The translations under genes were made by a program, and so were the position numbers. Below the pieces are notes generated by a model, which was given only the letters and a program-made list of their open reading frames with translations, ran no database searches and was not told the origin of the DNA. 64,000 bases of DNA from a virus, in the IMG/VR virus record IMGVR_UViG_3300044698_000251, positions 822 to 64,821 of that record; one strand, given 5' to 3'. Below, piece after piece: positions 1 to 64,000 of this stretch; positions within the stretch are counted from its first letter, which is position 1; the number at the start of each line of letters is the position of its first letter.

Positions 1-279
1 ATCTACGAGCCCGGCGCAGGCCGGATCGTGGAGAAGCCGAAGGATCCGGTGTCGGATCTCGCGGTGACCGGGCTGTACGTGTACGACGACCGGGTCTTCG
101 ACACCATCCGCGGCCTGGTCCCGTCGGCGCGCGGCGAGTTGGAGATCACGGACGTCAACAACTGGTACCTGTCGCACGGCCTGATGGACGTGCACACGGT
201 GCCGGGAGTGTGGTCGGACATGGGGACACCCGACTCCCTGCTCCGGGCCGCACTCCACGCGCAGGCGGCCAACGCGTGA
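1..279 (+). CDS. rmlA: Glucose-1-phosphate thymidylyltransferase / sugar nucleotidyltransferase (5'-truncated by window edge)
   Basis: Frame open from base 1; EKPKDP..LAVTGLYVYD, SARGELEITD and WSDMGT match the C-terminal RmlA/RfbA motifs. Confidence 0.85.
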   Translation: MYEPGAGRIVEKPKDPVSDLAVTGLYVYDDRVFDTIRGLVPSARGELEITDVNNWYLSHGLMDVHTVPGVWSDMGTPDSLLRAALHAQAANA

Positions 280-950
280 ACCTTTACCGCGCGGCCGTCA
301 TCCCCACCCGGGACCGGCACGACATGCTCGACGACTGCATCAACTCCGTCATCGACCAAGTCGACCGGGTCGTCGTCGTCGACAACCTGTCGAACCCGCC
401 GATCGACCCCGAGCCGTGGCACGGCAAGGTCGGCGTGTTGCCGCGGCCGATCGACCCGCCGAACATCAGCGCGTTGTGGAACGCAGGCATCGCTTTGGCG
501 AACTCGATCGCATACGCCAAGCAGGTGGACCGGTGGGACATCGCCGTCCTCAACTCCGACGTCATCGTCCCGCCCGGCTGGATCGAGACGCTGTCCACCG
601 CCATGCGGTCGACCACCGCGGTCCTCGCCTACCCGGACCAGCACGGCGGCCAGCAACGGATCCTCCACACCAAAGCCGAACCGATCGACCTGCGGCAGCG
701 CATCACCGGCTACGCGTTCATGCTCCGCGGCGAGCACGGCCTGCGATTCGACGAAGACCTGGCCTGGTGGTACGGCGACGACTCGGCGGACTGGACCGCC
801 CGCGAACAAGGCGGCGCCCTCCTCGTCCCCGGCATCCCCGTCGAACACCGCGCCCCCAACGTGTCCACCCACGAACGCCCCGAACTGCTGGAACAAACCG
901 GCCGCGACCGCGCCACCTTCCAACAGAAATGGGGCCGCACCCCATGGTGA
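276..950 (+). CDS. Glycosyltransferase, GT-A fold (family 2-like)
   Basis: GTGA overlap with upstream stop; AVIPTRDR..L..C, VVVVDN, VLNSDV, WWYGDD motifs. Confidence 0.8.
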   Translation: MNLYRAAVIPTRDRHDMLDDCINSVIDQVDRVVVVDNLSNPPIDPEPWHGKVGVLPRPIDPPNISALWNAGIALANSIAYAKQVDRWDIAVLNSDVIVPPGWIETLSTAMRSTTAVLAYPDQHGGQQRILHTKAEPIDLRQRITGYAFMLRGEHGLRFDEDLAWWYGDDSADWTAREQGGALLVPGIPVEHRAPNVSTHERPELLEQTGRDRATFQQKWGRTPW

Positions 951-964
951 ACAGGAGTACGAGC

Positions 965-1780
965 ATGCGCATCGCAGTCACTGGCGGGTCCGGCTTCATC
1001 GGCCAAGCCACCATCGCGGCGGCCGAGAACGCCGGCCACACCGCCTGGTCGTTCGACCGCGCGCACGGCAATGACATCCTCGGCAGCCTCGACGCCCTCG
1101 ACGGCGCGGACACGGTCATCCACCTGGCCGGCATGCTCGGCACGTCGGAACTCTTCGACGACGCCGAGGCTGCGGTGGAGGCGAACGTGGTCGGCGCGCT
1201 GCGGATCCTGCGCTGGTGCGAGCGGCACGACGCCTCGTACGTGGGGATCACGATGCCGCCGGTCTTCCCCAGCGTGTACACGGCGACGAAGGTGTGCGCG
1301 GACCGGCTGGCGACGGCCTGGCATGAGGCGTACGGGGTGCCGGTCAGTCACGTGCGGGCGTTCAACGCGTACGGGCCCGGCCAGAAGTGGGGTCCCGGGC
1401 ATCCGCAGAAGATCGTGCCGACGTTCGCGCGCGCTGCGTGGGAGGGCAAGCCGCTGCCGGTGTGGGGTGACGGCGGGCAGACCATGGACCTGGTGCACGC
1501 GGACGACGTCGGCCGGATGCTCGTCGATGCGGCGGCGCACGGTGACGACGTCACCTTCGACGCCGGGACGGGGCAGGCGGTCACGGTGAATGAGCTGGCC
1601 GAGTTCGTGCTGGAGCAGACGGGTTCGACGGCGGGGGTGGAGCATCTGCCGATGCGGACGGGTGAACGCCCGACGCGGATCGTCGCGGCTGGTGACGGCT
1701 GGGAGCGGCTGGACTGGAAGCCTGAGTTCAACTGGTCGCGTGTGGCGCAGGTCGTGGAGTGGTATCGGTCACCGGCATGA
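965..1780 (+). CDS. NAD-dependent epimerase/dehydratase (extended SDR)
   Basis: AGGAG RBS; TGGSGFIG Rossmann motif, HLAG, YTATK (YxxxK), FNAYGP, DLVHADDV. Confidence 0.92.
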   Translation: MRIAVTGGSGFIGQATIAAAENAGHTAWSFDRAHGNDILGSLDALDGADTVIHLAGMLGTSELFDDAEAAVEANVVGALRILRWCERHDASYVGITMPPVFPSVYTATKVCADRLATAWHEAYGVPVSHVRAFNAYGPGQKWGPGHPQKIVPTFARAAWEGKPLPVWGDGGQTMDLVHADDVGRMLVDAAAHGDDVTFDAGTGQAVTVNELAEFVLEQTGSTAGVEHLPMRTGERPTRIVAAGDGWERLDWKPEFNWSRVAQVVEWYRSPA

Positions 1781-2448
1781 GCGATGTAGCGATCCTGACG
1801 GCGATCTATGACGGGTACGACGAGCTGAAGCCGGTCCTGCCGCAGGCTGGCGTCGACGTGGAGTGGGTGTGCGTCACGGACGGCGCGCCACTCCCGGACG
1901 CCGAGGCGGCGCGCGGCTGGTCGATGGTGTGTGATCCGCGTCCGGGGGTGCATCCGAATCGGGCGGCGAAGCATCCGAAGTACGAGCCGTGGAAGTACAC
2001 GGACGCGCCCGTCAGCCTGTGGGTGGATGCGTCGTTCCGGGTGGTGTCGGAGACGTTCGCGGTGGAGGCGACGGCGGGGCTGACGGACGAGGAGCCGATC
2101 GCGCAGTTCGTGCATCCGTGGCGGGACTGTCTGTTCGCGGAGGCCAAGGAGTCCGTAGGGCTGGCGAAGTATGCGGGTGAGCCGACGTTGGAGCAGGCCG
2201 AGTCGTACCGGCAGGCCGGGCATCCGGAGGGCTGGGGGCTGTGGGCGACGGGGGTGATTGCGCGCCGTCACACTGAGGCGGTGCGGCGGATGGGCTGGCT
2301 GTGGCTGGCGGAGACGTACCGGTGGTCGTTTCAGGATCAGATCTCGCAGCCGTTCGCGCTGCGGGAGAAGGGGCTGCGCCCGACGGCGTTCCCCGGGTCG
2401 CATCTGGCCACGCCGTGGCTGGCTTACGAAGGAAGCGGAAGGCACTGA
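1777..2448 (+). CDS. DUF616 (TOD1/MUCI70-like) putative glycosyltransferase
   Basis: TAIYDGYDEL, SLWVDAS (DxS), FVHPWRDCLFAE, QDQISQPF resemble DUF616. Confidence 0.65.
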   Translation: MSDVAILTAIYDGYDELKPVLPQAGVDVEWVCVTDGAPLPDAEAARGWSMVCDPRPGVHPNRAAKHPKYEPWKYTDAPVSLWVDASFRVVSETFAVEATAGLTDEEPIAQFVHPWRDCLFAEAKESVGLAKYAGEPTLEQAESYRQAGHPEGWGLWATGVIARRHTEAVRRMGWLWLAETYRWSFQDQISQPFALREKGLRPTAFPGSHLATPWLAYEGSGRH

Positions 2449-2711
2449 TGAACGAGCAGACACCGAGCGTGGGTAGGATCGTCCACTACGTCTCGCATGG
2501 GACCCCGGTCCGGGAGGACGGCACGCAGGCGTACGCGGCGAAGTGCCGGGCCGCGATCGTCACCGAGGTCGACGGGGTCAAGCCGTTCTGGGTGGGCCTC
2601 GCTGTCCTCAACCCGACGGGCCAGTTCTTCCACTCCCTGGACAGCGGCGGCTGCATGGCCGACTTCACCGAGAACCAGGGCGGCTCCTGGCACTGGCCGG
2701 AGCGTGTGTGA
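2448..2711 (+). CDS. Conserved actinophage hypothetical protein
   Basis: TGATG coupling; PSVGRIVHYV...CRAAIVTEV...GLAVLNPTGQFF...WHWPERV. Confidence 0.7.
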   Translation: MNEQTPSVGRIVHYVSHGTPVREDGTQAYAAKCRAAIVTEVDGVKPFWVGLAVLNPTGQFFHSLDSGGCMADFTENQGGSWHWPERV

Positions 2712-3148
2712 TGGCGAGCATCGAGATCGGCGGCGGCCACCTGGTCCAGCCCGGCTGGATCAACCTGGACCCCCGGCACGGATCCGGCGAGTGGAAGCGG
2801 GAAGCCCAGGACACACCCTGGCCGACCGGAGACCACACCGTGGACGCGATGCGGGCCAGCCACGTCATGGAGCACATCCCCGCCGGTCAGCCGCGCATTG
2901 ACGTGATGAACGAGGCGCACCGCGTCCTCAAGCCCGGCGGCGTGTTCGAGATCCGGGTACCCAACGCGTCGCAGGGCTGGCACGCGTACGCCGACCCCAC
3001 CCACGTCAGCTTCTGGATCATCGAGTCGTTCCACTACTTCGACGGAACGAAGGCCGCGCATGCGGACTACGGCATCCGCCTATGGACCACGCGCGAGCTG
3101 CTGATCCAAGGCGACAACGAGATCCTCTGGAAGGGGACGCCACGGTGA
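2711..3148 (+). CDS. Class I SAM-dependent methyltransferase
   Basis: IEIGGG motif I, WINLD, ASHVMEH, EAHRVLKPGG, DPTH. Confidence 0.85.
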   Translation: MASIEIGGGHLVQPGWINLDPRHGSGEWKREAQDTPWPTGDHTVDAMRASHVMEHIPAGQPRIDVMNEAHRVLKPGGVFEIRVPNASQGWHAYADPTHVSFWIIESFHYFDGTKAAHADYGIRLWTTRELLIQGDNEILWKGTPR

Positions 3149-3381
3149 GCGCTCGTGACGCTCTCGTGTCTGCGCTGTGGGACAACTACACCGCAGCCCA
3201 GAAGAACGCGTTCATCGACGCCTTCGCGCACGAACTCGCGGAGAAGCAGCGGGCGGAGCAGGCGCGGTGCGAGACGGAGCAGCGGAGCAGCTTTGGCCAC
3301 CTGGACCACGAGTGCGAAATGCAGGGCGGAGCTGTGCGTCATATGGCCGACTTCATCGATCCACTGAAGGGCGCGACGTGA
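3145..3381 (+). CDS. Hypothetical protein
   Basis: GTGA overlaps at both ends. Confidence 0.6.
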   Translation: MSARDALVSALWDNYTAAQKNAFIDAFAHELAEKQRAEQARCETEQRSSFGHLDHECEMQGGAVRHMADFIDPLKGAT

Positions 3382-3962
3382 AGCCGGGGGTGACGGTGGT
3401 GACCCCTTTCCACGACCAGCGGCGCACCAACGGCATGCTCGAACGCGCCGCCGCCTCCGTCCGCGCACAGACCGTCCCCGTCGAACACATCCTCGCCGAA
3501 GACATCCACCACATGGGTGCCGCCATCACCCGCGCCCACGGCCTCGCCCTCGTGGAGACGGAGTGGGTTGCGTTCCTCGACAGCGACGACGAGATGGACC
3601 CCGACCACATCGAGCAACTCCTCGCCTGCGCCGAGCAGACGGGCGCTGACTACGTGTACCCGTGGTTCCGGGTGCGCGGCGGCACCGACCCGTTCCCCAT
3701 GTTCTTCGGGAAGCCCTTCGACCCCGCCTGCCCGAACTCCACCACCATCACGATCCTCGTCCGCACCGAGCTGGCCAAGACGGTCGGGTTCGTCCGCGAC
3801 CCGGCGACACAGGCAAGCGGCGAAGACTTCCTGTTCACCAAGGGCTGCATCGCCACCGGGGCGAAGATCGTGCACCTGCCGCGCCGGAGCTGGACCTGGC
3901 ATCACCATGGCGGGGGCAACACCAGCGGCCTCCCCACCCGAGGCGACGCCCGCCGCCGCTGA
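3378..3962 (+). CDS. Glycosyltransferase family 2
   Basis: VTVVTPF, ASVRAQT, GAAITRAHG, VAFLDSDD (DxD), GEDFLF. Confidence 0.88.
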   Translation: MKPGVTVVTPFHDQRRTNGMLERAAASVRAQTVPVEHILAEDIHHMGAAITRAHGLALVETEWVAFLDSDDEMDPDHIEQLLACAEQTGADYVYPWFRVRGGTDPFPMFFGKPFDPACPNSTTITILVRTELAKTVGFVRDPATQASGEDFLFTKGCIATGAKIVHLPRRSWTWHHHGGGNTSGLPTRGDARRR

Positions 3963-3965
3963 CTT

Positions 3966-3998
3966 CCGGAACCCGCCAGCCGCAACACGCCCGACAAT
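3966..3998 (+). promoter_or_regulatory. Late-promoter-like motif (variant), probably leaderless for terL
   Basis: CCGGAACCCGC-N16-GACAAT-N6-ATG(4005). Confidence 0.55.
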
Positions 3999-4004
3999 CC
4001 GGCC

Positions 4005-5399
4005 ATGACCACCGAGGACAGGGCCCACGTCGCACAGCGCGCAGCCGCCGCGCTCGACGCCCTCCTCGCACCACGCTGGACACCGTTGCCCCACCAGATC
4101 CCACCACCAGGCAACTGGGGAGGCTGGGTACTTTTGGGAGGCCGAGGCAGCGGCAAGACGGACGCCTGCGCCGCCTACATCGACGCCCACATCAACGGCC
4201 CACCCTGCATCCCCGGCCCCGTCCCACACTGGATCGGCATCATCGCCCCCACCCTCGGCGACGCCGCCACCTCCTGCTACGCCGGCCCATCCGGGATCCG
4301 CGCACACAGCCCCGGCGCGAAACTCGTCAACGGCCCCGGCGGCCTCACCGTCCGCTGGCCCAACGGCTCCGAAGCGAAACTCTTCGGCGCCCACAGCCCC
4401 GAAGACGTCGAACGCCTCCGCTCCGGCGGTAACCGATGCGCCGTCTGGGGAGAGGAACTGGCAGCGTGGCGGCATCTAGACGACGCATGGGACCACATGC
4501 GCTTCGGCCTGCGGACCGGGCCGCGCCCGCACTGGATCGCGTCCACCACACCGAAGCCGAAGCCGCTCATCAAGCGCCTGGCGGCCGGTGAGGAGCGCAA
4601 CGTCGTGCTGACCACGGCCACGACGTACGACAACCCGCACCTTGAACAGCACATCCGCGACCAGCTGGAGGAGACGTACGGCGGCACGCAGCTCGGCCAG
4701 CAGGAGCTTCTCGGCCTCATCATGGACCAGGACGAGAACGCCCTCTGGACTCGGGCAATGCTCGACGCTTCCCGGGTGCGGCCGGCGGACGTGCCCGACT
4801 TGGCGCGGATCGCGGTCGGCGTCGACCCGTCCGGTGGTGCCGGCGAGCAGGGCATCGTTGTGGTGGGTAAGTCGGGGCTCATCACGCCGCTGCGCCTGGT
4901 GTCGGACGACGGTACGGTGCCGGGCCCGGTGCGGCCGGAGCATCACGGGTATGTCCTCGATGACCGGACGTGCAAGCTTCCGCCGGATGGCTGGGGGCGG
5001 CGGGCGGTGCAGGCGGCGATCGACTGGGGCGCCGATGAAATCGTGTGTGAGGTCAACTTCGGAGGGGCCATGGCCGTGGCCACGATTCGTACGGCGGCCG
5101 ATGCGTTGGGCGTGAACATCCCCATCCGTACCGTCACCGCTACCCGGGGCAAGGCGGTGCGTGCGCAGCCGGTTGCCGCACTCACCGCGCAGGGGCGTTG
5201 GCATATGGCCGGCGTGTTCCCCGAGTTGGAGGAGCAGCTCGTCACTTGGTATCCGGAGATCGGCTGGTCACCGGATCGACTCGACGGGATGGTATGGCCG
5301 GCGTGGCACTTGAAGTTGGTGCGTACGACGGCGGGTGGTCTGGGTTCGTTGGGTGGGGATCTGGCCAGAAAGCAGATTGTTGGCGGGCGGCTACGGTGA
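4005..5399 (+). CDS. terL: Terminase large subunit
   Basis: GGRGSGKT Walker A, WGEELAAW Walker B, TTTPKP coupling motif, VGVDP nuclease, DRLDGMVW. Confidence 0.95.
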   Translation: MTTEDRAHVAQRAAAALDALLAPRWTPLPHQIPPPGNWGGWVLLGGRGSGKTDACAAYIDAHINGPPCIPGPVPHWIGIIAPTLGDAATSCYAGPSGIRAHSPGAKLVNGPGGLTVRWPNGSEAKLFGAHSPEDVERLRSGGNRCAVWGEELAAWRHLDDAWDHMRFGLRTGPRPHWIASTTPKPKPLIKRLAAGEERNVVLTTATTYDNPHLEQHIRDQLEETYGGTQLGQQELLGLIMDQDENALWTRAMLDASRVRPADVPDLARIAVGVDPSGGAGEQGIVVVGKSGLITPLRLVSDDGTVPGPVRPEHHGYVLDDRTCKLPPDGWGRRAVQAAIDWGADEIVCEVNFGGAMAVATIRTAADALGVNIPIRTVTATRGKAVRAQPVAALTAQGRWHMAGVFPELEEQLVTWYPEIGWSPDRLDGMVWPAWHLKLVRTTAGGLGSLGGDLARKQIVGGRLR

Positions 5400-5845
5400 C
5401 GGGCATGAATCCGTGGTTGTTCCTGGTCCTGCTGCCCGCGATGGCGTTGACGACATACCGGTTGACCCGGTTGGTCGTGGCTGACACCTTCCCTCCGGCG
5501 TTGTGGCTGCGGGACCGTCTCGTCGGCGGCTGGCGTCCCCTCACCTCGAAGGAGTCGGAGAGTCACCCGCTTCCGGTCATGGAGGAGGGGCAGTCGGCCA
5601 CCGTGGCACGGCTCGGCGGTTTGACGGTGATCGACGGTCAGATGAACCGGTATGTGGAGCGGGCTCGTTGGGTGCCGCACTGGTTGGCGGATCTGTTGTC
5701 GTGCCCGTTCTGCGCTTCGGGGTGGATCGGTGCGGGGGTGGTAGCGGGTGCGTGGTTTGCCCCTGCTGGCGCGTCGGTGCCGGTGCTGTGCTGGTTCTCG
5801 GCGTGGGCGATCGGCGGACTGATCGCGGCGCAGGACTGGGCGTAA
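5396..5845 (+). CDS. DUF1360-like membrane protein
   Basis: YRLTRLVVAD, LLSCPFCASGW, hydrophobic ends; alternative ATG at 5405. Confidence 0.7.
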   Translation: MTGMNPWLFLVLLPAMALTTYRLTRLVVADTFPPALWLRDRLVGGWRPLTSKESESHPLPVMEEGQSATVARLGGLTVIDGQMNRYVERARWVPHWLADLLSCPFCASGWIGAGVVAGAWFAPAGASVPVLCWFSAWAIGGLIAAQDWA

Positions 5846-5921
5846 GTGGGCGCGTAGCATCGTGGGTGCAGGAGAGCGGGCCCGGTCGCTTTCTCGGAGA
5901 CCGGGCTCGGTGGATGGGTGG

Positions 5922-5960
5922 CTGAGGGCCGTTCGCGGTGGGCATCGCGGGCGGCCCTCA
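5922..5960 (+). terminator. GC-rich hairpin between DUF1360 gene and portal promoter
   Basis: TGAGGGCCG(5922-5930)...CGGCCCTCA(5952-5960); no U tract. Confidence 0.4.
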
Positions 5961-5967
5961 CTCATGC

Positions 5968-6000
5968 CCGGAATGATCTTCACTGTGCCGCTCCTACCCT
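5968..6000 (+). promoter_or_regulatory. Late-promoter-like motif upstream of portal
   Basis: CCGGAATGATC-N16-TACCCT, then GGGAG RBS and ATG 6034. Confidence 0.7.
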
Positions 6001-6033
6001 CCCTCGCAGACGGCGAGCAGGGAGCGAGCGCAC

Positions 6034-7806
6034 ATGGCCTGGTGGCATGCATTCAGTCGACGCGGCACCCCCACGCCCAAACCGCACACGCCCACACAAC
6101 CCAACGCACTCACCTCCGCCGCAGCCCCCGTCACCAGCCCCCGCACCGAACTCATCCGCAACACCGACGGCTGGCAAGAAGAAGCCTGGGGCTACCACGA
6201 GACGCTGGGCGAATTCCGGTACGCCGTCGACTGGGAAGCGAAGATGCTCTCCCGCGTCCGACTCTTCGCCGCCAAACTCGAACCCGGCGCCGACGAACCC
6301 GTACGCGCCGACGCCGGAACCGCCGTCGACCTCCTCACCAACATGGCCGGAGGCGTCGCCGGACAAGCCGTCATCATGGACGGCCTCGGCACCCAGCTGT
6401 CCGTACCCGGCGAGGGCTACGTCATCGTCGAAAACGTGAACGGCGTGGAGCGGTGGTCGGTGCGCTCCATCGACGAAGTCCGCGTCGCACGCGGCCGGTA
6501 CGAGGTGACCGACGAGAACGCCGTCAACGGCGCCAACATCTGGCGCCCCCTCGCACCCGACTCACTGAATCCGCTGCGCGTGTGGCGCCCGAACAAGCGC
6601 TACCACCACATCGCCGACAGCCCGGCCCGCGCGGCCCGCTCCACCATGCGCGAGCTGGAGCTCGTGAACCGGCACATCATCGCCCAGTACCTGTCGCGGC
6701 TCGCGTCGGCCGGGGTGGTGCTCTTCCCCGAGGAGATCACGTTCCCCGTTCGCGAGGAGTTCGCGGACGCCCCTGACCCGTTCATGGCCGAGTGGATCGA
6801 GATCGCATCCGAAGCCATCCGGACACCCGGTACAGCGGCAGGGATTGTCCCGCTCCCGATGAAGCTCCCGGGCGAGTGGATCGACAAGGTGAAGCACGTC
6901 GACTTCACCCTGAAGATCGACGAGAAGATCATCGAGAAGCGCGAGTCCGCCATCAAACGGCTCGCCTCCCAGCTGAACATCCCCGCCGAAATCCTCCTCG
7001 GCATGGGCGACGTTAATCATTGGGGGGCATGGCAACTGGAGGAGGGCGCCCTCAAAACCAACATCGCCCCCGAAGCCGAGCTGATCGCGCAGGCGCTTAC
7101 CACCGGCTACCTCCAGCCCCGGCTCCGGGCGTCCGGCGTCGAGGACTGGGCGAGCTGGGTCGTCTGGTACGACATGTCGGAACTCACCCTCCGCCCCGAC
7201 CGCTCCGACGACGCCATCGCCCTCTACGACCGGCTCGAACTCAACGGCACCGCACTGCGCCGCGAGACCGGCTTCGACGAGGCCGACAAGCCGACCAACG
7301 AGGAACTCAAGGAACAAGCCCTCAAGGTCATCATCCACACGCTGCCGTCCGGCGCCGGATCCGCCCTCACCGAACTCATCGGCGAACAGGTCACCATCGC
7401 CGCGACCGCGCCCATCGCCCCGGGCAAACAACCGGCGCCGGAGCCCCCACCGGAAGAGCGCACGCCACCCGATCCCGAAGCCGCCCGCGCAGTGACGGCA
7501 CAGGCCCGCGAAGACCGCATGGTCCGACAGTCCCGCGAACTACACGCCGTCAGGTTCACGGTCGGCCGGGCGCCGGATCTGCTGCACCCGGCCGGCTGTA
7601 CGCAGCACGCCTACAGCTGCCCGTTCACGCATGCCGTGGTGAAGCTCGACGCGCTGCCGCGCCCGGGGACGTCCGGGACGTACGAGGTGCGGCTCGACAC
7701 ATTCGGCCGTCTGGCGATCGGCCGGCTTGCCCCGCATCTGGATACGAGCGGGTTCCTGTCCACCTCTCCTCGGAGTTCCAATGGGTTCGCTCACAGCCGC
7801 GGCTGA
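6034..7806 (+). CDS. Portal protein
   Basis: Position after terminase; WQEEAWGY..GEFRY, VPGEGY, LGMGDVNHWGAWQ typical of actinophage portals. Confidence 0.85.
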   Translation: MAWWHAFSRRGTPTPKPHTPTQPNALTSAAAPVTSPRTELIRNTDGWQEEAWGYHETLGEFRYAVDWEAKMLSRVRLFAAKLEPGADEPVRADAGTAVDLLTNMAGGVAGQAVIMDGLGTQLSVPGEGYVIVENVNGVERWSVRSIDEVRVARGRYEVTDENAVNGANIWRPLAPDSLNPLRVWRPNKRYHHIADSPARAARSTMRELELVNRHIIAQYLSRLASAGVVLFPEEITFPVREEFADAPDPFMAEWIEIASEAIRTPGTAAGIVPLPMKLPGEWIDKVKHVDFTLKIDEKIIEKRESAIKRLASQLNIPAEILLGMGDVNHWGAWQLEEGALKTNIAPEAELIAQALTTGYLQPRLRASGVEDWASWVVWYDMSELTLRPDRSDDAIALYDRLELNGTALRRETGFDEADKPTNEELKEQALKVIIHTLPSGAGSALTELIGEQVTIAATAPIAPGKQPAPEPPPEERTPPDPEAARAVTAQAREDRMVRQSRELHAVRFTVGRAPDLLHPAGCTQHAYSCPFTHAVVKLDALPRPGTSGTYEVRLDTFGRLAIGRLAPHLDTSGFLSTSPRSSNGFAHSRG

Positions 7807-10800
7807 TGGCTCGCACATGTCTGGCGCGATGATCGCGTTGATGCCGACCGTGGAGGATGCGGCCCGGTTGGCGATCGAGGGCGGCGAGGCCGCGGATCAG
7901 CTGCACCTGACGCTGCGGTACCTCGGTGACGGCGCCAACTTCGACGAGGCCGCGCGTACCGCGATCGTCGACTCGGTGCGGATGCTGACGGAGGGCATGC
8001 CGCCGATCGTGTCGAAGATCTTCGGTGCGGCGCACTGGAACGGGGGCGGTGACGAGCCGTCGTGGGTGTGGTCCGTCGGCGACGATCCGGAGCGCGGCCC
8101 GTCGCTGGAGGCGGCGCACGGTATGGCGGAGGAGGCGCTACTGATGGCGCCCATGGATGTGGAAATTCCGGAGCCGCACACGCCGTTTGCCGCGCATATC
8201 TGTGCCGCGTACTCCGACGAGCTGGACCTCATCATCCCCATGGAGGAGCGGCTCGGCCCGGTCACTTTCGACCGAGTTCGGGTGGCGTTCGCCGGGGACC
8301 ACACCGACACCCCCCTTGGTGGGCCCGTCACGGCCGCAGCCGGGCCGCTGCGCCGTCGGCCCACCGAGTTGGAGCTCGCCTCCCGCGTCGACTTCGCGCA
8401 GATGGACAAGGCGTGGCATGAGGCCGTTGACGGCACGGTGGAGGCGTGGGCCAGCGTGCAGGAGGCGATGCGCGCCGAGGTCACCGCCAGCATCCAAGCC
8501 GCAGCTGAGGCCGACGACCTGGACCGGCTCGACGGCCTCGCCGTGGACACCGAGGACGGTTCCCGGCTCCTGATCGCCCGCATGATCGCCTACGCGCGGG
8601 AGGCAGGCGACGCACAGCAAGCTGAGGCCGAAGCCCAGGGCGTCACCGTCCCGGAGTGGTCGCTGGACGACGAGGCGCTCACTGCGGCTGCGATCCGTGA
8701 CCGGCTGCGGCAGGTCGGCCGTACTGTCGCGCGTGGCCTCGGGGTGGGACTGGTGCAGTCCGCGGTCCGGCAGGCGATGCGCGTGTGGGGCTCCGGTACG
8801 GCGCAGCAGGTGGCCGCGCAGGTGGATGAGCACCTTGCCGGGCTGTCGGGTGCGGCAGCTGAGGAGCAGGTCGGTGGGGCGATGAGCGTCGCGCAGAACG
8901 AGGGGCGCCTCGCGGTGCTCGCGGTCGCGCCGCCCGCCACGTACACAGCTTCGGAAATCTTGGACAAATCATCATGTAAGCCATGTCGTGACATCGACGG
9001 CACCGAGTACGACACCCTCACCGCGGCCCGCACCGCATACCCGTCCGGCGGCTACACGGGCTGCCTCGGCGGCTCGCGCTGCCGGGGCGCGTTGGTCACC
9101 GTGTGGCCGCAGGGCAGTGAGCAAGCCGCCGCCGGAATGATCTTGGCTGCGAGTGCGTCCACAATGCCGCCGACAAACCACGAAGGAGGCGGCGCCGTGC
9201 CGTACCGCATCGAGCAGGAGCACCCGGACTGCGGTGCCGACAAGCCGTACGCCGTGGTGAAAGAAGCCGACGGCGAGCTGATGGGCTGCCACGACAGCGA
9301 GGCCGCAGCCATGGAGCAGCAGGCCGCCCTGTACGCCGAGGAAGGCGACGACAAGCCCGCAGACGACGGCGACGACATGGACTATGCGGGCAAGACCGCC
9401 CCCTGGCGCGGTCCCCTCGCCATCGAAGGGCAAGTCACCGGCGACGGCCGCGAGTTCGCCCCCGACGCGCTCACCTGGGCCGAACTTCCCGTGCCGCTGC
9501 GATGGAACAAGGAAGACTCCCACGGCGGCGACCCGAAGACCGTAGCCGTCAACGTCGGCCGCATCGACAGCATCTGGCGCGACGGCAGCCTCATCATGGG
9601 CGAAGGCGTCCTCGACCTCTCCGACGACGACGGACGCAAGGTCCACGGCAAGATCCTCGGCAAGTTCCTCCGCGGCGTCAGCATCGACGCCGACTCCATC
9701 GCCGACGCCGACGTCGAATTCGTGTGGCCCGAAGACGCCAACGAGGGCACCGGAGACGGCGACGAGGGCGACCTGCTGGAGATGCTCTTCGCGCAGCCGG
9801 AGAAGATGATTTTCCACGGCGGACGCATCCGGGCCGCAACTCTCGTCGACATCCCCGCGTTCGCCGAGGCGTACATCGCACTCCTTGATGAGCAGGGGGC
9901 GGTGGTGGCCGGCGGCCAGCCGATCGGCGCCGAAGCGCTCCAGGCGCTGGCAGTGCAGGATCTGGGTGCGGTCGGCACCCACGACACGGCCACCTCCGAC
10001 GGGCCGTGGGACGTGGGCGTGAACGAGAAGCGCATCGACGGGCCGCTCACGCTGGCCAAGGCGCGGGCCGCATACGGCTGGTACGACGGCGGCGCGGTCG
10101 AGGACGGCGAACTGGCGAAGTCCGCGGCGAAGTTCCTCCACCACGAGATCAACGCCGACGGCACCGTGGGCCCGGCGAACTTGACCGCCTGCTCCTCTTC
10201 GATCGGTGCCTTGCACGGCGCCCGTGGTGGTACGTCCATTCCGGAGGCGGACCGGCGTGGCGTGTACGACCACGTTGCGGCGCATCTGCGGGACGCCGGG
10301 CGTGAGCCGGAGCCGTTCCGTTCCCTGCGTGCTGTCACCGCTGGCGCACCGGCCTCGCATCCGGCGATGACCGGCCTGTGGAAGCCGCCCGCCGAGTGGT
10401 TCAGTAACCCGGAGCTGCCGTTCTACTGCGGGATCGTTGTCACCGACCAGGGGCGCCTGTACGGGCATGCGGCACCGTGGGGGGCCTGCCACATCGGGTT
10501 CGACGGCGAGTGCGTCACTGTCCCGCGGGAGAACGAGCACTCGCACTACATGACCGGTGAGACGGTCTGTGACGACGGCTCGCGGGTGGCGGTCGGCCAG
10601 GTCACTGTCGGAACAGGGCATGCTCCGCTGCATTTTGGGGCGCAGCCTGCGGCGGAGCACTACGACAACACGGGCAGTGCGGTCGCTGATGTGGCGGTCG
10701 GCAACGACAAGCACGGCATCTGGATCGCGGGTGCGATCCGGCCGAACGCGGATCCGCTGAGCGTGTACGAGCTGCGGGCGTCGGGGCGGGTGTCGGGTGA

Positions 10801-11032
10801 CTGGCGGCGGATCGGCGGCCAGTTGCGGATGGTGGGGATGCTCGGCGTGAATGTGGCTGGGTTCCTGGAGGAGGCGAAGATGCGGACGCTGGTTTCTGCC
10901 GGGCGCCCGCAGGCGCTTGTGGCGGCTGGTGTTCCGAAGCAGCGGTGGGCGATGTCGAAGGACGAGTCGGAGCGTCAGGCGATGCGGATCGTGATGCGCA
11001 TGCTGTCCCGCCGCGTACACCCGGGGAGGTGA
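7781..11032 (+). CDS. 2H-phosphoesterase + MuF-like head morphogenesis + capsid maturation protease fusion (1083 aa)
   Basis: GGAG RBS; HLTLRYLG and FAAHICAAY (2H motifs); DKSSCKPC..CLGGSRCRG (MuF-like); EGQVTGDGREF, VSIDAD, ATLVDIPAF, SGDWRRIGG (protease region). Confidence 0.8.
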   Translation: MGSLTAAADGSHMSGAMIALMPTVEDAARLAIEGGEAADQLHLTLRYLGDGANFDEAARTAIVDSVRMLTEGMPPIVSKIFGAAHWNGGGDEPSWVWSVGDDPERGPSLEAAHGMAEEALLMAPMDVEIPEPHTPFAAHICAAYSDELDLIIPMEERLGPVTFDRVRVAFAGDHTDTPLGGPVTAAAGPLRRRPTELELASRVDFAQMDKAWHEAVDGTVEAWASVQEAMRAEVTASIQAAAEADDLDRLDGLAVDTEDGSRLLIARMIAYAREAGDAQQAEAEAQGVTVPEWSLDDEALTAAAIRDRLRQVGRTVARGLGVGLVQSAVRQAMRVWGSGTAQQVAAQVDEHLAGLSGAAAEEQVGGAMSVAQNEGRLAVLAVAPPATYTASEILDKSSCKPCRDIDGTEYDTLTAARTAYPSGGYTGCLGGSRCRGALVTVWPQGSEQAAAGMILAASASTMPPTNHEGGGAVPYRIEQEHPDCGADKPYAVVKEADGELMGCHDSEAAAMEQQAALYAEEGDDKPADDGDDMDYAGKTAPWRGPLAIEGQVTGDGREFAPDALTWAELPVPLRWNKEDSHGGDPKTVAVNVGRIDSIWRDGSLIMGEGVLDLSDDDGRKVHGKILGKFLRGVSIDADSIADADVEFVWPEDANEGTGDGDEGDLLEMLFAQPEKMIFHGGRIRAATLVDIPAFAEAYIALLDEQGAVVAGGQPIGAEALQALAVQDLGAVGTHDTATSDGPWDVGVNEKRIDGPLTLAKARAAYGWYDGGAVEDGELAKSAAKFLHHEINADGTVGPANLTACSSSIGALHGARGGTSIPEADRRGVYDHVAAHLRDAGREPEPFRSLRAVTAGAPASHPAMTGLWKPPAEWFSNPELPFYCGIVVTDQGRLYGHAAPWGACHIGFDGECVTVPRENEHSHYMTGETVCDDGSRVAVGQVTVGTGHAPLHFGAQPAAEHYDNTGSAVADVAVGNDKHGIWIAGAIRPNADPLSVYELRASGRVSGDWRRIGGQLRMVGMLGVNVAGFLEEAKMRTLVSAGRPQALVAAGVPKQRWAMSKDESERQAMRIVMRMLSRRVHPGR
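9132..9165 (+). promoter_or_regulatory. Intragenic late-promoter-like motif
   Basis: CCGGAATGATC-N17-CACAAT, then AAGGAGG RBS and in-frame GTG at 9197. Confidence 0.6.
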
Positions 11033-11038
11033 GAGCGA

Positions 11039-11101
11039 ATGTGCAGTTGCAATAAGAGGCGTCGTCCGGCACCCCCGCCGCCGCCCCCTCCAAGTCTCTG
11101 A
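11039..11101 (+). CDS. 20-aa Cys/Arg/Pro-rich micropeptide MCSCNKRRRPAPPPPPPPSL
   Basis: Strong GGAGGT RBS (11025-11030), ATG 11039, TGA 11099-11101; below ORF-track cutoff. Confidence 0.55.
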   Translation: MCSCNKRRRPAPPPPPPPSL

Positions 11102-11115
11102 CCTTTAGTTATGCG

Positions 11116-11167
11116 GTCCGGCCAACCTAATTGGACGTTGGCCGGACTGTGTGCTATGCGCTAGCCT
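11116..11167 (+). promoter_or_regulatory. Housekeeping-sigma-like promoter for capsid genes overlapped by an 11-bp inverted repeat
   Basis: TTGGCC(11138)-N18-TAGCCT(11162); GTCCGGCCAAC(11116-11126)/GTTGGCCGGAC(11137-11147). Confidence 0.5.
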
Positions 11168-11224
11168 TCGCAAACAAAGGGCGCCAAACCGCAAGGCGCA
11201 CACCCCTTCACAGCGGAGGACTCA

Positions 11225-12976
11225 GTGCCCGAGGAACTCTTCAGCGCCCCGTCCGACCTCACCCTCGTCAGCGACAGCGACCTCGCCGAACTCGAAACAC
11301 GCGGCGCAGCAGAGTTCGCCCGCATCGAACAGAACGACGTCGACCCCCAGTCCCTCGCCTACGCGACGACTCTCGCCGACGACCTCGACGCCATCCGCGC
11401 CGAACTCAAGGTCCGCGAAGTCCGCGCCCAGGCGAACTCCGACCTCCAGCGCACCCGCGTCGGCGAGAAGCTCGCCGCACTCAGGGAACGCGTCAACGGC
11501 ACCGACGGCCAGGGTGCGGCCAGCACCCAGACCGCAGCCCCCGTCGACACAGACGCCATCGCCGCCGCCGCCGCACAGGGCGTCGCCGCCGAGTTCGTCA
11601 AGATCTTCACCAGCGGGCGAGGCGGCAACGGCCTCGGCGCCGTCGCCAAGCGCGCCACCGCCTCCCTCGCCGAGACCGCGCAGCACGCGCCCGCGCCGAA
11701 GGTCCCCAACGCCAAGCTCGCCGTCACCGCCTCCGTGGACATCCCCGGCGTCGCCCACGGCGGGGAACTCCCCACCCTGCGCGCCCTCGCCGACGTCGTG
11801 TCCCGCAAGGCGAAGTCCATGCCGGTCACGCAGAACAACCCCAACCACCAGCTCGTCGCCAGCATTCGCAACGACTTCGGGCACACCATCGACGACCGCA
11901 CCAGCCCGGCGCAGGTCCGCGACCTCATCGACTTCCTCACCGGCCCCGACAAGCAGCAGGCGCTGGTGGCCGGCGGCGGATGGTGCGCCCCCTCCGAGAT
12001 CCGCTACGACTTCTTCAACATCGCCTGCGAAGACGGCATGATCGACCTCCCCACGTTCGGCGTGAGCAGGGGCGGCATCCAGTTCCCCGTCTCCCCGAGC
12101 CTCGCCGACGCCCTCGGCGGCGGCACCGCCTTCGCCGAATTCGCCGCCACCCTCTCCAACACCTCAACGCCGTTCCTGTGGACCGAAGCCGACGACATCG
12201 CCGCCGCCACCGGCTCCCCGACGAAGCCGTGCATCCGCGTGCCCTGCCCGGACTTCGACGAAGAGCGCCTGGAGTGCTACGGCTACTGCCTCACCGCGGG
12301 CAACTTGACCGACGACGCCTACCCCGAGGCCACGCAGCACATGCTGCAACTCCTCATGTCGGCGCACTCGCACGTCATCAACGCCCGCCTCATCGCGCTG
12401 ATGCTGCTTGGCTCCAGCGCCACCACCACCATCGGCGGCCAGACCGACGACTCCGCCGCACCCCGCATCTACAACGCGGTCGGCATGGCGGCCACCGACT
12501 ACCGCGCCAGGTTCGGTATGTGCATCGACGACGTCCTCGAAGTCGTCCTGCCGTACTGGGTCCGCGAAGTCATCCGCGCCGACCTCGCATGGAAGGCGGG
12601 CGTCGAACTGCCTGCCGTCTCCAACGCGGAGGTCGACTCGTACTTCGTGGCCCGCAACGTGCGCGTCCAGTGGGTCAACGACTGGCAGGTCCGCGGAGCG
12701 AGCCAGTTCGGCAACGCCACCCCCATGACCGCATGGCCGACCACCGTGGACTTCCTCATCTACGCGGCCGGCACGTTCATCCACGGCAACGGCCTCTCTC
12801 TCGACCTCGGCGTGATCCGCGACTCGGTTCTCAACGAGACCAACGACCACACCGCCGCCTGGTCCGAGGAATGCCACCTTGTCGCCCGCGTCGGCCACGA
12901 GTCCCGCCGCTACACCGTGCCGTTCAACGTCAAGGGCAGCACCGGCGCGATCCTCGGCGACGAAGCCCGCGTCTGA
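11225..12976 (+). CDS. Major capsid protein (hexamer-type, with N-terminal scaffold-like region)
   Basis: Coiled-coil N-terminus; ALVAGGGWCAPSE.RYDF, PTFGVSRGGI, LDLGVIRDSVLN.TND motifs of actinophage capsids. Confidence 0.9.
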   Translation: MPEELFSAPSDLTLVSDSDLAELETRGAAEFARIEQNDVDPQSLAYATTLADDLDAIRAELKVREVRAQANSDLQRTRVGEKLAALRERVNGTDGQGAASTQTAAPVDTDAIAAAAAQGVAAEFVKIFTSGRGGNGLGAVAKRATASLAETAQHAPAPKVPNAKLAVTASVDIPGVAHGGELPTLRALADVVSRKAKSMPVTQNNPNHQLVASIRNDFGHTIDDRTSPAQVRDLIDFLTGPDKQQALVAGGGWCAPSEIRYDFFNIACEDGMIDLPTFGVSRGGIQFPVSPSLADALGGGTAFAEFAATLSNTSTPFLWTEADDIAAATGSPTKPCIRVPCPDFDEERLECYGYCLTAGNLTDDAYPEATQHMLQLLMSAHSHVINARLIALMLLGSSATTTIGGQTDDSAAPRIYNAVGMAATDYRARFGMCIDDVLEVVLPYWVREVIRADLAWKAGVELPAVSNAEVDSYFVARNVRVQWVNDWQVRGASQFGNATPMTAWPTTVDFLIYAAGTFIHGNGLSLDLGVIRDSVLNETNDHTAAWSEECHLVARVGHESRRYTVPFNVKGSTGAILGDEARV

Positions 12977-13018
12977 TCCCGACCGGTGTACGAGCGAGCA
13001 GGAAAGAGGTGAGCGACG

Positions 13019-13900
13019 ATGGCCGGAGCACGCCAGATCATCGCACCGCCGACGTTCACCGCCCTGCCGTACGGGCTGTGGGACTCGATTCAGCACCCGG
13101 CGCCTCCGCCGCACTGGCAGCAGGGTGTCACCTGGATCGAGCACTGCCCCACCGCGGACACGACGTACGACGAATGCCTCGCCGTCACCGGCACCGGCGG
13201 CGCACCGCCCGAACCGCCGGCCAAGACCGGCAACGTCGAGCAGACGTTCCGGGGCGCTACCCCGTTCACGGTGTACGCCGAGTTCGAATGCTCCCCGGTG
13301 GGCGTGGCCGAGGCAGGTTCGGTTGCCGGGGATGCGCTGGCCCGGGTGGAGCAGCAGCAGGTGGAGACGGCGTTCTGGACGGGCACCGCCGGCGGCCAGC
13401 CGGTGGTGTTCCCGCACCTGGCGGCGGACACCGAGGTGCTGGACTCGCAGGACATTGTGCTTCAGCCCGTCGCGTCCCCGGCGGTGACGGGCGCCGATGT
13501 GGCGCACGCGCTCGGCGAACTGGAGCAGGACCTCGCCGCCTGCTACGCCGGACAGGGCCTCATCCACGTACCCCGCATCGCTTTGCCGACTCTCGCCGCG
13601 GCCTACCTGGTTGTCGAGCGGGATGGGCGGCTGTACACCCCGGCCGGTAATCAGATCGTGGTCGGCGGCGGCTACACCGGCAGCGGCCCCGACGGTGCTG
13701 CCCCGGCCGCCGGAACGACGTGGATTTACGCGACCGGTGCCGCGTTCGGCTACCGCGGTGACGTGTTCCTCACGGAGCTCCGTGACTCGCTGGACCGGTC
13801 CGCGAACACCATCCGCATGATCGCCGAGCGCACCTACGTGCTCGGCCACGAGTGCTGCCTGCTGGCTGCGCACATCGTCCTGGGCGTGCCCACCGAGTAG
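13019..13900 (+). CDS. Second capsid protein (putative major capsid pentamer protein)
   Basis: Directly follows MCP; PYGL, HWQQGVTW, PFTVYA, GLIHVP, AERTYV; arrangement matches Rosebush-type hexamer/pentamer pairs. Confidence 0.65.
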   Translation: MAGARQIIAPPTFTALPYGLWDSIQHPAPPPHWQQGVTWIEHCPTADTTYDECLAVTGTGGAPPEPPAKTGNVEQTFRGATPFTVYAEFECSPVGVAEAGSVAGDALARVEQQQVETAFWTGTAGGQPVVFPHLAADTEVLDSQDIVLQPVASPAVTGADVAHALGELEQDLAACYAGQGLIHVPRIALPTLAAAYLVVERDGRLYTPAGNQIVVGGGYTGSGPDGAAPAAGTTWIYATGAAFGYRGDVFLTELRDSLDRSANTIRMIAERTYVLGHECCLLAAHIVLGVPTE

Positions 13901-13912
13901 GAGAAGAACACC

Positions 13913-14590
13913 ATGGCTGCTACTTCTACGTGCGCAACCCCCATCAAGGGCACGCACCTGCGGATCATCGCTCTTGACGCCTGCGGCGTACCGGTCACCG
14001 GCGATTCTGGGCTGGTCGCCGTAACGTCCGGGTTCGTACAGGTCGAGATGGAACCCGACTACGAGGACGGTGAGGAGTTCTTCGAGCGCACCGCCAGCGG
14101 CGCGGCATGCGTGAACCAGAAAGACGACCCCACCCTCAAGCGCATGGGCCTGACCGTGCAGATGTGTGAGGTCAACGTCTCCGCGATCTCCTACATCATC
14201 AGCGCACGCGAACTGACGACCGGTACGCCGACGACAGGCACCGGCTTCGCGGTCGCCGAGGGCAACCCGACGAACCGGTTCAGCATGGAGGTGTGGCAGG
14301 AGGTCGCCGGGTCCGGGGCGTGCGACGCGTCGGGGAATCAGCGGTACATCTACCACGCGTGGCCGAACGTGGGTGCCACCCAGATCGGCTCGTACACCAT
14401 CGAGAACGGCCGCTCCACGTTCGAGTTCACCTCGGAAACCCGCGGCGCTTCGGCAACGTGGGACACGCTCGTCGGCGAGGACTTCCTCCCGGCCGGGGAG
14501 AGCGTCGACATCGACGAGCATTGGGTGTGGAACGTGACCACGGCCACGCCGCCCACAGTGGCGTGTGACCCGACCACGCTCGCCGCATAA
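13913..14590 (+). CDS. Major tail (tube) protein
   Basis: IKGTHLRIIALDACG, GEEFFERTASGAAC, TIENG..TF; position in the morphogenesis operon. Confidence 0.75.
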   Translation: MAATSTCATPIKGTHLRIIALDACGVPVTGDSGLVAVTSGFVQVEMEPDYEDGEEFFERTASGAACVNQKDDPTLKRMGLTVQMCEVNVSAISYIISARELTTGTPTTGTGFAVAEGNPTNRFSMEVWQEVAGSGACDASGNQRYIYHAWPNVGATQIGSYTIENGRSTFEFTSETRGASATWDTLVGEDFLPAGESVDIDEHWVWNVTTATPPTVACDPTTLAA

Positions 14591-14608
14591 CCCAGCAGCG
14601 GAGCACTG

Positions 14609-16246
14609 ATGGCGCTCGCCCAGTACACGGACACGTTCTGGTTCCCCACGGGTGCCATCGCCGCGAACATTGCGGCAAGGGTGTTCCCGAAGGCCTCCAG
14701 TGCCCTGGCCACCCTGTGGGCGGACGCGGCCGGAACCATCCCGCTGGCCAACCCGACCACCACCAGCGGGGCCGGAGTGCTGTCGTTCTGGGCGGAGTCC
14801 GGCGAGTACTGGGTCCACCTGGACTCTGAAACCTTCGGCGTCACGGTCGGCATGTCACAGGAGCAGGCCGACCTGTCCACCGGGATTGCGTCCGGCGGAG
14901 AGATCAACGCCAGCGCAGTGCCGTCCTCCGTGGACGTCACCGCAGTGGACGGCTACATCGTCAACTACCTCGCCGGTACTCAGGCCGAGCCGGTCATCAC
15001 CCGCGTGAAGACTGCCGCGCAGACTGTCGCTTTGGATGCTGCGGCGTTGCTGCGGACGACGACGTGGTGGCTGCTGGACTCCACCGGGGCTGTGATCCAG
15101 CAAGCGGCCAAGCCCGATGCGGTGCAGCGGCGCACGCACATCATGCTGGGCGTGACTGCGCAGGTCGGCGGAGTCGTCGTCGTTGACCAGTCTCTCCCTG
15201 TGATCCTCGCCGGGCAGGCGAACCAGGTAGTCGACCTGATGGAGTCGCTGGGCCCGTTCAACATCTCCGGGAACCTGATCTCAGCCAACGGCGCCAACCT
15301 GACGATCAACCACAGTTCCGGGACCGTGTTCAGCCGGGCCTTCGGCTATTTCATCTCCGGCGTCCTGACCAACAGCCCACACATCGTCACCACGCAGGCG
15401 CAGACTCCGGCCGACTTCATCTATGTCACCCAGACCACCATTGTCGCCGGAGCTTTGACCAACCTCGTTGACGTGGCCAGCTACGACAATAGCGGCGTGA
15501 TCACTGCGATCGGTGGCGGCGCAAACCGGTCCAGCGTGCACCGCGTCTACCTATTCCCCAACAACGATCCGCAGCGTCAGCTGATCATTCAGTACGGGCA
15601 AGCGCCGTATACCAGCCTCGACGAAGCTGTCGCCAACGTGAACGTCGAAGCATTCACCGAAAACCCGTCCTTCATCCAGGGCGGCGGCATCCTGATCGCG
15701 TTCATCGCAGCCACCCGGACAGCGACCGACCTATCCGATCCGGACCAGGCGAAAATCCTGGGGGCTGCGAGGTTCGGCGCGGGCGCGGTCGGGCAAGAGG
15801 CGCTGGCCGGGTTCGCCATGCTGTCGGGCGCCGCGTTCACGGGCGCGGTATCAGTCAACGACGCAGACCTTTCGGTCCTCGACACCGGAGTGAAGGGATA
15901 CCGGTTCCGCCAGGGTGGATCCGCCCTGGACCTGGAGGCGTCGGGCGCTGACCTCCTGTTGTCGAACTGGTCCGGCACCGCCTTCAACGGCACGCAGTAC
16001 TCGCACAGCCGGTATTCCTCCGGGGCCCTGGCACAGCAGCAGGCCGGGCTGGTGGAGTTCGTCGACGCCCTGTACGGCACGGTCCGACACACCCTCAACG
16101 GGGTCGCCAACACGGCCGGGTTCTTTGGAGTGGCGCCAGTCTCCCGTCCGGTCGTGACCGGTTCGCGGGGCGGCAATGCGGCGCTCGCGTCGCTGCTTAC
16201 CGGCCTTGACTCGCTCGGCCTGGTCGACGACCAGACCACCGCCTAG
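14609..16246 (+). CDS. Putative virion fibre/decoration protein
   Basis: Thr/Ala/Gly-rich beta-strand composition; C-terminal GFFG..PV.RP.VTGSRGGNAALASLLTGLDSLGL fibre-like end. Confidence 0.5.
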   Translation: MALAQYTDTFWFPTGAIAANIAARVFPKASSALATLWADAAGTIPLANPTTTSGAGVLSFWAESGEYWVHLDSETFGVTVGMSQEQADLSTGIASGGEINASAVPSSVDVTAVDGYIVNYLAGTQAEPVITRVKTAAQTVALDAAALLRTTTWWLLDSTGAVIQQAAKPDAVQRRTHIMLGVTAQVGGVVVVDQSLPVILAGQANQVVDLMESLGPFNISGNLISANGANLTINHSSGTVFSRAFGYFISGVLTNSPHIVTTQAQTPADFIYVTQTTIVAGALTNLVDVASYDNSGVITAIGGGANRSSVHRVYLFPNNDPQRQLIIQYGQAPYTSLDEAVANVNVEAFTENPSFIQGGGILIAFIAATRTATDLSDPDQAKILGAARFGAGAVGQEALAGFAMLSGAAFTGAVSVNDADLSVLDTGVKGYRFRQGGSALDLEASGADLLLSNWSGTAFNGTQYSHSRYSSGALAQQQAGLVEFVDALYGTVRHTLNGVANTAGFFGVAPVSRPVVTGSRGGNAALASLLTGLDSLGLVDDQTTA

Positions 16247-16257
16247 GGGACCCCACC

Positions 16258-17094
16258 ATGCCGGTCATCAATCCAACTCCTCAGACCACGCCGGGTGGTG
16301 CCGGCGACATCACCGGGCCGTGCGCAGACTGGCCCGTCACCTGGACCTGCGACCTCGACACACTGAACCCGGCCGTGACCGGGATCGCCGTCTCTATGGC
16401 CACGGAGACTCTGTGGGCGTTGACGGGTATGCGGTTCGGTGTCTGCCAGGTGACGCTCCGCCCGTGCGCCCGCGACTGCCAGACCGGTTCGTTCTACGAC
16501 GACTTCGGGCCGCCGTGGGCGTCGGGCTCCTATCCGCAGCCCGCGCTGATCGGGGGGCTTTGGTACAACCTGACGTGCGGTTCCTGCGCGGGCGACTGTT
16601 CGTGCACCGAAGTGTCTGAGGTGCGGCTGCCGGCCCCGGTGAACACGATCGTCGAGGTGCTGATCGACGGCACGCCGATGGTGTCGGGCGCGTACCGCAT
16701 CGACAACAACCGGCTGTTGGTGCGCACAGACGGGCAGCGCTGGCCGCGCTGCAATGACTTGAACCTGGACGACACCGAAGTGGGTACCTGGTCGGTGACG
16801 GCGACGTACGGGGAGTCGCTGCCGGAGGGCGCGTCGCTGGCGGTGGGCCAGTTGGCGTGCGAGATCGCGAAGGCTGCGGATGGCGGGGACTGCAAGTTGC
16901 CGGCCGGATTGCAGCAGCTCGTACGCCAGGGGGTGACGATCTCGTATCCGGATGTGGGTGAGCTGTTCCGGCAGGGGCGGACGGGCCTGTATCTGGTGGA
17001 CATGTTCGTGGCGACGTGGAATCCGTACGGGCTGAGACAACGCTCGCGGGTGTACAGCGTGGACCGGCCGACGGTACGTAGAGCGGGGACCTGA
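16258..17094 (+). CDS. Head-to-tail adaptor
   Basis: ATETLWALTGMRFG.C.VTLRPC, QQLVRQGVTI, GRTGLYLVD..V..WNP. Confidence 0.7.
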   Translation: MPVINPTPQTTPGGAGDITGPCADWPVTWTCDLDTLNPAVTGIAVSMATETLWALTGMRFGVCQVTLRPCARDCQTGSFYDDFGPPWASGSYPQPALIGGLWYNLTCGSCAGDCSCTEVSEVRLPAPVNTIVEVLIDGTPMVSGAYRIDNNRLLVRTDGQRWPRCNDLNLDDTEVGTWSVTATYGESLPEGASLAVGQLACEIAKAADGGDCKLPAGLQQLVRQGVTISYPDVGELFRQGRTGLYLVDMFVATWNPYGLRQRSRVYSVDRPTVRRAGT

Positions 17095-17095
17095 C

Positions 17096-17602
17096 ATGCC
17101 GATGATCTCTGGCGAGCTGAAGTGGTACACCGTTGCCTCACGCCTGGAGCAGGCGATCTACGCCGAACTCACCGTCGCCCCCGACCGGCACGGTGTCGTC
17201 CCCGGGGCGATCGCCTGGGACGCCTGCGACTGCGGTCTCCTCGCCGTGTCCGTCGGCCAGATCTACCCGACCGAGCAGTTCCCCAACCCGGCGCAAGCCC
17301 GCGTCGGCAACGGCTGCGACGCGCCATGGGAAGCCGCCGAGATCATCATGCAGGTGGTGCGGTGCACCCCCACCCACGACGACCAAGGCAACCCGCCCAC
17401 CACAGCCGCACTCGACACGTCCGCCCGCGAGATCCTGACCGACGCGCATCAGATGATGCGCGCCGTCTCCACCACCCTGTGCCAGATGAACAGGGACCGC
17501 GAGATCTCCGACTTCGTCATGCGCGCCAACGCCCCGCAGGGCCCGTCCGGTGCGTGCGGCGGCAACGAACTGCGCGCCGTCGTCTCCCTCCCACGGAACT
17601 GA
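17096..17602 (+). CDS. Tail terminator-like protein
   Basis: PGAIAWDACDCG.LAV, PQGPSGACGG; position. Confidence 0.6.
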   Translation: MPMISGELKWYTVASRLEQAIYAELTVAPDRHGVVPGAIAWDACDCGLLAVSVGQIYPTEQFPNPAQARVGNGCDAPWEAAEIIMQVVRCTPTHDDQGNPPTTAALDTSAREILTDAHQMMRAVSTTLCQMNRDREISDFVMRANAPQGPSGACGGNELRAVVSLPRN

Positions 17603-17610
17603 GGACGCTC

Positions 17611-18003
17611 ATGTTCACGGTGTCGACTAGCTTCAACCTCGACCGGACTCGCATCGAACGCATGCTGCGCCTGCCCGGCGGCCTGGTCTACCGCAACATG
17701 GAACGCCGCGTCCGCCGCGTCGAAGCCGAAGCCATCCGCCGAGCGCCCGGCCGCATGGGACGTGACATCCGCGCACAGATCCAGCGCGGCCCCGGCGGCG
17801 ACTTCCGAGGAGTCATCAACGTCCGTCACCCCGCAGCCATCTATGTCACCGGGGGAACGCGCCCGCATCAGATCCGTCCGCGCAGGCCAGGCGGCGTTTT
17901 GCGGTTCACGGTGAACGGACAGGTCGTGTACGCGCGGCTCGTCAACCATCCCGGTACGAAACCCAACGACTTCCTACGGCAGGCGTTGCGCGCTGCCCTG
18001 TAA
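17611..18003 (+). CDS. Minor tail / neck protein (HK97 gp10-like)
   Basis: GAGG RBS; GTRPHQIRP...LRF.VNGQVVYARLVNHPGTKPNDFL. Confidence 0.65.
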   Translation: MFTVSTSFNLDRTRIERMLRLPGGLVYRNMERRVRRVEAEAIRRAPGRMGRDIRAQIQRGPGGDFRGVINVRHPAAIYVTGGTRPHQIRPRRPGGVLRFTVNGQVVYARLVNHPGTKPNDFLRQALRAAL

Positions 18004-18007
18004 CGCT

Positions 18008-18040
18008 CCGGAATGATCATGCGCGGGCGGTACCTACCGT
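18008..18040 (+). promoter_or_regulatory. Late-promoter-like motif, leaderless for tail assembly chaperone
   Basis: CCGGAATGATC-N16-TACCGT-N7-ATG(18048); no RBS. Confidence 0.75.
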
Positions 18041-18047
18041 CCACCCC

Positions 18048-18497
18048 ATGACCGACATCGCCGCCACCCCAACACCCATCATGGACTTCACCGAGGAACA
18101 CCAGCGCGTCCTCTTCCGCATCGACGACGACGTCTTCGAAGCCGCACGCGCCCTCCCCGGGAAAACCCTCGCCCGCTTCGCATCCCGCTTCGCCAACGTG
18201 GAGAAAGCCGGCCACGAGGAGCAGATCAACGCGATTGGCGACGCCCTCGGCCTAGTCCTCCTGCCCGACTCCAACGCCCGCTTCCAGAAACGGCTGGAAG
18301 ACCTCGAAAACCCCATCGGCCTGGAGCAGGCCGGACGCATCATCGAGTGGCTTATGGAGCAGTACGGCCACCGCCCTACCGAGCCGTCCTCGGACTCGTC
18401 CACTGGGCCAGCCAGCCCGGTATCTGGCACGAGCTCGACGGACGCGCAGCCGCAGCCGGTATCGATCCCGGCGACCTTCCAGCCGACCGCTTCCTGA
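18048..18497 (+). CDS. Tail assembly chaperone
   Basis: Immediately upstream of tape measure; ends ..YGHRPTEPSS.. Confidence 0.75.
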   Translation: MTDIAATPTPIMDFTEEHQRVLFRIDDDVFEAARALPGKTLARFASRFANVEKAGHEEQINAIGDALGLVLLPDSNARFQKRLEDLENPIGLEQAGRIIEWLMEQYGHRPTEPSSDSSTGPASPVSGTSSTDAQPQPVSIPATFQPTAS

Positions 18498-18730
18498 ACC
18501 TCATCTACGCCGAAATGCTTCAGCGCCTGCATGTCCGCGAGGGACAGACACCGGATGCCGCCCGCAAGCGGTTCGACGGGCAGCTCGACGTGCGCGCGTG
18601 GGTGACACCCGGCACCGAAGCCAAGGAAACCGTGGCCCGGGACCCGAAGGCCCCGTGGTGGTGGGACAACGCTGAAGACGCCAGCCAGCCCTTCATGGCT
18701 ATGGCCCGCGCAAGGGGAATGATCGAATGA
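18375..18730 (+). CDS. Tail assembly chaperone -1 frame extension (G-T type); start approximate
   Basis: -1 frame open across chaperone 3' end, no RBS/start; LDGRAAAAGID..DLPADRFLNLIY; stop overlaps tape-measure ATG. Confidence 0.55.
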
Positions 18731-21700
18731 GCAGCCCCGCCGGAGACGGCCTCGTCGGTGACGCCAGCATTCGCGTCGACGCCAACACCGACCCGGCGGT
18801 CCTCGCCCTGGCCCGTTTCTCACGCGACGCCCAAGGCCGCATCCGTGACGTCCGCGGCCGGTTCGTGGCCGACGGCACGATCATCAACCGGTCGCTCATC
18901 AGCGCAGCCGGAGGAGGCGACCGCTTCGGCGGATCACTGCGTTCCCTGGCATCCGTCGCGGGCAGCGTAGGCGGGATCCTCGGCAAAGTCGGCCTGACCC
19001 TCGGCAAAGTTGGTGCCGCCGCCGGTACCGCGGCCCCGCTCCTCGCGGGCATCGTGACCACGTTGCAGAACGTCGCCCCCGCCGGCGCGGTCGCGGTTAC
19101 CGGAATGCTCGCCGTCACCCAGGCATCGGCTGCTATCAAGCTCGGCATGGTCGGCGTGGAGGAAGCCGTCAGCTCGGCCTTCGACACCAGCGAGGAAGGC
19201 GCGAAAAAGTTCGACGAGGCGCTGAAGAAGCTCGCACCGAACGCCCGCGCCTTCGCCCTCCAGGTCCGCACTCTGGCTCCGGCGTTCCGCGAATTTCAGC
19301 AGGGCGTACAGAACAAGCTGTTCACCGGACTCAGCCAGGAACTCGGACGGCTCTCCACGTCCGTGCTCCCCGTCCTGCGCAAGAACATCAACGACACGGC
19401 CACCACCCTCAACCGCATGGCGCTCGGCGCCACCGGAGCGGCCCGCTCACTCGCCACCAGCGGCACCCTCGGCAAGGCGATGGCCGGCGCGAACCAGGGT
19501 CTGGCGAACCTACAGAAGACCCCTGGGCAGGTCGTCACGGCACTGGGGCAGCTCGCGGCTGCGGGTGCGCCGGCGTTCGACCGCTTGACGGGTGCGGTAG
19601 CCGACGTTGCGACGAAGATCAGTGACCGGCTCAGCGGGGCGTTCAAATCCGGCGCGTTGGAGGACGCCGTCAATACGGCGGTCGATCTGCTGAAGGATCT
19701 CGGCACGGTCGTCAGCAATGTGTTCGGGGCGCTCGGCAATATCCTGGCCCCGGTCCAGGCGGCTGGAGGCGGTCTCGTCGGCACCCTCGTGGAGATCACT
19801 GGGGCGTTGAAGGACGCGACGGGGACGCAAGCATTCCAGTCCGCGATCGGATCCCTCGCGGGCGTCATGGGCACCCTCGCGCGCACCGTCGGCCCGCTGC
19901 TGGGGCAGGTCCTGTCTACGATCGCCCCGATCTTCATCGAACTCGGCCCTCCCGTCGAGCGGCTCATCACGGCCCTCGGCGCGGGACTGTCCCCGATCAT
20001 CACCGGACTGCGCCCAGTCCTGGCCGCGGCCGCTGACGCGCTCGGTGTTCTCATCGACGCCGTCTCCCCCCTCCTGCCCATCGTCGGCAACCTCATCGCG
20101 TCGCTGCTGCCGCCACTGGTGCCGCTACTGCTGTCCATTGGCGACGTGTTCGCGCAGGCCGCCCCGATCGTGAAGCTGGTAGCCGACGTCCTGGCCAGGG
20201 CACTCGCGCCGATCTTCGCCCAGCTCCCGGCGATCATCACACCGGTGGCGAACCTGTTGACCATGCTCGCCGGGACCCTCTTCCCGGTCCTCGCCCAAGT
20301 TGTCCTCGCGATCGCCCCGTCACTCACACGCATCGGCCAGTCATTCGGGCAGCTCCTCGCCGCCGTCGCACCGTTGCTGACGATCCTGGGCGAACTCATT
20401 GGCGGCGTTCTCGTGGCCCTGTTGCCGCTCCTCACGCCGATCATCGACATGGTGGCGCAGCTCGCCGCCGTGTTCGCCGACCAGCTCGCGAATGCCCTCA
20501 ACAACGTGGTCATCCCTGCGGTGCAGTTGGTGACAGCACTGTTGCAGGGTGACGCGTCGGCTGCATGGCAGGCCTTCAAGGACCTCCTCGGTGGAATCGT
20601 CCGCTACCTGATCGATTCGTTCAAGAACTTCGGCCGCGTCATCGGGATCGTCCTCAGCACCCTCCTCGACGTGGTGAAGCAGCTACCCGGCAAGATTTTT
20701 GCCGCACTCAGTGTTCTCTTCGGTGGCCTCTTCCAGATCGGCAAGGTCGCCTGGGACCGCTTCAAGCAGGTTGCCATCGCGGGCGGCCTCGCAGTGATCA
20801 CCTTCGCCCGATCCCTGCCCGGACGTGTACGCAGCGCACTCACCAGCCTCGGCGGCCTCCTCGCCACCTTGGCAAGCGGCGCCCTGAACCGCTTCAACTC
20901 CGCCGTACGCACCGGCGCAGACAAAGCCATCGCCTTCGCCCGCGGCATCCCCGGCAAGATCCGCAGCGGCTTCGGCGCCGTCGGCGGTTTCCTGGCCAGC
21001 GCAGGCCGCGACCTCATCCGAGGAATGATCAACGGCGTCAAGGACATGGCCGGAAGCCTCATCTCCGCAGCCAAGGACGTAGTCGGCGGAGCCATCGACG
21101 GAGCCAAGAGCCTGCTGGGGATCAGCTCTCCGTCGAAGGTATTCGCCGAGATCGGACGCGACACCGGGCGCGGCTTCATCAACGGCCTCACCGGAACCCG
21201 CGACCAGATCAACCGCACCGCCACCACGATCGCGGCCAGCATCACCAAAGCATTCCGCGGACAAGCCACCCGCACCGACGACCGCCTCGTCACCCTCGTC
21301 CAGCAGGGCAACCGGCGCTTGCAGACCCTGGCCCGCGAACGCGACCGGATCGCCCAGCAGGTCGCCGCCGCCCAAAAGTTCGCGGGCGACCTGACACAGC
21401 GCGCCAGCACCTCCTTCTCTCTGTCGTCCCTGGCCGGACAGGAAGGCCTCAGCGCGGGCACGATCGAAGCTGGCCTGCGGCGCGGGAACAAGGCGATCCG
21501 GGACTTCGCGAAAAATATCCGCGCACTCCAGGCCAAGGGCTTGTCGAAAGGCCTGCTGCGGCAGTTGCTGGAGCTGGGGCCGGAGCAGGGTGGGGCGCTC
21601 GCGCAGACCTTGGCAGATCAGGGCAAGGACTACATCAAGCGGATCAACTCGTTGCAGGGCAGCGTCACGCGGTCCAGTACGGCGCTCGGCAAGCTCGGCG

Positions 21701-22200
21701 CGGATGCCCTGTTCGATGCGGGCAAGGAGGCCGGCCGGGGTTTCCTGACGGGGTTGCGGGCGCAGCAGAAGCAGATCGAGCAGCTGATGCTGTCGATCGC
21801 GAAGGGCATGCAGAAGGCGATCCGGAAAGCTTTGGGTATCAAGTCCCCGAGCACGGTGATGGCGGAGGTGGGCCGGCAGTCGACGCTCGGTCTCGCACTC
21901 GGCCTGAAGGACCGGCTACCTCAGGTGCAGCAAGCGGTGGCCGCCTTGTCGAGCAGCGTCGCCGGGACAGCAGGGAACCTGCGCGCCGGCGCGCCCGCCC
22001 TCACCGGGGTCGGGGCGCTCCCGGTCGGCGCCTCGCGTACGGGCACCGGAGGAGCGACGGTGGTCAACTACAACTACAACCTGAACCTGACCAACCGCGG
22101 CGTGATCAGCAGCAAGCAGGAATTCCGCGACTACCTCATTCGCGAACTCGACACCCTGCGCCGCCTCAACAAACTTCCCACCGCCAAAAGGGGAGGCTGA
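18727..22200 (+). CDS. Tape measure protein
   Basis: 1157 aa, Ala/Gly/Leu-rich helical repeats, ISSPSKVF and IKSPSTVM motifs. Confidence 0.93.
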   Translation: MSSPAGDGLVGDASIRVDANTDPAVLALARFSRDAQGRIRDVRGRFVADGTIINRSLISAAGGGDRFGGSLRSLASVAGSVGGILGKVGLTLGKVGAAAGTAAPLLAGIVTTLQNVAPAGAVAVTGMLAVTQASAAIKLGMVGVEEAVSSAFDTSEEGAKKFDEALKKLAPNARAFALQVRTLAPAFREFQQGVQNKLFTGLSQELGRLSTSVLPVLRKNINDTATTLNRMALGATGAARSLATSGTLGKAMAGANQGLANLQKTPGQVVTALGQLAAAGAPAFDRLTGAVADVATKISDRLSGAFKSGALEDAVNTAVDLLKDLGTVVSNVFGALGNILAPVQAAGGGLVGTLVEITGALKDATGTQAFQSAIGSLAGVMGTLARTVGPLLGQVLSTIAPIFIELGPPVERLITALGAGLSPIITGLRPVLAAAADALGVLIDAVSPLLPIVGNLIASLLPPLVPLLLSIGDVFAQAAPIVKLVADVLARALAPIFAQLPAIITPVANLLTMLAGTLFPVLAQVVLAIAPSLTRIGQSFGQLLAAVAPLLTILGELIGGVLVALLPLLTPIIDMVAQLAAVFADQLANALNNVVIPAVQLVTALLQGDASAAWQAFKDLLGGIVRYLIDSFKNFGRVIGIVLSTLLDVVKQLPGKIFAALSVLFGGLFQIGKVAWDRFKQVAIAGGLAVITFARSLPGRVRSALTSLGGLLATLASGALNRFNSAVRTGADKAIAFARGIPGKIRSGFGAVGGFLASAGRDLIRGMINGVKDMAGSLISAAKDVVGGAIDGAKSLLGISSPSKVFAEIGRDTGRGFINGLTGTRDQINRTATTIAASITKAFRGQATRTDDRLVTLVQQGNRRLQTLARERDRIAQQVAAAQKFAGDLTQRASTSFSLSSLAGQEGLSAGTIEAGLRRGNKAIRDFAKNIRALQAKGLSKGLLRQLLELGPEQGGALAQTLADQGKDYIKRINSLQGSVTRSSTALGKLGADALFDAGKEAGRGFLTGLRAQQKQIEQLMLSIAKGMQKAIRKALGIKSPSTVMAEVGRQSTLGLALGLKDRLPQVQQAVAALSSSVAGTAGNLRAGAPALTGVGALPVGASRTGTGGATVVNYNYNLNLTNRGVISSKQEFRDYLIRELDTLRRLNKLPTAKRGG

Positions 22201-22203
22201 CCC

Positions 22204-22971
22204 GTGCCCTGCTCCACCACCACCACCTACGAGATGGCCGTCGACTGGCAGAACGACGGCACCTTCACCGGCCCGCACGACGACGTCACCGACGATGTCC
22301 TCGACAGCGGCGTCACCGTCACCTACGGCCGCGAGCAGGGACGCCAACTGTCCCCGGGCGCCGTGGGCGGCACGGAGATGATCCTGTGCAACGCGAGTCG
22401 CCTCTACTCCCCGGAAAGCCCCGACAGTCCTATCGCGGCAGACATCGGGCCTGCCCGCCCTGTCCGCTTCCAGGTCACCCAGGACAGCACCACCTACCCG
22501 CTCTTCACCGGCCGCGTCGACGACTTCACCCTCCGCGCTGACTACACCAACCGCTCCGCGGACATCAGCGCCCTCGACGGACTCGCCCTCCTCCAAGGCC
22601 TCGACATCACCACCGAAATCCTCACCGCACCTCGCACCGGGCAGATCATCGACCGTATCCTCGACGCCGTCGGCTGGACCGCCGCCCGCGACCTCGACCC
22701 CGGCGCCACCCACCCCCGCTACTGGTGGGCCGACAGCGAAGACGCCTTCGACGCATTGCAGGCCGTGGTGCGGTCGGAGGGCCCGCCGGCCATCGCCTAT
22801 GTGGCACCGGACGGCACGTTCACGTACCGGGACCGGCACCACCGGCTGCTGCATGCGGCTTCAGTGACATCGCAGGCCACGTACTCGTCAGGCGCTTTGG
22901 GCGAGTGCTGTACGACGTTCGGATATGGCACGGGCGGCTACGGTGAGTGTGGCTATGGAGGTGGCACCTGA
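22204..22971 (+). CDS. Minor tail protein (N-terminal half-like)
   Basis: VDWQNDG.F, YGREQGRQLSPG, EGPPAIAYV.PDGTF.YRDRHHR; ends in GYGTGGYGECGYGG. Confidence 0.65.
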   Translation: MPCSTTTTYEMAVDWQNDGTFTGPHDDVTDDVLDSGVTVTYGREQGRQLSPGAVGGTEMILCNASRLYSPESPDSPIAADIGPARPVRFQVTQDSTTYPLFTGRVDDFTLRADYTNRSADISALDGLALLQGLDITTEILTAPRTGQIIDRILDAVGWTAARDLDPGATHPRYWWADSEDAFDALQAVVRSEGPPAIAYVAPDGTFTYRDRHHRLLHAASVTSQATYSSGALGECCTTFGYGTGGYGECGYGGGT

Positions 22972-24683
22972 TGACGTTCACGCCGATCGCATTCGGAACG
23001 CAGAGCTGGCATACGCCGCTCAATGCCGCGTTGCAGGACTTGCAGGACCAGATCAATGACTGGCAGATCATCAATGTCGTCGAGTTCGGAGCGGCCGGGG
23101 ATGGTACGACGGATGACACGACGGCTATCCAGGCGGCACTTGACGCCGCGTACACAGACTCCGCTACCGTCCCGCAGGGCCGTACGGTGTACCTTCCCGC
23201 AGGCACGTTCCGCATATCGGCGCCACTGACCATTCCGCCGTACGTGACCCTGCGGGGCCCATACGCCATGCGCGGGACCAACATCCAGAAGAGCATCATC
23301 AAACCGATGTCCACGTTCAGCGGCACAGCGGTTCTCACCATGGTCAGCGCCGCGTCGGGCGGCTACCTCACCCGGTCTGAAGGACAGCGGTTCGTCGATA
23401 TCACCATTGACGGTGACGTACTGCCGGGTACAACCACAGGCATCCTGGCCACGGGCGACGTACACGGTGTGGTCATGCACAATGTCAGCATTGACGCGGT
23501 GACCGACCGGGGCGTTCAGACTGTCACTGACGGCTCGGGCAATCCGTTCTCCTGGTATCTGAACAACGTCCAGGTTTCCACCGCAACCCTAGACGGATTC
23601 CGCCTCGCGAGCGCAACCGACAGTACCCTCATCGACTGCCGCGCCATCGGATGCGGCCGGCACGGATATTACGTCAGTGCTATGGCCAACTCCATCTTCA
23701 CCGACTGCCGGTCCGAATTCTCTGGTCAGCAGGGCTGGAATATCGCCGACAGTTGGGGTACCGGCACCGGGTCCGGCGGAGCCGTATGGAATGGCTGCAC
23801 CACCGACCGCAGCGAACGCAACGGCTTCCTGATCACCGCGACCGGCTCCGCCACCCTCCAGTTCAACGGCATCGTCTGCCGCCGTGATGGCCGCAACGCC
23901 AATGGCGGTGGTGGCGGATACGCTGGATTCGCCGCCAGTTCTGCTACCGCCCCAGTCCAGGTTGACGGCCTCGTCGTCTACCCCGGCGTGGACGATGACG
24001 GAACCGGAACCAACTCGCCGCAGATCGGATTTATCTCCACCGGTTCCACCTGGGTCAGCCTGGGATCCGGATATCTCCACGCTCAGACCACGGCGTTCAC
24101 CGACGGTGGCACCAACACCTTCCTGCAGCGCGGCCCCGGCGTGGGCCTGGCCACCGGTTCAACGACGGCACCCACCCGGTCCGCCACAGAGCCCTGGAAC
24201 TTCGCGGGACCTGTCACCGTGACCCAGGGGGGTTATCTGGCGAGCCGTGGCGCTTCCACCAACGCAGCCCTGGAAGCTCAAGTCACTGGTGACTCTGTGA
24301 CGCGGTGGAATGTTCAAGCCAGCGGTGACACATCCTGGGGTTCCGGCTCAGCGACCCGGGACATCACGCTGGGTCGGAGCGCCGCGAACACGCTGTCCCT
24401 GACTACCGCCAATCTTCGCATCGCCACAGCGGGCCGGGGACTCCAGGTCGCCGAGGGTGCCAACGCGAAGATGGGGACAGCCGTCCTGGTGGCAGGCACA
24501 GTCACGGTCGCCACGACTGCGGTGACGGCCAACTCCCGCATCTACCTCACCTCCCAGGTGGACGGCGGCACGCCAGGCTTCCAGCGCGTGTCCGCGCGCG
24601 TGGCCGCAACCTCGTTCACCATCACCAGCTCCAACGCCGCCGACACATCGACGGTGGCATGGATGATTGTGGAGCCCGCTTGA
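22971..24683 (+). CDS. Tailspike with pectate-lyase-3-like right-handed beta-helix (putative depolymerase)
   Basis: INVVEFGAAGDGTTDDTTAIQAALDAA, VYLPAGTFRISAPL; beta-helix repeats. Confidence 0.82.
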   Translation: MTFTPIAFGTQSWHTPLNAALQDLQDQINDWQIINVVEFGAAGDGTTDDTTAIQAALDAAYTDSATVPQGRTVYLPAGTFRISAPLTIPPYVTLRGPYAMRGTNIQKSIIKPMSTFSGTAVLTMVSAASGGYLTRSEGQRFVDITIDGDVLPGTTTGILATGDVHGVVMHNVSIDAVTDRGVQTVTDGSGNPFSWYLNNVQVSTATLDGFRLASATDSTLIDCRAIGCGRHGYYVSAMANSIFTDCRSEFSGQQGWNIADSWGTGTGSGGAVWNGCTTDRSERNGFLITATGSATLQFNGIVCRRDGRNANGGGGGYAGFAASSATAPVQVDGLVVYPGVDDDGTGTNSPQIGFISTGSTWVSLGSGYLHAQTTAFTDGGTNTFLQRGPGVGLATGSTTAPTRSATEPWNFAGPVTVTQGGYLASRGASTNAALEAQVTGDSVTRWNVQASGDTSWGSGSATRDITLGRSAANTLSLTTANLRIATAGRGLQVAEGANAKMGTAVLVAGTVTVATTAVTANSRIYLTSQVDGGTPGFQRVSARVAATSFTITSSNAADTSTVAWMIVEPA

Positions 24684-25549
24684 TGGACTTCGACTACACG
24701 GCGCCGTTCGAGTACGAGCACGGCTGGCGCGACATCATCAACTCTGTCGAGCTCGACATCGCCGACCGGATACCGGAATCGGCGCCGTCGGTGGTGTGGG
24801 AATACGGCTCCCCGCTAACCCTCACCTCGGGAGAAACCCGTGAGGTGGAGGCCGCGGCTTCGGACCCGTTCATCAACGCCATCGTCCCGGTCGCCGACAC
24901 CGACTACACCACCGCCGGCGGCACCCTCACGGTGACGCTGACGCGTACGTCGGGGCAGTCCACCGGAGTACGGCTGACAGCGGTGGGGGCGGTCACAGTG
25001 AACGGCCTCCAACTGCGCGCCACCTCCCTGCCGGAAGCCAGCACCACGAAGATTTCACAGATGGACCCGGCGTCCGTGTCCACGCACGGACAGCGCACCT
25101 ACCAGCAGGGCGTCCCCTGGGTGGCGTCCGCCGACGCGCTCGCGGTCGCGCAGCTCGTCATCGCGCACTACTCCACCCGGCGCCCCATCGTCCGTATCCG
25201 GGTCGTCTCCTGCGACGACGCGCATTTCGTGCAGGTCGTCACCCGCACGATCTCCGACCGGATCAGGATCGCCAACGGCGAGCTGGGTCTCGATGAGGAT
25301 TTCTTCATCGAGCAGGTCACCCACACCGTCGACCGAATGAACCCGGAACGGCCGCCCGTGCACGCGGTGGTCCTCGGTTGTGAGCGCGTCCTGGTGGCGG
25401 CCACGACGACGCCGTTCACGTTCGACCTTGCCGCGCACGGTTTCGACGACGGGTTCTTCGGCGGCATCGGAGTGGATGACCCGGACACGGTGTTCATCTT
25501 CGACGACCCGGTTCGGGGCCAGTTCGATCTCGGAGTGTTCGGCACCTGA
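24683..25549 (+). CDS. Minor tail protein (C-terminal half-like)
   Basis: TGATG coupling; FEYEHGWRDIINSV, RTISDRIRI, FFIEQVTH, FTFD...GFDDG.FG. Confidence 0.65.
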   Translation: MDFDYTAPFEYEHGWRDIINSVELDIADRIPESAPSVVWEYGSPLTLTSGETREVEAAASDPFINAIVPVADTDYTTAGGTLTVTLTRTSGQSTGVRLTAVGAVTVNGLQLRATSLPEASTTKISQMDPASVSTHGQRTYQQGVPWVASADALAVAQLVIAHYSTRRPIVRIRVVSCDDAHFVQVVTRTISDRIRIANGELGLDEDFFIEQVTHTVDRMNPERPPVHAVVLGCERVLVAATTTPFTFDLAAHGFDDGFFGGIGVDDPDTVFIFDDPVRGQFDLGVFGT

Positions 25550-25551
25550 CT

Positions 25552-25584
25552 CCGGAACGATCATGTCCGGGGGGTGCCTACCGT
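25552..25584 (+). promoter_or_regulatory. Late-promoter-like motif, leaderless
   Basis: CCGGAACGATC-N16-TACCGT-N7-ATG(25592). Confidence 0.75.
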
Positions 25585-25591
25585 CCCCTCC

Positions 25592-25945
25592 ATGGCCCAA
25601 CTCCTGACAGCCGCAGCCCGCGCACGGGCCAGAGTCAACCACGGCAGGTGGATCGCCGACTGCCCGCGCCCCTACTGCGCCAACGCCGTCAAACTCGGCC
25701 CCCGCCAGGGCACATTCCACTGCGCGGGCGAAGGCGGCTGCCAGATGATCGCCGAGATTGAATGGCCCGGCGACGCCGACGGCATCTGGCAGGCACTGCT
25801 GGAGCGCCCGGTGCCCACCACCAGGAACTGGTACCCGCCCGAGCATGACGAGGCGGTGCGCCTCGGAATCCCCCACGGGCAGACACCGGCCGACCTGCGC
25901 GCGGAACACCGCGAGCACGATGAAGCCGCCGGGCTGGTGGGGTAG
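25592..25945 (+). CDS. Cys-rich hypothetical protein
   Basis: NHGRWIADCPRPYCANA, FHC..GGC, RNWYP. Confidence 0.65.
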   Translation: MAQLLTAAARARARVNHGRWIADCPRPYCANAVKLGPRQGTFHCAGEGGCQMIAEIEWPGDADGIWQALLERPVPTTRNWYPPEHDEAVRLGIPHGQTPADLRAEHREHDEAAGLVG

Positions 25946-25947
25946 CC

Positions 25948-26493
25948 GTGGCCTGGACCGCACCCATGACAGCCGTCGCAAATAGCATTTTCACCGCTGC
26001 GCAGTTCAATCAGCACGTCCGCGACAACCTGAACGAAACCGCGCCCGCCAAAGCCGTCAACGCAGGCGGCTACTTCGTCACCACCGGCGTCAACGCCATC
26101 GCCGAACGCACCGTCGCCTTCGACTTCGTCAACGCGAGCGAGTCGACCGGATCAACATCGTTCACCGACCTCGCCACCCCCGGACCAGCAGTCACCGCAA
26201 CGACCGGACCGATGGCACTCGTCATCGTGTACGGCCTCGTCTCCATCGACACCGCAGGCGTCAGCGCAGTAATGAGCTACGACGTCACCGGCGCCACCTC
26301 CGTCGCCGCATCCGACACCAGGTCCGTCAGCTACCAGCCGCCCAGCGTGGCCGCCGCCCGCTCCCTGCGCGCCTCCGCCATGACCGTGCAGGACGCCCTC
26401 ACTCCGGGCTCGAACACATTCACCGCGAAATACCGGGTGACTGGCGGAGCAGGCAACTTCAACAACCGCCGCATCGCGGTCCTCCCCCTCTAG
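25948..26493 (+). CDS. Minor tail protein, paralog A
   Basis: MAWTAPMTAV...FTAAQFN.HVRDNLNETAPAKA; LTPGSNTFTAKYR. Confidence 0.7.
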   Translation: MAWTAPMTAVANSIFTAAQFNQHVRDNLNETAPAKAVNAGGYFVTTGVNAIAERTVAFDFVNASESTGSTSFTDLATPGPAVTATTGPMALVIVYGLVSIDTAGVSAVMSYDVTGATSVAASDTRSVSYQPPSVAAARSLRASAMTVQDALTPGSNTFTAKYRVTGGAGNFNNRRIAVLPL

Positions 26494-26504
26494 GAGCAGC
26501 AGCG

Positions 26505-27047
26505 ATGGCGTGGACCGCACCCATGACGGCCATCAGCGGCAGCGTGTTCACCGCCGCCCAGTTCAACACTTTCGTGCGCGACAACCTCAACGAGACGGCA
26601 CCCGCGAAGGCCACGACCGAGGGCCGGTACTTCGTCGCCGGCGGCCCGAACAGCATCAGCGAACGCGCCTGGGACACGGACATCATCAACACCATCGAGT
26701 CCACCAACTCGACCTCGTACACGGACCTGACCACTACCGGACCGTCTGTCACCCTCACCACCGGCACCAGCGCCTTCGTGTTCGTCACCGCCCAACTCGT
26801 GTGCGACACCTCCGGCCAGACCGCCCGCACCACCTTCGCTGTCTCCGGGGCGACGACCCGTGCGGAGCTGGACTCCGAGGCCCTGCTGAATCTGCGGGTA
26901 GCCACCGGCAACGACCAGCGGTCCAGCGTCCTGTCCGGCGTCGGCGGCCTCACTCCGGGCAGCAACACGTTCACGATGAAGTACCGCACTTCCGGCGCAT
27001 CCATCAGCACCTTCGGCAACCGGCGCATCCTCGTCATGGCGTTCTGA
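26505..27047 (+). CDS. Minor tail protein, paralog B
   Basis: MAWTAPMTAI...FTAAQFN.FVRDNLNETAPAKA; LTPGSNTFTMKYR. Confidence 0.7.
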   Translation: MAWTAPMTAISGSVFTAAQFNTFVRDNLNETAPAKATTEGRYFVAGGPNSISERAWDTDIINTIESTNSTSYTDLTTTGPSVTLTTGTSAFVFVTAQLVCDTSGQTARTTFAVSGATTRAELDSEALLNLRVATGNDQRSSVLSGVGGLTPGSNTFTMKYRTSGASISTFGNRRILVMAF

Positions 27048-27062
27048 AAGGCAGCCCCACCC

Positions 27063-28133
27063 ATGTCCGTCCCCTACCTCGCGAACACCGGCGGCTACAC
27101 CGCCTACCGCATCCCCGTCCTCACGGTGGCACCGGACGGCTCGCTGCTGGCGTTCGCCGAGGGACGCAAGAACAGCACGAGCGACTTCGGCGAGATCGAC
27201 ATCGTGTGCCGCCGCTCCACCGACGGCGGTGCGACGTGGGGACCGCAGTCGGTCGTCACCAGCCACGGAGCGAACACGGCAGGCAACCCGGCTGTGGTCA
27301 CCGACCCGGTATCCGGGGACCTCATCCTCCTGTCGTGCGGCAACGTCGGCGACACCGACGAGGTCGAGGTCATGAAGGGCCTGGCGACCCGGCAGGTGTA
27401 CGTGCAGCGCAGCACGGACAGCGGCGCCACCTGGACGACGCCCGTCGACATCACCACGCAGGTGAAGGCGTCGTGGATGCGCTGGTACGCCACCGGTCCG
27501 GGCCGCGGCGTCGCCGTCACTGGGGGCGCGCACGTCGGACGCCTGGTGATCCCTGCGAACCACTCCCGCACGCCAGCCGCAGGCAGCCCCGATACGGGTG
27601 CGGAGTCCAAGTATCTGGGCGCGCACGGCCTGGTGAGCGATGACGGCGGCCACACCTGGAGCATCACGTGGACGAGCTCTAACCCGACAGGCGGCCTCAA
27701 CGAGAACGAGACCGCCGTCGCCGAACTCGCGGACGGCCGCCTGTACTTCAACGCCCGGGACCAGAACGGCACCGTTGCGGGCACCCGCGCCGACACCTGG
27801 TCGGCGGACGGCGGCACGACGGTACAGTCCGCATTCCTGGTGCAGGGGACGATCACCACACCGGTCGTCCACGGCAGCCTGTTGCAGGTGCCGGGCGGGC
27901 CGCTGCTGTATGCGGGGCCGGAGCATCCTGACGGCCGGGTCGCGATGGCGATCCGCCGATCCGACGACGGCGGCCGTACCTGGTGGACGTGCCGCCGGAT
28001 CTCGGGGCTGCATGCCGCGTACTCGTCGATGGCGATGCTCGACGCCAGCACGGTGGGCCTGCTGTACGAGACCGGGGACTGGACGCCTTACGACCGCATC
28101 GAGTTCGTTGCGGTGCCGGTCGCCGAACTCTGA
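27063..28133 (+). CDS. GH33 sialidase/neuraminidase-family six-bladed beta-propeller
   Basis: YRIP motif, AEGR, Asp-boxes STDGGATW, STDSGATW, SDDGGHTW, SADGGTT, SDDGGRTW; NE, NAR, AYSS, LLYE. Confidence 0.9.
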   Translation: MSVPYLANTGGYTAYRIPVLTVAPDGSLLAFAEGRKNSTSDFGEIDIVCRRSTDGGATWGPQSVVTSHGANTAGNPAVVTDPVSGDLILLSCGNVGDTDEVEVMKGLATRQVYVQRSTDSGATWTTPVDITTQVKASWMRWYATGPGRGVAVTGGAHVGRLVIPANHSRTPAAGSPDTGAESKYLGAHGLVSDDGGHTWSITWTSSNPTGGLNENETAVAELADGRLYFNARDQNGTVAGTRADTWSADGGTTVQSAFLVQGTITTPVVHGSLLQVPGGPLLYAGPEHPDGRVAMAIRRSDDGGRTWWTCRRISGLHAAYSSMAMLDASTVGLLYETGDWTPYDRIEFVAVPVAEL

Positions 28134-28194
28134 CGGCTGCAGCCCCGCCGCCTCGCGCCATCCGGCCGGGGCATCTCACGCCCTGGAGGAACTC

Positions 28195-28464
28195 ATGGAT
28201 TTCGGTGAAGCGCTCAGCGCACTCAAGGACGGAGCCCGCGTGACCCGGGCCGGATGGAACGGTCAGGGCATGTTCGTGGTGCACCAGAAGGGCTATCCGG
28301 ACGGCATCCCGATCAACGCCAACACGGCCGAAGCGACGGGCATCCCGCAGGGAACGGTGTGCCGGTTCCGGCCGTACCTGATGATGAAGACGGTGGACGA
28401 CGAGTTCGTCCCCTGGGTCATCAGTCAGACCGACGCGCTCGCCGAGGACTGGGAGCGCGTCTGA
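28195..28464 (+). CDS. DUF2829 (Tad2-like) protein
   Basis: GGAGG RBS; MDFGEAL.ALK.G.RV.R.GWNG.GMF, PYLMMKT, VPW..SQTD.LAEDW. Confidence 0.85.
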   Translation: MDFGEALSALKDGARVTRAGWNGQGMFVVHQKGYPDGIPINANTAEATGIPQGTVCRFRPYLMMKTVDDEFVPWVISQTDALAEDWERV

Positions 28465-29378
28465 TGGCCACACCGCTGTCCGCTGACCGGATGCTCGCCG
28501 CCCTGCGCGCCGAGGGCCTGACGGTGCGCGAGCACGCCGGGTGGAGAACGCATAGCCGGGACGACGAGACGGGCAAAACGTTCGGCCCCGTGATCGGCGT
28601 ACTCATCCACCACACGGCCGGGCACGACGACCGCGAGCTGTGCTTCAACGGCCGCCCAGATCTGCCGGGCCCGCTGAGCCACGGCTGGCTGGGGAAGACG
28701 GACGGGCTGTGGCTGCTCGGCAACGGGCGCACCAACCACGCCGGGTCCGTCGATCTGGACGTACTGAACGCGCTGCTCGCGGAGACATCCCCGCTGCCGG
28801 TGGACGACGAGACCAACGCGGACGGCAACGACTGCCTGTACGGGCTGGAGATCGAGAACCGCGGCAACGGTGCGGACCCATATCCGGCCGGGCAGTACGA
28901 CGAGGCGGTGCGGTGGGCGGCGGCATTGTGCCGGGTGCACCGCTGGTCGGAGCGGTCGGTGGCCGGGCACAAGGAGGTCCAGCCCGGGAAGGTCGACCCG
29001 AGCTTCGACATGAACGGGTTCCGGGCCGCGGTCGCCGCGCGGCTCGCGCACGCCCCCGACTGGAATCCGAACGAGGAGGACGACGTGACTCTGACCGCCG
29101 ACGAGTTGAAGGACATCGCCAAGGCCGTCTGGGCTCACCGCCTGACGAGCCCGACCGCAGCCGCAGGAACGGACCCCACCCGCGAAGCAGGGACGTTCCT
29201 CCGCTGGAGCGACGCCCGGCAGGCCCAGCTCCTCGCCGAGCTGGGCGCCCTGCGCGGCACGGTGCTGGCCCTCGCGGAAGCGGGCGGCCTGGACGCGACA
29301 GAAGTACTGGCCGCGGCGGAGGCCGGCGCACGGACCGTGCTGGCCGAACTCGGCGACGCACTCACCGGAGGGAACTGA
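28464..29378 (+). CDS. Endolysin, N-acetylmuramoyl-L-alanine amidase (Amidase_2)
   Basis: VLIHHTAG, GRTNHAG, GLEIEN, GHKE..PGKVDP zinc-amidase motifs. Confidence 0.9.
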   Translation: MATPLSADRMLAALRAEGLTVREHAGWRTHSRDDETGKTFGPVIGVLIHHTAGHDDRELCFNGRPDLPGPLSHGWLGKTDGLWLLGNGRTNHAGSVDLDVLNALLAETSPLPVDDETNADGNDCLYGLEIENRGNGADPYPAGQYDEAVRWAAALCRVHRWSERSVAGHKEVQPGKVDPSFDMNGFRAAVAARLAHAPDWNPNEEDDVTLTADELKDIAKAVWAHRLTSPTAAAGTDPTREAGTFLRWSDARQAQLLAELGALRGTVLALAEAGGLDATEVLAAAEAGARTVLAELGDALTGGN

Positions 29379-29381
29379 CCC

Positions 29382-29576
29382 ATGAAGATCTCGAAGTACT
29401 GGAAGGCCGTCGTCGCCGCGCTCGCGGCCGGGGCCGGAGCTGTGACCACGGCAGCGCAGGACGGCCAGATCACCGGCGAGGAGTGGTGGACCGTCGGCAT
29501 GGCCGTCCTCGTCGCCCTCGGCTTCACGTGGGCCGTACCGAACAAGCCGTCGGCCGGAGAGGACCCGCAGGCATGA
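29382..29576 (+). CDS. Holin
   Basis: 64 aa, two hydrophobic helices, KYWKAVVA...GFTWAVPN, follows endolysin. Confidence 0.75.
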   Translation: MKISKYWKAVVAALAAGAGAVTTAAQDGQITGEEWWTVGMAVLVALGFTWAVPNKPSAGEDPQA

Positions 29577-29869
29577 GCAGTCCCTTGGACGGACGGATCC
29601 GCTCCATCGCCCGCGAGGAAGCCACCGCTCTCCTCGGCGTCCCCGGCGGGGTGCAGTCGGTGGCCGGTTCGGCGCCGACTGCGGAGCAGCTGCAAGAGCA
29701 GATCACCTACCTGCACGAACACCTGCACCTGGCGGCTACCAAGCTCAGCAACGCGGAGGAGCGCATCCGTGCGCTGGAGAAGGCGGCCGGGCATGCGGAG
29801 TCGGAGGAGCGGCCGACGGCACGGCGGACGCCCCGCAAGACGGATAGGGGTGCACCCGCTCCGGAATGA
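29573..29869 (+). CDS. Coiled-coil hypothetical protein
   Basis: ATGA coupling; heptad LQEQITYLHEHL..AEERIRALE. Confidence 0.6.
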   Translation: MSSPLDGRIRSIAREEATALLGVPGGVQSVAGSAPTAEQLQEQITYLHEHLHLAATKLSNAEERIRALEKAAGHAESEERPTARRTPRKTDRGAPAPE

Positions 29870-29893
29870 TCTACGCCGGGCGGCTCTTACCGT
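29861..29893 (+). promoter_or_regulatory. Late-promoter-like motif, leaderless for glycosyltransferase
   Basis: CCGGAATGATC-N16-TACCGT-N7-GTG(29901). Confidence 0.75.
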
Positions 29894-29900
29894 CCGGCCC

Positions 29901-30947
29901 GTGAAGACCCTCGTGTACCCGTCAGATTCCTTCGGCTGCGGCTCGTTCAGGGCGATCTGGCCTGGCGGACTCCTCGCTGCCGCCGGGCATGACGTGGAGG
30001 TGGTGCGCCAGAAGGACCGGCGCGTCCGCCTCGTGATGGAAGGCAACGCGGTCAAGGACGTCCTCGTCGACGCCGACGTCGTCGTACTCCAGCGGGTCAC
30101 GCACGCCTATATGGCGCAGGCTGTCGGTGTGATGCGGGCGAAGGGCGTCACGGTGGTTGTCGACGTGGATGATGATCTGTCGTCGATTCATCCGTCGAAT
30201 CCGGCGTGGGCTGTGCACCGGCCGGGCGCCGGGCTGCATTCGTGGCACAACCTGGCGCTCGCCTGCCGGGAGGCGTCGCTGGTGACGGTGTCGACCCCGG
30301 CGCTGCTGGACGTGTACGCCCGTCACGGGCGCGGGCATGTGCTGCCGAACTATCTGCCGGACCAGTACTACGGGCTGCCGCGTACGGACTCCGACGTGAT
30401 CGGCTGGCCGGGCTCAATCCACTCGCATCCGAATGATCCGGAGGTGGTGGGCGGGGCGGTCGCCCGGCTCGTAGATGAGGGCGCCGAATTCGTGATGCGC
30501 GGTGACTCGACGGGCGCCGGGCGGGCGTTCGGGCTGGCTGCGGATCCGGCGGGTGGCGGGGTGCCGATCGAGGAGTGGCCGCAGTCGGTGGCCTCGTTGG
30601 GGATCGGGATTGCCCCGCTTGCGGACACGAAGTTCAACAGGTCGAAATCGCATTTGAAGCCGCTGGAGATGTCAGCCTGCGGTGTGCCGTGGGTGGCGTC
30701 GCCGCGTGCGGAGTACCGGCGGCTGCATGTGATGGGTGCGGGTGTTCTCGCTGACCGGCCGCGTACGTGGTATCGGGAGTTGAAGCGGCTGCGGGAGTCG
30801 GCTGCGCTGCGGGCGGAGTTGTCGGAGGCGGGGCGTGCGGTGGCCGAGCAGCTCCGGCTACGGGATCACGCCTGGCGTTGGGCCGATGCCTGGCAGCGGG
30901 CGTACGAGATGCAGCAGGCTACGCCGCGCACGGCGGTCCCGGCGTAG
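29901..30947 (+). CDS. Glycosyltransferase, GT-B fold (family 4-like)
   Basis: DVVVLQR, VVVDVDDDL, VTVSTPAL, VLPNY, IGIAPL....FN.SKS.LKPLEMSACGVPWVAS. Confidence 0.85.
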   Translation: MKTLVYPSDSFGCGSFRAIWPGGLLAAAGHDVEVVRQKDRRVRLVMEGNAVKDVLVDADVVVLQRVTHAYMAQAVGVMRAKGVTVVVDVDDDLSSIHPSNPAWAVHRPGAGLHSWHNLALACREASLVTVSTPALLDVYARHGRGHVLPNYLPDQYYGLPRTDSDVIGWPGSIHSHPNDPEVVGGAVARLVDEGAEFVMRGDSTGAGRAFGLAADPAGGGVPIEEWPQSVASLGIGIAPLADTKFNRSKSHLKPLEMSACGVPWVASPRAEYRRLHVMGAGVLADRPRTWYRELKRLRESAALRAELSEAGRAVAEQLRLRDHAWRWADAWQRAYEMQQATPRTAVPA

Positions 30948-30961
30948 CCAACGCAGGGCTA

Positions 30962-31204
30962 CTACTGGTCGGCGATCGACACGCCAGAGAGGAAGTTGCC
31001 CTGCGGGATGACGCCGTCCGGGACCTCCAGGGTGAGGCGGACTTCGGAGCCGTCCGGAGAAACCTCAGCGTCTACGATCTTGCAGTTGTCGATCCGCTGC
31101 CCGTCTGCCTTCAGCGGGACCGTCTTGCCGATCTGACTGTCGAAGCAGCCGGGCGCGAACTGGCTGTGGGCCGGGGCCTGCTGAGCGATCTGCACAGTTT
31201 CCAT
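30962..31204 (-). CDS. Hypothetical protein
   Basis: GGGAG RBS, 80 aa. Confidence 0.6.
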   Translation of the reverse strand: METVQIAQQAPAHSQFAPGCFDSQIGKTVPLKADGQRIDNCKIVDAEVSPDGSEVRLTLEVPDGVIPQGNFLSGVSIADQ

Positions 31205-31243
31205 TGCTGACTCTCCCGTTGATGAATGGCCTGTCGGGTACGA

Positions 31244-31657
31244 CTATGCCGCACTCGCCGGTAGCGGTGTGGCCGCAATCGGTTCCTCGCGCACGTCACG
31301 GATCCACGAGATTCCACACGCGATGCACAGTTCGTGCGGGTCGTCGTACACGAGGGACGTGGCCAGACACAGCGGGCACTTCGCCCGCGTCCGCACCCGC
31401 TTCAACTGCCCCCGCTGATACGTGGTCGTGCCACCCCAGTAGCCCTCCGCACCGTGGAGCATCGCCCACGCCAGGCACTTCGTACGGACCGGGCAGGTGC
31501 GGCACCACTGCTGCGCGATGTTGACGCCTTCGTCGGTCTCCTTGTCGGGCACGAAGTCGAAGCCGCTACTGACGCAGGGAGCGCCCGCCTGCCACTCGGT
31601 TCCTTCGGCGCTGACCGGGGTGAGGATCTTCTTCTCGATCACAGCTTCCCCGTCCAT
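31244..31657 (-). CDS. WhiB-family Fe-S transcription factor with C-terminal zinc ribbon
   Basis: APC...CRTCPVRTKC, GYWGG; C-terminal CPLC...CIACG. Confidence 0.82.
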   Translation of the reverse strand: MDGEAVIEKKILTPVSAEGTEWQAGAPCVSSGFDFVPDKETDEGVNIAQQWCRTCPVRTKCLAWAMLHGAEGYWGGTTTYQRGQLKRVRTRAKCPLCLATSLVYDDPHELCIACGISWIRDVREEPIAATPLPASAA

Positions 31658-31872
31658 GCGGGATCTCCGCGCCCGGACCGTGTGCAGGCTGGGCAGATGC
31701 CGCGCCAAAGACCCGGCCTGTCTGGGTCGGGAATCGCGGAAGGCTTCCCGTCACGGTCCTTCCACTCATGGCCGCCGGTGAATCTGCCGCACAACGTGCA
31801 CGGCAGCCAGAAGTATCCGAACGCGCCTGCGTACCAGCGGTGCAGGAACCGGGGCAGCACACTGATCTTCAC
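31639..31872 (-). CDS. Small Cys-rich hypothetical protein
   Basis: GYFWLPCTLCG...GICPAC. Confidence 0.55.
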   Translation of the reverse strand: MKISVLPRFLHRWYAGAFGYFWLPCTLCGRFTGGHEWKDRDGKPSAIPDPDRPGLWRGICPACTRSGRGDPAWTGKL

Positions 31873-31882
31873 GGCTCGCTCC

Positions 31883-32134
31883 TCAGGGGCACGGGGTGCC
31901 GTCGTTGACGGACCACACGATCACGCCGCGCTCCTCGTCGAGGCACCGCTCGACCCGGCCAGCCCGGCGCAGGCGTCCGAGGGCGAGGGCGACGAGGTCG
32001 GTGGTGAGGCCGGTCTGCTCGGCGAGCTGGCCGCGCGAGCGTGAGCCCTGGGCGAGGAGTTCGTAAAGCTGTTCGTCGCGGGCGATGGTTTCTGGGGAGC
32101 GGGGGCGTCCTCTACGGGGTGCGGTCTGCTGCAT
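31883..32134 (-). CDS. Winged helix-turn-helix DNA-binding protein
   Basis: RGRPRS basic hook; LYELL..SRGQLAEQTGLTTDLVALALGRLRRAGRV. Confidence 0.7.
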   Translation of the reverse strand: MQQTAPRRGRPRSPETIARDEQLYELLAQGSRSRGQLAEQTGLTTDLVALALGRLRRAGRVERCLDEERGVIVWSVNDGTPCP

Positions 32135-32202
32135 GATCTGCTCACATTCATTTCGGCGAGCGACTGAATACCATTATGCAGAAGGGTGCAAGTCAGCCGT
32201 GG

Positions 32203-32235
32203 CCGGAATGTGCCAGACAGCCCGCATGTGACACT
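32203..32235 (+). promoter_or_regulatory. Late-promoter-like motif
   Basis: CCGGAATGTGC-N16-GACACT upstream of GGAGG-ATG 32283. Confidence 0.6.
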
Positions 32236-32282
32236 CCCGTTCGAACGGCCCGCACAACGGGGCCTGCACGACGGAGGACCCC

Positions 32283-32531
32283 ATGGACCTGATCATCTAC
32301 CTCGGCGGAGGCTCAGCCGCACTCCTCGCCATCGGCGCACTCGCCCGCGGTGTGTGGCGCGTCAACCGGCGCCTCGTCGTCATCGTGAACGCGGTGCGGG
32401 AACTGGCGCCGAACGGTGGCCACTCCATCAAGGACACCGTGACGCGCACGGAACGCAAGGTCGATGACACGGCGCGCGAGTTGTGTGAGCTGAAAGAACG
32501 GTTCAACGAGCACCTGTCGAGCGAGGCTTGA
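32283..32531 (+). CDS. Small membrane protein with C-terminal coiled coil
   Basis: GGAGG RBS; N-terminal TM, ELAPNGGHSIKD. Confidence 0.65.
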   Translation: MDLIIYLGGGSAALLAIGALARGVWRVNRRLVVIVNAVRELAPNGGHSIKDTVTRTERKVDDTARELCELKERFNEHLSSEA

Positions 32532-32590
32532 GCGTCGCCCCTGGCTGTGGTGTTGGATCCGCGCCGCCTCACGTACGCGTGAAGCGAGTT

Positions 32591-32618
32591 GGCCCGCTCC
32601 CCTTCGGGAGGGCGGGCC
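32591..32618. terminator. Hairpin between convergent genes
   Basis: GGCCCGC.TCCC-TTC-GGGA.GCGGGCC followed by TCTT. Confidence 0.6.
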
Positions 32619-32636
32619 TCTTCGCTGTATCCGAGC

Positions 32637-32825
32637 TCATGCCGCGTCGGCGACCGCACTCTCCACCCGTACCGCTGTCGCCCACTCCACCACCAGCCGC
32701 TCGTACTCCCGCCGCTCCCCGGGGGACGTCGGCCGGCCGTCGAGCCGCAGCCACAGGGCACGGATCTCGGCATTCACCACGGCAGCAGACCGCACGGAAC
32801 CACGGGACGGGAAGTCGGGGAGCAT
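32637..32825 (-). CDS. Small hypothetical protein
   Basis: RSAAVVNAEIRALW...REYERLVVEWA; downstream of int. Confidence 0.55.
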   Translation of the reverse strand: MLPDFPSRGSVRSAAVVNAEIRALWLRLDGRPTSPGERREYERLVVEWATAVRVESAVADAA

Positions 32826-32844
32826 GCAGACAACCCTACGACGA

Positions 32845-33738
32845 TCAAAGATCACCCAGATTCAGCCCCCGCGCCTCATCCGCGGCACGCTTCGCTGCTG
32901 TCGCCCGCGTATACCGATCGATCATGTCCCGGCGCGACCAGCCCGCGACCGCCATCAGGCCACCCTCCGACCCCCCACGTTGAAGCCACCTCCCGGCCGC
33001 CGTGTGCCTCAGAACATGAGGATGGAAACCCTCAAGCCCCGCGATGCCCGCGCGACGCACAAGGCTGTCATAGAGCCCGGAGTAGGCGATGCTCTTCCCC
33101 CTGGTCCCGAGCCACAGGTTCGGCGTGGACGCGAGCCTGTGGGGGCGCCTCAAACGCAGGTACCGGTCGACGGCCCGGCAGGTCTGCGGACCGACGGGGA
33201 CGGTGCGGCCCTTGCCTCCCTTGCCGCGGCGGACGATGGCCACGCCGGCGGCGAGGTCGATGTCGTCGGTGGTCATGGCGACGACTTCGCCGATGCGGGC
33301 GCCGGTCTCAATCATGAGGCGGATGATGGCCTCGTCGCGGCGCTCCCAGAAGTCCTTGCCTGCGCAGGCCTTGATGAGGGCCTTGAGCTGATCGTCGGAT
33401 AGCTCAGGAACAATTTTGCTATCGAGCTTGGGTGGTCTCAGGCCGACGAGCGGGTCTTCGTCGAGTTCGCCTTCTTCTTTGAGCCACGCGGAGAAGCGGC
33501 GCATGGACAACTGCCGGGAGCGGGCCGTGGCGGCTTCGGCTCCCTCGTCGAGGAGGTCGGCGATGAAGGCGTTGACGGCGCCTCGGGTGAGGTCAGGCTC
33601 TCTTTCGGTGCGGTCGCACCAGGTGATGAACCGTTTGACTCCGTCGGTGTAGGTCTTGATGGTCTGGCCGCTCTTGCGTTCGGCGCGTAGGTGCAGTGCC
33701 CAGGATTCGAGCAGGCTGTGCATCTCGGCAGCGTTCAC
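32845..33738 (-). CDS. int: Tyrosine integrase/recombinase (297 aa)
   Basis: AAGGGGG RBS; ETGARIGE (R), KGGKGR (K), HVLRH (HxxR), GW, RY (catalytic Y). Confidence 0.93.
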   Translation of the reverse strand: MNAAEMHSLLESWALHLRAERKSGQTIKTYTDGVKRFITWCDRTEREPDLTRGAVNAFIADLLDEGAEAATARSRQLSMRRFSAWLKEEGELDEDPLVGLRPPKLDSKIVPELSDDQLKALIKACAGKDFWERRDEAIIRLMIETGARIGEVVAMTTDDIDLAAGVAIVRRGKGGKGRTVPVGPQTCRAVDRYLRLRRPHRLASTPNLWLGTRGKSIAYSGLYDSLVRRAGIAGLEGFHPHVLRHTAAGRWLQRGGSEGGLMAVAGWSRRDMIDRYTRATAAKRAADEARGLNLGDL

Positions 33739-33802
33739 CAGGTCCCCCCTTGATGATCTTTCGAAGTGATATCTCCACTGGATCCGCCATGCTTGGCACA
33801 GC

Positions 33803-33843
33803 AAAGCGCCCCCGACCGAGAATGTAAAGGTCAGGGGCGCTTT
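33803..33843. terminator. Bidirectional intrinsic terminator upstream of int
   Basis: AAAGCGCCCC.GACC-loop-GGTC.GGGGCGCTTT. Confidence 0.7.
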
Positions 33844-33935
33844 CTAGGGGGAAGGTCAGTCAAGATAGTCGCGCACTACGCCCCCTTGAACGCCATGCTT
33901 GGGCTGGTGTTTCCTGCTCACCCCGAAAGGCCATG

Positions 33936-34154
33936 CTATGCAATACCCTCGGTTGAGGAATCCTTCCGCCTACGGGTGGCGGACGCGAGGCCCGTGTCCC
34001 TGGGGACAAGAAGTGTGATCGCTTCCAGCGCCGACTCCCTGTCGATCTGCTCGGGGTCGTACGCCGCGTAGAGGCCGCTGCGCCCCGGCCACACGACCAC
34101 GGGGCGCCCGGCTTCCAAGGCCTGCCGCTCAAGACGAATCTTTCCTCTGGTCAC
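33936..34154 (-). CDS. Hypothetical protein
   Basis: AAGGGG RBS; lies between repressor and int. Confidence 0.5.
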   Translation of the reverse strand: MTRGKIRLERQALEAGRPVVVWPGRSGLYAAYDPEQIDRESALEAITLLVPRDTGLASATRRRKDSSTEGIA

Positions 34155-34286
34155 ACGTCCCCCTTCTCCCGTCACTGCGAGGCGCCCGCGAGGGGTGCGG
34201 CAGGCCTGCGGTGGCGTAAGTGTCCACGAGGTGTGGTGACTTTACGCCGACCGATCAGGGACGGAAAGCGGTTCACCCAGGTGTGT

Positions 34287-34664
34287 TCAGTCTCCATCTG
34301 CCGCCTCGCGCGCACGCTGTTCCTGCACCGCTCTCTCTGAGGCCGCCGTGTCACCTCCTACCGCCGGGGCGTGGATCACGTAGCCGCCGGCTACTTCCGT
34401 GGCGACCAGGCCGGTGTACTGGTAGGCGGCAGCGGCTTGGACTCGCTCTTCCGGGAGGCCGATTCCTGCGGCGACGGCGCGGACGAGCTCGGGGTCGATG
34501 ATGACGCGCTCGCCTTTCGCGACCTTCCATAGCACGCCGAGGCTGGGTTTGTGTCCGCTCACGGGGTCGATCGCTCGCTCTTCGAACTTGCGGTACGTCA
34601 TGGCGGTGCCGGGGCCAACCCGTGCGGCGACCAGATCGGTGAGGGTTTCGGGCTCGCGTGCCAT
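34287..34664 (-). CDS. Putative immunity repressor (divergent XRE-like HTH)
   Basis: GGAG RBS; TLTDLV...TYRKFEERAID...SLGVLWKVA; divergent from Cro-like gene, co-oriented with int. Confidence 0.65.
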   Translation of the reverse strand: MAREPETLTDLVAARVGPGTAMTYRKFEERAIDPVSGHKPSLGVLWKVAKGERVIIDPELVRAVAAGIGLPEERVQAAAAYQYTGLVATEVAGGYVIHAPAVGGDTAASERAVQEQRAREAADGD

Positions 34665-34741
34665 CGGTGCTCCGTGTCCTGGCGCGTCGGGTCAGGTGGT
34701 CGGCGTCACCTGGTGGAGGCCCACTCGCGCTCGCGCGTCAT

Positions 34742-34759
34742 TGTCCACGTTCCGGAACG
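34742..34759. promoter_or_regulatory. Putative operator (degenerate)
   Basis: TGTCCACG-TT-CCGGAACG. Confidence 0.45.
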
Positions 34760-34870
34760 GCGTCGGGGGCTGGCCTGCGATTCCTGTAGAAGATTGCGCG
34801 AAAACGGGGACACGAAAGGTTATGTACGCCGCGCACTGGACATCACGGCAACGCCGTGCTTAGCTGTACA

Positions 34871-34888
34871 TGTTCACGAACGTGGACA
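34871..34888. promoter_or_regulatory. Putative operator (near-perfect palindrome)
   Basis: TGTTCACG-AA-CGTGGACA just upstream of the cro RBS. Confidence 0.65.
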
Positions 34889-34904
34889 GCGGAGGTAGCC
34901 ACAC

Positions 34905-35198
34905 GTGCCGGACCCGGCTCAAGAACCCATCTACCGCCTCATCGACAGCGACCTCCTCGGACGCCTCATGAGGTACCCGAACAAGGGAGGCACGCGCCAC
35001 ACGGTGCGCAGCCTCGCCGACGCGACCGGCATCAGCAAAAGCAAGATCAGCAACATGCTCAACGGCCGGCAGACCAAGCTCCCCGAGAGCAAAGCAACCG
35101 CCACCGCAGTAGCAGTCGGCGTCAACCGCAAGGCCCTTTTCACACCCATCGTGTTCACGTTCACGAACTTGAACACTTCTGAAGAGAGGACGAAATGA
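34905..35198 (+). CDS. Cro-like XRE-family HTH protein
   Basis: GGAGG RBS; TVRSLADATGISKSKISNMLNG. Confidence 0.85.
   Translation: MPDPAQEPIYRLIDSDLLGRLMRYPNKGGTRHTVRSLADATGISKSKISNMLNGRQTKLPESKATATAVAVGVNRKALFTPIVFTFTNLNTSEERTK
35158..35175. promoter_or_regulatory. Putative operator at 3' end of cro
   Basis: CGTTCACG-AA-CTTGAACA. Confidence 0.5.
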
Positions 35199-35467
35199 AC
35201 GAGGAAGAGCGAAAGCTCCGGGCCCAGCTCGGCGCCGAAATCAGCTGGGCCAACACCGCAGACCGCACCGCCCGCACCGCCCCCGGCAGTCGCGCCGCCG
35301 AGGCCCGCTTCGAGAAGGAAGCACGCGAGCGCCACCCCGACGCCTCCGAGGAGCAGATCGCCCAGGTTGCGGAGCACCTCCGCAAGGCGCACTTCCGCCG
35401 CATGGGTCTCGCCTCGGCGACGAAGCGGCGCAGGGCCCGCGAACAGCAGGCCGACACGGCCGCCTGA
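35195..35467 (+). CDS. Conserved actinophage hypothetical protein
   Basis: RAQLGAEISWANT.DRTART, RKAHFRRMGL.SA. Confidence 0.75.
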   Translation: MNEEERKLRAQLGAEISWANTADRTARTAPGSRAAEARFEKEARERHPDASEEQIAQVAEHLRKAHFRRMGLASATKRRRAREQQADTAA

Positions 35468-35549
35468 CCAACGAAGCGGGCCCGCCCCGGACGCGCATCC
35501 GGAACAGGCCCTGGAACCCACTGCACCACAAACGAAAGAAGTGGATCCC

Positions 35550-36362
35550 TTGAACGACAGTCTTCCATCCCGGAACACCCTCGCGGTGTTCGACGTATCC
35601 GGAGCGGACATCCGCTTCGGCCTGACAGAGGACGGCGCCCCGTACGCCGTGGCCTCCGACTACGCGAAGGCCATGGGCTACGCCAGGACCCAGAGCGCCA
35701 CCGACCTCTTGGACGAGGGCGAGAAGGGTTACGCCCAGACCGTAACCCCCGGCGGCACCCAGCGCCTGGCCGTCATCTTCGAGGACGGCATGTGGGAGCT
35801 CATCTTCCGCAGCACCCTCCCTGGCGCGAAGGCCATCAAGTCTCAGGTGAAGGCCATCCTCCGGGAGATCCGTGAGACCGGCTCGTACTCGGTGGCACCA
35901 CCGGCGCCGGCGCTTCCGGACATGGCGACGCCGCAGGGCCGGATGGCTGTGGCCCGGATGCTGCTGGAGTCGACGGAACGCGAGCTCGAACTGACCACGC
36001 GAGTCGCGGACCTGGAGCCGAAGGCGCTGGCTCACGACACGCTGATGGCTGCGGCCAAGGGCGACGTGCTGGTGCGGCAGGCGGCGAAGGTGCTCGGCTG
36101 GAAGGAGCGGGACCTTCGCGGGTTCCTCCTCGACGAGAAGCTGATCTATCGGCGGCAGCAGACGTGCGGGGGCTGGGAGTACGACTTCTACGCCGCGCAC
36201 GCCGAGCAGTTCAACGCGGTGAAGACCGTGGTGGAGCACACGTGGGGTTCGTGTGCGCACTACACGCTGCACCTGACTCCGCGCGGTCTGGCGTTCGTGC
36301 AGATGCGGATCGGCAAGCGTCAGTCGGAGATGCACGCCGCGATCCAGGGCGGTGCCCGATGA
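35550..36362 (+). CDS. Antirepressor (Bro-N + ANT/KilAC)
   Basis: F.VSGADIRF..DG.PY.VASD.AKAMGY, VIFEDGMWELIFRS..P.AK; LEPKAL.HD, VRQAAK.L; start TTG 35550 or GTG 35541. Confidence 0.88.
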   Translation: MNDSLPSRNTLAVFDVSGADIRFGLTEDGAPYAVASDYAKAMGYARTQSATDLLDEGEKGYAQTVTPGGTQRLAVIFEDGMWELIFRSTLPGAKAIKSQVKAILREIRETGSYSVAPPAPALPDMATPQGRMAVARMLLESTERELELTTRVADLEPKALAHDTLMAAAKGDVLVRQAAKVLGWKERDLRGFLLDEKLIYRRQQTCGGWEYDFYAAHAEQFNAVKTVVEHTWGSCAHYTLHLTPRGLAFVQMRIGKRQSEMHAAIQGGAR

Positions 36363-36682
36363 CCGCTTCCCCGATCGAGTTGCCGGGCCGCTCCGTCCCG
36401 GTGCTGTCGCTGCCTGAGGCTCCGCTGCCGGACGTGAAGCCGGCGGATGCGCTGTATCAGCCGCTGCCGTCTGACGCGTACGCGCCGCCGCTGAACATCG
36501 CGGTGCGCCTTGCGCGGCAGGACTTGGCGGTGCAGCAGAACGCCAACATCCACGACCACACGGCCATGATCGCGGCTGCCACGGTGCTGGAGATCCGCCT
36601 GAGGCAGGTGCTGGACGCACTGGATGCGGACTCCGCGAGGACCGTTCGCCCGCTGGCCGCACGCCAGGGCGGTGCGGCATGA
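36359..36682 (+). CDS. Hypothetical protein
   Basis: ATGA coupling at both ends. Confidence 0.65.
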   Translation: MTASPIELPGRSVPVLSLPEAPLPDVKPADALYQPLPSDAYAPPLNIAVRLARQDLAVQQNANIHDHTAMIAAATVLEIRLRQVLDALDADSARTVRPLAARQGGAA

Positions 36683-37350
36683 GCGCCCCGCTGTCGATGA
36701 ACACGAAGGACGGTACGTGCTGGACGCGTCGTGCGGCGACGCGTGGCGGGCTGGCCTTGTACGCGCCGGAGGGCGTGTGCTCCTGCCCGGAGTTTGTGAT
36801 GGCGACCGAGGCCGAGTTGGCCGAGCTGGGGATTGCCGGGTCGGCGGATGTCCTGCCGATGCCGGTGGGCCCGAAGCCGTCGCCCGCAGCTGGTTCCTAC
36901 TCGCCTGCTCTGCCGTGGGCCGCGCTCATGGACGGCGAGGACCTGGCGGACTTCCTAGACGAGCTGGCCGACTCCGCCACCGTGAACGCCAGTAGCGAGG
37001 TGCGGCTGGCGGAGGTTGAGCGGACGTGTGCGACGTGGCGGCTGATTGCTGAGGCGCAGCACGGGCACAACACGGCGCCGGGCCCGGACGCGGTGACGCA
37101 GGTGTTCGCGCCGGTGGCGTCGCTGCGCGAGGACGCGCCGTTGAAGGGCCGGGCCCGGCTTGATGCTTCTGCGGCGGTCGCTGCTGAGGCGACTCACTGG
37201 AAGCGGCTCGGCATTGAGGACCCGCACGATTCGCCGCTGCACCAGTCGCACCGGGTTCCGCATGACCTGCCGGTTCCGGATGGCTGCCGTCTGGGTGCGG
37301 ACGACCTTGACGAGATCAGCCGCGACGTGTGGTTCGGCGGTGGCGCGTGA
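36679..37350 (+). CDS. Hypothetical protein
   Basis: ATGA coupling; MNTKDGTCW.RRA. Confidence 0.65.
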   Translation: MSAPLSMNTKDGTCWTRRAATRGGLALYAPEGVCSCPEFVMATEAELAELGIAGSADVLPMPVGPKPSPAAGSYSPALPWAALMDGEDLADFLDELADSATVNASSEVRLAEVERTCATWRLIAEAQHGHNTAPGPDAVTQVFAPVASLREDAPLKGRARLDASAAVAAEATHWKRLGIEDPHDSPLHQSHRVPHDLPVPDGCRLGADDLDEISRDVWFGGGA

Positions 37351-37904
37351 TGACGACCACCGACTCTACGAAGCACCTCCTCGGCTACGGCCGCCGTGAC
37401 ACGGCGACGGGCATGCTGCACGGTCACATCCGCTGGCCTGAGGGGACCGCGCCCACCCCGTTCGGCTGCCGCTGGTGCGGCACCGAGGAGGGCGGGCACG
37501 GCCGTCGGTGGATTCCCGGGAAGGGCCTGCACGCCTGGGAGCAGCCGACCGAGCGGCAGATCAAGGCCCGCATGCTGGCCCGTCGCAACGCCCGTAAGGA
37601 CGCGTGCCGGTGCCCGCTGGACGACGAGTGGCGCCCGTTCGCCCCGGTCTTCGACCCGTACATGTGTGAGGCGTCCGACTGTCACGGCTACCGCTCGGAG
37701 GAAGACCCGTTCGGCGGGGGCTCGTACTCGCGGTCGGTGCACACGCCGAGCGCCGAAGTCTTCCGCGTGTGCACGTGCGGCTGGCGGACGACCGTGTGGC
37801 ACGTGGACGACGGGTCGGCGGAGGAAGAGCTCCACGGCCACGTGACCCGCGAGCACGGCGGCGTCTATCCGGGCCTCGCTGTTGAGGCGGGTGCGTCCCG
37901 ATGA
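37350..37904 (+). CDS. Cys/His-rich hypothetical protein
   Basis: PFGCRWCG, H.WEQPT..QIKARMLARR, VCTCGW. Confidence 0.65.
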   Translation: MTTTDSTKHLLGYGRRDTATGMLHGHIRWPEGTAPTPFGCRWCGTEEGGHGRRWIPGKGLHAWEQPTERQIKARMLARRNARKDACRCPLDDEWRPFAPVFDPYMCEASDCHGYRSEEDPFGGGSYSRSVHTPSAEVFRVCTCGWRTTVWHVDDGSAEEELHGHVTREHGGVYPGLAVEAGASR

Positions 37905-38203
37905 CCGTCCTCGTCTTCTTCTTCGCCGACCTGTCCGCACCCGCCGCCGTCCTCCTGGCGGTTGGTGCGACGGCGACCGTGTCCATTCCGGCGCTGCTCC
38001 TCGCGGACGCGCACCGCTCGGATTTCCCCCGCTTGTGGCAGGCGGCCGTGGATGCGCGCCACACCTTCGACCGGGCGCTCATGTCCGGTCTGCGGTGGGC
38101 GGATGCCGTGGTCGTGGATGTCCGGCTTGCTCTGCGTGATGCCGCCTTGTCGGGCGCCGCGCTCCTCGCTCTTCTCTTCCCTGCCGCTGGAGGCACCCGA
38201 TGA
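37901..38203 (+). CDS. Putative membrane protein
   Basis: Hydrophobic termini; ATGA coupling. Confidence 0.55.
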   Translation: MTVLVFFFADLSAPAAVLLAVGATATVSIPALLLADAHRSDFPRLWQAAVDARHTFDRALMSGLRWADAVVVDVRLALRDAALSGAALLALLFPAAGGTR

Positions 38204-38631
38204 TCCACTCGAACAAGCCGGACCTGTCCTACGAGATCGGCGCCAACCACCTCCACGGCGTACTCCGCGCCGACCAGATCCGGACGGACACCCTCGTCCA
38301 GCTGGTCCACCACTGGCGTGAGCCGAAGGACCGGGACGCGATCCTCGCCGCTCTCGATGAGCTGGCCGACGTCGTCCACTCCGTCCGCCGGGAAGGCGAG
38401 CTGGACGCGGCGCTGGAGAACATCGAGGACGTTGCCGGGATGGAGACGGCGCACATCGAGGTCGGCTCGCACGATGTCCGCCGTCTCCTCGCGGAGCTGA
38501 CGGAGGTGGCGCGGGTTGTCGGCCGGTTCTCGAAGAGTGCGTCGGACATCAAGTACCCGGCGATGCGCGCGACCCGCAAGCACTTCGCCGAGCACCCGCT
38601 GCCCGGCCAGCGTCAGGCAGGTGCGGCATGA
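38200..38631 (+). CDS. Hypothetical protein
   Basis: GGAGG RBS and ATGA coupling. Confidence 0.65.
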   Translation: MIHSNKPDLSYEIGANHLHGVLRADQIRTDTLVQLVHHWREPKDRDAILAALDELADVVHSVRREGELDAALENIEDVAGMETAHIEVGSHDVRRLLAELTEVARVVGRFSKSASDIKYPAMRATRKHFAEHPLPGQRQAGAA

Positions 38632-39170
38632 CCGACGCCCGCGCCCGTATCCACGCGATGTTCCCCCTCGACAGGGCTTCCGAGCGGGAACTCGACATCC
38701 GGCTCGACGCCTACCGCGCTGAGGTGCTTGTCACTGACGGGCAGGCGTACGACGGGGAACTGGCCATGCTGCGCGGCTTGGTCCGTACCCTCCGCGTCGT
38801 CGTGCGCCCCGACGACCCGGATGTGGCTGAGGTGCAACGCCTCCTGATCGAGCACGCCCGCGACGAGACGGCCGCCCGCGCCGAGGAGAAGGCCACCGCT
38901 TCGGCGGCGACGGCCACTCCCGACTTCTTCCAGGCGGGCCACACCTACCGCCGCGACGAGGACGGCACTCTCACCCACCCCTTCGTATGGGTCTTCGAAG
39001 TCCGCTCCATCGAGACCCACCCCGACGGCACCCGGTACGCCTTCGGATTCCTCACCAGCAAGGGCGGCGGGAACTCGCTGGTGCCGCACTCCGAGTGGGA
39101 GAAGTCATGGCCTGACGGCTGGGCTTCGTCCGGCTGGACCGACATCACCGAGGGCGGCACCCATGACTGA
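38628..39170 (+). CDS. Hypothetical protein
   Basis: LDAYRAEVL; PDFFQAGHTY. Confidence 0.65.
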   Translation: MTDARARIHAMFPLDRASERELDIRLDAYRAEVLVTDGQAYDGELAMLRGLVRTLRVVVRPDDPDVAEVQRLLIEHARDETAARAEEKATASAATATPDFFQAGHTYRRDEDGTLTHPFVWVFEVRSIETHPDGTRYAFGFLTSKGGGNSLVPHSEWEKSWPDGWASSGWTDITEGGTHD

Positions 39171-39399
39171 CGTCGAGCGCACCCGCCGCCGTGAACTCCT
39201 CGCCGAGATCCGACGCATCGGCGGCCACATCACCACCGGTGAGGCGCACCGCTTCTACCGCGCCACCGGCTACGGCCCGTGCCGCACCACCGCCCGCCGA
39301 GACCTCGCCTACTGGGCCCGGCGCGGACTCCTCACCCAGCGCGGCCCGGACGAGAAGCGCGCCTTCACCATCAACTACGCGAAGGACAACGCCCGATGA
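39163..39399 (+). CDS. Small winged-HTH protein
   Basis: ITTGEAHR...RTTARRDL..WARRGLL. Confidence 0.6.
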   Translation: MTDVERTRRRELLAEIRRIGGHITTGEAHRFYRATGYGPCRTTARRDLAYWARRGLLTQRGPDEKRAFTINYAKDNAR

Positions 39400-40283
39400 C
39401 CGAGGCCACCAACCCCACCAGCAGGCTCACCGACCAGCAGCTGAAGGTGCTGTTCTCCGAGCTGCACAACTCCCGCGTAGGGCAGAACCAGAAGGGTTTC
39501 TCCCACGTCCAGCAGTGGGACGTACGCCGCTTCCTGATCCGCGTGTTCGGGTTCGGCGGCTACGACACCGAGCTGCTCTCGATCGACTGCGTCAAGGAAA
39601 TCGAGATCAAGAACGGCGACCGCTCGCGGTGGACAGTGGTCTACCGCGTCCACCAGCGGCTCACCGTGAAGGACATCGCGGGCCGGCCGATCGCCACCTT
39701 CGACGGTGTCGCCACCGGCGACTCGCAGAATCAGCCCTCCCTCGGCGACGCCCACGACGGTGCCGTGAAGGAGGCCGACTCGCAGTCGCTGAAGCGCGCG
39801 GCCGTGAACCTCGGTGATGCCTTCGGGCTCAGCCTCTACAACGGCGGCAAGACCAGCCCGGTCGTCCTGTGGTCGGTCGCGCACCCACACCTCACCATCA
39901 GGGGCCCGGTCGCCGGGCAGGACGAGGCCAAGCCGGAGGACCCGCCCGTCGAGGGCGAGCCAGACGCCAAGCCGGATACCCCCGCGCCGGACCCGACGCC
40001 CCCGGCTGCCGCGTCCGCCCCGCCGCAGGAGCAGAAGCCGCCCGCGCCGGCCGCCGTGCCGGACCCGCCGCAGCAGCAGCGCCCCGGCGCCATGCCCGCC
40101 GCCGTCACCGACGCCGAGCGACAGTCCGCCCTCGAATCCATGTGGGCCGCCGCGCGCGACGCGCAGTTCGAGGCTGGTCTGCCCGCGCAGTTCGTCGGCT
40201 CCTTCGGCCACCCCATCGAGGAGGGGACCGCCTCCGAGTTCCGCCAGGCCGCCTCGCTCATGCGCGGCTCGGCCGCCGCCTGA
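39396..40283 (+). CDS. Rad52/Rad22 (Sak-like) single-strand annealing protein
   Basis: FSHVQQWDVRRFL.RVFGFGGY, AHDGAVKEADSQSLKRAAVNLGD.FGLSLY. Confidence 0.88.
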   Translation: MTEATNPTSRLTDQQLKVLFSELHNSRVGQNQKGFSHVQQWDVRRFLIRVFGFGGYDTELLSIDCVKEIEIKNGDRSRWTVVYRVHQRLTVKDIAGRPIATFDGVATGDSQNQPSLGDAHDGAVKEADSQSLKRAAVNLGDAFGLSLYNGGKTSPVVLWSVAHPHLTIRGPVAGQDEAKPEDPPVEGEPDAKPDTPAPDPTPPAAASAPPQEQKPPAPAAVPDPPQQQRPGAMPAAVTDAERQSALESMWAAARDAQFEAGLPAQFVGSFGHPIEEGTASEFRQAASLMRGSAAA

Positions 40284-40297
40284 CCGCCGCACGACTT

Positions 40298-40323
40298 GGG
40301 CCGCCCCGCAGTCGGGGCGGCCC
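40298..40323 (+). repeat. ACGA-preceded GC hairpin before RBS
   Basis: GGGCCGCCCCG-CAGT-CGGGGCGGCCC. Confidence 0.75.
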
Positions 40324-40340
40324 GCCCCAAGGAGTAGCAC

Positions 40341-40868
40341 ATGAGCCTCAAGGACGCCGCGGAACGAGCCGCGGTCCTCGACACCCTGCACAAGGCCATC
40401 GGCGAGGAGCTGAAGGCCGCCAAGCGGGATCTGGAAGCCGGGCTGCGCGCCGCGAAGGCGGAGACCGGCACCCAGAAGGTCGCCATCAGTCTCGACGGCC
40501 GGCAGGACATCGGCACCGCCAGCCTTGTCCAGCCCGCCGCCGTCGCGACCGTCACTGAGCCGGAGAAGTTCAAGGCGTGGGTGCTGGAGCACTTCGCCGG
40601 CGAGATCAAGCGGGAGTTCGTCACGTCGGTGCAGCCCGCGTTCCAGAAGAAGCTTCTCGATCAGGTTGGTGCGGCCGGGGTGGCGCAGTGGGCTGATCCG
40701 GAGACCGGCGAGATCCACGCTGTGCCTGGTGTTGAGATGCAGGGCCGGGCGGCGTATACGCGGATGACGGTGCCGGATGCCGGGAAGCAGGCGATCGCGG
40801 CAGCGTGGCAGTCGGGCGCTCTCTCGCACGTGGTGCTCCCGCAGCTCGGCGGGGGTGGTGCCGAATGA
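40341..40868 (+). CDS. Hypothetical protein of recombination module
   Basis: AAGGAG RBS; DPETGEI..VPGV. Confidence 0.7.
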   Translation: MSLKDAAERAAVLDTLHKAIGEELKAAKRDLEAGLRAAKAETGTQKVAISLDGRQDIGTASLVQPAAVATVTEPEKFKAWVLEHFAGEIKREFVTSVQPAFQKKLLDQVGAAGVAQWADPETGEIHAVPGVEMQGRAAYTRMTVPDAGKQAIAAAWQSGALSHVVLPQLGGGGAE

Positions 40869-41347
40869 CCCCGCGCATCGTCCCCGCTGGCGAGCGATAC
40901 GGCCGCCTCGTCGTCACCGTCCAGCGCAACCCCTGCGAGCCCCGCGTGCAGTGCCGCTGCGACTGCGGCAAGGAGCACTCCCTCCTGCTCGGGCAGTGGG
41001 GCAAGTCGAAGTCTTGCGGATGTCTGAGGTCCGAGATCCTCCTCGCCCGCCACACCCGGCACGGCATGGCCGGCACCCGCATCTACGACATCTGGACGCA
41101 GATGGTCCAGCGCTGCCACAACTCCCGGAACGCGCGCTACGCCGACTACGGCGGCCGCGGCATCCGGGTGTGCGATCAGTGGCGGGACTTCGCGAACTTC
41201 TACGCCGATATGGGCGAGCGCCCGGCGGGACGCTCGCTGGACCGCATCAACAACGATCTCGGCTACTCGCCGGACAACTGCCGCTGGGCCACCACCACTG
41301 AACAGCGGCACAACCGCCGCGACACCGCAAAGGCGGCGACCAAGTGA
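40865..41347 (+). CDS. HNH homing-endonuclease-like protein
   Basis: GERYGRL, CRCDCG, YGGRGIRVC.QW, SLDRINNDLGYSPDNCRWAT. Confidence 0.85.
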   Translation: MTPRIVPAGERYGRLVVTVQRNPCEPRVQCRCDCGKEHSLLLGQWGKSKSCGCLRSEILLARHTRHGMAGTRIYDIWTQMVQRCHNSRNARYADYGGRGIRVCDQWRDFANFYADMGERPAGRSLDRINNDLGYSPDNCRWATTTEQRHNRRDTAKAATK

Positions 41348-42066
41348 AGTACCTGGACTCCCGGCGCCTTGCGTGGGACTTCGAGACCACCTCGACGGAC
41401 CCGACCGAGGCGCGCATTGTCACCGCCGCCCTCGTCGGCCGCGGCGGCGCATCCCCGGAAAACGTGCAGACGTGGACCATCAACCCCGGCGTACCGATCC
41501 CGCCGGAGACCACAGCTATCCATGGCATTGACGACGCGAAGGCGCAGGCTGAGGGCGTCGAGCCGAAGGCCGCGCTGGAAGAACTCGCCGAGACGATGGC
41601 CCGTGCCATCCGGTACGGCATGCCGCTTGTCGCGTTCAACACCGCCTACGACTGGAGCGTCCTGCACTACGAGCTGGTGCGGCACGGGCTGCCGACGATG
41701 CTGGACCGGCTCGGCTGCCAGCCGTACTCGCTGATCGACCCGCTGGTTTTGGACAAGCAGGCCGACAAGTACCGCAAGGGCTCTCGCAAGTTGCAGGCGG
41801 TCGCCGCGCACTACGGCGTGCACTTGGAGAACTGGCACGAGGCGAAGGCCGACGCGATCGCCGCGCTCGGTATCGCTGATGCGCTGTTCGAGCAGCACCC
41901 GCGGCTCGCCGCGTACGACGCGCAGCGGCTGTTCCTGGCTCAGCAGACGTGGCGTGAGGAGCAGCAGGCGGGGTTGCAGGCGCACTTCCGGAAGAGGGAC
42001 CCGGAGGCGTACTGCGCGCCGGAGTGGCCGCTGGTCCCGGCGAAGCGCGCGGGCGGTGCGTCATGA
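41344..42066 (+). CDS. DnaQ-like DEDDh 3'-5' exonuclease
   Basis: WDFETT, IHGI, VAFNTAYD, HEAKADA. Confidence 0.9.
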   Translation: MKYLDSRRLAWDFETTSTDPTEARIVTAALVGRGGASPENVQTWTINPGVPIPPETTAIHGIDDAKAQAEGVEPKAALEELAETMARAIRYGMPLVAFNTAYDWSVLHYELVRHGLPTMLDRLGCQPYSLIDPLVLDKQADKYRKGSRKLQAVAAHYGVHLENWHEAKADAIAALGIADALFEQHPRLAAYDAQRLFLAQQTWREEQQAGLQAHFRKRDPEAYCAPEWPLVPAKRAGGAS

Positions 42067-42368
42067 GGCCTTCCCGCCGACGTCTCACCGAGCAGGGCAC
42101 CGACCTTGCCGCCCGCAACGAACGCCTCCGCACCGAACGTGACGACGCACGCAGGAACGCGCACGCCTGCGCCAGCCAACTGGAGCGCGTCGCAGCCGAA
42201 CTGTCCACGGCGAAGGACGTGATCGCGTCGCACATCGTGGCGGCCGGCCATCCCTCGACGGTGTTGCAGTCCCCGCAGGAGTTCGCGGGGTCGCTGTGCC
42301 AGTCGCTGGCTGACGCGGGTGTGGACCTGCGGATCGAGCTGGCCCGGCTGGAAGGGGTCGAGCTGTGA
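42063..42368 (+). CDS. Hypothetical protein
   Basis: ATGA coupling; coiled coil. Confidence 0.6.
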   Translation: MRPSRRRLTEQGTDLAARNERLRTERDDARRNAHACASQLERVAAELSTAKDVIASHIVAAGHPSTVLQSPQEFAGSLCQSLADAGVDLRIELARLEGVEL

Positions 42369-42577
42369 ACGACAGCGTCCGTGCCGGGATCGCCGTCCTC
42401 ACCGCGGTGTCCGTCGGCATCGTCCTGACCGCCCGCTGGTGGAACACCCCGGTCCGCGAGACCGGCCCGTACGCCGACGGTCACCCCACCGTCGAAACGC
42501 CCCTCGTCGACCTGATGGGCGAGTGGGAGCCCGTGTACGGGATCGCGCTGGAGCAGGCGCGGAGGGCTGCGCCATGA
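42365..42577 (+). CDS. Small membrane-anchored protein
   Basis: N-terminal TM; GTGA coupling. Confidence 0.55.
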   Translation: MNDSVRAGIAVLTAVSVGIVLTARWWNTPVRETGPYADGHPTVETPLVDLMGEWEPVYGIALEQARRAAP

Positions 42578-42942
42578 GCACCCTGACTGCGTTCCTCACC
42601 GTCGCCGCGGTGCTCGCCGTGTCGCTGCCTGCCGCGTACTGGCAGATCCGGCGGGCTCAGCGGGCCGAGTCGGAGCGGGACCGGTTCATCCGCGAGGCAT
42701 GCACTCCGGGCCTGGACGTGTGGGACGACAACCTCCGCCGGTGGATCACCCTGCCGCCCGGCGTGAAGCCGAGCTTGGGCCAGTACACGGACCGCGAGGT
42801 CACCTCGCTCGACCGGCTCGAACTCGCCTGGGATGCGCCCGCGTACGGCGAGACCGCCGTCGACCCGGCATGGGCCGCCGGCCTGGAACGCCTGCGGGAC
42901 GCCGTCCGCGACCACCACACCAACACACCCGAGGGGGACTGA
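42574..42942 (+). CDS. Membrane-anchored hypothetical protein
   Basis: N-terminal TM; ATGA coupling. Confidence 0.55.
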   Translation: MSTLTAFLTVAAVLAVSLPAAYWQIRRAQRAESERDRFIREACTPGLDVWDDNLRRWITLPPGVKPSLGQYTDREVTSLDRLELAWDAPAYGETAVDPAWAAGLERLRDAVRDHHTNTPEGD

Positions 42943-42945
42943 CTC

Positions 42946-43353
42946 ATGGGCTACACCACCTGCGTCGACGGCGAGTTCGCCATCGAACCGCCGCTCACCT
43001 GGAACGAAATCAAGGCCAGCCCGTTCGAGCCCGTCGGCCGCGGCAAGTACGGCGCCGTCGGCATCGACCTCGATCTACGCGTCGAGGAAGCCTCCGTTGA
43101 CACCGACGAGGGCACCCTCGTCCGCCGCACCGGAACCGCCCTGGCGATGCGGGAGATCGACGAGTACCGCGCCCGCAACCTCGTCGAGCAGGTACAGAGC
43201 TGTATCGACCTCTTCCCCGGACACGCGTTCACCGGCCGCCTCGACTGTGAGGGCGAGGAGAACACGGACATGTGGCGGGTCGTCGTCCGCGACGGCCGCG
43301 CTGTGAAGGTCACCCCGCGCATCGTCTGGCCTGACGAGGACGGTGCAGCGTGA
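42946..43353 (+). CDS. Conserved phage hypothetical protein
   Basis: MGYTT..DGEFAIEPPL; FTGRLDCEGEE..D.WRVVV.DG. Confidence 0.7.
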   Translation: MGYTTCVDGEFAIEPPLTWNEIKASPFEPVGRGKYGAVGIDLDLRVEEASVDTDEGTLVRRTGTALAMREIDEYRARNLVEQVQSCIDLFPGHAFTGRLDCEGEENTDMWRVVVRDGRAVKVTPRIVWPDEDGAA

Positions 43354-43901
43354 CCGCCTCCCTGCTCGGCTGCGACATCCCGGCCACCATCATCTGCGCC
43401 GACGTCGCAACAGGCCCAGCCCAACCCGCCATCACCATCACCGTCCACGGACTCCCTGCACCCCAGGGCTCGAAGCGTCACCTCGGCAACGGCGTCATGG
43501 TCGAGTCGTCGAAGAAGGTCAAGCCGTGGCGGACCGACGTCAAGCACGCCGCCCTCGCCATCGTCGAAGCCCTGCCCGACTGGACGGTCCTCGACGGGCC
43601 GCTCGCCGTCGCCATGACGTTCACCTTCGACCGACCCAAGGGGCACTACCGGACCGGCCGCAACGCCCACCTGCTGCGCGATGCGGCGCCCACCCGGCCG
43701 GCCGGGACGCCGGATCTTTCCAAGCTTGTCCGGTCTACGGAGGACGCGTTGACCGGCGTCATCTGGAAGGACGACGCCCGGGTCGTTGAATACGTGCGGC
43801 TCGGGAAGTGGTACGCGGGGACCGACGCCGACGACGTGCTGACGGTGCCGGGTTGTGTCGTCCACGTCTGGCCGCTCAACGAGGCGGTGAACGTGCGATG
43901 A
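43350..43901 (+). CDS. rusA: RusA-like Holliday junction resolvase
   Basis: PAPQGSKR, PDLSKLVRSTEDALTG..W.DDA.VV. Confidence 0.9.
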   Translation: MTASLLGCDIPATIICADVATGPAQPAITITVHGLPAPQGSKRHLGNGVMVESSKKVKPWRTDVKHAALAIVEALPDWTVLDGPLAVAMTFTFDRPKGHYRTGRNAHLLRDAAPTRPAGTPDLSKLVRSTEDALTGVIWKDDARVVEYVRLGKWYAGTDADDVLTVPGCVVHVWPLNEAVNVR

Positions 43902-44590
43902 CCATCGGATCCGCGCACGGCCTCACCACCCCACGAGCCGCCGACTGGCGAGACGCATCCAACTGTCGCGGCGAGGACCCGGCCCTGTTCTTCCCTCAGG
44001 GCGACTCCGGGCCCTGGCTCCTGCGCATCGAGCAGGCCAAAGCCATCTGCCGGGCCTGCCCCGTCGCCGAAGCCTGCGCCCAGTGGGCCCTCAACAGCCG
44101 CGAGAACTACGGCATCTTCGGCGGCTTCACCGAACAGGAACGGGCCAGCATCCGGCGCGCGAAGACACGCCGCCGCATCAGCCCCGAAGAAGCCGCCAAG
44201 AAAGCCGAGCAGGCCAGGCAGGCCCAGCCCCGCACCATGCAGTCCATCCACGACGCCAGCACCGTCCGCCTCTACGGCGGACACCTCGCCTGGGTCGGGC
44301 CGAAGAGAGTCCATTTCAAAGGGCAGCAGTTCACGCCGAAGCAGTTCTGCTTCGCCCTCGACCGCGGCCGCAGCCCCGACGGCCCCGTCCGCTCCGAGTG
44401 CGGCATCGACGAATGCGTGCTCGCCGCGCATCTCGCGGACACGGCGGAGCGGTCTCGGTGCGGCACAAGGTACGGCTACGACCTGCATCTGAAAGCCGGT
44501 GAGCCGACGTGTGATCGGTGCCGTCGCGCGAACGCGGACGCGGACAACCGGCTCCGCTGGACCGGCACCACGAAGGCGGTGGCGGCATGA
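43898..44590 (+). CDS. WhiB-family protein fused to degenerate HNH-like and C-terminal Cys/His module
   Basis: C.GEDPALFF..AKAICRACPV..C, GIFGG; HLAWVG..C..DECV..HL; CGTRYGY..H..EPTCDRC. Confidence 0.85.
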   Translation: MTIGSAHGLTTPRAADWRDASNCRGEDPALFFPQGDSGPWLLRIEQAKAICRACPVAEACAQWALNSRENYGIFGGFTEQERASIRRAKTRRRISPEEAAKKAEQARQAQPRTMQSIHDASTVRLYGGHLAWVGPKRVHFKGQQFTPKQFCFALDRGRSPDGPVRSECGIDECVLAAHLADTAERSRCGTRYGYDLHLKAGEPTCDRCRRANADADNRLRWTGTTKAVAA

Positions 44591-45180
44591 CCCGTATCCC
44601 CGCAGCCTTCCCGAAAAACCTCGAACCCGCCGGCCAGTGGGTGCACCAGGCCGCTTGCCTCGGCCGCCGGGACGACATGTTCCCTGACAACAGTGAAACC
44701 GGAATCGCGAACGCGAAGCGGATCTGTAAGCCGTGTCCGGTCTGGCGCGAATGCCTGGCCGACGCGATCCGGACCGGCGACAACGAGCACGGCATCCGCG
44801 GCGGACTGAAGCCGTGCGAACGCCGCGACCTGGCCCGGAAGATGGCGCTCGACGCCGGGGAGCCGGCCGTCGAGGAACCGTCGGCCGCGCGGACTCTCGA
44901 AACCCTGTGGGGTGAGAACACGGCTGCCGGTGACGGGCATCTCGCCTGGACGGGCGGCAACCCCGTCTACCTGAACAACCGTGTGTACACGCCGAAGCGG
45001 GTTGCTTTCTGGGTGGACCGGGGGCGGGTTCCGATCGGTTCGGTGCGTGCAACATGCCGGGTCGACGGGTGTGTGCTGCCCGCGCATCTCACTGATCGGC
45101 GGGAACGGGAGCAGCAGCGGGAGGCCGAGCGCCTCGCCGCTGAGCGGGCGGAAGCGCAGCGGATGGCGGCCGCCTCGTGA
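44587..45180 (+). CDS. WhiB-family protein fused to degenerate HNH-like module
   Basis: AAC..AKRICKPCPVWREC, GIRGG; HLAWTG..TCRVDGCVLPAHL. Confidence 0.8.
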   Translation: MTRIPAAFPKNLEPAGQWVHQAACLGRRDDMFPDNSETGIANAKRICKPCPVWRECLADAIRTGDNEHGIRGGLKPCERRDLARKMALDAGEPAVEEPSAARTLETLWGENTAAGDGHLAWTGGNPVYLNNRVYTPKRVAFWVDRGRVPIGSVRATCRVDGCVLPAHLTDRREREQQREAERLAAERAEAQRMAAAS

Positions 45181-45395
45181 CCGGGGAGGACGCGGGCCCG
45201 GACCCGCCGCCGCTCTTGGACTGGCGGGACGCCAAGCACTGGTCGTGGACGGCGAAGCAGTGCCGTTACTGTCCCGGGCTCACCAATCTTCGCGACAGCA
45301 AAGGAAAGCCTGCGCATAAAACGTGTGCAGAGACCGCCCTCGCACAGCAGGCCGCAGAAGCAGCCGACGCCTACCAGACGGGACATCTCGGATGA
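45177..45395 (+). CDS. Small zinc-binding hypothetical protein
   Basis: CRYC...T.LRD..GKPAHKTCAE. Confidence 0.65.
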   Translation: MTGEDAGPDPPPLLDWRDAKHWSWTAKQCRYCPGLTNLRDSKGKPAHKTCAETALAQQAAEAADAYQTGHLG

Positions 45396-45532
45396 AGCAC
45401 CTCGCGACTGGCCTGATCTTCGGGGCCGCCGCAGTCGGCATCACCTACGCGGCGGGGGCGAGCTGGCTGCTGACCGTCGTGGTCGGCTGCTCGGTCGCCG
45501 CCCTCGTCTGCGCCCTACTCGACCGCCTCTAA
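45392..45532 (+). CDS. Small membrane protein
   Basis: 46 aa, two hydrophobic segments, ATGA coupling. Confidence 0.5.
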   Translation: MKHLATGLIFGAAAVGITYAAGASWLLTVVVGCSVAALVCALLDRL

Positions 45533-45544
45533 CCAAACCAACGA

Positions 45545-45573
45545 GCGCCCCGTCACCCGAATTGACGGGGCGC
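45545..45573 (+). repeat. ACGA-preceded GC hairpin before RBS
   Basis: GCGCCCCGTCA-N7-TGACGGGGCGC. Confidence 0.75.
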
Positions 45574-45595
45574 CCAACCCCAAGGAGAACACCCC

Positions 45596-46282
45596 ATGAT
45601 CAGCATCACCAAGGTCGAGCAGCAGGCCCCCGGCCTCGTCTCCCTCGCCAAAACCGCCGCAGTCTCCCTGGAGAAGAACGGCCTCGACGGACAGCGAGCC
45701 GCCGTCCAACTCGTCCTCGACCACTCCGGCAGCATGGCCCCCTACTACGCCAACGGGTCGGTGCAGCGCCTCGCAGAACAAGCACTCGGCCTGTCCGCCA
45801 ACCTCGACGACGACGGGTCGGTGCCGCTCATCTACTTCGGCTCCCGCGCCGAACAGCACGACGACGCCCGCCTCGACAACTACGCCGGGATCATCGACCG
45901 CACCCACCAGGCTGTGCGCTGGGGCTCAACGGACTACGTCGCCGGAATGAACGCGGCGATCACCGAGTACCGCAACTCCGGTGCCACAGACCCCGGGCTC
46001 GTCATCTTCCAGACGGACGGCGAACCCAACAGCCGCAAGGCCGTCGAACGCGCCCTCCGCGAGGCGTCCAAGCTGCCGATCTTCTGGGCGTTCGTCGGGT
46101 TCGGCGGGCGCGTCGAGTTCCTGGAGAAGCTCGACGACCTCGGCGGCCGGGCCGTCGACAACGCCTCCTTCTTCCACGCCCGCGACCCGCACCGCGTGTC
46201 CGACGCCGACCTGTACGACGGCATCACCGCCGAGTTCGCCGGATGGCTGACCGCCGCTCGCGCCGCCGGAATCCTCCACTGA
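45596..46282 (+). CDS. vWA domain protein (TerF-associated vWA-like)
   Basis: LVLDHSGSM MIDAS, VIFQTDG, FWAFVG, DNASFF. Confidence 0.85.
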   Translation: MISITKVEQQAPGLVSLAKTAAVSLEKNGLDGQRAAVQLVLDHSGSMAPYYANGSVQRLAEQALGLSANLDDDGSVPLIYFGSRAEQHDDARLDNYAGIIDRTHQAVRWGSTDYVAGMNAAITEYRNSGATDPGLVIFQTDGEPNSRKAVERALREASKLPIFWAFVGFGGRVEFLEKLDDLGGRAVDNASFFHARDPHRVSDADLYDGITAEFAGWLTAARAAGILH

Positions 46283-46292
46283 CCACCTGACC

Positions 46293-46404
46293 GGCGGCCG
46301 TCCCCCACGGCCGCCACCCGGGGCCCGCGACTTCCCCCGAGCGCGGGCCCGCACCCAACCAACCGACCGCAGCACGAAGGCCCCGCACGGACTGGTACGG
46401 GGCC
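46293..46404 (+). repeat. Three tandem GC hairpins
   Basis: GGCGGCCGT/ACGGCCGCC (46293-46314), GGGCCCGCG/CGCGGGCCC (46321-46350), GGCCCCG/CGGGGCC (46379-46404). Confidence 0.7.
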
Positions 46405-46434
46405 AGAAACCAACCCGAACAGAACGGAACCCAC

Positions 46435-47904
46435 GTGGCAGATCTGCAAGACCTCTACGGCACCCGCCAAGCACACCCCTACGCCGATATCTTCCCGCTC
46501 CTTCCCGAGGCGGAGTTGAAGGCGCTCGCCGACGACGTTGCCGCGCATGGGCTGCGTGAGCCGATCTGGTTGCACCGTGACGGGCGGATCATCGACGGGC
46601 GCAACCGGTACCGGGCGTGCGAGTTGGCCGGGGTCGAACCGGAGTACCGCACTTATCAGGGCGACGACGCCGGTCTGCTCGGCTTCGTCGTCTCGCTGAA
46701 CCTGCATCGGCGACACCTCGACGTGGGGCAGCGCGCGATGATTGCCGACACGCTCGCCAATATGCAGCAGGGTGCCCGGACAGACCTTGTGGAATTTTCC
46801 ACAAAGTCGCCTGCCGATGACGACCTGTTTGGGGATGCGCCGCAGCCCGAACCAGCCGCGCTCGCTATCTCACAGTCGCAGGCCGCCGCGCTGATGAACG
46901 TCAGCCGCGAAAGCGTGGTCATGGCCCGCAAGGTGCGTGAGCAGGGCGTTCCCGAACTTGCGGAAAAGGTCGTCGCGGGGAAGGCCAGCGTCTCGGCTGC
47001 GGCCGCGATTGCCGAGGCTTCCAAGGAGGAGCAGTTCGAGGCCCTCGCGGCAGCCGAAGAGGCAGCGAAGTCAGCGGCAGCCGGAAGGCGCGCGCAGGAG
47101 GCCACCGAAGCCGCTGCCCGCGCCGAGGAGAAGGAGATCATCCGCCGCGCCAACGAACTCAGGAAGCGGAAGGCCGAGGCGAAGGCGGAAGCGAAACGAG
47201 CGCGCACAGAACAGCTCGCCAAGCAAGCCGCCGAGGCCGCCCAACGCATCCAGGTCCTCGCTGACCCGGCGCGCCCCGAGGCCGGGCAGTGGTGGCAGCT
47301 CGGACGACACCGCCTGTACTGCGGCGACTCCACCGACCCAGAGTTCATCAAAGCCACGCAAGACGCAGCATTCGCATTCGCTGACCCGCCATACAACGCC
47401 GGCAAAGCCGAGTGGGACCACAGCTTCGTCTGGGGTCACGACTACCTCACCGACAGCGCGCCCATCGTCGCCGTTACTCCTGGACTGTCCGCCGTACAGG
47501 ACTTCTTCACAACAACCGCCATGCCCTACCGGTGGTCGATGGCCGCATGGATCGCCAACGGCATGACCCGCGGCGCCCTCGGATTCGGCAACTGGATCTA
47601 CCTTGCCTTGTTCTCCCACGGCGAGAGCCTGCACCGCAACGCGCAGGACGTGCTGCGGATAACGATCGAAACGGCCAGCACATCCGAGACGAACCACGCG
47701 TCCCGTAAACCGGCACGCCTCCTCGTCGACCTCATCGACCTCTTCACCAACGAGGGGGACATCGTCGTCGACCCCTTCCTCGGATCGGGCACCACGCTCT
47801 TCGCAGCAGACCAGACCGGTCGCACCTGCGTAGGCGCCGAACTCGACCTCCTCCACTGCGGCGAGATCATCGCCAAATACGGGCCGGAGGCGCGACCCCT
47901 ATGA
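46435..47904 (+). CDS. ParB-like N-terminal domain fused to N6/N4 DNA methyltransferase
   Basis: HPYADIFP..LADDV..GLREPI..IIDGRNRYRAC, SLNLHRRHL; LYCGDS, FADPPY, HASRKP, VVDPFLGSGTT. Confidence 0.88.
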   Translation: MADLQDLYGTRQAHPYADIFPLLPEAELKALADDVAAHGLREPIWLHRDGRIIDGRNRYRACELAGVEPEYRTYQGDDAGLLGFVVSLNLHRRHLDVGQRAMIADTLANMQQGARTDLVEFSTKSPADDDLFGDAPQPEPAALAISQSQAAALMNVSRESVVMARKVREQGVPELAEKVVAGKASVSAAAAIAEASKEEQFEALAAAEEAAKSAAAGRRAQEATEAAARAEEKEIIRRANELRKRKAEAKAEAKRARTEQLAKQAAEAAQRIQVLADPARPEAGQWWQLGRHRLYCGDSTDPEFIKATQDAAFAFADPPYNAGKAEWDHSFVWGHDYLTDSAPIVAVTPGLSAVQDFFTTTAMPYRWSMAAWIANGMTRGALGFGNWIYLALFSHGESLHRNAQDVLRITIETASTSETNHASRKPARLLVDLIDLFTNEGDIVVDPFLGSGTTLFAADQTGRTCVGAELDLLHCGEIIAKYGPEARPL

Positions 47905-48461
47905 GCACAGCCTTCAGCCAGAAGAACTTCGAATTCACCAAGCGCGCACACCTCGCCGCACAACGGGAGCTCTACCCCCGCTTGTTCCCCGCCTGCAACG
48001 TCAGCTTCGAGGACGTCACCCAAACCGCGCAGGACCTCGAATACGCCATCGACTGCCAGCTGTCCATCAAGCCCTTCCTGCTAGACCTACGCGCCCCGAT
48101 CCGGCTGTCAGTGCAGGAGCGGTTCCGTAGGCCTGCGTCCATGGGGTTCAACGACGTCACTGTCACCGAGTTCAACACAGAGACGGGCGTGCCCTCCGAG
48201 CTGCACAAACTCGGCGCGCACATGTTCGTCTACGGCTTCTACGACGACGACAGAGACCGCCTTGGACAGGTGTGGGTGGTGGACGTTCTTCAGATGCAGG
48301 TGGCGCTTGTGAACGGCAAGCTCCGCTACACACGCGGGCGCCGCAAGGGCCGAGACCAGACGTTCCTGGGGTTCGACGTCGCGCGGCTGCGCGAGTTGGG
48401 TGCCGTGAAGTACGTGCACGACGGCTGGGCTACCACGGGCGACACGGAGCCCACGTCATGA
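47901..48461 (+). CDS. Hypothetical protein, possible PD-(D/E)XK nuclease fold
   Basis: ATGA coupled to the MTase; DLEYAIDC..VQERFR, FVYGF. Confidence 0.5.
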   Translation: MSTAFSQKNFEFTKRAHLAAQRELYPRLFPACNVSFEDVTQTAQDLEYAIDCQLSIKPFLLDLRAPIRLSVQERFRRPASMGFNDVTVTEFNTETGVPSELHKLGAHMFVYGFYDDDRDRLGQVWVVDVLQMQVALVNGKLRYTRGRRKGRDQTFLGFDVARLRELGAVKYVHDGWATTGDTEPTS

Positions 48462-48517
48462 CCGGCATCGGGTGTCGTGTGGCGGCTGGCAGCATGCCGG
48501 CCGCCCGCGGCGGCGCG

Positions 48518-48709
48518 TCAGGACTCGGCGATCGTGCGGGCGGCGCCGGCGTCGCGTTGGCGCTTCTTCCATGCCGCGATCTGCCGGTGGATGTGACGAC
48601 GGAGGTCGTCTGCACGGGTCGTGCCCATGTCCTTGCACGCCTCCTCGTACGCGGTCCACGTCTCGCCATCGACGCGGATCACGCGGCCGGGGGTTCCCTT
48701 CGTCGTCAT
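48518..48709 (-). CDS. Ribbon-helix-helix DNA-binding protein
   Basis: RVIRVDGETW.AY..AC..GTTRADDLRRHI; TACGCT -10 six nt before ATG (leaderless). Confidence 0.7.
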   Translation of the reverse strand: MTTKGTPGRVIRVDGETWTAYEEACKDMGTTRADDLRRHIHRQIAAWKKRQRDAGAARTIAES

Positions 48710-48901
48710 GTCGACAGCGTAGCTGACCGGACACGGGATGGGCACCTCGCCTTCGCATTCAACCACTCGGTGCCCGTGCGCTGTAGGGGCACCTGGGTTA
48801 AGATGGGACAAGCCGGAAGGGCGACTGCCGCCCCGACGAAGCCGCCATGAGCGCTGCCTGAAACCAGGCCCTGAACAGCAACGACGGCGAGAGAAGAGCA
48901 C

Positions 48902-49855
48902 GTGAGCACAGATGCAGTGACCTGGGCCATGGACGACGCGCCCATGCCACGCACCGAGAAGGGCAAGCCGGACACCACTGCCCGGCATGTCCTTCAGACG
49001 CTCGCCGAGCACGCCAAGCCCGACGGCACGAACAGCCACCCCTCGGTGCTTCGCATCCAGTACCGCACCGGCTACGACCGCACCACCGTCCAGCGCGCGC
49101 TGCGCCGGCTGGAGAGCGGCGCCCTGATCGTGCGCGACGGCACGACCGAGGGGCGCGCGCGCTGGAAGCTCGCCATGGAGCTGCGCCGTCCGGAGTCGGA
49201 CTGGGCGGATCTGGAACGCGAGGAGGACGACTTCCGTGCGGCTGCCGCCGAGCGGAAGAGGCGGTCCCGCTCGAAGACTGTCACGCACTCAGAGTCCGTG
49301 ACTGTCACAGGCGTAAAGGACGTGACTGTCACGGACGCAGAATCCGTGACCGCCGATGTCACGGACGGAACGCCTAGCCGTCACGCACTTAAAGTCCGTT
49401 CGTCACGGACGGAACGCCGCCCTAACCACCAACAACCGTCAGACAACCAACTACTAAAAGACTCTTCTTCGCCTGCGGCTCACGAAGACGAGCCCACCGA
49501 GGATCTGCACCTCGACGCGTTCGGCGCCTTCTGGAGCAACTACCCGAAGAAGCGCAACCGCGAGGAAGCCAAGCTCGCCTGGCTCGCCGCCATCAGGCGC
49601 GGCATCGTCCCCCAGCAAATGATCGACGGCGCCCAGCGCTACGCCCGTGAGCGGGCTGGTGAAGATCCCAAGTTCACCAAGTACCCCGCCACCTGGCTGA
49701 ACAAGGGCTGCTACGACGACGAGCCCGACCCGCGGCCCGGCCCCCAGCTCCGCGCGGTGTCCGGCTGGACGGCCCCGAACCGCCCCCACCCCATGACCGG
49801 CGCCGCAGCACAAATCTGGACCGCCGACGACTACAAGAATGCGAAGCCCTTCTGA
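48902..49855 (+). CDS. Phage replication initiator (N-terminal HTH)
   Basis: AVTWAM..ARHVL..LAEHA..SHPSV..TGY.RTTVQRALRRLE; FWSNYPKKR, KYPATWLN. Confidence 0.8.
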   Translation: MSTDAVTWAMDDAPMPRTEKGKPDTTARHVLQTLAEHAKPDGTNSHPSVLRIQYRTGYDRTTVQRALRRLESGALIVRDGTTEGRARWKLAMELRRPESDWADLEREEDDFRAAAAERKRRSRSKTVTHSESVTVTGVKDVTVTDAESVTADVTDGTPSRHALKVRSSRTERRPNHQQPSDNQLLKDSSSPAAHEDEPTEDLHLDAFGAFWSNYPKKRNREEAKLAWLAAIRRGIVPQQMIDGAQRYARERAGEDPKFTKYPATWLNKGCYDDEPDPRPGPQLRAVSGWTAPNRPHPMTGAAAQIWTADDYKNAKPF

Positions 49856-50442
49856 TGACCAGCGCAGACAACCGGCGCACCCGGCACGACGCCGCCCAAG
49901 CCGCAGCCCGCGCCGAGATCCGCGCACAAACCCTCGACCGCTACCTCGCCCGCCGCCCCAAAGCCTTCGACGAGAACGGCCCCTTCCGGCCCGAAGCCGA
50001 CCAGTGGATCGACGGCTTCCTGTCCGGCTCGCACGCCTCGCTGCTCCTCCTCGGCGAACCCGGCACCGGCAAAACCTGGCACCTGTGGAAGATCGGCGAA
50101 CTCCTCATCGAGCGCGGCTGGTACGGCCGCTACTACCTCGTCTCCGACTTCGAATTCAAAGCCGCCGCCGACCGGCCCGTCGACCACGACAAGCTCCACG
50201 CCTGGCGCGAAGCACCACTCCTCGCCCTCGACGACCTCGGCGCCACCCAGCTCTACCCCTGGACCGTCGACGCCATCGCCCAAGTCGTCGACGCCCGCTG
50301 GCAAAACCAGCTCCCCACCCTCATCTCCACCAACCTGCCCACCCTCGAACCCCTCGGCCCGCGCACCATGTCCCGCTTCGCCGACGGCGGCTCCACCGCG
50401 GTCGCGTTCACCGGCACCGACTTCCGAAGGAACCGCGCGTGA
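49855..50442 (+). CDS. DnaC/IstB-like helicase loader ATPase
   Basis: GEPGTGKT Walker A, LLALDDLG Walker B, TLISTN. Confidence 0.88.
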   Translation: MTSADNRRTRHDAAQAAARAEIRAQTLDRYLARRPKAFDENGPFRPEADQWIDGFLSGSHASLLLLGEPGTGKTWHLWKIGELLIERGWYGRYYLVSDFEFKAAADRPVDHDKLHAWREAPLLALDDLGATQLYPWTVDAIAQVVDARWQNQLPTLISTNLPTLEPLGPRTMSRFADGGSTAVAFTGTDFRRNRA

Positions 50443-51812
50443 CCCACGACTACGACGACCAGGCCGCCGAGCACGGCGAGCAGCCGTCCCGCCTGATCCC
50501 GCCGCAGGACGTCGCCGCCGAGATGGCCCTCCTCGGAGAGATGATCTTCGCCGACCGGGCCATCGAAGAAGCCCTCGACATCCTCACCCCCGGCGACTTC
50601 AGCCGCCCCGCACACGAAACCATCGCCCGCACCGTCATCGACCTGTTCAACTCCGGCCACCCCCACGACCCCATCGCCCTCGGCAACCGGCTCGAAAAAG
50701 ACGGCGAACTCACCCGCGTCGGCGGCAGCCCCTACCTCTTCCAGCTCACCCAAGCCATGGTCACCGTCTCCCACGCCAGCCACCACGCCCGGATCGTCCA
50801 CGAGAAAGCCATCCTCCGGAAGATCCGCGAAGCCGGAAACGGCATGAGCCAGAGCGTCCACCGCGGAGAACAGACACCCGACGAGATCCTCCAAAGCGCC
50901 TACGACACCCTCGAAGGCCTGACCACCCTCACCGACCCCGGCGACACCGACCTCGCCATCGGCGCCGACATCATGGACACCGTCGCCGAAGTCGTCGACA
51001 TCCGGGAGAACGGCCCCAAGGGAGGCCTCAAAACCGGCTTCGCCGACTTCGACGAACTCACCGGCGGACTCCAGCCCGGCCAGCTCATCCTCATCGCCGC
51101 CCGCCCCGCCATGGGCAAATCCGTCCTCGCCGGAGACATCGCCCGCACCACCGCCATCCGCAACGACATCCCCACCGCGTTCTTCTCCCTGGAGATGGGC
51201 CGCAAGGAACTCGAAAAGCGATTCCTCGCAGCCCACGCCACCTACCCGCTCCACTGGATGAAGAACAAAGGCCCCCTCGACGACGCCAAAATCCTCGACC
51301 TCATCGAAGCCGGCAAGGACATGCAGGCCTCGCCGCTGTTCATCGTCGCCGACACCGGTGTCACCGTCGCGAAGATCCGCTCGCACTGCCGCCGCGTCCA
51401 ACGCCAGCACGGCCTCGGCCTCGTCGTCGTCGACTACCTCCAGCTCATGGGCGGCGAATCAAACGGGCGCGGCGACAACCGGCAGCAAGAAGTCTCACGG
51501 ATCAGCCGCGGACTGAAGACCCTCGCCATGGACCTGCAAGTCCCCGTCGTCGCCCTCTCCCAGCTCAACCGCGGACCCGAGCAACGCCAGGACAAGAAGC
51601 CGCAGGTATCCGACCTCCGCGAGTCCGGCTCCCTCGAACAAGACGCCGACATCGTCATCCTGCTCCACCGCGAAGACGCCTACCAGAAGGAATCCGTCCG
51701 CGCCGGCGAAGCCGACCTCATCGTCGCCAAACACCGCAACGGGCCCACCGCCACGATCACCGTCGCCTTCCAAGGGCATTATGCCCGTTTCGTGGATATG
51801 GCGGCGACGTGA
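50439..51812 (+). CDS. dnaB: Replicative DNA helicase
   Basis: PPQDVAAE, TGFADFDELTGGLQPGQLILIAARPAMGKS, VVVDYLQLM, SQLNR, SDLRESGSLEQDAD, AKHRNGPT. Confidence 0.97.
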   Translation: MTHDYDDQAAEHGEQPSRLIPPQDVAAEMALLGEMIFADRAIEEALDILTPGDFSRPAHETIARTVIDLFNSGHPHDPIALGNRLEKDGELTRVGGSPYLFQLTQAMVTVSHASHHARIVHEKAILRKIREAGNGMSQSVHRGEQTPDEILQSAYDTLEGLTTLTDPGDTDLAIGADIMDTVAEVVDIRENGPKGGLKTGFADFDELTGGLQPGQLILIAARPAMGKSVLAGDIARTTAIRNDIPTAFFSLEMGRKELEKRFLAAHATYPLHWMKNKGPLDDAKILDLIEAGKDMQASPLFIVADTGVTVAKIRSHCRRVQRQHGLGLVVVDYLQLMGGESNGRGDNRQQEVSRISRGLKTLAMDLQVPVVALSQLNRGPEQRQDKKPQVSDLRESGSLEQDADIVILLHREDAYQKESVRAGEADLIVAKHRNGPTATITVAFQGHYARFVDMAAT

Positions 51813-52393
51813 TGGCGGCCACCTGCGCGGGAGAACGCCGCTGCATCGAGTGCGGCTCGCTGGAGTTCTACGCCCGCGAGCGGTGCCAGACCTGTTACGG
51901 CCGGTTCAGGCGACAGGCGAAGAGGGCAGGCACCTTCACCCTCCTCGTCGTCCACGGCGCATCGAACGAGAAGCTCGCCGAGCAATCCGAGTCGGGCCCC
52001 GGCGGATGTGTGCTGTACACCGGCTGCCTCACCCGCCAGGGGTACGGCCAGATCCGTGTCAACGGCACCCAGATGCTGGCCCATCGCGCCATCTACGAAC
52101 TCGCGGTCGGCCCCATACCTGACGGCATGGAACTGGACCACACCTGCCACAACCAGGACCCCAGCTGCATGGGCGGCGACACCTGCGTCCATCGCCGCTG
52201 CATCAACGTCGAGCACCTAGAGCCCGTCACCGGCGCAGAAAACACGCGCCGCGGCAAGAGCTGGGCCATCAACGGGACCAAGACCCACTGCCCACAGGGC
52301 CACCCCTACGACGCCGAGAACACCCACGTCTGGAACGGGCGCCGTTACTGCCGCGCCTGCAACCGGGCGATCAAGAAATCCCGGAGGGGGTGA
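51809..52393 (+). CDS. HNH endonuclease (HNH_3-like)
   Basis: GYGQI, AHRAIYE, LDHTC, CINVEHLEPVT..EN; KTHCPQGHPY. Confidence 0.85.
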   Translation: MMAATCAGERRCIECGSLEFYARERCQTCYGRFRRQAKRAGTFTLLVVHGASNEKLAEQSESGPGGCVLYTGCLTRQGYGQIRVNGTQMLAHRAIYELAVGPIPDGMELDHTCHNQDPSCMGGDTCVHRRCINVEHLEPVTGAENTRRGKSWAINGTKTHCPQGHPYDAENTHVWNGRRYCRACNRAIKKSRRG

Positions 52394-52400
52394 ACGAACC

Positions 52401-52583
52401 GTGGCCTACCTCGACGTCTGCGACCGCTGCCTCACCGAAGACAGCCCCGCCGTAACGCCCCTCAGCCTCACCCCGTCCGGACCCGACGGCGTCCTCGCCC
52501 TCTACCTCTGCCCCCGATGCGGCGACGCCTGGACCTGCGGATGGCTCGTACAGGAAGACCCCGCAGCCCACCCCGCCGCCTGA
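52401..52583 (+). CDS. Small zinc-ribbon protein
   Basis: CDRC...YLCPRCG..WTCGW. Confidence 0.6.
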   Translation: MAYLDVCDRCLTEDSPAVTPLSLTPSGPDGVLALYLCPRCGDAWTCGWLVQEDPAAHPAA

Positions 52584-52725
52584 CCGTCAGCGATCACCAC
52601 CGCGCAAGCCCCCCAACCACCACCCGGGCGAACCACACCAACCCGGACAAGCCGCACCCGGTACCACCACACCCCACCCAAACCGGACACCCGGTTGATC
52701 AGCAACACGTGAAGGAGCAGCACCG

Positions 52726-53671
52726 ATGAGCCCCGCACCCGCCCTCCGACTTCTCAGCCTCGGCGCCGGAGTCCAATCCACCACCGTCCTCATGCTCGCC
52801 GCCGAGGGCCGCCTCCCCAAGCTGGACGGCGCGATCTTCTCCGACACCCAGTGGGAACCCGGCACCGTCTACGCCCACCTCGACCGCCTGGAACGGGAGA
52901 TCGCCCAGCCCGCTGGAATCCCCATCTACCGCGTCACCGAAGGCAGCATCCGCAACGACGCCCTCGACCCCGCCCACCGCTTCGCCTCGATGCCGCTGTT
53001 CATCAAGAACCAGGACGGCGGCGACGGCATGACCCGACGCCAGTGCTCGAACGAGTACAAGGTCAAGCCGATCAAGAAGAAGACCCGGCAGCTCCTCGGC
53101 TACCCGCACCCGGTCCCGGTCCCGCGCGGCGTGTACGTCGAGCAGTGGATCGGTATCAGCCGCGACGAGATCGGCCGCGCCAAGGACGCCGACGTGCTGT
53201 ACATGCGCAACGCGTTCCCGCTGCTTGACCTCACGGGGGGGGGCGGACGGAATGCAGGGCTGGACGCGCGACGACTGCATTCGGTACCTGCGGGCCAACG
53301 GCTTCGCGTCCACGCCGAAGAGTGCGTGCATCGGGTGCCCGTTCCACGGCAATGCCCAGTGGCGGCGGATGCGGGACGAGGCGCCTGCCGACTGGGCGGA
53401 CGCGGTGGCCTTCGACGCGGAGATCCGGTCGGGCAACGCCCGGGGCAACGCGGTGGGCAAGCCGCTGCTCGGCGAGGCGTACCTCCACCGCTCCCGGCTT
53501 CCGCTCGATCAGGCGCCGATCGACCGGGTCACGGCGCACGAGTGGGCGTCCAAGCAGACCGACATCTTCGGCCAGATCGCTGACATCGAACTCGAAGAAG
53601 GCGACGCGGACGGCTGCTCTCCCTGGGCGTGCCGCTCCGGACAACCCGTCACCGTCGACGACGCCGCCTGA
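52726..53671 (+). pseudogene. PAPS-reductase / adenine-nucleotide alpha-hydrolase-like gene split by a frameshift in a G9 tract
   Basis: LSLGAGVQS, FSDTQWE, RQC..YKVKPI, WIGIS.DE in one frame; PKSACIGCPFH, YLHRS..PL in another; removing one G from 53235-53243 gives one 314-aa ORF. Confidence 0.75.
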
Positions 53672-53809
53672 TCCCCGCCCCGCCTCGTAGCCCACTGTTC
53701 CCGTTTCCCGGGCTTCCAGTGGCCGTCACGCGCCCGCACAGGGCCGGAAGGCGGCTCGGGTGGCGCGAGCCCGCTCACAGAGCCCCCACAGCCCCGAGGA
53801 GGGCCCCGC

Positions 53810-54058
53810 ATGACGAACACCGAACCGACCACCCCCGCAGACCGGTGGGATCCCCCGCGCCGCGAACGCCCCCACCGGCGCACCGGTCCCGGCGGCCTCA
53901 CCCCGGCACAGCTCGCTCTCGCCGACGACCTCCACACCCGGGCCCTCGCCTTGCGGGCCGCATCCGAGGAGGGCCTGTCGATCCGTGAGGCCGTGCATCT
54001 GGCGGCCGTTCAGCTCGGGCTGGAGCAGCCGGGCGCTGGCGACATCGGAACTCCGTAG
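53810..54058 (+). CDS. Hypothetical protein
   Basis: GAGGAGG RBS. Confidence 0.55.
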   Translation: MTNTEPTTPADRWDPPRRERPHRRTGPGGLTPAQLALADDLHTRALALRAASEEGLSIREAVHLAAVQLGLEQPGAGDIGTP

Positions 54059-54212
54059 CCGTCCCGCTGCCTGAGTCCGCACTGTGGCGGCTCTGGCGGC
54101 TTTCGGGGGCGCCGCTCCGTCGGGGGTGCTCCTGGAGCTTCTCAGGGCCACACAGCGGCTCGCGTGTGCAGACCGTCACATAGCTAGCAAATCTCAACGA
54201 AAGGACCCATCG

Positions 54213-54506
54213 ATGCCCGACCTCCACCTGATCATCAGCCCGCCCCCGCCCGGCGAATGGCACGGCCGACTCGACGCCCTCGAAGCCCTCGAAGCCGCGG
54301 GCTGGACCGGCGACACCGACATGCCGCTCAGCATCCTGCGACACCCGTCCGGCGCCGTCTGGGCCGTCGCGAACGAAGTCGACGACTCCGGCCTCGAATG
54401 CCCGAACGGTGCCGTCATCGAGTTCCCCGGCAGCACCCCGACCGTCGTGATCGTCGCCGCTTGCCTCGCCGCTGCCGCCACACCCGACGAGGAGAGCACG
54501 CGATGA
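54213..54506 (+). CDS. Hypothetical protein
   Basis: AAAGGA RBS; LRHPSGAVW. Confidence 0.6.
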   Translation: MPDLHLIISPPPPGEWHGRLDALEALEAAGWTGDTDMPLSILRHPSGAVWAVANEVDDSGLECPNGAVIEFPGSTPTVVIVAACLAAAATPDEESTR

Positions 54507-55009
54507 CCGTCCGCACCCACACCCCCGACCGGATCACCGTCGACGCCGACGGCCGCACCACCACCACGATCAAAGTCCAACGCGCCTGCAACGGCTGCTC
54601 CCAGATGCTCGGCGACATCACCGAGCAGGAGATGAACGCCGCGATCGCCGGACTGCCGCAGGGCGACGTCCGTACCGAATGCGAACACTGCAAGCCACTC
54701 GTCGAGTTGGAAGCGCAGGGCTGCAAGACGTGGCAGCTCACCCCGCGCAACATCACGCAGATCGACGACGCCGTCGACTGCGACGGCCACTACGCCAAGG
54801 GCTACTTCGAGTGGGACCGGACCGGCGGCAAGACCGTCTGCGTCGGGCTCCGCATCGGCGTCGGCGAGTCCCGCATCGTCGCCCGCTACGGCGACCACCT
54901 CATCCGCCGCCCCGACGGGACCTGGACCGTCCACCCGGCGCCCACCAGCGGGGACCGGTCTGCGGATTCTTCGCATCCGCAACCCGCTACCGAGGGGGTG
55001 CAGCAGTGA
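54503..55009 (+). CDS. Cys-containing hypothetical protein
   Basis: RACNGC..LGD; ECEHC; ATGA coupling. Confidence 0.65.
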   Translation: MTVRTHTPDRITVDADGRTTTTIKVQRACNGCSQMLGDITEQEMNAAIAGLPQGDVRTECEHCKPLVELEAQGCKTWQLTPRNITQIDDAVDCDGHYAKGYFEWDRTGGKTVCVGLRIGVGESRIVARYGDHLIRRPDGTWTVHPAPTSGDRSADSSHPQPATEGVQQ

Positions 55010-55197
55010 GCCCGCAGCGTCGCCCGCAGGCCCGGCAACTCCTCACCCGGCAGTCCGAGGCGATCCTCGCCGCCCGCTACCCGGGGCAGGTACGGGCCGC
55101 CGTCATCGAGCGGGCGCTACGGCGGATGGCGGCAGCCGACGAGAGAGCTGAACGGAAAGCACTGCGAGCCGCTCCACGTGACCCACAAAACATCTGA
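55006..55197 (+). CDS. Hypothetical protein
   Basis: GTGA coupling. Confidence 0.5.
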   Translation: MSPQRRPQARQLLTRQSEAILAARYPGQVRAAVIERALRRMAAADERAERKALRAAPRDPQNI

Positions 55198-55229
55198 TAG
55201 CGCCACAACTCGCCCTGAAAGATGAGAAA

Positions 55230-55439
55230 ATGGAGCCCTCCAGTGTCGGCGAACCCGCCCGATGCGCCGGCTGCAAACGGCCGCTGAAACACCAGTCGCC
55301 ATCCGGCTACGGGCCCGTCTGCCACCAACGCATCCACGGCGGCACGGGAGCTCGGGCACGACTCCCACGGCCCGCCCCGTCCGCCGGCATTCCCGGCCAA
55401 GACGAACTACCGGACGAAGAGCAACTCACCCTCTGCTGA
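55230..55439 (+). CDS. DUF6011-like small zinc-binding protein
   Basis: CAGCKRPL...SGYGPVC. Confidence 0.55.
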   Translation: MEPSSVGEPARCAGCKRPLKHQSPSGYGPVCHQRIHGGTGARARLPRPAPSAGIPGQDELPDEEQLTLC

Positions 55440-55458
55440 ACGACCAGGAGCGCATCCC

Positions 55459-55929
55459 GTGACCGACCTCCCGCTCAACACCGAAGCCGCCAACCGCACC
55501 GCGATCCTGCGAGAAGCAGCCGACACGGTGGACGCCACCCCCTACCCCAGCGGGTTCACCGCCGGGTTCGACAAGGGCGCCCGCTGGGCCACCGGCCTGC
55601 TGCGTCAGATGCCCGACGAGGCGCAGCAGCTCAAGACGGAACGTCGCCGTCTCACGCCGAACGAGCACAGCGCTGCCTGGCACGCCATCGAAGGTTCGGC
55701 GGGCGAGGAAGGCGCTGACGCGGGCACGATCCTGCACGCCGTCCTCGACCGCCTCGGCATCGACGCGCCCGACGAGTACGCGCGGGAGGCGGGCGAGCAG
55801 CAGCAGGCCGAGCGCGAGCCCTGCGGTGAAGGTCACTGCCACTGCTACGGCGCGGGTGCCGAACACGCGGACTGCGCGTGCGGATGCGACTGCCCCCGCG
55901 ACGACGACGGGCAGCTCATCGACGACTGA
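55459..55929 (+). CDS. Hypothetical protein
   Basis: AGGAG RBS; C-terminal Cys cluster CHC..CACGCDC. Confidence 0.6.
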   Translation: MTDLPLNTEAANRTAILREAADTVDATPYPSGFTAGFDKGARWATGLLRQMPDEAQQLKTERRRLTPNEHSAAWHAIEGSAGEEGADAGTILHAVLDRLGIDAPDEYAREAGEQQQAEREPCGEGHCHCYGAGAEHADCACGCDCPRDDDGQLIDD

Positions 55930-55940
55930 CCGCACACGAA

Positions 55941-55975
55941 CCGGCCGCCCCGCGTTCGATCCGCGCGGCGGCCGG
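55941..55975 (+). repeat. ACGAA-preceded GC hairpin before RBS
   Basis: CCGGCCGCC...GGCGGCCGG. Confidence 0.7.
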
Positions 55976-56010
55976 CCCGCCCAAATTCTCACCCACCCAG
56001 GAGCCACACC

Positions 56011-57141
56011 GTGACCACCGAGCCTGACCTGACCGAGACGCAGAAGGCGTACAACGTCGCCCAGTACGAGATGTTCCAGCTCGCCGCCTACGGACACTGC
56101 ACCTACACCAACGGCGAACTGCTCACCGCCGAGGGCAAACGCCAGCAGGCCGACTACAACGACCGCATCCGCAGGGCGCGCGAGGAGCTGGAAGCCGCGG
56201 TCCTGCGGCTCGTGGCCGAGCACGCGGAGACGTTCGCCAACAGCCGCTTCGTGTCGGCGGACTGGCTGCGGTCGCTGGCCGATGACCCGGCCATACTGTC
56301 GCTGCTGGCGGTGCGGCCGGACGAGCGGGAGCCTGTCGCGTCTGTCGGGTCTGCGCCTGCCACCGACCGGGCCGCGCTCTCCGCGAAGCTGTGGGCGATC
56401 GCCGAGCACCACATCGTCGCCGAATGGATCTGCTGCGAGCCGCTGAAGCCGGGGCACAAGCTGTGCGCCAAGGGCTACGCCGCGCTCGGCATGGTCAAGA
56501 CGCTCCTCGTGGACGGCGATCCGGAGAAGACGTGGAACCCGAGCGCGCCGCTGCTGGACGCGGTCCTGTCCGTGCTGCCCGCGAGCAGCGACCGGGCGGC
56601 CGAGCTGAGCCCCGTCGAACGCACGATGCTGGTCTACGCCCTCGACCAGGCCCAGGAAAAGATCTGGTCCGAGGATGGCTTCACCGACGAGGACCAGGCC
56701 GCAGTCACCTCGCTGCGCCGGAGGGCCGACGAGACGTCACGGGCCGAGACGCAGGACAGCGAAGCGCACCCGGCCGAGCACACATGGGCCGCCGAGCTCC
56801 ACGACCCGCTCGCCGACGAGTGGGTTCCCGGCACCCGGTACATCACCCGCGACCGCGCCGTGAACGCCCTCACCCACGCCCGCGCGATCGGACCGACGTG
56901 GAAGGACGGCACCCCGACCGAGCGCCGTCTGGTGCGTGCGACGACGACGTACACCGTCGAGCGCGCTGCCGTGGCGCAGCCCGAGACGGAGATCATCCAC
57001 GGCTGCCCGCCGGACGGTTCCGGTCTCACCCCGTGCTGCGGCCGGACCCCGTTCGAACTCCCGCGCAAGGACCGGATCAGCAGCGAGGCACCCGTCACCT
57101 GCCCGGCCGCTGCCCCGGCGCAGCCCGCCGAGGAGGCCTGA
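56011..57141 (+). CDS. Mosaic hypothetical protein
   Basis: AGGAG RBS; modular segments, C-terminal HGCPPDGSGLTPCCGRTPFELP. Confidence 0.65.
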   Translation: MTTEPDLTETQKAYNVAQYEMFQLAAYGHCTYTNGELLTAEGKRQQADYNDRIRRAREELEAAVLRLVAEHAETFANSRFVSADWLRSLADDPAILSLLAVRPDEREPVASVGSAPATDRAALSAKLWAIAEHHIVAEWICCEPLKPGHKLCAKGYAALGMVKTLLVDGDPEKTWNPSAPLLDAVLSVLPASSDRAAELSPVERTMLVYALDQAQEKIWSEDGFTDEDQAAVTSLRRRADETSRAETQDSEAHPAEHTWAAELHDPLADEWVPGTRYITRDRAVNALTHARAIGPTWKDGTPTERRLVRATTTYTVERAAVAQPETEIIHGCPPDGSGLTPCCGRTPFELPRKDRISSEAPVTCPAAAPAQPAEEA

Positions 57142-57145
57142 CCTC

Positions 57146-57292
57146 ATGGCGCTCTGCCCCGACTGCGACACCGTCATCCCCTGCCACTGCCACCTCGTAC
57201 CGCCCGTCCAGATCCGGCCCGGTGTGTACCCGGCAGGCGACCGGCCGATCGTCACCGCGCGCATCGAACTCCCCGCCGAGGACTCGTCGTGA
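57146..57292 (+). CDS. Small Cys-rich protein
   Basis: GAGGAGG RBS; CPDC..CHC. Confidence 0.5.
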   Translation: MALCPDCDTVIPCHCHLVPPVQIRPGVYPAGDRPIVTARIELPAEDSS

Positions 57293-57519
57293 TGGATCTG
57301 TTCGTGTACCTCGCCTGCGTGGTCGCGATCGCCGCACTCGCATGCGGGCACCAGGGCCAGGACTTCCCGATACGGCTAGGCGGGGCCTGGCGGTACCTCA
57401 CAGCAGCCCGGACGGGTTGGCACGGGTTCCGCGATGCCGGAGTACCCGAACGAGCCACAGACGCCCGCGTAGCCCATTCACGCCCCTCGTGGGCCCAACC
57501 CGACAAGGACGCAGCGTGA
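57289..57519 (+). CDS. Small membrane-anchored protein
   Basis: GTGA coupling; N-terminal TM. Confidence 0.5.
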   Translation: MMDLFVYLACVVAIAALACGHQGQDFPIRLGGAWRYLTAARTGWHGFRDAGVPERATDARVAHSRPSWAQPDKDAA

Positions 57520-57782
57520 CCTGCACCAGAAACCACGCCCAAGGCACCGCAACCGAACCCGTGCACGAAGTCCGCCTCGTCCGCGTCAAGCGCGCCCCCA
57601 CCTCCCACGCGCTGCACCGCCTGCGCCGCTGGAGGTGGGACCTGAAGACCTACACCCCCAACCCGATCGACACCCGACCGCTCATGGTCACCGGCGGCGG
57701 ACACGAACTCGGCTACACGTTCACCCGCTGGGGAGCCCTGCGCGGCATCGCCCGCGCGATCGACACGGCCCGCGCCAACTGA
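57516..57782 (+). CDS. Hypothetical protein
   Basis: GTGA coupling; GYTFTRWGALR. Confidence 0.55.
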   Translation: MTCTRNHAQGTATEPVHEVRLVRVKRAPTSHALHRLRRWRWDLKTYTPNPIDTRPLMVTGGGHELGYTFTRWGALRGIARAIDTARAN

Positions 57783-57857
57783 CCTTCGCGCGCCGGGCCT
57801 TCACCGGCCCGGCGCCCGTACAGCGCCCCGATGGGCGCGCAACCCGAAAGGCACCCT

Positions 57858-58148
57858 GTGACTACACCCACCGACGAACGCGATCGTCTCGCCGAGCAGC
57901 GGTCCATCGCCCTCGACTACCTCGACTCCCTCGACGGCCAGAAGATCACCGAAACAGACCGGCAGCGACTCCTGCGGATCCTCGACGACGGCCGCCTCAA
58001 CGGACCCGTCTGCGGCAAAACCCAGGCCGTCGACGGCACCACCTACCCGCCCTGCGCCCGCCCCGCCGCACACCACGAGGCCTACTGCCGCGACGCCACG
58101 CGCAACGCCTACTTCATCGCCGCTGGGCAGACCGACGCCCCTGCCTGA
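57858..58148 (+). CDS. Hypothetical protein
   Basis: AAAGG RBS; CGK..PPCARP..HHEAYC. Confidence 0.55.
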   Translation: MTTPTDERDRLAEQRSIALDYLDSLDGQKITETDRQRLLRILDDGRLNGPVCGKTQAVDGTTYPPCARPAAHHEAYCRDATRNAYFIAAGQTDAPA

Positions 58149-58163
58149 CCTCCGGAGGAACCC

Positions 58164-58424
58164 ATGACCCACACCCGAGTCCACGTCTACGTCGAGTTCG
58201 CGAACCCCTACCTGCAATGCGGCCTCTGCCACGCATGGATCACCGGCTGGCACAACCCCGACAAGTGCGGCTGCAACGGCCACCTCTGGAACCAGCCCTG
58301 CGGCCACGAAGCCGAACTCAAGGACGCCTGCCCGTCGTGGTCTCCGGTCGACGGCTGCACCTGCCTGCAAGTCCTCGGCTCCGTCGACCACGCCGAGCCG
58401 CCCGCGAAGGAGGCGCAGCGATGA
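58164..58424 (+). CDS. Cys-rich hypothetical protein
   Basis: GGAGG RBS; seven or more Cys, CPSWSPVDGCTC. Confidence 0.65.
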   Translation: MTHTRVHVYVEFANPYLQCGLCHAWITGWHNPDKCGCNGHLWNQPCGHEAELKDACPSWSPVDGCTCLQVLGSVDHAEPPAKEAQR

Positions 58425-58492
58425 CCGACCGCCACGACCCCGAACCCGACGACGAAGACAACGAGCCCTGGTGCGCCGTACCGCGCCCATGA
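58421..58492 (+). CDS. 23-aa peptide
   Basis: AAGGAGG RBS; ATGA overlaps at both ends. Confidence 0.45.
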   Translation: MTDRHDPEPDDEDNEPWCAVPRP

Positions 58493-58665
58493 CCGGGCAG
58501 CTCGCCCTCGACGACTGCACGCCCGACTGGACTGCGGCCGAACCGCAACCGCAGCGGCAGTCCGCCGGCACCCGCTACTACCCCAGCGTCCTGAGCGACC
58601 TCCGAGGCCAACGCCTCCGCACCAGACGCATCGTCACGATCCCGACCATCGGGGAGTACCTATGA
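58489..58665 (+). CDS. Hypothetical protein
   Basis: ATGA coupling. Confidence 0.5.
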   Translation: MTGQLALDDCTPDWTAAEPQPQRQSAGTRYYPSVLSDLRGQRLRTRRIVTIPTIGEYL

Positions 58666-59789
58666 CCCGCGAGCACACGCCGAAACCCGGCGCCACCTGG
58701 GACCGCCCCCGCACCGAGGTCGTCATCCCCGACGACGCACCCGACCCCCGACCCGGCCGCGCCGAACGACGCGCCCTCGCCCGCGCAGCACGAAGGGATC
58801 AACCGGTGACCAAGCAGCCGCTCCCGTCGATCAACGCCCGCGACATCCGCGGCCACTGCCCGGCCTGCGGGCATCCCACCCTGCAAGTCGGCGAGGGTGG
58901 ACACCTCGTGTGCGTGCTGATGGACTGCCCGAAACCCGAGGCCGCAGACGAACTACTGCACGGCGTACCCGCGTGCAACGCGCCCGGCCCATGGGGCGAC
59001 GCACACACCTGCCAGCTCCCGGCTGGGCACCGCGACGACCACAAGGCACACGACGGCTGCGGCTGGGTTGACGAGCAAGCCGCGGCACAGCATCCCGAGC
59101 CGGTCACCACCGAGCCCGCCTCGAACGACTGGCCGTCCCGCCGTGCCGGACTCCGCGACGACATCGCCGCCGCCCTCGAAGCCGCCGACTACAGCGGCAA
59201 CATGCGACGCGGCGACCTCGCCGACGCGATCATGCCCGTCTTCTACCGGGCATGGCCGTGGCTCCAAGCCGAAGCCGAAGACGCCGTTGACATCGCCCGA
59301 CTCCGCGCAGACAAGACCGCACTCCAAGCCGCACTCACCGACACCTTGACCGTCCGCCGCCAGCACATCGGCCGAATCACCCGACGTGCCGCAGAACTCG
59401 AAGCCGAACGCGACCGCCTGGCCACCGAACTCCGCTGGTACGCCGAAGCCGAGAGTGCCGACGCGGCGGCCGGCTCCTACGCACTGCGCGCCGAACACGC
59501 CGAGCAGCAACGCGACCAACTGGCCGACACCCTCCGCCAGGTCCTCGCCAAGTTCCATCCCGTCCACACCGCAGACCGGCGCACCGTCAAAGGACACACG
59601 GCCCGGGTCACACCCGCCGACCACGAGCGGTGGACCGCCATGCTCGGCCAGCAGCCCGAGCCGAGCCCGGCCGCCGCCATCGAAGTCCGCGACCCACGCC
59701 CCCGCTGCGAGGGATCGCCGACACTCATTCCACGCCAACTGATGGCCGACCACATGCGCGACACCCACCCCGAGGAGCAGCAGCCGTGA
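58662..59789 (+). CDS. Mosaic hypothetical protein
   Basis: GGGGAG RBS; Cys/His modules and coiled coil. Confidence 0.65.
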   Translation: MTREHTPKPGATWDRPRTEVVIPDDAPDPRPGRAERRALARAARRDQPVTKQPLPSINARDIRGHCPACGHPTLQVGEGGHLVCVLMDCPKPEAADELLHGVPACNAPGPWGDAHTCQLPAGHRDDHKAHDGCGWVDEQAAAQHPEPVTTEPASNDWPSRRAGLRDDIAAALEAADYSGNMRRGDLADAIMPVFYRAWPWLQAEAEDAVDIARLRADKTALQAALTDTLTVRRQHIGRITRRAAELEAERDRLATELRWYAEAESADAAAGSYALRAEHAEQQRDQLADTLRQVLAKFHPVHTADRRTVKGHTARVTPADHERWTAMLGQQPEPSPAAAIEVRDPRPRCEGSPTLIPRQLMADHMRDTHPEEQQP

Positions 59790-60049
59790 CCGCCTGGACA
59801 CCGCCCCCGCCCGGCAGCGACCGCGACAAACTCCCCGACCACCTGCTCGCCCTGATCGCCGACCGCATGCGGCCCTACCTGTCCACCGCATGCGAAACCG
59901 CGGCAGCCCTCGAAGCCGCCGGCCCTGCGAACCCCGGGCACGGTGACGAACTCCGGCAGTGGGCCGAACGCGAACACGCCTCCTGCCGCCTCACCCGCAA
60001 ACAGGACATGGCGCCGTGCAGCTGCCCGCATCACCGGGAGCAGCCGTGA
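59786..60049 (+). CDS. Hypothetical protein
   Basis: GTGA coupling; YLSTACE..HASCRLTRKQDMAPC.C.HH. Confidence 0.6.
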   Translation: MTAWTPPPPGSDRDKLPDHLLALIADRMRPYLSTACETAAALEAAGPANPGHGDELRQWAEREHASCRLTRKQDMAPCSCPHHREQP

Positions 60050-60234
60050 CCATCGAAGGCTGGGACGAAGACGACGACTGCACCGGGGACTGCTGCACCG
60101 AACCCGCGCGTCGGCCGCCGGACAGACCGAGGCTGCTCGCCCGCATCCGGGCCGTACTGCGCGAGCGGCCGTCGTTCCGTCGTCAGACCCGGCCGCTACC
60201 CTCGGCGGCCCGAGGCGTCAACTCACCGCCCTGA
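60046..60234 (+). CDS. Hypothetical protein
   Basis: GTGA coupling. Confidence 0.45.
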   Translation: MTIEGWDEDDDCTGDCCTEPARRPPDRPRLLARIRAVLRERPSFRRQTRPLPSAARGVNSPP

Positions 60235-60249
60235 GTGCTCGGACCGTCT

Positions 60250-60276
60250 GAAGCCCCGACATCCCGTCGGGGCTTC
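60250..60276. terminator. Terminator ending the rightward early operon
   Basis: GAAGCCCCGAC-ATCCC-GTCGGGGCTTC between convergent operons. Confidence 0.7.
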
Positions 60277-60520
60277 GGTCATGTCGCAGGGCGGAAACGC
60301 TGAAGGCCGGGCCCGTACGAGGGAGCCACCCTCTAGGCCCGGCCGTGCGAGGTTTCCCAACCCGTGTCCAGCACGCACAGTCCAGCACGGGCGCGCGGTC
60401 TCCGCCAGAAACCCCTACGGGCAGGGGATCCTGCCGTTGTCGGACCTGCGGCGTACGATCGTCCCGCGTCCCCGGTTCGTCTGGCTGGCCTCCGGGACGC
60501 GCTACTCCGCACAACGCGAA

Positions 60521-60547
60521 GACCCCCGTCATCCATCGACGGGGGTC
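60521..60547 (-). terminator. Terminator of the leftward block
   Basis: GACCCCCGTC-N7-GACGGGGGTC just downstream of the 60565 stop. Confidence 0.65.
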
Positions 60548-60564
60548 TCGCTGTATTCCGGCGA

Positions 60565-60981
60565 CTACGGGCGCCACGCCTCCTGGTAACCGGGCCGGTC
60601 CGCGTACGGGAGCGCAAGCATGGGCAGCAGGAAGTCTTGGTACTCCTCGGTCACATCGCCGATCAGGTCAGCCTCCTTCGAGGCGGCGCGTAGCTCCTCG
60701 TACCGCGCAAGGATCTCCCGTTTCGCGTCGATCTCCCGCAGCACCCGAGCCGGATCATGCTCCGCGACGTGCGGGCCCACGCCGTCAGCGTCGGCGTTCT
60801 CCGGGGTCACCGCCACGACGCCATCGCCCAGGTAATCCACGACGGTGTACCGCTCGTAACTCGCCCGGGGTGGGCGGGCGGTCCATACAGCTGACTGGTC
60901 GTCCCAGCATGCGGCGTGCGCGATCCGCTCGTCGGTGTTCAGCTGCTCGCCGAGCCACTGCACCAGATCCACACCGCTCAC
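60565..60981 (-). CDS. DUF6221-like actinophage protein
   Basis: DLVQWL..QL..DE, HVAEHDPARVLREIDAKREIL, LALPYADRPGY...WRP. Confidence 0.75.
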   Translation of the reverse strand: MSGVDLVQWLGEQLNTDERIAHAACWDDQSAVWTARPPRASYERYTVVDYLGDGVVAVTPENADADGVGPHVAEHDPARVLREIDAKREILARYEELRAASKEADLIGDVTEEYQDFLLPMLALPYADRPGYQEAWRP

Positions 60982-61244
60982 CGCTCCCACCCCGCTCCCT
61001 CGTCGCCGTCCATCCAGACGTAGTACTCGCTGCCCCCGCCACTCGTATGCCGCCCGTGATGCCCGCGCTCCTGGCAGTACACGCGGTCCGCCATCGGATC
61101 CTCCCGGAGCGTCGCCGCACACGGGGCGTCGGCCGGATACTCCTCGGCTTCCGGCCCCGGGGCGGGCGCGGTCAGCTCAACGACCTTCCCGCGTCGTCCC
61201 ATGCGGTCCAGCGCCTCACGGAGCTGCGGCGGTAGCTCACTCAT
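60978..61244 (-). CDS. Hypothetical protein
   Basis: AGGAGG RBS; C..RVYC..GHHGRH. Confidence 0.6.
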   Translation of the reverse strand: MSELPPQLREALDRMGRRGKVVELTAPAPGPEAEEYPADAPCAATLREDPMADRVYCQERGHHGRHTSGGGSEYYVWMDGDEGAGWER

Positions 61245-61265
61245 CTCAATCCTCCTGGGATTCAT

Positions 61266-62108
61266 CTAGGACACCGACCGCAGCCGGAAGCGGAACAGCC
61301 ACTCGGGAACGATCCCGCTGTCGCTGTGCGCGTAGTGCCGGATCGCGTACATCATGGCCAGCTCGTCGATCAGCCGAGACGCACCGACCTCTTGCAGCCG
61401 CTTCGGCCACTCGCCGTTCTCGATCTGCCTGATCGCCAAGTCGCGCTGCTTCCGGAAGATGGCTGGCCGCTTCCGTTCGAACTTCAACAGCCGGTCCCGC
61501 AGATACGTCTCGTCGGCTGCGCGGACCGTTTCGTAGCGGACCTGCAAGTCGACTTCGATCGCCGCCGCTTGATCTTGCTGGCCTGCCGCGCCCTCGCGAG
61601 CGGACGCGAGCGAGGAGGAGGATTGCAAGCCGCCTTCTTCCCACTCCGTTTTGCCGCCAGTCTTATCGACAGTCTTTGAAGTACTTGAGTGCTGGTGAGC
61701 CGAAGGCGGCTGGCCCGAAGTCCGGTTCACCGAAGACGGGTTCACCGAAGACGGCAAAGTCGCCTTCGGGGCATGCTGTGCGATCGCCTCGGGATCGGTC
61801 GACACGTAGGTGGTCGTCGACCACTGCCCGGTCTTCTCGTCGCGCCTCTTGTCGTGGACTATGAAGCCCTCGCGCTCCAGCTCCCGCATCGCGACGAGCA
61901 GCGCCTCGCGGCCTTCGGCAGGCACGCCCCGCTTCTTCGCCTCGGTGCCCATCTTGGCGAGCTTCGTGAGGGTGATGTCGTTGTTCGGCGGATAGCTGAT
62001 CAGGATCAGCAGCAGGCCGCGAGCCCGGACGCTGAGGTTCCAGCTACGCACGACGAGGTTGTCCATGCCGGTCCACCCGGTGTCGGGCAGGATGTTGACG
62101 ATCTTCAC
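61266..62108 (-). CDS. HTH-containing replication-initiator-like protein
   Basis: LSVRARGLLLIL.S, AMRELEREGFI, GQW..TTYVS, SVNP repeats. Confidence 0.55.
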   Translation of the reverse strand: MKIVNILPDTGWTGMDNLVVRSWNLSVRARGLLLILISYPPNNDITLTKLAKMGTEAKKRGVPAEGREALLVAMRELEREGFIVHDKRRDEKTGQWSTTTYVSTDPEAIAQHAPKATLPSSVNPSSVNRTSGQPPSAHQHSSTSKTVDKTGGKTEWEEGGLQSSSSLASAREGAAGQQDQAAAIEVDLQVRYETVRAADETYLRDRLLKFERKRPAIFRKQRDLAIRQIENGEWPKRLQEVGASRLIDELAMMYAIRHYAHSDSGIVPEWLFRFRLRSVS

Positions 62109-62246
62109 TCGGCAGCTCCACCCCACTGGTTGGGCTGCCTGTTGATCTGTACAGTCATATGGAGTGCTCGACTTTCCAGCGTTGGCTGAGCACGGACCGG
62201 ACCTAATGGGTCCGACGCAACGGGGTTGGCGCCCCGCTTAAGCGAA

Positions 62247-62278
62247 ACGGCCGGATGGATTCGCCCCCATCCGGCCGT
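62247..62278 (-). terminator. Hairpin downstream of leftward HTH gene
   Basis: ACGGCCGGATGG-N8-CCATCCGGCCGT; TTT follows on the minus strand. Confidence 0.65.
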
Positions 62279-62357
62279 CGCCGTTTTACGGATCATTCTA
62301 CGCGAATGCCTGCCCGAACTGGCGTGAAACGGGCGGCAGTTCACAGGATGAGCAGGG

Positions 62358-62672
62358 CTATTCATCCTGCTCATCCTCGGCCTGCGTGCCACCCCCGCGC
62401 CCCGCGTAGTCACCCGACTCGGTGTAGTTCCGGAACGCGTCCTGCACCACGCCGAGTTTGATCTCAAGGCGCGCCGCGATCTGCCGGTACGACAGCTTCT
62501 CCTCGCGATGCAGGCGCCTGATCAGACGCGTCCGCTCCGGCGCCCAAGCTCTGTTGCGCACCAGCTGCTCAGCCATGATCCGGCTCTTCGCCTTCACTCG
62601 CTGCTCCTCATCGGCGATCTGCTCGACCGCTTTAAGGGCGTCCGACACGCGGCGCACCTCCTCGTCGCTCAT
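62358..62672 (-). CDS. HTH DNA-binding protein (sigma region-4-like HTH)
   Basis: AAGGGG RBS; R.RLIRRLH..LSYRQIAARLEIKLGVVQ. Confidence 0.72.
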   Translation of the reverse strand: MSDEEVRRVSDALKAVEQIADEEQRVKAKSRIMAEQLVRNRAWAPERTRLIRRLHREEKLSYRQIAARLEIKLGVVQDAFRNYTESGDYAGRGGGTQAEDEQDE

Positions 62673-62706
62673 TCCGGCCCCTTCATTCGGTGGGGCGCTT
62701 GCCATG

Positions 62707-62729
62707 CACTGTAGGTGCCACCTACAGTG
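62707..62729. promoter_or_regulatory. Perfect palindrome carrying back-to-back -10 elements
   Basis: CACTGTAGGTG-C-CACCTACAGTG; TACAGT on both strands; lies between divergent genes. Confidence 0.7.
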
Positions 62730-62831
62730 TTGAGCAAGCAGTCCGCACTGCTGACGCAAGACGGCCCGGCAGGAGATCTCACCCTCCTGCCGGGCCAGCC
62801 ACCACACCTGATCTCACCAGGGAGCGACTCC

Positions 62832-63182
62832 GTGGATCGTATCGACCAGCAGCCCCACCAGCACAGCCCCGGCGCGCACACCGCCCCGCTTCCCACCCCC
62901 GCGACCGTCGCCCACGCGAACGGCCTGACCTTCAAGGTCATCAACGGGAACAGCAACTACGCCCGCGTCGCCCGCAACGTCCGCCAGCTCACCATGGCCG
63001 ACGGCAGCGAGTGGACCGTCGGCCTCCCCATCGGCTGGCGCGGCATCGAAGCCGCCTGGCACGCCATCGAGACGCCGGAACAGGCCGCCGCCCGCATCCA
63101 CGCGTACGGGGAGTCCACGGCGCGCCGCGACCGCCTCACCCTCGGCCTCCGCGCCACACGTACCGGGGCGGTGCAGGCATGA
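62832..63182 (+). CDS. Hypothetical protein
   Basis: GGGAG RBS. Confidence 0.55.
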   Translation: MDRIDQQPHQHSPGAHTAPLPTPATVAHANGLTFKVINGNSNYARVARNVRQLTMADGSEWTVGLPIGWRGIEAAWHAIETPEQAAARIHAYGESTARRDRLTLGLRATRTGAVQA

Positions 63183-63295
63183 GCGAGCATTCCCGTCCCA
63201 CCGAAGGCACCCCGCAACCCCTCCCCGTACCCGCACCCCGCCCACACCCGCAGGACGCCCCCCTCCCGCGACGCACCCCCGGAGGCTCCCTGTGA
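63179..63295 (+). CDS. Small Pro-rich hypothetical protein
   Basis: ATGA/GTGA coupling at both ends. Confidence 0.4.
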   Translation: MSEHSRPTEGTPQPLPVPAPRPHPQDAPLPRRTPGGSL

Positions 63296-63426
63296 GCTAC
63301 GAAGGCCCCACCTGCACCGGATGCGGCGGCCAAGGCGGCTACCCCGAGACGATCCCTCTCCCCGACGGCGGCCACAACACCATCTTCCGCACCTGCCCCA
63401 CCTGCAACGGAAGGGGCACCCAGTGA
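63292..63426 (+). CDS. 44-aa DnaJ-like zinc-finger microprotein
   Basis: GGAGG RBS; CTGCGGQG and CPTCNGRG (CxxCxGxG twice). Confidence 0.6.
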   Translation: MSYEGPTCTGCGGQGGYPETIPLPDGGHNTIFRTCPTCNGRGTQ

Positions 63427-63533
63427 CCTGCTGCGGCCAACCCATGCAACCCCAAGGCCAGCAACTCGTCTGCCAAAAGTGCGGCGCCTGGTTCATCCCC
63501 GGCACCAGCGGCCAAAGCGCCAGCCGCCCCTGA
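63423..63533 (+). CDS. 36-aa zinc-ribbon microprotein
   Basis: GTGA coupling; CCGQPM...VCQKCGAW. Confidence 0.55.
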   Translation: MTCCGQPMQPQGQQLVCQKCGAWFIPGTSGQSASRP

Positions 63534-63654
63534 ACCGCTGTGGCGCGAGACCATCCCCCCTCGCGCCCCAGCCCCCGCCAGGCCGAACCAGGGCCACCGC
63601 CTCACACGCAGCCGGGAGCACGCACCGCACCATCCGCCGATCAAGGAGACGCAC

Positions 63655-63876
63655 ATGCCGAAGCGCGGCAAGAACGATGACCGGTTGAAGGGCCGCGAGT
63701 TGGTGTCCCGGCGCCTCCAGCAGGCCGGCCTCACGGTGGCCGGAGAGCCCGGCGCCCGGGTCGCCAACTGGGTGTCCGAGGCCATCGGCTGCGGCCGTAT
63801 CAGCGTGCCGCAAGCCGAGCCGGAGCCCGCCCCCAGCCGGGACTACCCGATCCGCATCCCCAGCAAGCCGGTCTGA
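63655..63876 (+). CDS. Hypothetical protein
   Basis: AAGGAG RBS. Confidence 0.6.
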   Translation: MPKRGKNDDRLKGRELVSRRLQQAGLTVAGEPGARVANWVSEAIGCGRISVPQAEPEPAPSRDYPIRIPSKPV

Positions 63877-63923
63877 CCAGACCGCAGCCCCGCCCCGCCG
63901 CCAACCACCCCGAGGAGAACCGC

Positions 63924-64000
63924 ATGCCCGGCAAGAAGGCCCCGTCGACCGACCTGTCCACCCCGACGGCCGTCGAGAAGAGCCAGAAGGTCTACGACCG
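63924..64000 (+). CDS. Hypothetical protein (3'-truncated by window edge)
   Basis: GAGGAG RBS, ATG 63924. Confidence 0.45.
   Translation, partial: MPGKKAPSTDLSTPTAVEKSQKVYD

Follow-up and report, generated by a model that had tools for sequence, protein, structure and literature searches.

A candidate virion glycosylation operon directly upstream of the terminase gene of a temperate Streptomyces-type phage

Gene organization of the cassette upstream of terL

The window analyzed is a stretch of 64,000 nucleotides covering genome positions 822-64821 of a viral contig of 70,945 bp. The phage is temperate and of Streptomyces type, with prophage copies seen in Streptomyces chromosomes. At window positions 1-3962, genes for the activation, modification and transfer of sugars and for methylation are tightly packed ahead of terL (Table 1), which forms the downstream border of the cassette (62 IMG/VR relatives). 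Third-position GC was used to choose the frame, giving one plus-strand frame per gene, and all Pfam matches are above the gathering score. At this threshold every gene call of the preliminary description (RmlA-like protein, two GT2s, SDR, DUF616-like glycosyltransferase and SAM methyltransferase) stands. Two small ORFs, h87 and h78, were not included in that description.

Table 1. Positions of the cassette genes, the promoter-like box, terL and the candidate acceptor regions in the window.
Feature	Position	Strand	Evidence or remark
rmlA, 3' third	1..279	+	Pfam NTP_transferase, 61.7 bits
GT2a, minimal GT2 (GT-A), 224 aa	276..950	+	Pfam Glycos_transf_2 (PF00535), 32.6 bits
Short extended SDR, 271 aa	965..1780 (alternative starts 944, 947)	+	Pfam Epimerase, 115.6 bits
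DUF616/TOD1-MUCI70-type GT-A glycosyltransferase, 223 aa	1777..2448	+	TOD1_MUCI70 (PF04765), 27.6 bits
Small ORF h87, 87 aa	2448..2711	+	phrog_2293, 1.3e-22
Compact class I SAM methyltransferase, 145 aa	2711..3148	+	Pfam Methyltransf_23 and Methyltransf_11
Small ORF h78, 78 aa	3145..3381	+	Family searches without match
GT2b, minimal GT2 (GT-A), 194 aa	3378..3962	+	PF00535, 46.4 bits; phrog_14775, 3.9e-44
Promoter-like box CCGGAACC	3966..4007	+	terL ATG at +39
Terminase large subunit (terL)	4005..5399	+	Pfam Terminase_6N, 54.5 bits
Major capsid protein, C-terminal end (second candidate acceptor)	12926..12976 (gene 11225-12976)	+	phrog_777, major head protein
Major tail protein, C-terminal tail (candidate acceptor)	14519..14590 (gene 13913-14590)	+	phrog_792, major tail protein

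As first described, nearly all junctions overlap: a stop/start overlap (GTGA, ATGA or TGATG) is found at six of the seven. The exception is GT2a/SDR, which overlaps only with an SDR start at 944 or 947; because ATG 965 has an AGGAG Shine-Dalgarno sequence and agrees with the start position in relatives, a 14-nt gap is probable here. The cassette was also said to continue past the left edge of the window. This holds for the first 141 codons of rmlA (full gene, genome 438-1100, 220 aa), but beyond them lie only a promoter-like box and then an unrelated conserved gene.

The box (CCGGAATG, genome 398-440, outside the window) heads rmlA, with the ATG at +40. The same box and spacing recur ahead of terL and of three further genes, at 18048, 25592 and 29901, and virion genes are preceded by the same box as the cassette. 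In 15 of 20 relatives it stands before the opening gene of the cassette, irrespective of the identity of that gene, and in seven before terL. From this location we infer late promoter activity for the box, and the cassette genes are predicted to be translationally coupled behind this phage-specific promoter-like box. The cassette proteins are without a hydrophobic segment (highest 19-residue Kyte-Doolittle mean, 1.3) and the enzymes are predicted to be soluble. No flippase, polymerase or lipid-carrier transferase was found in family scans (Pfam, PHROG, NCBIfam) of the cassette proteins.

Predicted enzymes and sugar-donor supply

The rmlA product is a short form without the C-terminal ~70 aa of the 290-aa RmlA. 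It keeps the GGxGTRL motif, and the top 21 matches of the PDB search were all glucose-1-phosphate thymidylyltransferases (best 3hl3, 269 aa, 1.2e-51); the TIGR01207 (rmlA) score of 171.5 bits is under the equivalog cut-off of 360. The protein is thus predicted to be an RmlA-type glucose-1-phosphate thymidylyltransferase. In relatives, the slot upstream of rmlA is occupied by an rmlB-like gene, which is not in this genome, and neither a 4,6-dehydratase nor RmlC was found in the genome of this phage. The rmlB-like protein of the relatives aligns end to end with the dTDP-glucose 4,6-dehydratases DesIV and RmlB, and its TDEVYG and YxxxK motifs are retained. The rmlB-like gene and/or rmlA are found in most related loci, always at the cassette head where present. 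Both optional genes are predicted to belong to the dTDP-6-deoxyhexose route, and their presence at the head points to a dTDP-6-deoxyhexose donor. The earlier proposal that the phage makes its own deoxysugar therefore survives in part: the rmlB-like head gene of most related loci agrees with it, but with only RmlA and the short SDR this phage would be unable to make the sugar alone and would need the host RmlB.

The SDR is 271 aa from ATG 965 or 278 aa from ATG 944. Its best PDB match was Pal (6bwl, 1e-26), and it has a deletion of ~15 aa before YxxxK. Alignment of 22 homologues showed that TGGxGFxG, F-D38, N81, S110, Y112 and K116 are invariant and that T, S or G occupies the position of the canonical catalytic Ser/Thr. 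The protein is a candidate NDP-4-keto-6-deoxyhexose reductase or epimerase.

GT2a is present in nearly all related cassettes. The AF2 model of the DUF616 protein (pLDDT 93.9) bore out the original call, with a GT-A fold in structure searches: in the PDB, the top Foldseek matches (E about 1e-6) were retaining GT-A enzymes of family GT6 together with the WrtF fucosyltransferase, and in BFVD they were DUF616 proteins from a Cellulophaga phage and from giant viruses (TM 0.81-0.84). Its homologues number 630, many of them within Streptomyces chromosomes. GT2b (AF2 pLDDT 88.1) carries a DxD motif, with D42 and L-D-S-D-D invariant. GT2b-like genes occur in all 16 GT-bearing stretches retrieved from more distant relatives, and GT2b is the component most widespread across the phage lineage.

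Among 14 longer homologues of the methyltransferase, 11 carry a fused GT2 domain of the PF00535 family, and the closest, at 60% identity, has a fusion to PF13712, another GT2-type domain. This repeated fusion supports the assignment as a candidate sugar O-methyltransferase, in keeping with the sugar O-methylation first suggested. Of the small ORFs, h87 is missing from many cassettes and occurs in relatives that have no cassette beside terL; its DNA resembles that of gene 4 of mycobacteriophage CrimD and of a hypothetical gene carried by Streptomyces phages of ~186 kb. It is probably an optional passenger outside the pathway. No match to h78 was found in Pfam, PHROG and NCBIfam searches, and it is likewise optional, with homologues only in the related sequences L008, L095-97 and L112.

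Candidate acceptors and alternative targets

About 28 related loci, in phages and Streptomyces prophages, share the core order GT2a-SDR-DUF616-MT-GT2b, flanked by a zinc-ribbon protein gene on one side and terL on the other. All 14 relatives with a completeness of 90% or more carry GT2 genes, a pattern more in line with a core virion trait than with a moron of sporadic occurrence. The tail-tube protein ends in a Thr/Pro-rich tail, HWVWNVTTATPPTVACDPTTLAA, present in 27/27 relatives, with H203, W204, T209, P213 and P214 invariant in a 21-sequence alignment; this tail may serve as a glycan acceptor. The C-terminal ~15 residues of the capsid protein, compared with the tails of 20 relatives, are variable and Gly/Ser/Thr/Ala-rich and could provide a second one.

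We judge, with slightly better than even confidence, that the operon acts in late virion glycosylation. Virion proteins are proposed as the target from the promoter, the position, the lineage-wide conservation and the candidate acceptor tails, not from homology to the proven mycobacteriophage enzymes. RmlA would enlarge the dTDP-glucose pool, from which a 4,6-dehydratase (host RmlB here, phage RmlB-like protein in most relatives) would yield dTDP-4-keto-6-deoxyglucose, and the short SDR would reduce and possibly epimerise this to a dTDP-6-deoxyhexose. GT2a, the DUF616-type enzyme and GT2b would assemble a short glycan stepwise, GT2b being the likeliest initiating enzyme as the most widespread component, and the methyltransferase would O-methylate one of its sugars. 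The acceptors would be newly made virion proteins in the cytoplasm, with the conserved tail-tube and the flexible capsid C-terminal tails as best candidates, and the outcome would be a glycan coat on the particle, comparable to that of mycobacteriophages Che8 and Corndog and, by analogy, the chloroviruses. If true, the particle would carry a small methylated glycan, as in some mycobacteriophages. Weighed against this explanation are the SDR, which lacks the usual catalytic Ser/Thr segment, the missing 4,6-dehydratase, the low sequence similarity to the proven mycobacteriophage enzymes and the different C-terminal ends of the Che8 capsid and tail-tube proteins.

The main rival, which we regard as unlikely, is that the operon decorates a host wall glycopolymer (teichoic acid, teichulosonic acid or other) on the cytoplasmic face, causing lysogenic conversion or superinfection exclusion by altering a receptor for this or other phages, on the model of prophage-encoded TarP in S. 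aureus. It ranks as such because the nearest solved folds of GT2b in VIA-align are TarP (Z 20.7), TarS (20.2) and Listeria RmlT (19.9), which glycosylates wall teichoic acid from dTDP-rhamnose, followed by SpsA (19.5). Because the phage is temperate and its prophages are widespread in Streptomyces, lysogenic conversion would be possible. A tail-fibre protein matches a PHROG family named polysaccharide deacetylase, and this candidate glycan-acting domain in the tail module suggests that wall glycans are probably the receptor. However, GT2b is a catalytic core of 194 aa without C-terminal oligomerisation or acceptor domains, and the match spans only residues 1-208 of the 312-residue TarP chain. 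The operon also lies behind the box and spacing of virion genes and among packaging genes, which is not a moron position, its GT2 genes are universal rather than sporadic among complete relatives, and no cassette protein is similar to GtrA/GtrB, a flippase or any other membrane component.

Somewhat less probable still is a different acceptor, which would be a small molecule or a phage or host protein outside the virion and would be modified late in infection, for instance so as to inactivate a host factor or a defence signal. Nothing ties the enzymes physically to capsid or tail proteins, the transferases are minimal and without a recognisable acceptor domain, and the slot is a cargo hot spot that also takes homing endonucleases and other passengers; against this stand the presumed late co-regulation with virion genes, the retention across the lineage, and Che8 and Corndog as precedent for operons of like composition.

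DNA hypermodification, with a modified base glycosylated in phage DNA just before packaging, is very improbable: it would explain the position directly upstream of terL, and some DNA-sugar pathways are accompanied by nucleotide-sugar genes, but searches for Thymidylat_synt, the family to which dCMP/dUMP hydroxymethylases belong, and for C5 DNA methylase gave no match in this record, and Thymidylat_synt none in five relatives (two complete). Tet_JBP had no match either, although that model matched none of the control genomes as well, so that this absence counts for little. Glucosylation of phage DNA is the classic function of phage glycosyltransferases (PMC9614988), but three distinct GT-A enzymes with a small-molecule-type methyltransferase are more in keeping with a glycan of several sugars than with a base modification by a single sugar.

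Comparison with known glycosylation systems

Virion O-glycosylation systems are known from the mycobacteriophages Che8 (gp108-110) and Corndog (gp35-38) (PMC11256854, PMC10877033). In the Che8 genome, genes 108-110 are at the right end, with gene 111, an HNH gene and cos between them and terS and terL, and the Corndog glycosyltransferase genes are inside the structural operon (PMC4351075), so the location beside packaging genes has precedent. Both fit the initial remark that known modules comprise a few transferases, and both resemble this operon in combining about three small soluble GT-A enzymes with O-methyltransferase activity near packaging or structural genes. In fold, Che8 gp108 matches GT2b (rank 12 in the BFVD search, E 1e-9), and its GT2-TylF fusion parallels the GT2 fusions of the present methyltransferase family. 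In sequence, the similarity is at most marginal, with 29% over 69 aa between GT2b and the gp108 N-terminus (pairwise E 1.5e-5). However, the Che8 enzymes are this fusion, a weak GT2 and a GT25, whereas the cassette encodes two minimal GT2s, a DUF616 transferase and a Methyltransf_11-type methyltransferase, and adds rmlA, the short SDR and, in relatives, an rmlB-like gene to a module that in Che8 has no nucleotide-sugar genes. Searches with tblastn gave no match to any mycobacteriophage, and the two enzyme sets appear essentially unrelated. In Che8, the capsid and tail-tube proteins have Gly-Ser at their C-termini, whereas the ends here are ...EARV and ...TLAA.

The Streptomyces phages KimJongPhill and Zuko (Zukovirus) carry a predicted GT-MT-GT module in which gp109 and gp107, 60% identical to GT2a and GT2b, respectively, flank a methyltransferase gene. 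That methyltransferase had no tblastn match to the cassette methyltransferase, and the module is without rmlA, SDR and DUF616, is preceded by a 2OG-Fe(II) oxygenase and lies near the right genome end, whereas this cassette is directly before terL.

TarP, TarS and RmlT superpose on GT2b with rmsd 2.0-2.8 Å over 167-179 aligned residues, and TarP is phage-borne. They differ in having C-terminal acceptor-binding and oligomerisation domains, and the present operon differs from them in having the context and putative promoter of late virion genes.

Giant viruses that glycosylate their capsids autonomously likewise have genes for some steps of a 6-deoxyhexose nucleotide-sugar pathway, alongside transferases and a sugar O-methyltransferase. 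PBCV-1 A064R has two rhamnosyltransferase domains and a methyltransferase, Mimivirus R141 and L780 synthesize UDP-rhamnose, and ATCV-1 encodes the dehydratase only (PMC9614988). As in the phage cassettes, relatives encode differing subsets and the host supplies the rest, and DUF616/TOD1 proteins occur there. These are eukaryotic viruses with N-linked glycans and UDP- rather than dTDP-sugars, and the resemblance is best read as analogy rather than as demonstrated homology.

Gene organization and the promoter-like box

The sugar gene cassette lies on a single viral contig of 70,945 bp (69% GC), of which the window covers bases 822-64821. The completeness of the contig was estimated at 79% (CheckV), and both of its ends are cut within genes. 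The reading frame of each gene was chosen by third-position GC, giving one + strand frame each. Every cassette Pfam assignment was above the gathering score and 6 of the 7 gene junctions overlapped, by 1 or 4 bases, confirming the cluster reported in the preliminary description. The enzymes listed there were all recovered, and only the two small ORFs, h87 and h78, had been missed. The cluster had also been said to continue past the left edge; this holds for the 5' part of the rmlA-like gene, and nothing more of the cassette lies there.

Coordinates of the cassette genes and of the genes that follow (window positions unless marked as genome)
Feature	Position	Strand	Remark
rmlA-like	1-279; full gene genome 438-1100	+	NTP-transferase type, 220 aa
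GT2a (GT2 glycosyltransferase)	276-950	+	
short SDR (truncated extended SDR)	965-1780	+	alternative starts 944, 947
DUF616/TOD1-like glycosyltransferase	1777-2448	+	
h87 small ORF	2448-2711	+	
methyltransferase	2711-3148	+	
h78 small ORF	3145-3381	+	
GT2b (GT2 glycosyltransferase)	3378-3962	+	
terL	4005-5399	+	
DUF1360 membrane protein	5396-5845		
portal	6034-7806		

The upstream border of the cassette is always formed by the gene of a conserved protein (~180 aa, phrog_3678) whose N-terminus carries a Cys/His zinc-ribbon-like motif, CP.RN.NGR.C ... G.C.WH. Here it occupies genome 1-384, off the window, and the contig begins inside the gene; full-length homologues are found at L102:5731-6288 and L003:1296-1835 in two related loci. 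No Pfam match above noise was obtained for this protein. It may be the small terminase; since it could not be identified as one, we do not claim that the cassette is located between terS and terL.

At genome 398 stands the box CCGGAATG, and the ATG of rmlA follows at exactly +40. The box recurs with this spacing upstream of terL (window 3966, +39) and of the genes starting at 18048, 25592 and 29901, and there are leadered copies ahead of the portal gene and of the 9197 start. The box follows the zinc-ribbon gene directly in 15 of 20 relatives, and in at least 12 of those 15 the start codon at +40 is that of whatever gene comes first in the cassette; the terL box is also present in seven of the relatives. 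Because the box heads the first cassette gene across relatives, the cassette is predicted to be its own transcription unit, driven by the same signal as the virion genes. From this distribution, we infer that the box is a late promoter.

The DUF1360 gene overlaps the terL stop and is kept at the terL-portal site in nearly all of 62 terL relatives. In several related loci (L044, L045, L046, L049, L059, L062 and L063), the match to terL is either split or limited to residues 143-462, and in L044 (8001-9959) it stretches across 1.96 kb, which suggests an intein or inserted element within the terminase gene. A 545-aa protein encoded after the major tail protein (14609-16246) matches a tail-fibre PHROG family, and its residues 1-88 match phrog_24355, a family named polysaccharide deacetylase (1.2e-22).

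Predicted enzymes of the cassette

The best 21 PDB matches of the RmlA-like protein were all glucose-1-phosphate thymidylyltransferases (top 3hl3, 1.2e-51), and the GGxGTRL motif is retained. Its TIGR01207 (rmlA) score of 171.5 bits is under the equivalog cut-off of 360.65, a consequence of its short, 220-aa form. It is therefore described as a putative RmlA-type nucleotidyltransferase with predicted nucleotide specificity.

No phage 4,6-dehydratase was detected, the short SDR being the sole PF01370 gene in the record of this 79% complete contig. The position that holds an rmlB-like gene in relatives is present in the contig and is empty. The alignment of the relatives' rmlB-like protein with DesIV and RmlB is full-length (4e-46), and the TDE and YxxxK motifs (TDEVYG and YAASK) are retained. 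RmlC (PF00908) gave no match in the record or in four relatives.

The short SDR has a deletion of ~15 residues at the place of the catalytic Ser/Thr strand of extended SDRs. Across 22 SDR homologues, the residue at the canonical catalytic Ser/Thr position is T, S or G, and TGGxGFxG, Asp38, Asn81, Tyr112 and Lys116 are invariant. Ranking of PDB and NCBIfam matches failed to assign a class, as the matches were mixed (Pal, 4,6-dehydratases, 4-epimerases and fucose synthase). Because it has lost the Thr-Asp-Glu segment, the protein is unlikely to act as a 4,6-dehydratase and is a candidate reductase or epimerase; with only 18 bits against TIGR01214 (rmlD), the reductase, if this is it, would not be of the RmlD family.

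Both rmlA and the rmlB-like gene are genes of the dTDP-6-deoxyhexose route. Given that these optional genes belong to that route and that almost every cassette has the short SDR, the SDR would most simply act on dTDP-4-keto-6-deoxyglucose. The phage would top up whichever upstream step limits dTDP-sugar supply, and in this phage the dehydratase would have to be supplied by the host. The earlier proposal that the phage produces a deoxysugar of its own therefore holds only in part: RmlA and an SDR are encoded, and the dehydratase would come from the host.

The DUF616-like glycosyltransferase call was borne out by Pfam PF04765 (27.6 bits vs a cut-off of 21.4) and by a model with a GT-A fold (pLDDT 93.9). 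In the PDB its neighbours include GT6 enzymes as well as the WrtF fucosyltransferase, and in BFVD its top viral neighbours are DUF616 proteins from a Cellulophaga phage and from giant viruses (TM 0.81-0.84). GT2b is a bare GT-A catalytic core of 194 aa with an invariant DxD motif (model pLDDT 88.1). Among longer homologues of the methyltransferase, 12 of 14 are fused to GT2-type domains, which favours sugar methylation and argues for a candidate sugar methyltransferase.

Variation of the cassette among relatives

With the terL and DUF616 genes as queries, about 80 related IMG/VR contigs and Streptomyces genome loci were retrieved. The DUF616 protein has 630 homologues, many of them 70-95% identical and located on Streptomyces chromosomes of 10 Mb (S. 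scabiei, S. caniscabiei, S. canus and others), so that the phage belongs to a temperate Streptomyces phage type that is widespread. Window 1-6000 had no megablast match among cultured phages, and distant blastn matched only Zukovirus GT genes and terminases.

The gene order is fixed in ~28 loci: zinc-ribbon, [rmlB-like], [rmlA], GT2a, SDR, DUF616, [h87], methyltransferase, [h78], GT2b, [second GT2b], terL, where square brackets mark optional genes. At the cassette head, rmlB-like and rmlA occur together in L003, L100, L105 and L111, rmlB-like alone in about 15 loci, rmlA alone in this phage, L102 and L116, and neither in seven loci (L006, L007, L104, L107, L109, L110 and L114). The window contributes an rmlA-only variant and the promoter evidence to this cassette family. 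The core cassette is located away from terL in two related genomes (G022 and G028), and more distant relatives carry two GT2b paralogues and a different SDR in its place. GT2 genes were found in all 14 relatives of at least 90% completeness.

The cassette slot also gathers selfish or unrelated passengers, as seen in three S. scabiei prophages (L095-L097; 8550-9008, 10291-10860 and 11813-12667): an Endonuclease VII gene separates the SDR and DUF616 genes, an Rv2179c-like exoribonuclease gene precedes GT2b, and an HNH_3 gene lies ahead of terL on the opposite strand. L097 is without GT2a, and its SDR is shortened to 197 aa.

Candidate acceptors and comparison with known systems

Late glycosylation of the virion with a methylated 6-deoxyhexose-containing glycan is given a slightly better than even chance, and the preliminary interpretation of the cluster as a whole is partly supported. 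This reading is favoured by co-regulation with virion genes and placement beside terL, by lineage-wide retention of the GT2 genes, by soluble enzymes (no hydrophobic segment in any cassette protein) without lipid-carrier, flippase or Gtr-type parts, by analogy with the mycobacteriophages Che8 and Corndog, and by plausible acceptor tails on the tail-tube and capsid proteins. The tail-tube protein ends in HW.WN[VI]TT..PP...C.P.TL in 27 of 27 relatives, with T209, P213 and P214 invariant in a 21-sequence alignment; the C-terminus of the capsid protein is a variable Gly/Ser/Thr/Ala tail. In most relatives, the tail-tube tail (14519-14590; L066-L092) includes an Asn-[Val/Ile]-Thr sequon, either WNVTT or WNITT, whose Asn is not invariant, unlike Thr209 and Pro213-Pro214. 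Complex prediction of GT2b with tail-tube residues 140-225 scored 0.00 and was uninformative either way. The tail-tube tail looked alike in relatives carrying the DUF616-type cassette and in those carrying the other GT set; co-variation therefore gives no handle on the acceptor.

Counting against virion glycosylation, the nearest solved structures to the GT2b model are TarP, TarS, RmlT and SpsA (Z 19.5-20.7), the first three being wall-teichoic-acid transferases and one of them prophage-borne, in favour of modification of a host wall polymer. However, GT2b aligns only to TarP residues 1-208 (of a 312-residue chain), TarS 1-216 and RmlT 18-231, so that the match (Z about 20) is confined to the catalytic domain and their C-terminal acceptor-binding/oligomerisation domain is absent; we regard wall modification as unlikely. 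Glycosylation of another acceptor appears somewhat less probable still. Modification of phage DNA is unlikely to the point of being given very little weight, since no PF00303 (thymidylate-synthase-like) or PF00145 (C5 DNA-methylase) match was found in the record, nor PF00303 in the relatives G001, G003, G005, G006 and G016; the negative PF12851 (Tet_JBP) search is weak evidence because control genomes also gave no match.

Virion glycosylation can be extended to a joint scheme, which we put forward tentatively and consider doubtful as a whole: a lineage of temperate Streptomyces phages with semi-autonomous glycosylation. A methylated 6-deoxyhexose-containing glycan would be placed on the invariant Thr-Thr-x-Pro-Pro C-terminus of the tail-tube protein, a new kind of acceptor, and possibly on the capsid tail. 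This enzyme set would have no relationship to that of Che8: a minimal GT2 of 194 aa would start protein O-glycosylation, alongside a DUF616 transferase and a truncated SDR whose active-site layout would be new, and rmlA and rmlB-like would be swapped in or out according to host provision.

To our knowledge, experimental proof of glycosylated phage particles exists only for a few mycobacteriophages. If true, a large group of Streptomyces phages and prophages would share virion glycosylation as a core trait of the whole lineage, having arisen there through unrelated enzymes; a biochemical role would follow for the DUF616 proteins of bacteria and viruses and for a minimal SDR, and compact soluble enzymes would become available for protein glyco-engineering. 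The question is directly testable, as there are prophages in culturable Streptomyces and the cultured phage genus Zukovirus shares two of the transferases.

The Zukovirus transferases, in a GT-MT-GT module, are 60% identical to GT2a and GT2b. Directly upstream of this module in Streptomyces phage KimJongPhill, gene 110 (L065:3990-4634) encodes a 2OG-Fe(II) oxygenase (PF13640, 2.2e-16), a family that includes prolyl 4-hydroxylases; its position beside the GT genes hints at protein hydroxylation followed by glycosylation. No prolyl-hydroxylase-like 2OG oxygenase was found in this record or in 18 relatives.

In Che8, the glycan is reportedly located at the C-terminus of capsid and tail-tube subunits. 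The C-termini of Che8 gp6 (...NKTGS) and gp11 (...YSDGS) both end in Gly-Ser, whereas the corresponding ends here are ...GDEARV (capsid protein) and ...PTTLAA (tail-tube protein). The lack of Gly-Ser ends of the Che8 type speaks against the virion reading, although Thr/Ser-rich C-terminal tails are present. The last conserved strand and tail of the capsid protein (12926-12976; VPFNVKGSTG...) loosely resemble the gp6 C-terminus VVFNKTGS (L156:5051-5872), a resemblance that may be due to chance. The lack of detectable homology to the Che8 enzymes also counts against the virion reading. With GT2a, GT2b and the DUF616 protein as queries, tblastn at 1e-5 gave no mycobacteriophage match, and in pairwise BLASTP against the Che8 enzymes (gp108, GT2 + TylF; gp109, weak GT2; gp110, GT25) GT2b with the gp108 N-terminus alone scored (29% over 69 aa, E 1.5e-5).

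The likeness lies in operon content and position. Che8 and Corndog have a phage operon of several GT-A transferases with O-methyltransferase activity, matched here by three GT-A transferases and a SAM methyltransferase. After Che8 genes 108-110 come gene 111, an HNH gene, cos, terS and terL, and the Corndog glycosylation genes (gp35-38) have been described between portal and protease (PMC4351075). The cassette follows the operon logic of Che8 and Corndog with different enzyme families, plus sugar-nucleotide genes and a DUF616 transferase. The closest functional analogy is the autonomous glycosylation of giant viruses (PMC9614988), of which a phage with its own sugar-nucleotide supply would, if the virion reading is true, be the bacterial-virus counterpart.

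Follow-up and report, generated by a model that had tools for sequence, protein, structure and literature searches.

The DNA analysed here (the window) is a 64,000-nt stretch covering positions 822-64,821 of IMG/VR record IMGVR_UViG_3300044698_000251, which as a whole is 70.9 kb long, and it comes from a temperate phage with an integrase gene at 32845-33735. Its late region, with genes for terminase, portal, head and tail proteins, carries the 11-mer CCGGAAYGATC in five exact copies, all on the + strand, at 5968, 9132, 18008, 25552 and 29861, compared with a chance expectation of 0.14 copies for the window. None of 100 shuffles contained five or more copies, and the whole 70.9-kb record holds no further exact copy. 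Every exact copy is followed 16-17 nt downstream by a TANNNT-type hexamer, which is TACCCT or TACCGT after a 16-nt spacer (N16) at 5968, 18008, 25552 and 29861, and CACAAT after a 17-nt spacer (N17) at 9132. A reading made from the letters of this DNA alone (the sequence-only reading) had reported seven such sites as a promoter motif; all seven lie where it placed them and carry the hexamers that it gave, and the comparison with a shuffled background that it had proposed as a check favours a real repeat.

Two of the seven sites are degenerate, with three mismatches to the box at 3966 and two at 32203, and retain only CCGGAA and the hexamer. The box alone does not separate these two from chance, as two-mismatch matches number 62 versus 48 expected. 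The pattern CCGGA[AC]-N21-.A[CAT]..T matched the record nine times on the + strand (7/9 intergenic) and never on the - strand, compared with 1.7 matches in shuffles, and CCGGA(A)-N21-xAxxxT is kept at both 3966 and 32203 in relatives, which upholds both as real sites. One of the nine matches is an eighth site just outside the window, at record position 398, with a sugar nucleotidyltransferase gene starting 7 nt on. Confinement of the motif to the late region, another element of the sequence-only reading, stands for the full box but fails for the half box at 32203, which lies just past that region beside the regulator genes (Table 1).

Table 1. Putative box promoters, the associated hairpin and the candidate reader genes in the window.
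Feature	Coordinates	Strand	Details
Half-box promoter before large terminase gene	3966..4007	+	CCGGAA 3966-3971; GACAAT 3993-3998; ATG 4005; 6-nt gap; leaderless (predicted)
Terminator-like hairpin, few bases 5' of portal box	5915..5962	+	17-pair stem; -32.8 kcal/mol; z = -4.3
Full-box promoter before portal gene	5968..6036	+	box 5968-5978; TACCCT 5995-6000; 33-nt leader with GGGAG; ATG 6034
Full-box promoter inside 1083-aa head gene	9132..9199	+	box 9132-9142; CACAAT 9160-9165 (N17); GAAGGAGG; in-frame GTG 9197
Full-box promoter before gene preceding tape measure	18008..18050	+	box 18008-18018; TACCGT 18035-18040; ATG 18048; 7-nt gap; leaderless (predicted)
Full-box promoter before minor-tail-region gene	25552..25594	+	box 25552-25562; TACCGT 25579-25584; ATG 25592; 7-nt gap
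Full-box promoter before glycosyltransferase-like gene	29861..29903	+	box 29861-29871; TACCGT 29888-29893; GTG 29901
Candidate reader 1: WhiB-family protein, 137 aa	31244..31657	-	four cluster cysteines; GYWGG; invariant RVRTRAKC; C4 zinc ribbon; conserved tail
Candidate reader 2: 83-aa protein	31883..32134	-	invariant N-terminal R-(R)-G-R-P-R (AT-hook-like), then winged helix-turn-helix
Half-box promoter, divergent region beside regulator genes	32203..32285	+	CCGGAA 32203-32208; GACACT 32230-32235; GGAGG; ATG 32283

The terminase and portal assignments of the genes starting at 4005 and 6034 come from PHROGs. Ahead of the terminase gene, CCGGA(A)-N21-(G/C)ACAAT-N6-ATG is kept in about 20 relatives, and the portal site likewise keeps its position in relatives. 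Inverted repeats comparable to the hairpin at 5915-5962 were seen at the same place in several relatives, by eye and without folding. The reading frame of the head gene is open across the internal site in 6/6 close genomes, and the N17 CACAAT class comprises 34 non-redundant copies. The 18008 site occupies the most widely conserved position, being present even at about 60% capsid identity. Homologues of the 25552 site in two relatives (G006 and G017) have an identical ATG and N-terminus, and ATG 25592 is the likelier start of this gene than GTG 25574. At 29861, which has homologues in G001 and G005, the TGA within the box is the stop codon of the upstream gene, and the glycosyltransferase-like call for the downstream gene comes from a Glyco_trans_1_2 match under Pfam's cutoff. 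At the 32203 locus, four of five close relatives compared carry CCGGAA-N21-(C/A/G)ACACT regardless of the gene downstream, and G006 has CAGACT at N22.

This phage shares the box, which stands ahead of groups of virion and glycosylation genes, with uncultured relatives that number well over a hundred; the complete ones among them, with terminal repeats, measure 67-79 kb. Across 1.06 Mb of related viral loci, we counted about 109 gene-strand copies of CCGGAAYGATC and none on the opposite strand, with a hexamer at N16 or N17 after 106 of 108 copies; only five one-mismatch boxes with a hexamer were present, indicating that the box is nearly invariant. Among 178 non-redundant box sites, 169 have.A...T at N16 or N17 (TACCGT being the commonest), and in 82 the hexamer is followed after 6-8 nt by a start codon that opens a reading frame of 60 codons or more, the gap being exactly 7 nt in 68. 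Counted from the start codon as +1, CCGGAAYGATC(T/A)T stands at about -40 to -28, which is the -35 position, and is followed usually by TACCGT at 16 nt, or by CACAAT at 17 nt. A weaker sub-class consists of CCGGAA alone, with a constant distance of 21 nt to the hexamer. Relatives conserve three of the positions, namely those ahead of the portal gene, within the head gene and ahead of the gene that precedes the tape measure, and the half boxes at the terminase and regulator loci keep the N21 spacing in nearly all genomes compared.

We confirmed the close start-codon spacing first described in the sequence-only reading, with 7 nt between hexamer and start at 18048 (ATG), 25592 (ATG) and 29901 (GTG), and 6 nt at 4005 (ATG). 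Because a start codon 6-7 nt past the hexamer would make the mRNA leaderless, this geometry predicts that box promoters very probably often begin their mRNA at the start codon itself. Absolute strand bias, fixed hexamer spacing, positional conservation and this leaderless geometry, together with the strong hairpin before the portal site and a scan of 3500-19000 (15.5 kb of the late region) in which no consensus sigma-70 promoter was found, strongly favour reading the repeat as a promoter. We consider it highly improbable that the motif works on RNA or translation, as the start-associated sequences of cluster K mycobacteriophages might suggest, or marks processing sites in one long late transcript. 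Such a role would suit the fixed distance to start codons and the several sites that abut the upstream gene without a terminator, but the motif has neither a Shine-Dalgarno sequence nor a conserved fold, the portal and internal head-gene motifs lie off the start codon, 30-35 nt upstream of a normal ribosome-binding site, and such a role gives no reason for a two-part layout in which a TANNNT hexamer follows at promoter spacing.

Compared with the sigma-70 consensus, box sites have a -10 hexamer of TANNNT type, and at the -35 the full box offers ATGATC, which matches TTGACA at 3/6 positions and lies 16 nt from the -10; half boxes offer nothing similar, in agreement with the earlier statement that the upstream box is not TTGACA. 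Many actinobacterial promoters have no recognisable -35, and a TANNNT -10 combined with the TGA that ATGATC shares with TTGACA at a 16-nt spacer could be expected of ordinary constitutive principal-sigma promoters, in which the box would be an odd -35 or upstream element kept by descent with no dedicated factor. However, the 11-mer is unchanged among phages with capsid proteins 57-85% identical while spacer and flanks vary freely, which suggests recognition by a specific factor; drift to TTGACA would be expected of a phage optimising for the host sigma; and CCGGAA, upstream of the -35 hexamer position, is conserved too. We therefore regard constitutive promoters as very unlikely.

Recognition by a host alternative sigma (for example, an ECF factor reading GGAAT/GGAAC) or another host factor, with no phage protein, would make a phage sigma unnecessary, and GGAAY is indeed the usual ECF -35 core, with CGT present in the common hexamer. 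Yet ECF promoters separate the -35 from a CGT/GTT -10 by about 16-19 nt, whereas GGAAT and CGT are 23 nt apart here, the half-box and N17 classes lack CGT, and the Pfam scan found no cognate sigma gene in the record. Moreover, the regulon of such a host factor, with the promoter of the sigma gene itself, should be visible in host genomes, but the full pattern was not found in 297 of 300 further Streptomyces genomes; the other three carry one match each, two of which sit in mobile elements. Together, these observations make a purely host-encoded reader quite unlikely. In IMG/VR, this phage family accounts for 92 of the 95 loci that show the full pattern, and the other three are single matches in low-GC contigs. 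A literature search found no publication describing the CCGGAAYGATC box. The repeat is very probably a phage-specific promoter class that serves one large lineage of siphophages, temperate and of actinomycete (Streptomyces) type.

Pfam scanning of the proteins in the record detected neither a sigma factor nor an RNA polymerase, and no MotA or AsiA family; a WhiA-like protein was not found. The record may be incomplete (CheckV 79%) and many early genes fall in no known family, so an unrecognised phage sigma-like factor or RNA polymerase could in principle read the whole motif; but this phage and its complete relatives (67-79 kb) have no large uncharacterised non-structural protein in common, and the two-part TANNNT layout is typical of sigma-70-family holoenzymes rather than single-subunit polymerases, leaving this explanation with barely any probability.

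WhiB-like (Wbl) proteins, three phage ones included, bind sigma-A region 4 (PMC13013590), and the sequence-only reading had nominated three WhiB-family proteins of this phage as candidate readers. Comparison with relatives retained one of these, the short WhiB at 31244-31657, and spoke against the two long ones. The only regulators kept in 9/9 whole relatives are this WhiB-zinc-ribbon gene and the AT-hook/winged-helix gene, a pair also found in a different phage lineage (L230). The short WhiB matches Pfam Whib (E = 9e-11) and, in profile searches, WhiB1 and Streptomyces WhiB structures; C27, C51, C54, C60 and GYWGG are invariant in its alignment, and its C-terminus consists of the zinc ribbon and a PLP..AA tail. 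Its structure model is of low confidence (pLDDT 52) and uninformative on the zinc ribbon or DNA contact. The 83-aa protein gave a model with pLDDT 88 and the order H-H-H-wing, with MarR/ArsR-type winged helices as nearest folds; overlooked in the sequence-only reading, it is the more obvious candidate for the sequence-specific DNA binder, with its invariant RGRPR motif and equal conservation. The long WhiB fusions (43898-44590 and 44587-45180) have clear WhiB domains and a further 110-145 or so residues with potential for DNA binding, but in relatives with an identical box they are weakly conserved (29-44% identity, often over part of the protein) or undetected, with no match in G011, G013 and G014, and it is very improbable that one or both of them are the readers.

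In the leading model, to which we give a somewhat better than even chance, the host principal sigma and a phage factor read the box class together, and we infer that the effect is activation. The -10 would be read by the host's polymerase carrying its principal sigma (HrdB type), and one or more phage proteins would bind the box and substitute for the normal -35 contact. The winged-helix protein would be the sequence-specific binder of the box, and the adjacent WhiB-zinc-ribbon protein would supply the link to sigma region 4, as in WhiA/WhiB or T4 MotA/AsiA. The two regulator genes would be driven from their own leftward CATAAT-type promoter, and several units, comprising virion, tail, lysis-end and glycosylation genes, would be switched on from the box promoters. 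Several observations weigh against this model. Co-occurrence of the regulator genes and the box is confounded by shared descent of the whole phage family, and distant relatives with both genes have one box site only, their portal gene having a CTACAGT-type -10 without a box. The xTGAxx in the box, 16 nt from the -10, may allow sigma region 4 contact without a phage factor, and a specific protein over the -35 could equally repress.

Repression would make the box an operator at which a phage repressor, perhaps the winged-helix protein, covers late -35s in the lysogen until its release lets host polymerase read them, comparable to the stoperators of cluster A mycobacteriophages, which are numerous one-way repressor sites. 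The site is indeed asymmetric, 13 bp long, multi-copy, in a single orientation and nearly invariant; the phage is temperate, as its integrase gene indicates; a half box lies within the regulator's own divergent control region; and the winged-helix protein's nearest folds are mostly MarR/ArsR-type repressors. However, the distance from CCGGAA to the -10 stays exactly 21 nt where other box bases are lost, as expected if the bound protein touches RNA polymerase and as a repressor does not need, and the half-box promoters, with no -35-like sequence and a -10 missing its first T, look too weak to fire unaided. In addition, the phage has another, immunity-type pair of genes next to the integrase gene, one of 125 aa and one of the HTH_31 family (34287-35198), and both conserved genes persist in relatives in which no homologues of its integrase or immunity genes were detected. 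We consider an operator unlikely.

Box promoters are also present in small integrated elements without the WhiB-zinc-ribbon and winged-helix genes, which fits recognition in trans. A more specific form of activation by host sigma and phage factor is possible, and we propose it tentatively: a two-part sigma-appropriation module, with the WhiB on region 4 and the winged helix on CCGGAAYGATC, would fire 5-8 mostly leaderless late promoters and would also allow a helper phage of this family to switch on small integrated satellite-like elements in Streptomyces that carry the box promoters before their own packaging-type HTH and tape-measure-like genes. WhiB-like proteins are among the commonest actinobacteriophage regulators, and what the literature that we found shows of them is binding of some to sigma-A region 4 (PMC13013590). 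Our comparison links a class of promoters with sharp limits to a single conserved subfamily of WhiB and to the small DNA-binding protein encoded beside it, and the two-part module, if true, would be the first defined role for a common phage WhiB in the literature that we found. The box also shows where late transcription units lie in this lineage of uncultured phages, corrects gene starts and flags probable satellite elements, and box promoters could serve as tight, phage-factor-dependent promoters for Streptomyces engineering.

The arrangement resembles T4 middle promoters (MotA box, AsiA-remodelled sigma-70), which, like the sites described here, have a phage box for the -35 and retain a normal principal-sigma -10. 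Many genome copies forming one temporal class, and the pairing of a sigma-region-4 protein with a DNA binder, would be further likenesses, suggested here by sequence. In contrast to T4, the protein proposed to bind sigma belongs to the iron-sulfur WhiB family and the proposed DNA binder is an AT-hook/winged helix, with no Pfam match to MotA or AsiA; the host is an actinomycete, the phage is temperate and many transcripts are predicted to be leaderless. In Streptomyces, WhiB connects RNA polymerase with an HTH partner whose target is an asymmetric motif beside the -35 (PMC10243135). Such WhiA/WhiB promoters (sepX; PMC10243135) and the WhiB7 regulon combine a Wbl on sigma-A region 4 with an HTH module, a short asymmetric motif and a non-canonical -35, a combination that may apply here, and the four cluster cysteines and G[VIY]WGG turn of Wbl proteins are present in the short WhiB. 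The AT-hook of WhiB7, which reads the neighbouring minor groove, lies at the Wbl C-terminus, whereas RGRPR here is on a separate 83-aa protein. That protein is a MarR/ArsR-like winged helix and not WhiA, the motif is CCGGAAYGATC and not GACAC, the Wbl has an extra C4 zinc ribbon, and the genes are phage-borne with virion genes as predicted targets.

Small phage activators such as P2 Ogr, P4 Delta and Mu C switch on several late promoters without a good -35, and satellites of such phages carry the same promoters and answer to the helper; in P2, each site is a dyad with its centre near -55. These proteins are unrelated to the present candidates and their site geometry differs from that of the box. 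The stoperators of cluster A and the start-associated sequences of cluster K mycobacteriophages are also short asymmetric motifs that recur in one orientation at gene boundaries across a genome. The latter include the ribosome-binding site, and the former are 13-bp sites in both genome arms, bound by the immunity repressor and with no attached -10 at fixed spacing. Stoperators and the present box are alike in copy number and orientation; every site described here is accompanied by a -10 at constant distance, and the sites are confined to late-type genes.

A sequence-only reading of this stretch had proposed a seven-copy late promoter motif with leaderless starts. Five exact copies of the 11-mer CCGGAAYGATC (the full box, which occupies the -35 position before a TANNNT-type hexamer) do stand where it had placed them, all on the + strand and against 0.14 expected from shuffles, and hexamers and start-codon distances match its description; no sixth exact 11-mer occurs in the whole record. 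The other two copies, half boxes with CCGGAA and the hexamer only, are indistinguishable from chance on the box alone, and conservation in relatives shows them to be real, as members of a sub-class. The more general pattern (CCGGA[AC]-N21-.A[CAT]..T) has nine hits on the + strand of the record and none on the - strand, versus 1.7 expected, among them a new site outside the window, 7 nt upstream of where a sugar nucleotidyltransferase gene starts at the head of a glycosylation operon. At 29861, the TGA of the box (29867-29869) also serves the preceding 98-aa gene as its stop codon, so that promoter and coding sequence overlap. At 25552, the gene caller's pick, GTG 25574, falls within the promoter spacer, and the leaderless ATG 25592 is the likelier start because the common N-terminus of the relatives begins there.

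Positions of genes, box sites and satellite-like elements (window coordinates unless marked as record)
Feature	Position	Remark
Sugar-activation and glycosyltransferase operon	record 398-1097 and window 276-3962	upstream of terminase; PHROGs/Pfam map
Full-box sites	5968, 9132, 18008, 25552, 29861	+ strand
Half-box sites	3966, 32203	+ strand
General-pattern site outside the window	record 398	+ strand
Large terminase	4005	PHROGs/Pfam map
Portal	6034	PHROGs/Pfam map
Head-protein fusion, 1083 aa	7781-11032	PHROGs/Pfam map
Major capsid protein	11225	then tail genes
Tape measure	18727	then minor tail proteins
Amidase	28464	PHROGs/Pfam map
Glycosyltransferase-like gene (GT1-like)	29901-30947	after lysis genes
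WhiB gene, with C4 zinc ribbon	31244-31657	strand opposite to late genes; after glycosyltransferase-like gene
Small winged-helix gene, 83 aa	31883-32134	strand opposite to late genes; after glycosyltransferase-like gene
Integrase	32845-33735	
Mosaic early region	after integrase	carries two further, longer WhiB genes
Satellite-like elements	L224 (G025:C89), L225 (G024:C82), L226 (G023:C17), L228 (G047:C1), L229 (G189:C361)	

The source record (IMG/VR, 70,945 bp, ~69% G+C), whose bases 822-64821 make up the window, was mapped with our own codon-score gene caller, PHROGs and Pfam. A nucleotide search against isolate phages returned no near-identical isolate, and the nearest isolates by capsid protein share 30-34% identity (at most about 34%). 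Capsid relatives are plentiful in metagenomes, with 153 loci encoding one, of which we retained 80 with capsid identities of 57-85%; prophages of the family occur in Streptomyces species, examples being S. caniscabiei NE06-02D (around 240-266 kb of NZ_JABXWI010000010.1) and Streptomyces sp. 549, and in one Nocardioidaceae MAG. Comparison of all 106 predicted proteins with nine whole relatives by tblastn showed the late half to be conserved and the early half to be highly mosaic. A protein with a Tad2-like (Thoeris anti-defence 2) domain is encoded directly 5' of the amidase (28195-28461, Pfam E = 2e-25), and a 586-aa FtsK/SpoIIIE-family protein lies near the record's right end, outside the window (L179:2682-4439, equal to record 66681-68438).

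We then oriented the related loci with the capsid gene on the + strand (1.06 Mb in total) and found about 109 copies of the 11-mer on that strand and none on the other, with a.A...T hexamer at N16 or N17 after 106 of 108 copies. The hexamers form two classes, TACCGT or TACCCT at N16 and (C/A)CACAAT at N17, and the full extent of the box itself is CCGGAAYGATC(T/A)T. Variation in it is very limited, with no more than five one-mismatch sites followed by a hexamer, all of them changed at the first C or the Y position. Relaxing the match to two mismatches gave a gene-strand excess that is mostly a conserved coding stretch of the capsid gene, not additional promoters. Three positions are conserved (before portal, within the head fusion, and ahead of the gene that precedes the tape measure), and complete relatives with terminal repeats (67-79 kb) hold 4-6 copies each within the late half, nearly all on one strand, the exception being an opposite-strand 10-mer match in one genome (G001). 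An ORF of at least 60 codons starts 6-8 nt after the hexamer at 82 of 178 non-redundant sites, at exactly 7 nt in 68, and the remaining sites follow either the portal layout, with a leader and a ribosome-binding site, or that of the internal site in the head gene.

The half box before the terminase gene, CCGGA(A)-N21-(G/C)ACAAT-N6-ATG, is kept in about 20 relatives, and the one beside the regulator genes, CCGGAA-N21-(C/A/G)ACACT, in four of five close relatives irrespective of the gene that follows; genome G006 has CAGACT at N22 there. Together with the general-pattern hits, this conservation identifies CCGGAA, with a fixed 21-nt gap to the hexamer, as the invariant core. Seven relatives with ~60% capsid identity (L148, L159, L164-L166, L170 and L172) have no box before the portal gene and share a conserved (G)CTACAGT -10-like element there, after a hairpin. 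Before the tape-measure-proximal gene, most of them retain an exact or one-mismatch box and L166 has only a degenerate variant, and distant relatives carry the same box at their single site.

Box and hexamer very probably constitute a promoter, because the strand bias is absolute, the spacing to the TANNNT-type hexamer is fixed, start codons stand at the distance of leaderless mRNAs, and the late genes have no consensus sigma-70 promoter in 15.5 kb, with a hairpin just before the portal box (17 pairs, -32.8 kcal/mol, z = -4.3). A similar inverted repeat is visible by eye at the portal position in several relatives. We also considered a conserved 5' hairpin in the portal leader that would mask the ribosome-binding site, and found no support for it: 72.6% of cells were paired versus 70.6% in shuffles, 87 of 500 shuffles reached the pairing level of the named structure, and RNAalifold predicted no consensus structure in this leader. 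Methylation control through GATC or CCGG was likewise set aside, since the phage's methylase gene lacks conservation among its relatives.

The full pattern hardly occurs outside this phage family, to which 92 of the 95 matching IMG/VR loci belong; the other three are single hits on low-GC contigs. Only 3 of 300 further Streptomyces genomes contain a single hit, two of them in mobile elements, and this near-absence argues against a host regulon. An ECF-type reading of GGAAT...CGT fails on spacing, the distance from GGAAT to CGT being 23 nt, and Pfam found no sigma factor or polymerase gene in the record.

Inside the head gene, the site at 9132-9199 combines a full-box promoter with a strong GAAGGAGG ribosome-binding site and, at 9197, a GTG in frame, and the frame is open across it in six of six close genomes; the gene therefore likely yields the full-length protein as well as a 611-aa C-terminal protein from a transcript of its own, an arrangement resembling nested scaffold or protease genes. 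Glycosylation genes before the terminase (a nucleotidyltransferase, an epimerase/dehydratase, three GT2 or GT-like genes and a methyltransferase) and the GT1-like gene after the lysis genes are conserved in nine of nine relatives. Both groups are headed by predicted half-box or full-box promoters, which suggests that virion glycosylation is co-regulated with the late genes.

By tblastn, the only regulators present in all nine whole relatives are the short WhiB and the 83-aa protein, whose genes are adjacent in close relatives. Of the three WhiBs put forward by the sequence-only reading, the short one thus stays a candidate, and the two long ones (43898-45180) are unlikely, since relatives with an identical box show weak conservation of them or none that was found. 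The WhiB family alignment contains four cluster cysteines, GYWGG, an invariant RVRTRAKC stretch, a C4 zinc ribbon and a conserved tail, and its profile matches solved WhiB1 and Streptomyces WhiB; its AlphaFold model had low confidence (mean pLDDT 52). In the 83-aa family an R-(R)-G-R-P-R close to the N-terminus is invariant, and the protein is modelled as a winged helix (pLDDT 88) with MarR/ArsR-type domains as its nearest matches. A predicted complex of the two scored 0.01, which speaks neither for nor against binding. A different, probably lytic phage lineage, represented by a 16.5-kb early-region fragment only (L230), encodes an RGRPR winged-helix homologue (L230:8485-8808) and, some 3 kb further downstream, a WhiB that shares the C-terminal C4 zinc ribbon (L230:12016-12498), a recurrence that supports a functional partnership. 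Glycosylation genes lie near that pair, as in this phage.

Between the winged-helix gene and the half box, window 32135-32202 conserves GAATACCATTATGCAG on the + strand; read on the - strand this is CTGCATAATGGTATTC with a CATAAT -10, some 38 nt upstream of where the winged-helix gene starts. The element is likely the leftward promoter of the regulator pair, and because the half box is found on the other strand 24 nt past it, autoregulation is possible.

A small integrated element (L224, L225 or L226) is also present in three of the five Streptomyces genomes with a family prophage. Satellite-like elements of this kind carry a tyrosine- or serine-type integrase, a helicase of the DnaB or DUF3987 kind, and a box promoter whose leaderless ATG opens the gene for an HTH_17 protein (264-298 aa). 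L224 and L225 have a second box promoter before a 900-1200-aa tape-measure-like protein, which is 45-49% identical to family tape measures; L228 and L229 encode such a protein with only one full box seen, and L226 stops at a contig end soon after its first box site. Neither regulator gene was found in the elements, and the two genomes bearing L228 and L229 had no winged-helix gene found and no family prophage alongside. The elements look like satellites borrowing a helper's late promoter, which would fit recognition of the box in trans.

We consider it likely, by a modest margin, that box promoters need a phage activator working alongside the host principal sigma, as the sequence-only reading had supposed. 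In the main rival, to which we give a smaller probability, a repressor is what binds; an activator is favoured by the exact N21 spacing that CCGGAA keeps at sites lacking the rest of the box, and by the poor quality of the half-box promoters. That this activator is the specific WhiB/winged-helix pair is plausible, and we advance it tentatively. In such a scheme, a host HrdB-type holoenzyme would read the -10 and the winged helix would read CCGGAA, with its AT-hook-like arm perhaps on the AT-rich GATC(T/A)T part; WhiB would tie the complex to sigma region 4, and the pair would be transcribed from its own leftward CATAAT-type promoter.

Our search of the WhiB, actinobacteriophage and late-gene literature found no paper on a phage WhiB as late-gene activator or on such a system, and the motif string returned unrelated primers only. 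So read, the box would belong to a known kind, that of phage late or middle promoters with an activator box in place of the -35. Precedent for the phage pair is offered by Wbl proteins, three phage ones among them, that bind region 4 of sigma-A (PMC13013590), and by Streptomyces WhiB, which links RNA polymerase with WhiA, a protein whose HTH recognises an asymmetric motif adjoining a non-canonical -35 (PMC10243135).

Follow-up and report, generated by a model that had tools for sequence, protein, structure and literature searches.

Modules of the fused head gene

The window, a stretch of 64,000 nucleotides, derives from a temperate Streptomyces phage in which three head-assembly functions are fused in one long gene. 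The open reading frame (7727/7781 to 11032, plus strand) contains 1083 codons plus stop when read from the ATG at 7781 and 611 codons when read from an in-frame GTG at 9197, and comprises a 2H-phosphoesterase-like part, a MuF-like part, a linker and a prohead-protease region. The ATG at 7781 aligns with the conserved M-xSLTAAADGSH start of the relatives, and the beginning of the fused frame overlaps the end of the portal gene, whose stop lies at 7806. Automatic annotation gives the fused gene as one product. The nearest cultured relatives share only 31-46% protein identity with it, and megablast of the fused gene against cultured phages returned no match. We also obtained no match at an E-value of 0.1 in a Pfam search with the whole fused protein, and nothing useful in PDB profile searches with each of its halves.

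The first module (7787 to 8320, plus strand) resembles 2H phosphoesterases, with HLTL and HICA motifs and a match to phrog_2659 (E-value 8e-30). The first of the two HxT/S motifs is HLTL; in most relatives HICA (HxC) takes the place of the second, which is HxT in a few. The Pfam families LigT_PEase and 2_5_RNA_ligase2 give weak matches in 5 out of 24 relatives. This N-terminal module is variable, being missing or replaced in some of them. The second module (8327 to 9106, plus strand) is a MuF-like minor head protein that matches phrog_595 and ends in CxxC...RCRG..VTVW. The score of Pfam Phage_Mu_F (PF04233) on the window protein, 14.4 bits (E-value 0.067), is below the cut-off of 29.6, and the best E-value among the relatives is 0.0016. 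The position after the portal and the MuF-like annotation of homologues in cultured actinophages agree with this identity.

The protease region begins with a mini-domain of three strands and a helix (9197 to 9343, plus strand), modeled with a pLDDT of about 90 and bearing an invariant Cys12 and an invariant Gly30-Cys31. It is conserved at the N-terminus of both separate and nested proteins and serves as a marker for where the protein of the ancestral protease gene began. The prohead serine-protease domain that follows (9389 to 9961, plus strand; amino acids 65-255 of the 611-amino acid product) probably has an assemblin or T4 gp21-like fold. His109 (in EDSHGG) and Ser162 (in RGVSID) are invariant in 32 sequences and, judging from the position of the motifs, would be the catalytic residues. 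The AlphaFold model of the 611-amino acid product has a mean pLDDT of 62. Within the protease domain, where the pLDDT is 40-77, the model aligns with T4 gp21 (5jbl) over 111 residues (Z 7.1, rmsd 2.9 Å) and with herpesvirus proteases at Z 4-5.4. Foldseek searches with the same model gave no match at E ≤ 0.001 and returned only hits at 0.05-0.5. Pfam Peptidase_S77 produces weak matches in 17 of the 32 members, all below the cut-off (best E-value 0.00049), and strong matches come from PHROG families with a protease annotation. The conserved C-terminal domain (10379 to 10921, plus strand), which matches phrog_18402 and phrog_29860, has many invariant residues and a low-confidence model, and corresponds to the part named 'capsid maturation protease' in SEA-PHAGES-type annotation.

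Start signals inside the linker

The two halves of the gene are joined by a low-complexity linker of 30 codons (9107 to 9196, plus strand), which forms part of the long product and includes both a promoter-like motif and a Shine-Dalgarno (SD) sequence. A preliminary description of this DNA had reported an SD, AAGGAGG, and a GTG in frame with the 1083-codon frame, exactly at the boundary between the MuF and protease parts. All of these coordinates hold: the SD (9183 to 9189, plus strand) lies 7 nt before the GTG (9197-9199), which falls in the linker between the C-terminus of MuF and the N-terminus of the protease region. The GTG opens a nested frame of 611 codons plus stop (9197 to 11032, plus strand) that encodes the protease-region protein and shares frame and stop codon with the longer 7781-11032 frame. 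To assess the strength of the SD, we used as a background the 667 internal in-frame ATG and GTG codons in the high-GC3 open frames of the window, only around 2% of which reach -9.1 kcal/mol. With an SD/anti-SD pairing of -11.8 kcal/mol, the GTG at 9197 ranks first out of 667, by a small margin over the second. Near the start, the mRNA has little structure: its sequence window ranks 6th least structured out of 181 (mean of 41 relatives).

The promoter motif was likewise found where it had been placed, with CCGGAATGATCT from 9132 and CACAAT at 9160-9165. The internal copy proper spans 9134-9165. It is composed of an upstream, -35-like element, GGAATGATC (9134 to 9142, plus strand), and, 17 nt past it, of the -10-like hexamer CACAAT (9160 to 9165, plus strand). 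From this motif, transcription is predicted to start near 9172-9173. In 37 non-redundant relatives, eight of the nine bases of the upstream element are at least 90% conserved, the T/C position being the one that varies, and GGAAYGATC and CACAAT are fixed in spacing while the sequence of the spacer changes. The distance from the -10 to the start codon is 28, 31 or 34 nt in the relatives that bear the motif.

When we searched the window for GGAAYGATC-N14-19-YANNNT, we found five strict copies, all on the plus strand, as compared to 0.08 expected from shuffles. We left two extra copies listed in the preliminary description, at 3966 and 32203, out of the count because they are degenerate. The canonical copy before the portal gene, GGAATGATC-N16-TACCCT (5970 to 6000, plus strand), lies 34 nt before the portal ATG at 6034 and is the probable source of a long mRNA spanning the fused gene. 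Some 25 relatives keep this motif at a distance of around 3250 nt ahead of the internal start, and phages with the internal copy also bear the canonical one in front of their portal gene. In three copies, an ATG or GTG occurs exactly 8 nt past the hexamer, without SD, which is the pattern expected for actinobacterial leaderless transcripts, given the TANNNT -10 and the leaderless starts reported in actinobacteria (PMC3898074). The portal and the internal copies each lie 32-34 nt ahead of a start with an SD. A promoter-like motif with both leaderless and leadered targets could serve Streptomyces genetics.

The internal copy differs consistently from the canonical one, with CACAAT and a 17-nt gap versus TACC[CG]T and a 16-nt gap. 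Compared with TANNNT, a hexamer sited about 7-12 nt ahead of the transcript start, CACAAT keeps A2 and T6 and lacks T1, and thus departs from the housekeeping -10 of actinobacteria. A scan of positions 7000-12000 for E. coli-type sigma-70 promoters (TTGACA-N17-TATAAT, at least 9 out of 12 consensus matches and a spacer of 16-18 nt) detected no site, which indicates that the motif is phage-specific and not a TTGACA/TATAAT match. We dropped a reading of GGAAT...CGT as an ECF-sigma promoter because its spacing of 23 nt is unsuitable by the norm of ECF promoters.

Conservation and origin of the junction

We compared 80 related loci and found that in 14 of them the genes are separate, with a stop codon 0-43 codons upstream of the start and the second gene beginning at the homologous M-P-Y. 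The 30-codon linker is missing in these separate-gene relatives, and their MuF gene stops 3-5 codons past the VW. Ten of the 14 loci were complete enough to be placed in a tree, where they are basal to the fused forms, which constitute one clade of 41.

We then analyzed 44 non-redundant fused relatives from metagenomes, which have common ancestry, so that the following counts do not represent independent events. The column of the start codon contains 34 GTG, 10 ATG and nothing else; in ordinary valine columns GTG and GTC are about even. An SD is present at the aligned place in all 44 relatives (-8.9 to -12.2 kcal/mol). GGAAYGATC-N17-CACAAT is kept in 37 of them and missing in the remaining seven, all of which retain SD and start; hence the nested start can do without the promoter. 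The same signals are detectable in prophages from assemblies of Streptomyces isolates: three (L085-L087, with L086 from Streptomyces sp. NPDC093591 and L087 from Streptomyces sp. 549) have the same fused frame with motif, SD and start, three others (L088, L089 and L092) keep SD and start, and in L090 and L091 the N-terminal segment is a different one but an SD plus ATG is still present.

A sliding measure of synonymous identity did not single out the junction, where it is uninformative because codon bias inflates identity everywhere. We replaced it with a test for codon columns in which rare codons are the majority. Only 10 out of 780 codon columns show such a majority, and five of them lie at 9125-9188 (GGA, TTG, ACA, GGA and GCA). 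Two further columns, GGA AGG (11024 to 11029, plus strand), make up the SD of the small gene that follows (11039-11101) and act as an internal positive control. In the linker, the upstream element uses the rare glycine codon GGA, the CACAAT hexamer uses the rare threonine codon ACA in 39 out of 40 sequences, and the SD is encoded by rare GGA and by GAA, a minority codon that accounts for 27% of glutamate codons. This test is a simple finder of regulatory signals within the coding sequence of high-GC genomes.

Since the start codon, the SD and mostly also the motif are kept across the fused clade by means of rare codons, these data support the two-product design put forward in the preliminary description. 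With good though not full confidence, we interpret this locus of a temperate Streptomyces phage as a nested gene for head morphogenesis with two products, expressed as outlined in the next section. On the sequence evidence, it most likely yields 2H-MuF-protease as a full-length polyprotein plus a 611-amino acid protease protein with a start of its own, and expression of the capsid genes downstream is probably boosted by the internal promoter as well.

The preliminary description had also considered that the junction could be the fossil of two genes. The separate-gene relatives do reveal a former gene boundary, and this part of the proposal stands. It is improbable, instead, that SD, GTG and motif merely survive from that boundary because the fusion is recent, with only the polyprotein mattering and its protease part cutting itself free. 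The fusion of the cultured phage Xkcd426, which is without a strong internal SD, indicates that a single fused product can be enough. However, the fused clade is old as judged from the divergence at third codon positions, where the mean frequency of the major base is 0.75 and only 14.5% of the positions are at least 97% conserved, and yet all three signals are retained, and retained through rare codons. Moreover, L090 and L091 swapped their N-terminal segment and maintained SD and ATG. A dead fossil is therefore not what the conserved start, SD and motif describe.

A comparably small probability goes to the motif serving only to boost the downstream capsid and tail genes, with the nested protease as a by-product, first in the transcript and with no stoichiometric role of its own. 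The abundant structural genes form a block that begins shortly after the motif, and no further copy occurs before 18010. Portal and MuF, which precede it, are low-copy proteins, as established from gp6 and gp7 of SPP1. On the other hand, the seven fused relatives that lack the motif and keep SD and start show that the start is conserved independently of the promoter. A boosting role also overlaps with the two-product interpretation and does not exclude it. Finally, it is hardly credible that the genes are really separate and that their stop vanished through an error of sequencing or assembly. Nothing but the existence of separate-gene relatives favors this reading; 44 non-redundant contigs from many metagenomes have the frame open, as do isolate Streptomyces assemblies, and linker length among motif-bearing relatives differs in multiples of three only.

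Proposed expression model and comparison with known nested genes

Under the two-product interpretation, the fusion would have come about when two once separate genes lost the stop that divided them, after which selection would have retained the start signals. The mRNA from the portal promoter at 5970 would yield low amounts of the 1083-amino acid polyprotein, and internal initiation at the GTG may also happen on this mRNA. A second transcript, from around 9172 and with a leader of approximately 24 nt, would carry the 611-amino acid protease protein as its first cistron and would increase expression of the downstream genes for abundant capsid and tail proteins, as far as the next promoter at 18010. 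The short form would supply the bulk of the protease. As far as we can infer, the capsid targeting of the protease region might enable the long form to carry a few copies of MuF and of a variable enzyme, here 2H, into the procapsid, and this cargo might be freed by cleavage at the recurring [LVI]T|A[AGS] sites.

More tentatively, and with somewhat less than even confidence, we propose that a former intergenic control region, composed of promoter and SD, was absorbed into a translated linker with two roles. It would tether the prohead protease to a cargo module, made of MuF and an interchangeable enzyme (2H, for instance), while also launching a separate protease transcript. The outcome would be a low cargo-to-protease ratio, with few copies of a possibly anti-defence enzyme packaged via the capsid targeting of the protease, in a reversal of the nested logic of herpesviruses and lambda.

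The closest analogues of this locus are lambda C/Nu3 and herpesvirus UL26/UL26.5. As in UL26/UL26.5, the short frame is in the same frame as the long one and 3'-coterminal with it, and UL26.5 has its own promoter inside the longer frame (PMC11565193). The herpesvirus short product is made in excess, with a short transcript approximately 10-fold more abundant (PMC11565193), and the herpesvirus protease has the assemblin-type fold that the phage protease domain probably shares. In herpesviruses, the scaffold is made as the short product and protease plus scaffold as the long one, whereas in the phage the protease domain is inside the short product. In addition, the phage long form adds the N-terminal MuF and 2H modules, and its promoter-like motif is bacterial-type and inside a translated linker.

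Nested in-frame expression in capsid-maturation modules is known for HFTV1 gp17/17.5, lambda and HSV-1 (bioRxiv 10.64898/2026.09.13.751334). Lambda C/Nu3 and HFTV1 gp17/gp17.5 resemble the phage locus as nested in-frame head-assembly genes with an internal translation start, which in those systems sets the ratio of two proteins sharing the C-terminus (bioRxiv 10.64898/2026.09.13.751334). They rely on internal initiation on one mRNA and their nested product is a scaffold, while the phage locus adds a conserved internal promoter-like motif and its nested product is an enzyme. Our interpretation would extend the nested strategy of capsid maturation, as used by lambda, herpesviruses and an archaeal virus, to an enzyme rather than a scaffold. 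Should the nested start prove real, an entire clade of temperate phages and prophages of Streptomyces would produce a 611-amino acid protease protein absent from their annotation, and the fusion would not reflect the true protease dose.

Among actinophages, the annotation 'capsid maturation protease and MuF-like fusion protein' is in use for gp12 of Streptomyces phage Xkcd426 and for Microbacterium cluster EG (PMC7302621), which, like the gene analyzed here, have MuF-like, 2H and prohead-protease parts in a single gene directly after the portal (PMC7302621). Xkcd426 differs in the order of the modules (MuF-2H-protease), in the absence of the N-terminal mini-domain and in its SD, which is only weak and precedes an ATG located 6 codons ahead of the protease domain. 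In the literature on actinophage MuF-protease fusion genes, we found no description of a nested start. The MuF-toxin fusions (MuF-VIP2) of Microbacterium clusters EH and EJ are similar in that MuF carries a variable enzyme whose packaging in the virion is predicted (PMC7302621), and the two-product design suggests how such virion-packaged enzymes could be dosed. Unlike in those fusions, the cargo is here N-terminal to MuF and the whole is also fused to the protease.

The fused gene and its probable internal start

The window belongs to a 70.9-kb IMG/VR viral contig with a G+C content of ~69%, where the fused ORF (7727/7781..11032, + strand) comes directly after the portal gene (6034-7806). Translation probably begins at ATG 7781, giving 1083 codons; this ATG aligns with the conserved M-xSLTAAADGSH of the relatives. 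Next come a small Cys/Pro-rich ORF of 20 codons (11039-11101), which relatives also keep between their protease and capsid genes, and the major capsid gene (11225-12976), whose product has a long N-terminal extension. PHROG profiles divide the fused protein into three parts: a 2H-phosphoesterase-like module (aa 21-198 of P0001, the translated fused ORF), a MuF-like module ending in CxxC...RCRG..VTVW, and the protease region (aa 524-1091 of P0001). Pfam returned no match above threshold on the fused protein; Phage_Mu_F, LigT_PEase and Peptidase_S77 gave sub-threshold matches, and in some relatives only. The module before MuF (window 7787-8320, in A2, the alignment of relatives) is polymorphic: it is 2H in most relatives, absent from four loci (L009, L013, L018 and L024) and replaced in a fifth (L012), and the second 2H motif is mostly HxC rather than HxT/S. 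In locus L013 (695-2806) the S-C-xPCR motif of the MuF C-terminus has an intein inserted at its Cys (Pfam Intein_splicing, E 2.4e-10), and the fused ORF is ~390 codons longer for it.

The preliminary description placed a second gene start within this ORF, and the sequence at 9132-9199 agrees with it: GTG 9197 is in frame, opens 611 codons and has AAGGAGG 7 nt upstream. These signals sit in a low-complexity linker of 30 codons (9107-9196), which separates the conserved end of MuF from the beginning of the protease-region protein. The window's high-GC3 open frames contain 667 internal in-frame ATG/GTG codons, and of these GTG 9197 has the strongest predicted Shine-Dalgarno (SD) pairing (-11.8 kcal/mol), a ranking that is not convincing on its own because the lead over the next codon is small. 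The start region ranks 6th of 181 windows for lack of mRNA structure, which lends slight weight to initiation there. Another in-frame ATG, at 8144 inside the 2H module, is associated with a strong SD-like GGAGGAGG (-11.4 kcal/mol, rank 3 of 667).

Conservation and history of the junction

Scanning viral contigs yielded 80 related loci; 58 of them are fused, with the frame open for 300-700 codons upstream of the nested start. Fourteen of the 80 encode separate genes, the downstream one beginning at the homologous M-P-Y; the stop that a former gene boundary would leave in related phages, as the preliminary description had envisaged, is thus present 0-43 codons before this site. At 93% nucleotide identity the 58 fused loci reduce to 44 non-redundant sequences, including the window, and counts over them overstate independence since the relatives are phylogenetically related. 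Within the limits of this shared ancestry, the aligned start codon is GTG in 34 and ATG in 10 of the 44 with no exception, and an SD is found in all 44 (-8.9 to -12.2 kcal/mol); ordinary all-Val columns are a mixture of GTG and GTC. GGAAYGATC-N17-CACAAT occurs in 37 of the 44, with its first base 60-66 nt ahead of the start, both elements nearly invariant and the spacer variable. All motif-bearing loci with sufficient upstream sequence are fused, and the phages concerned also have the canonical motif (GGAAYGATC-N16-TACC[CG]T) ~3250 nt upstream, ahead of the portal gene. In motif-bearing loci the -10 element lies 28, 31 or 34 nt before the start and at no other distance, and the linker is therefore held in frame. 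A fused sub-clade devoid of the motif has a shorter and quite different linker.

Rare codons are taken here as those with < 12% usage, such as GGA (7.7% of Gly), ACA (6.8% of Thr) and TTG (6.9% of Leu codons in these genomes). A rare codon is the majority in only 10 of 780 well-occupied codon columns. Five of these lie within 22 codons at 9125-9188 (~4e-6 under uniform expectation, a rough binomial estimate): the GGA of the upstream element, the ACA of the -10 element, the GGA of the SD, and also GCA and TTG. The GGA AGG pair at 11024-11029, where the fused gene ends, accounts for two others and is a built-in positive control, since it provides the SD for the following gene (11039-11101). Averaged over the third codon positions of the gene, the major-base frequency is 0.75. 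Given this divergence of the clade, the sequence comparison indicates that the junction signals are kept by selection on the nucleotides and not on the low-complexity peptide.

In the maximum-likelihood tree of the protease-region protein, separate-gene forms occupy the basal lineages (midpoint root) and fused forms make up one clade of 41 and one long-branch outlier. With this rooting, the change would have gone from separate to fused. Where the genes are separate, MuF terminates 3-5 codons past VW and only a few bases lie between it and the next gene, from which we infer that the fused clade lost the stop and gained a linker carrying the control signals.

Genome assemblies contributed 10 loci, eight of them in Streptomyces. 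The fused ORF, motif, SD and start are all present in three (L085, from S. caniscabiei NE06-02D, L086 and L087); L088, L089 and L092 keep the SD and start but lack the motif, and L090 and L091 have a different N-terminal segment, yet a strong SD and ATG directly past the MuF end. These loci fix the host genus as Streptomyces and the phage type as temperate, and the same fused design in isolate assemblies rules out a metagenome assembly artefact. The prophages L085-L092 reside in cultured strains (S. caniscabiei NE06-02D, S. iconiensis DSM 42109, S. africanus NRRL B-24243 and several Streptomyces sp.), which are thus strains open to testing.

The promoter-like motif

The window contains five copies of GGAAYGATC-N14-19-YANNNT, always on the + strand, with 0.08 copies expected. 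Seven copies had been described previously; the strict pattern recovers five of them, and the other two (3966 and 32203) are degenerate. The copies at 18010-18048, 25554-25592 and 29863-29901 have TACCGT after a 16-nt gap and, exactly 8 nt past the hexamer, a start codon (ATG, ATG and GTG, respectively) with no SD. This is the geometry of leaderless transcripts in actinobacteria, where TANNNT -10 elements and frequent leaderless genes are documented (PMC3898074). It is good, though indirect, evidence of promoter function for the motif, and the genes after these three copies are predicted to be leaderless late genes. The copy at 5970 (TACCCT, 16-nt gap) has the portal ATG 34 nt on, with an SD. 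The internal copy at 9134-9165 (CACAAT, 17-nt gap), with GTG 9197 32 nt on and an SD, differs from the other four in hexamer and gap; its -10 is atypical, and a generic sigma-70 scan around it found nothing.

The nested product and its possible role

The AlphaFold model of the 611-aa product is mediocre overall (pLDDT 62), with confident parts in an N-terminal mini-domain (aa 1-49) and a middle domain. Residues 65-255 match T4 gp21 (Z 7.1, rmsd 2.9 A, 111 residues) and herpesvirus assemblins (Z 4-5.4), and His109 and Ser162 are invariant. The modelled fold and these two residues therefore place the protease inside the short product. The C-terminal domain is conserved, with no fold assigned. 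A domain of ~115 residues (aa 265-375, window 9989-10321), confidently modelled and containing HxTATSD...KFxHHE...GALHGARGG, is missing in roughly one relative in three.

MuF-protease fusions are already annotated in the cultured actinophage Streptomyces phage Xkcd426 (gp12, locus L082) and in Microbacterium cluster EG (PMC7302621). The order in gp12 is MuF-2H-protease, whereas it is 2H-MuF-protease in the window; gp12 has no strong internal SD. An in-frame ATG lies 6 codons ahead of its protease domain, with a weak SD only. Nested in-frame capsid-maturation genes are known in lambda, HSV-1 and HFTV1 (bioRxiv 10.64898/2026.09.13.751334) and in other herpesviruses, with the short transcript in ~10-fold excess (PMC11565193). 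In all of these the nested product is the scaffold, while here it would be the protease, and the extension of the long form would be cargo. Both the fusions and the nesting are thus known, and the novelty appears to lie in the protease as nested product and cargo as extension.

The sequence comparison shows two nested frames, conserved signals, a former gene boundary and a protease in the short frame. The portal promoter would produce the long mRNA and hence the polyprotein; a transcript starting at ~9172 would yield the 611-aa protein and also raise transcription of capsid and tail genes as far as 18010. We conjecture that the long form takes MuF and its exchangeable N-terminal enzyme (relatives have 2H, lack it or have a replacement) into the procapsid. 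The fusion contains six [LVI]TA[AGS] sites (7790, 8327, 8480, 8678, 9017 and 10334) at module borders, compared to 0.45 expected, and one further site (11723, KLAVT|ASVDIPG) lies at the expected border of the capsid protein's N-terminal extension. As a lead, this distribution suggests candidate cleavage sites of the maturation protease.
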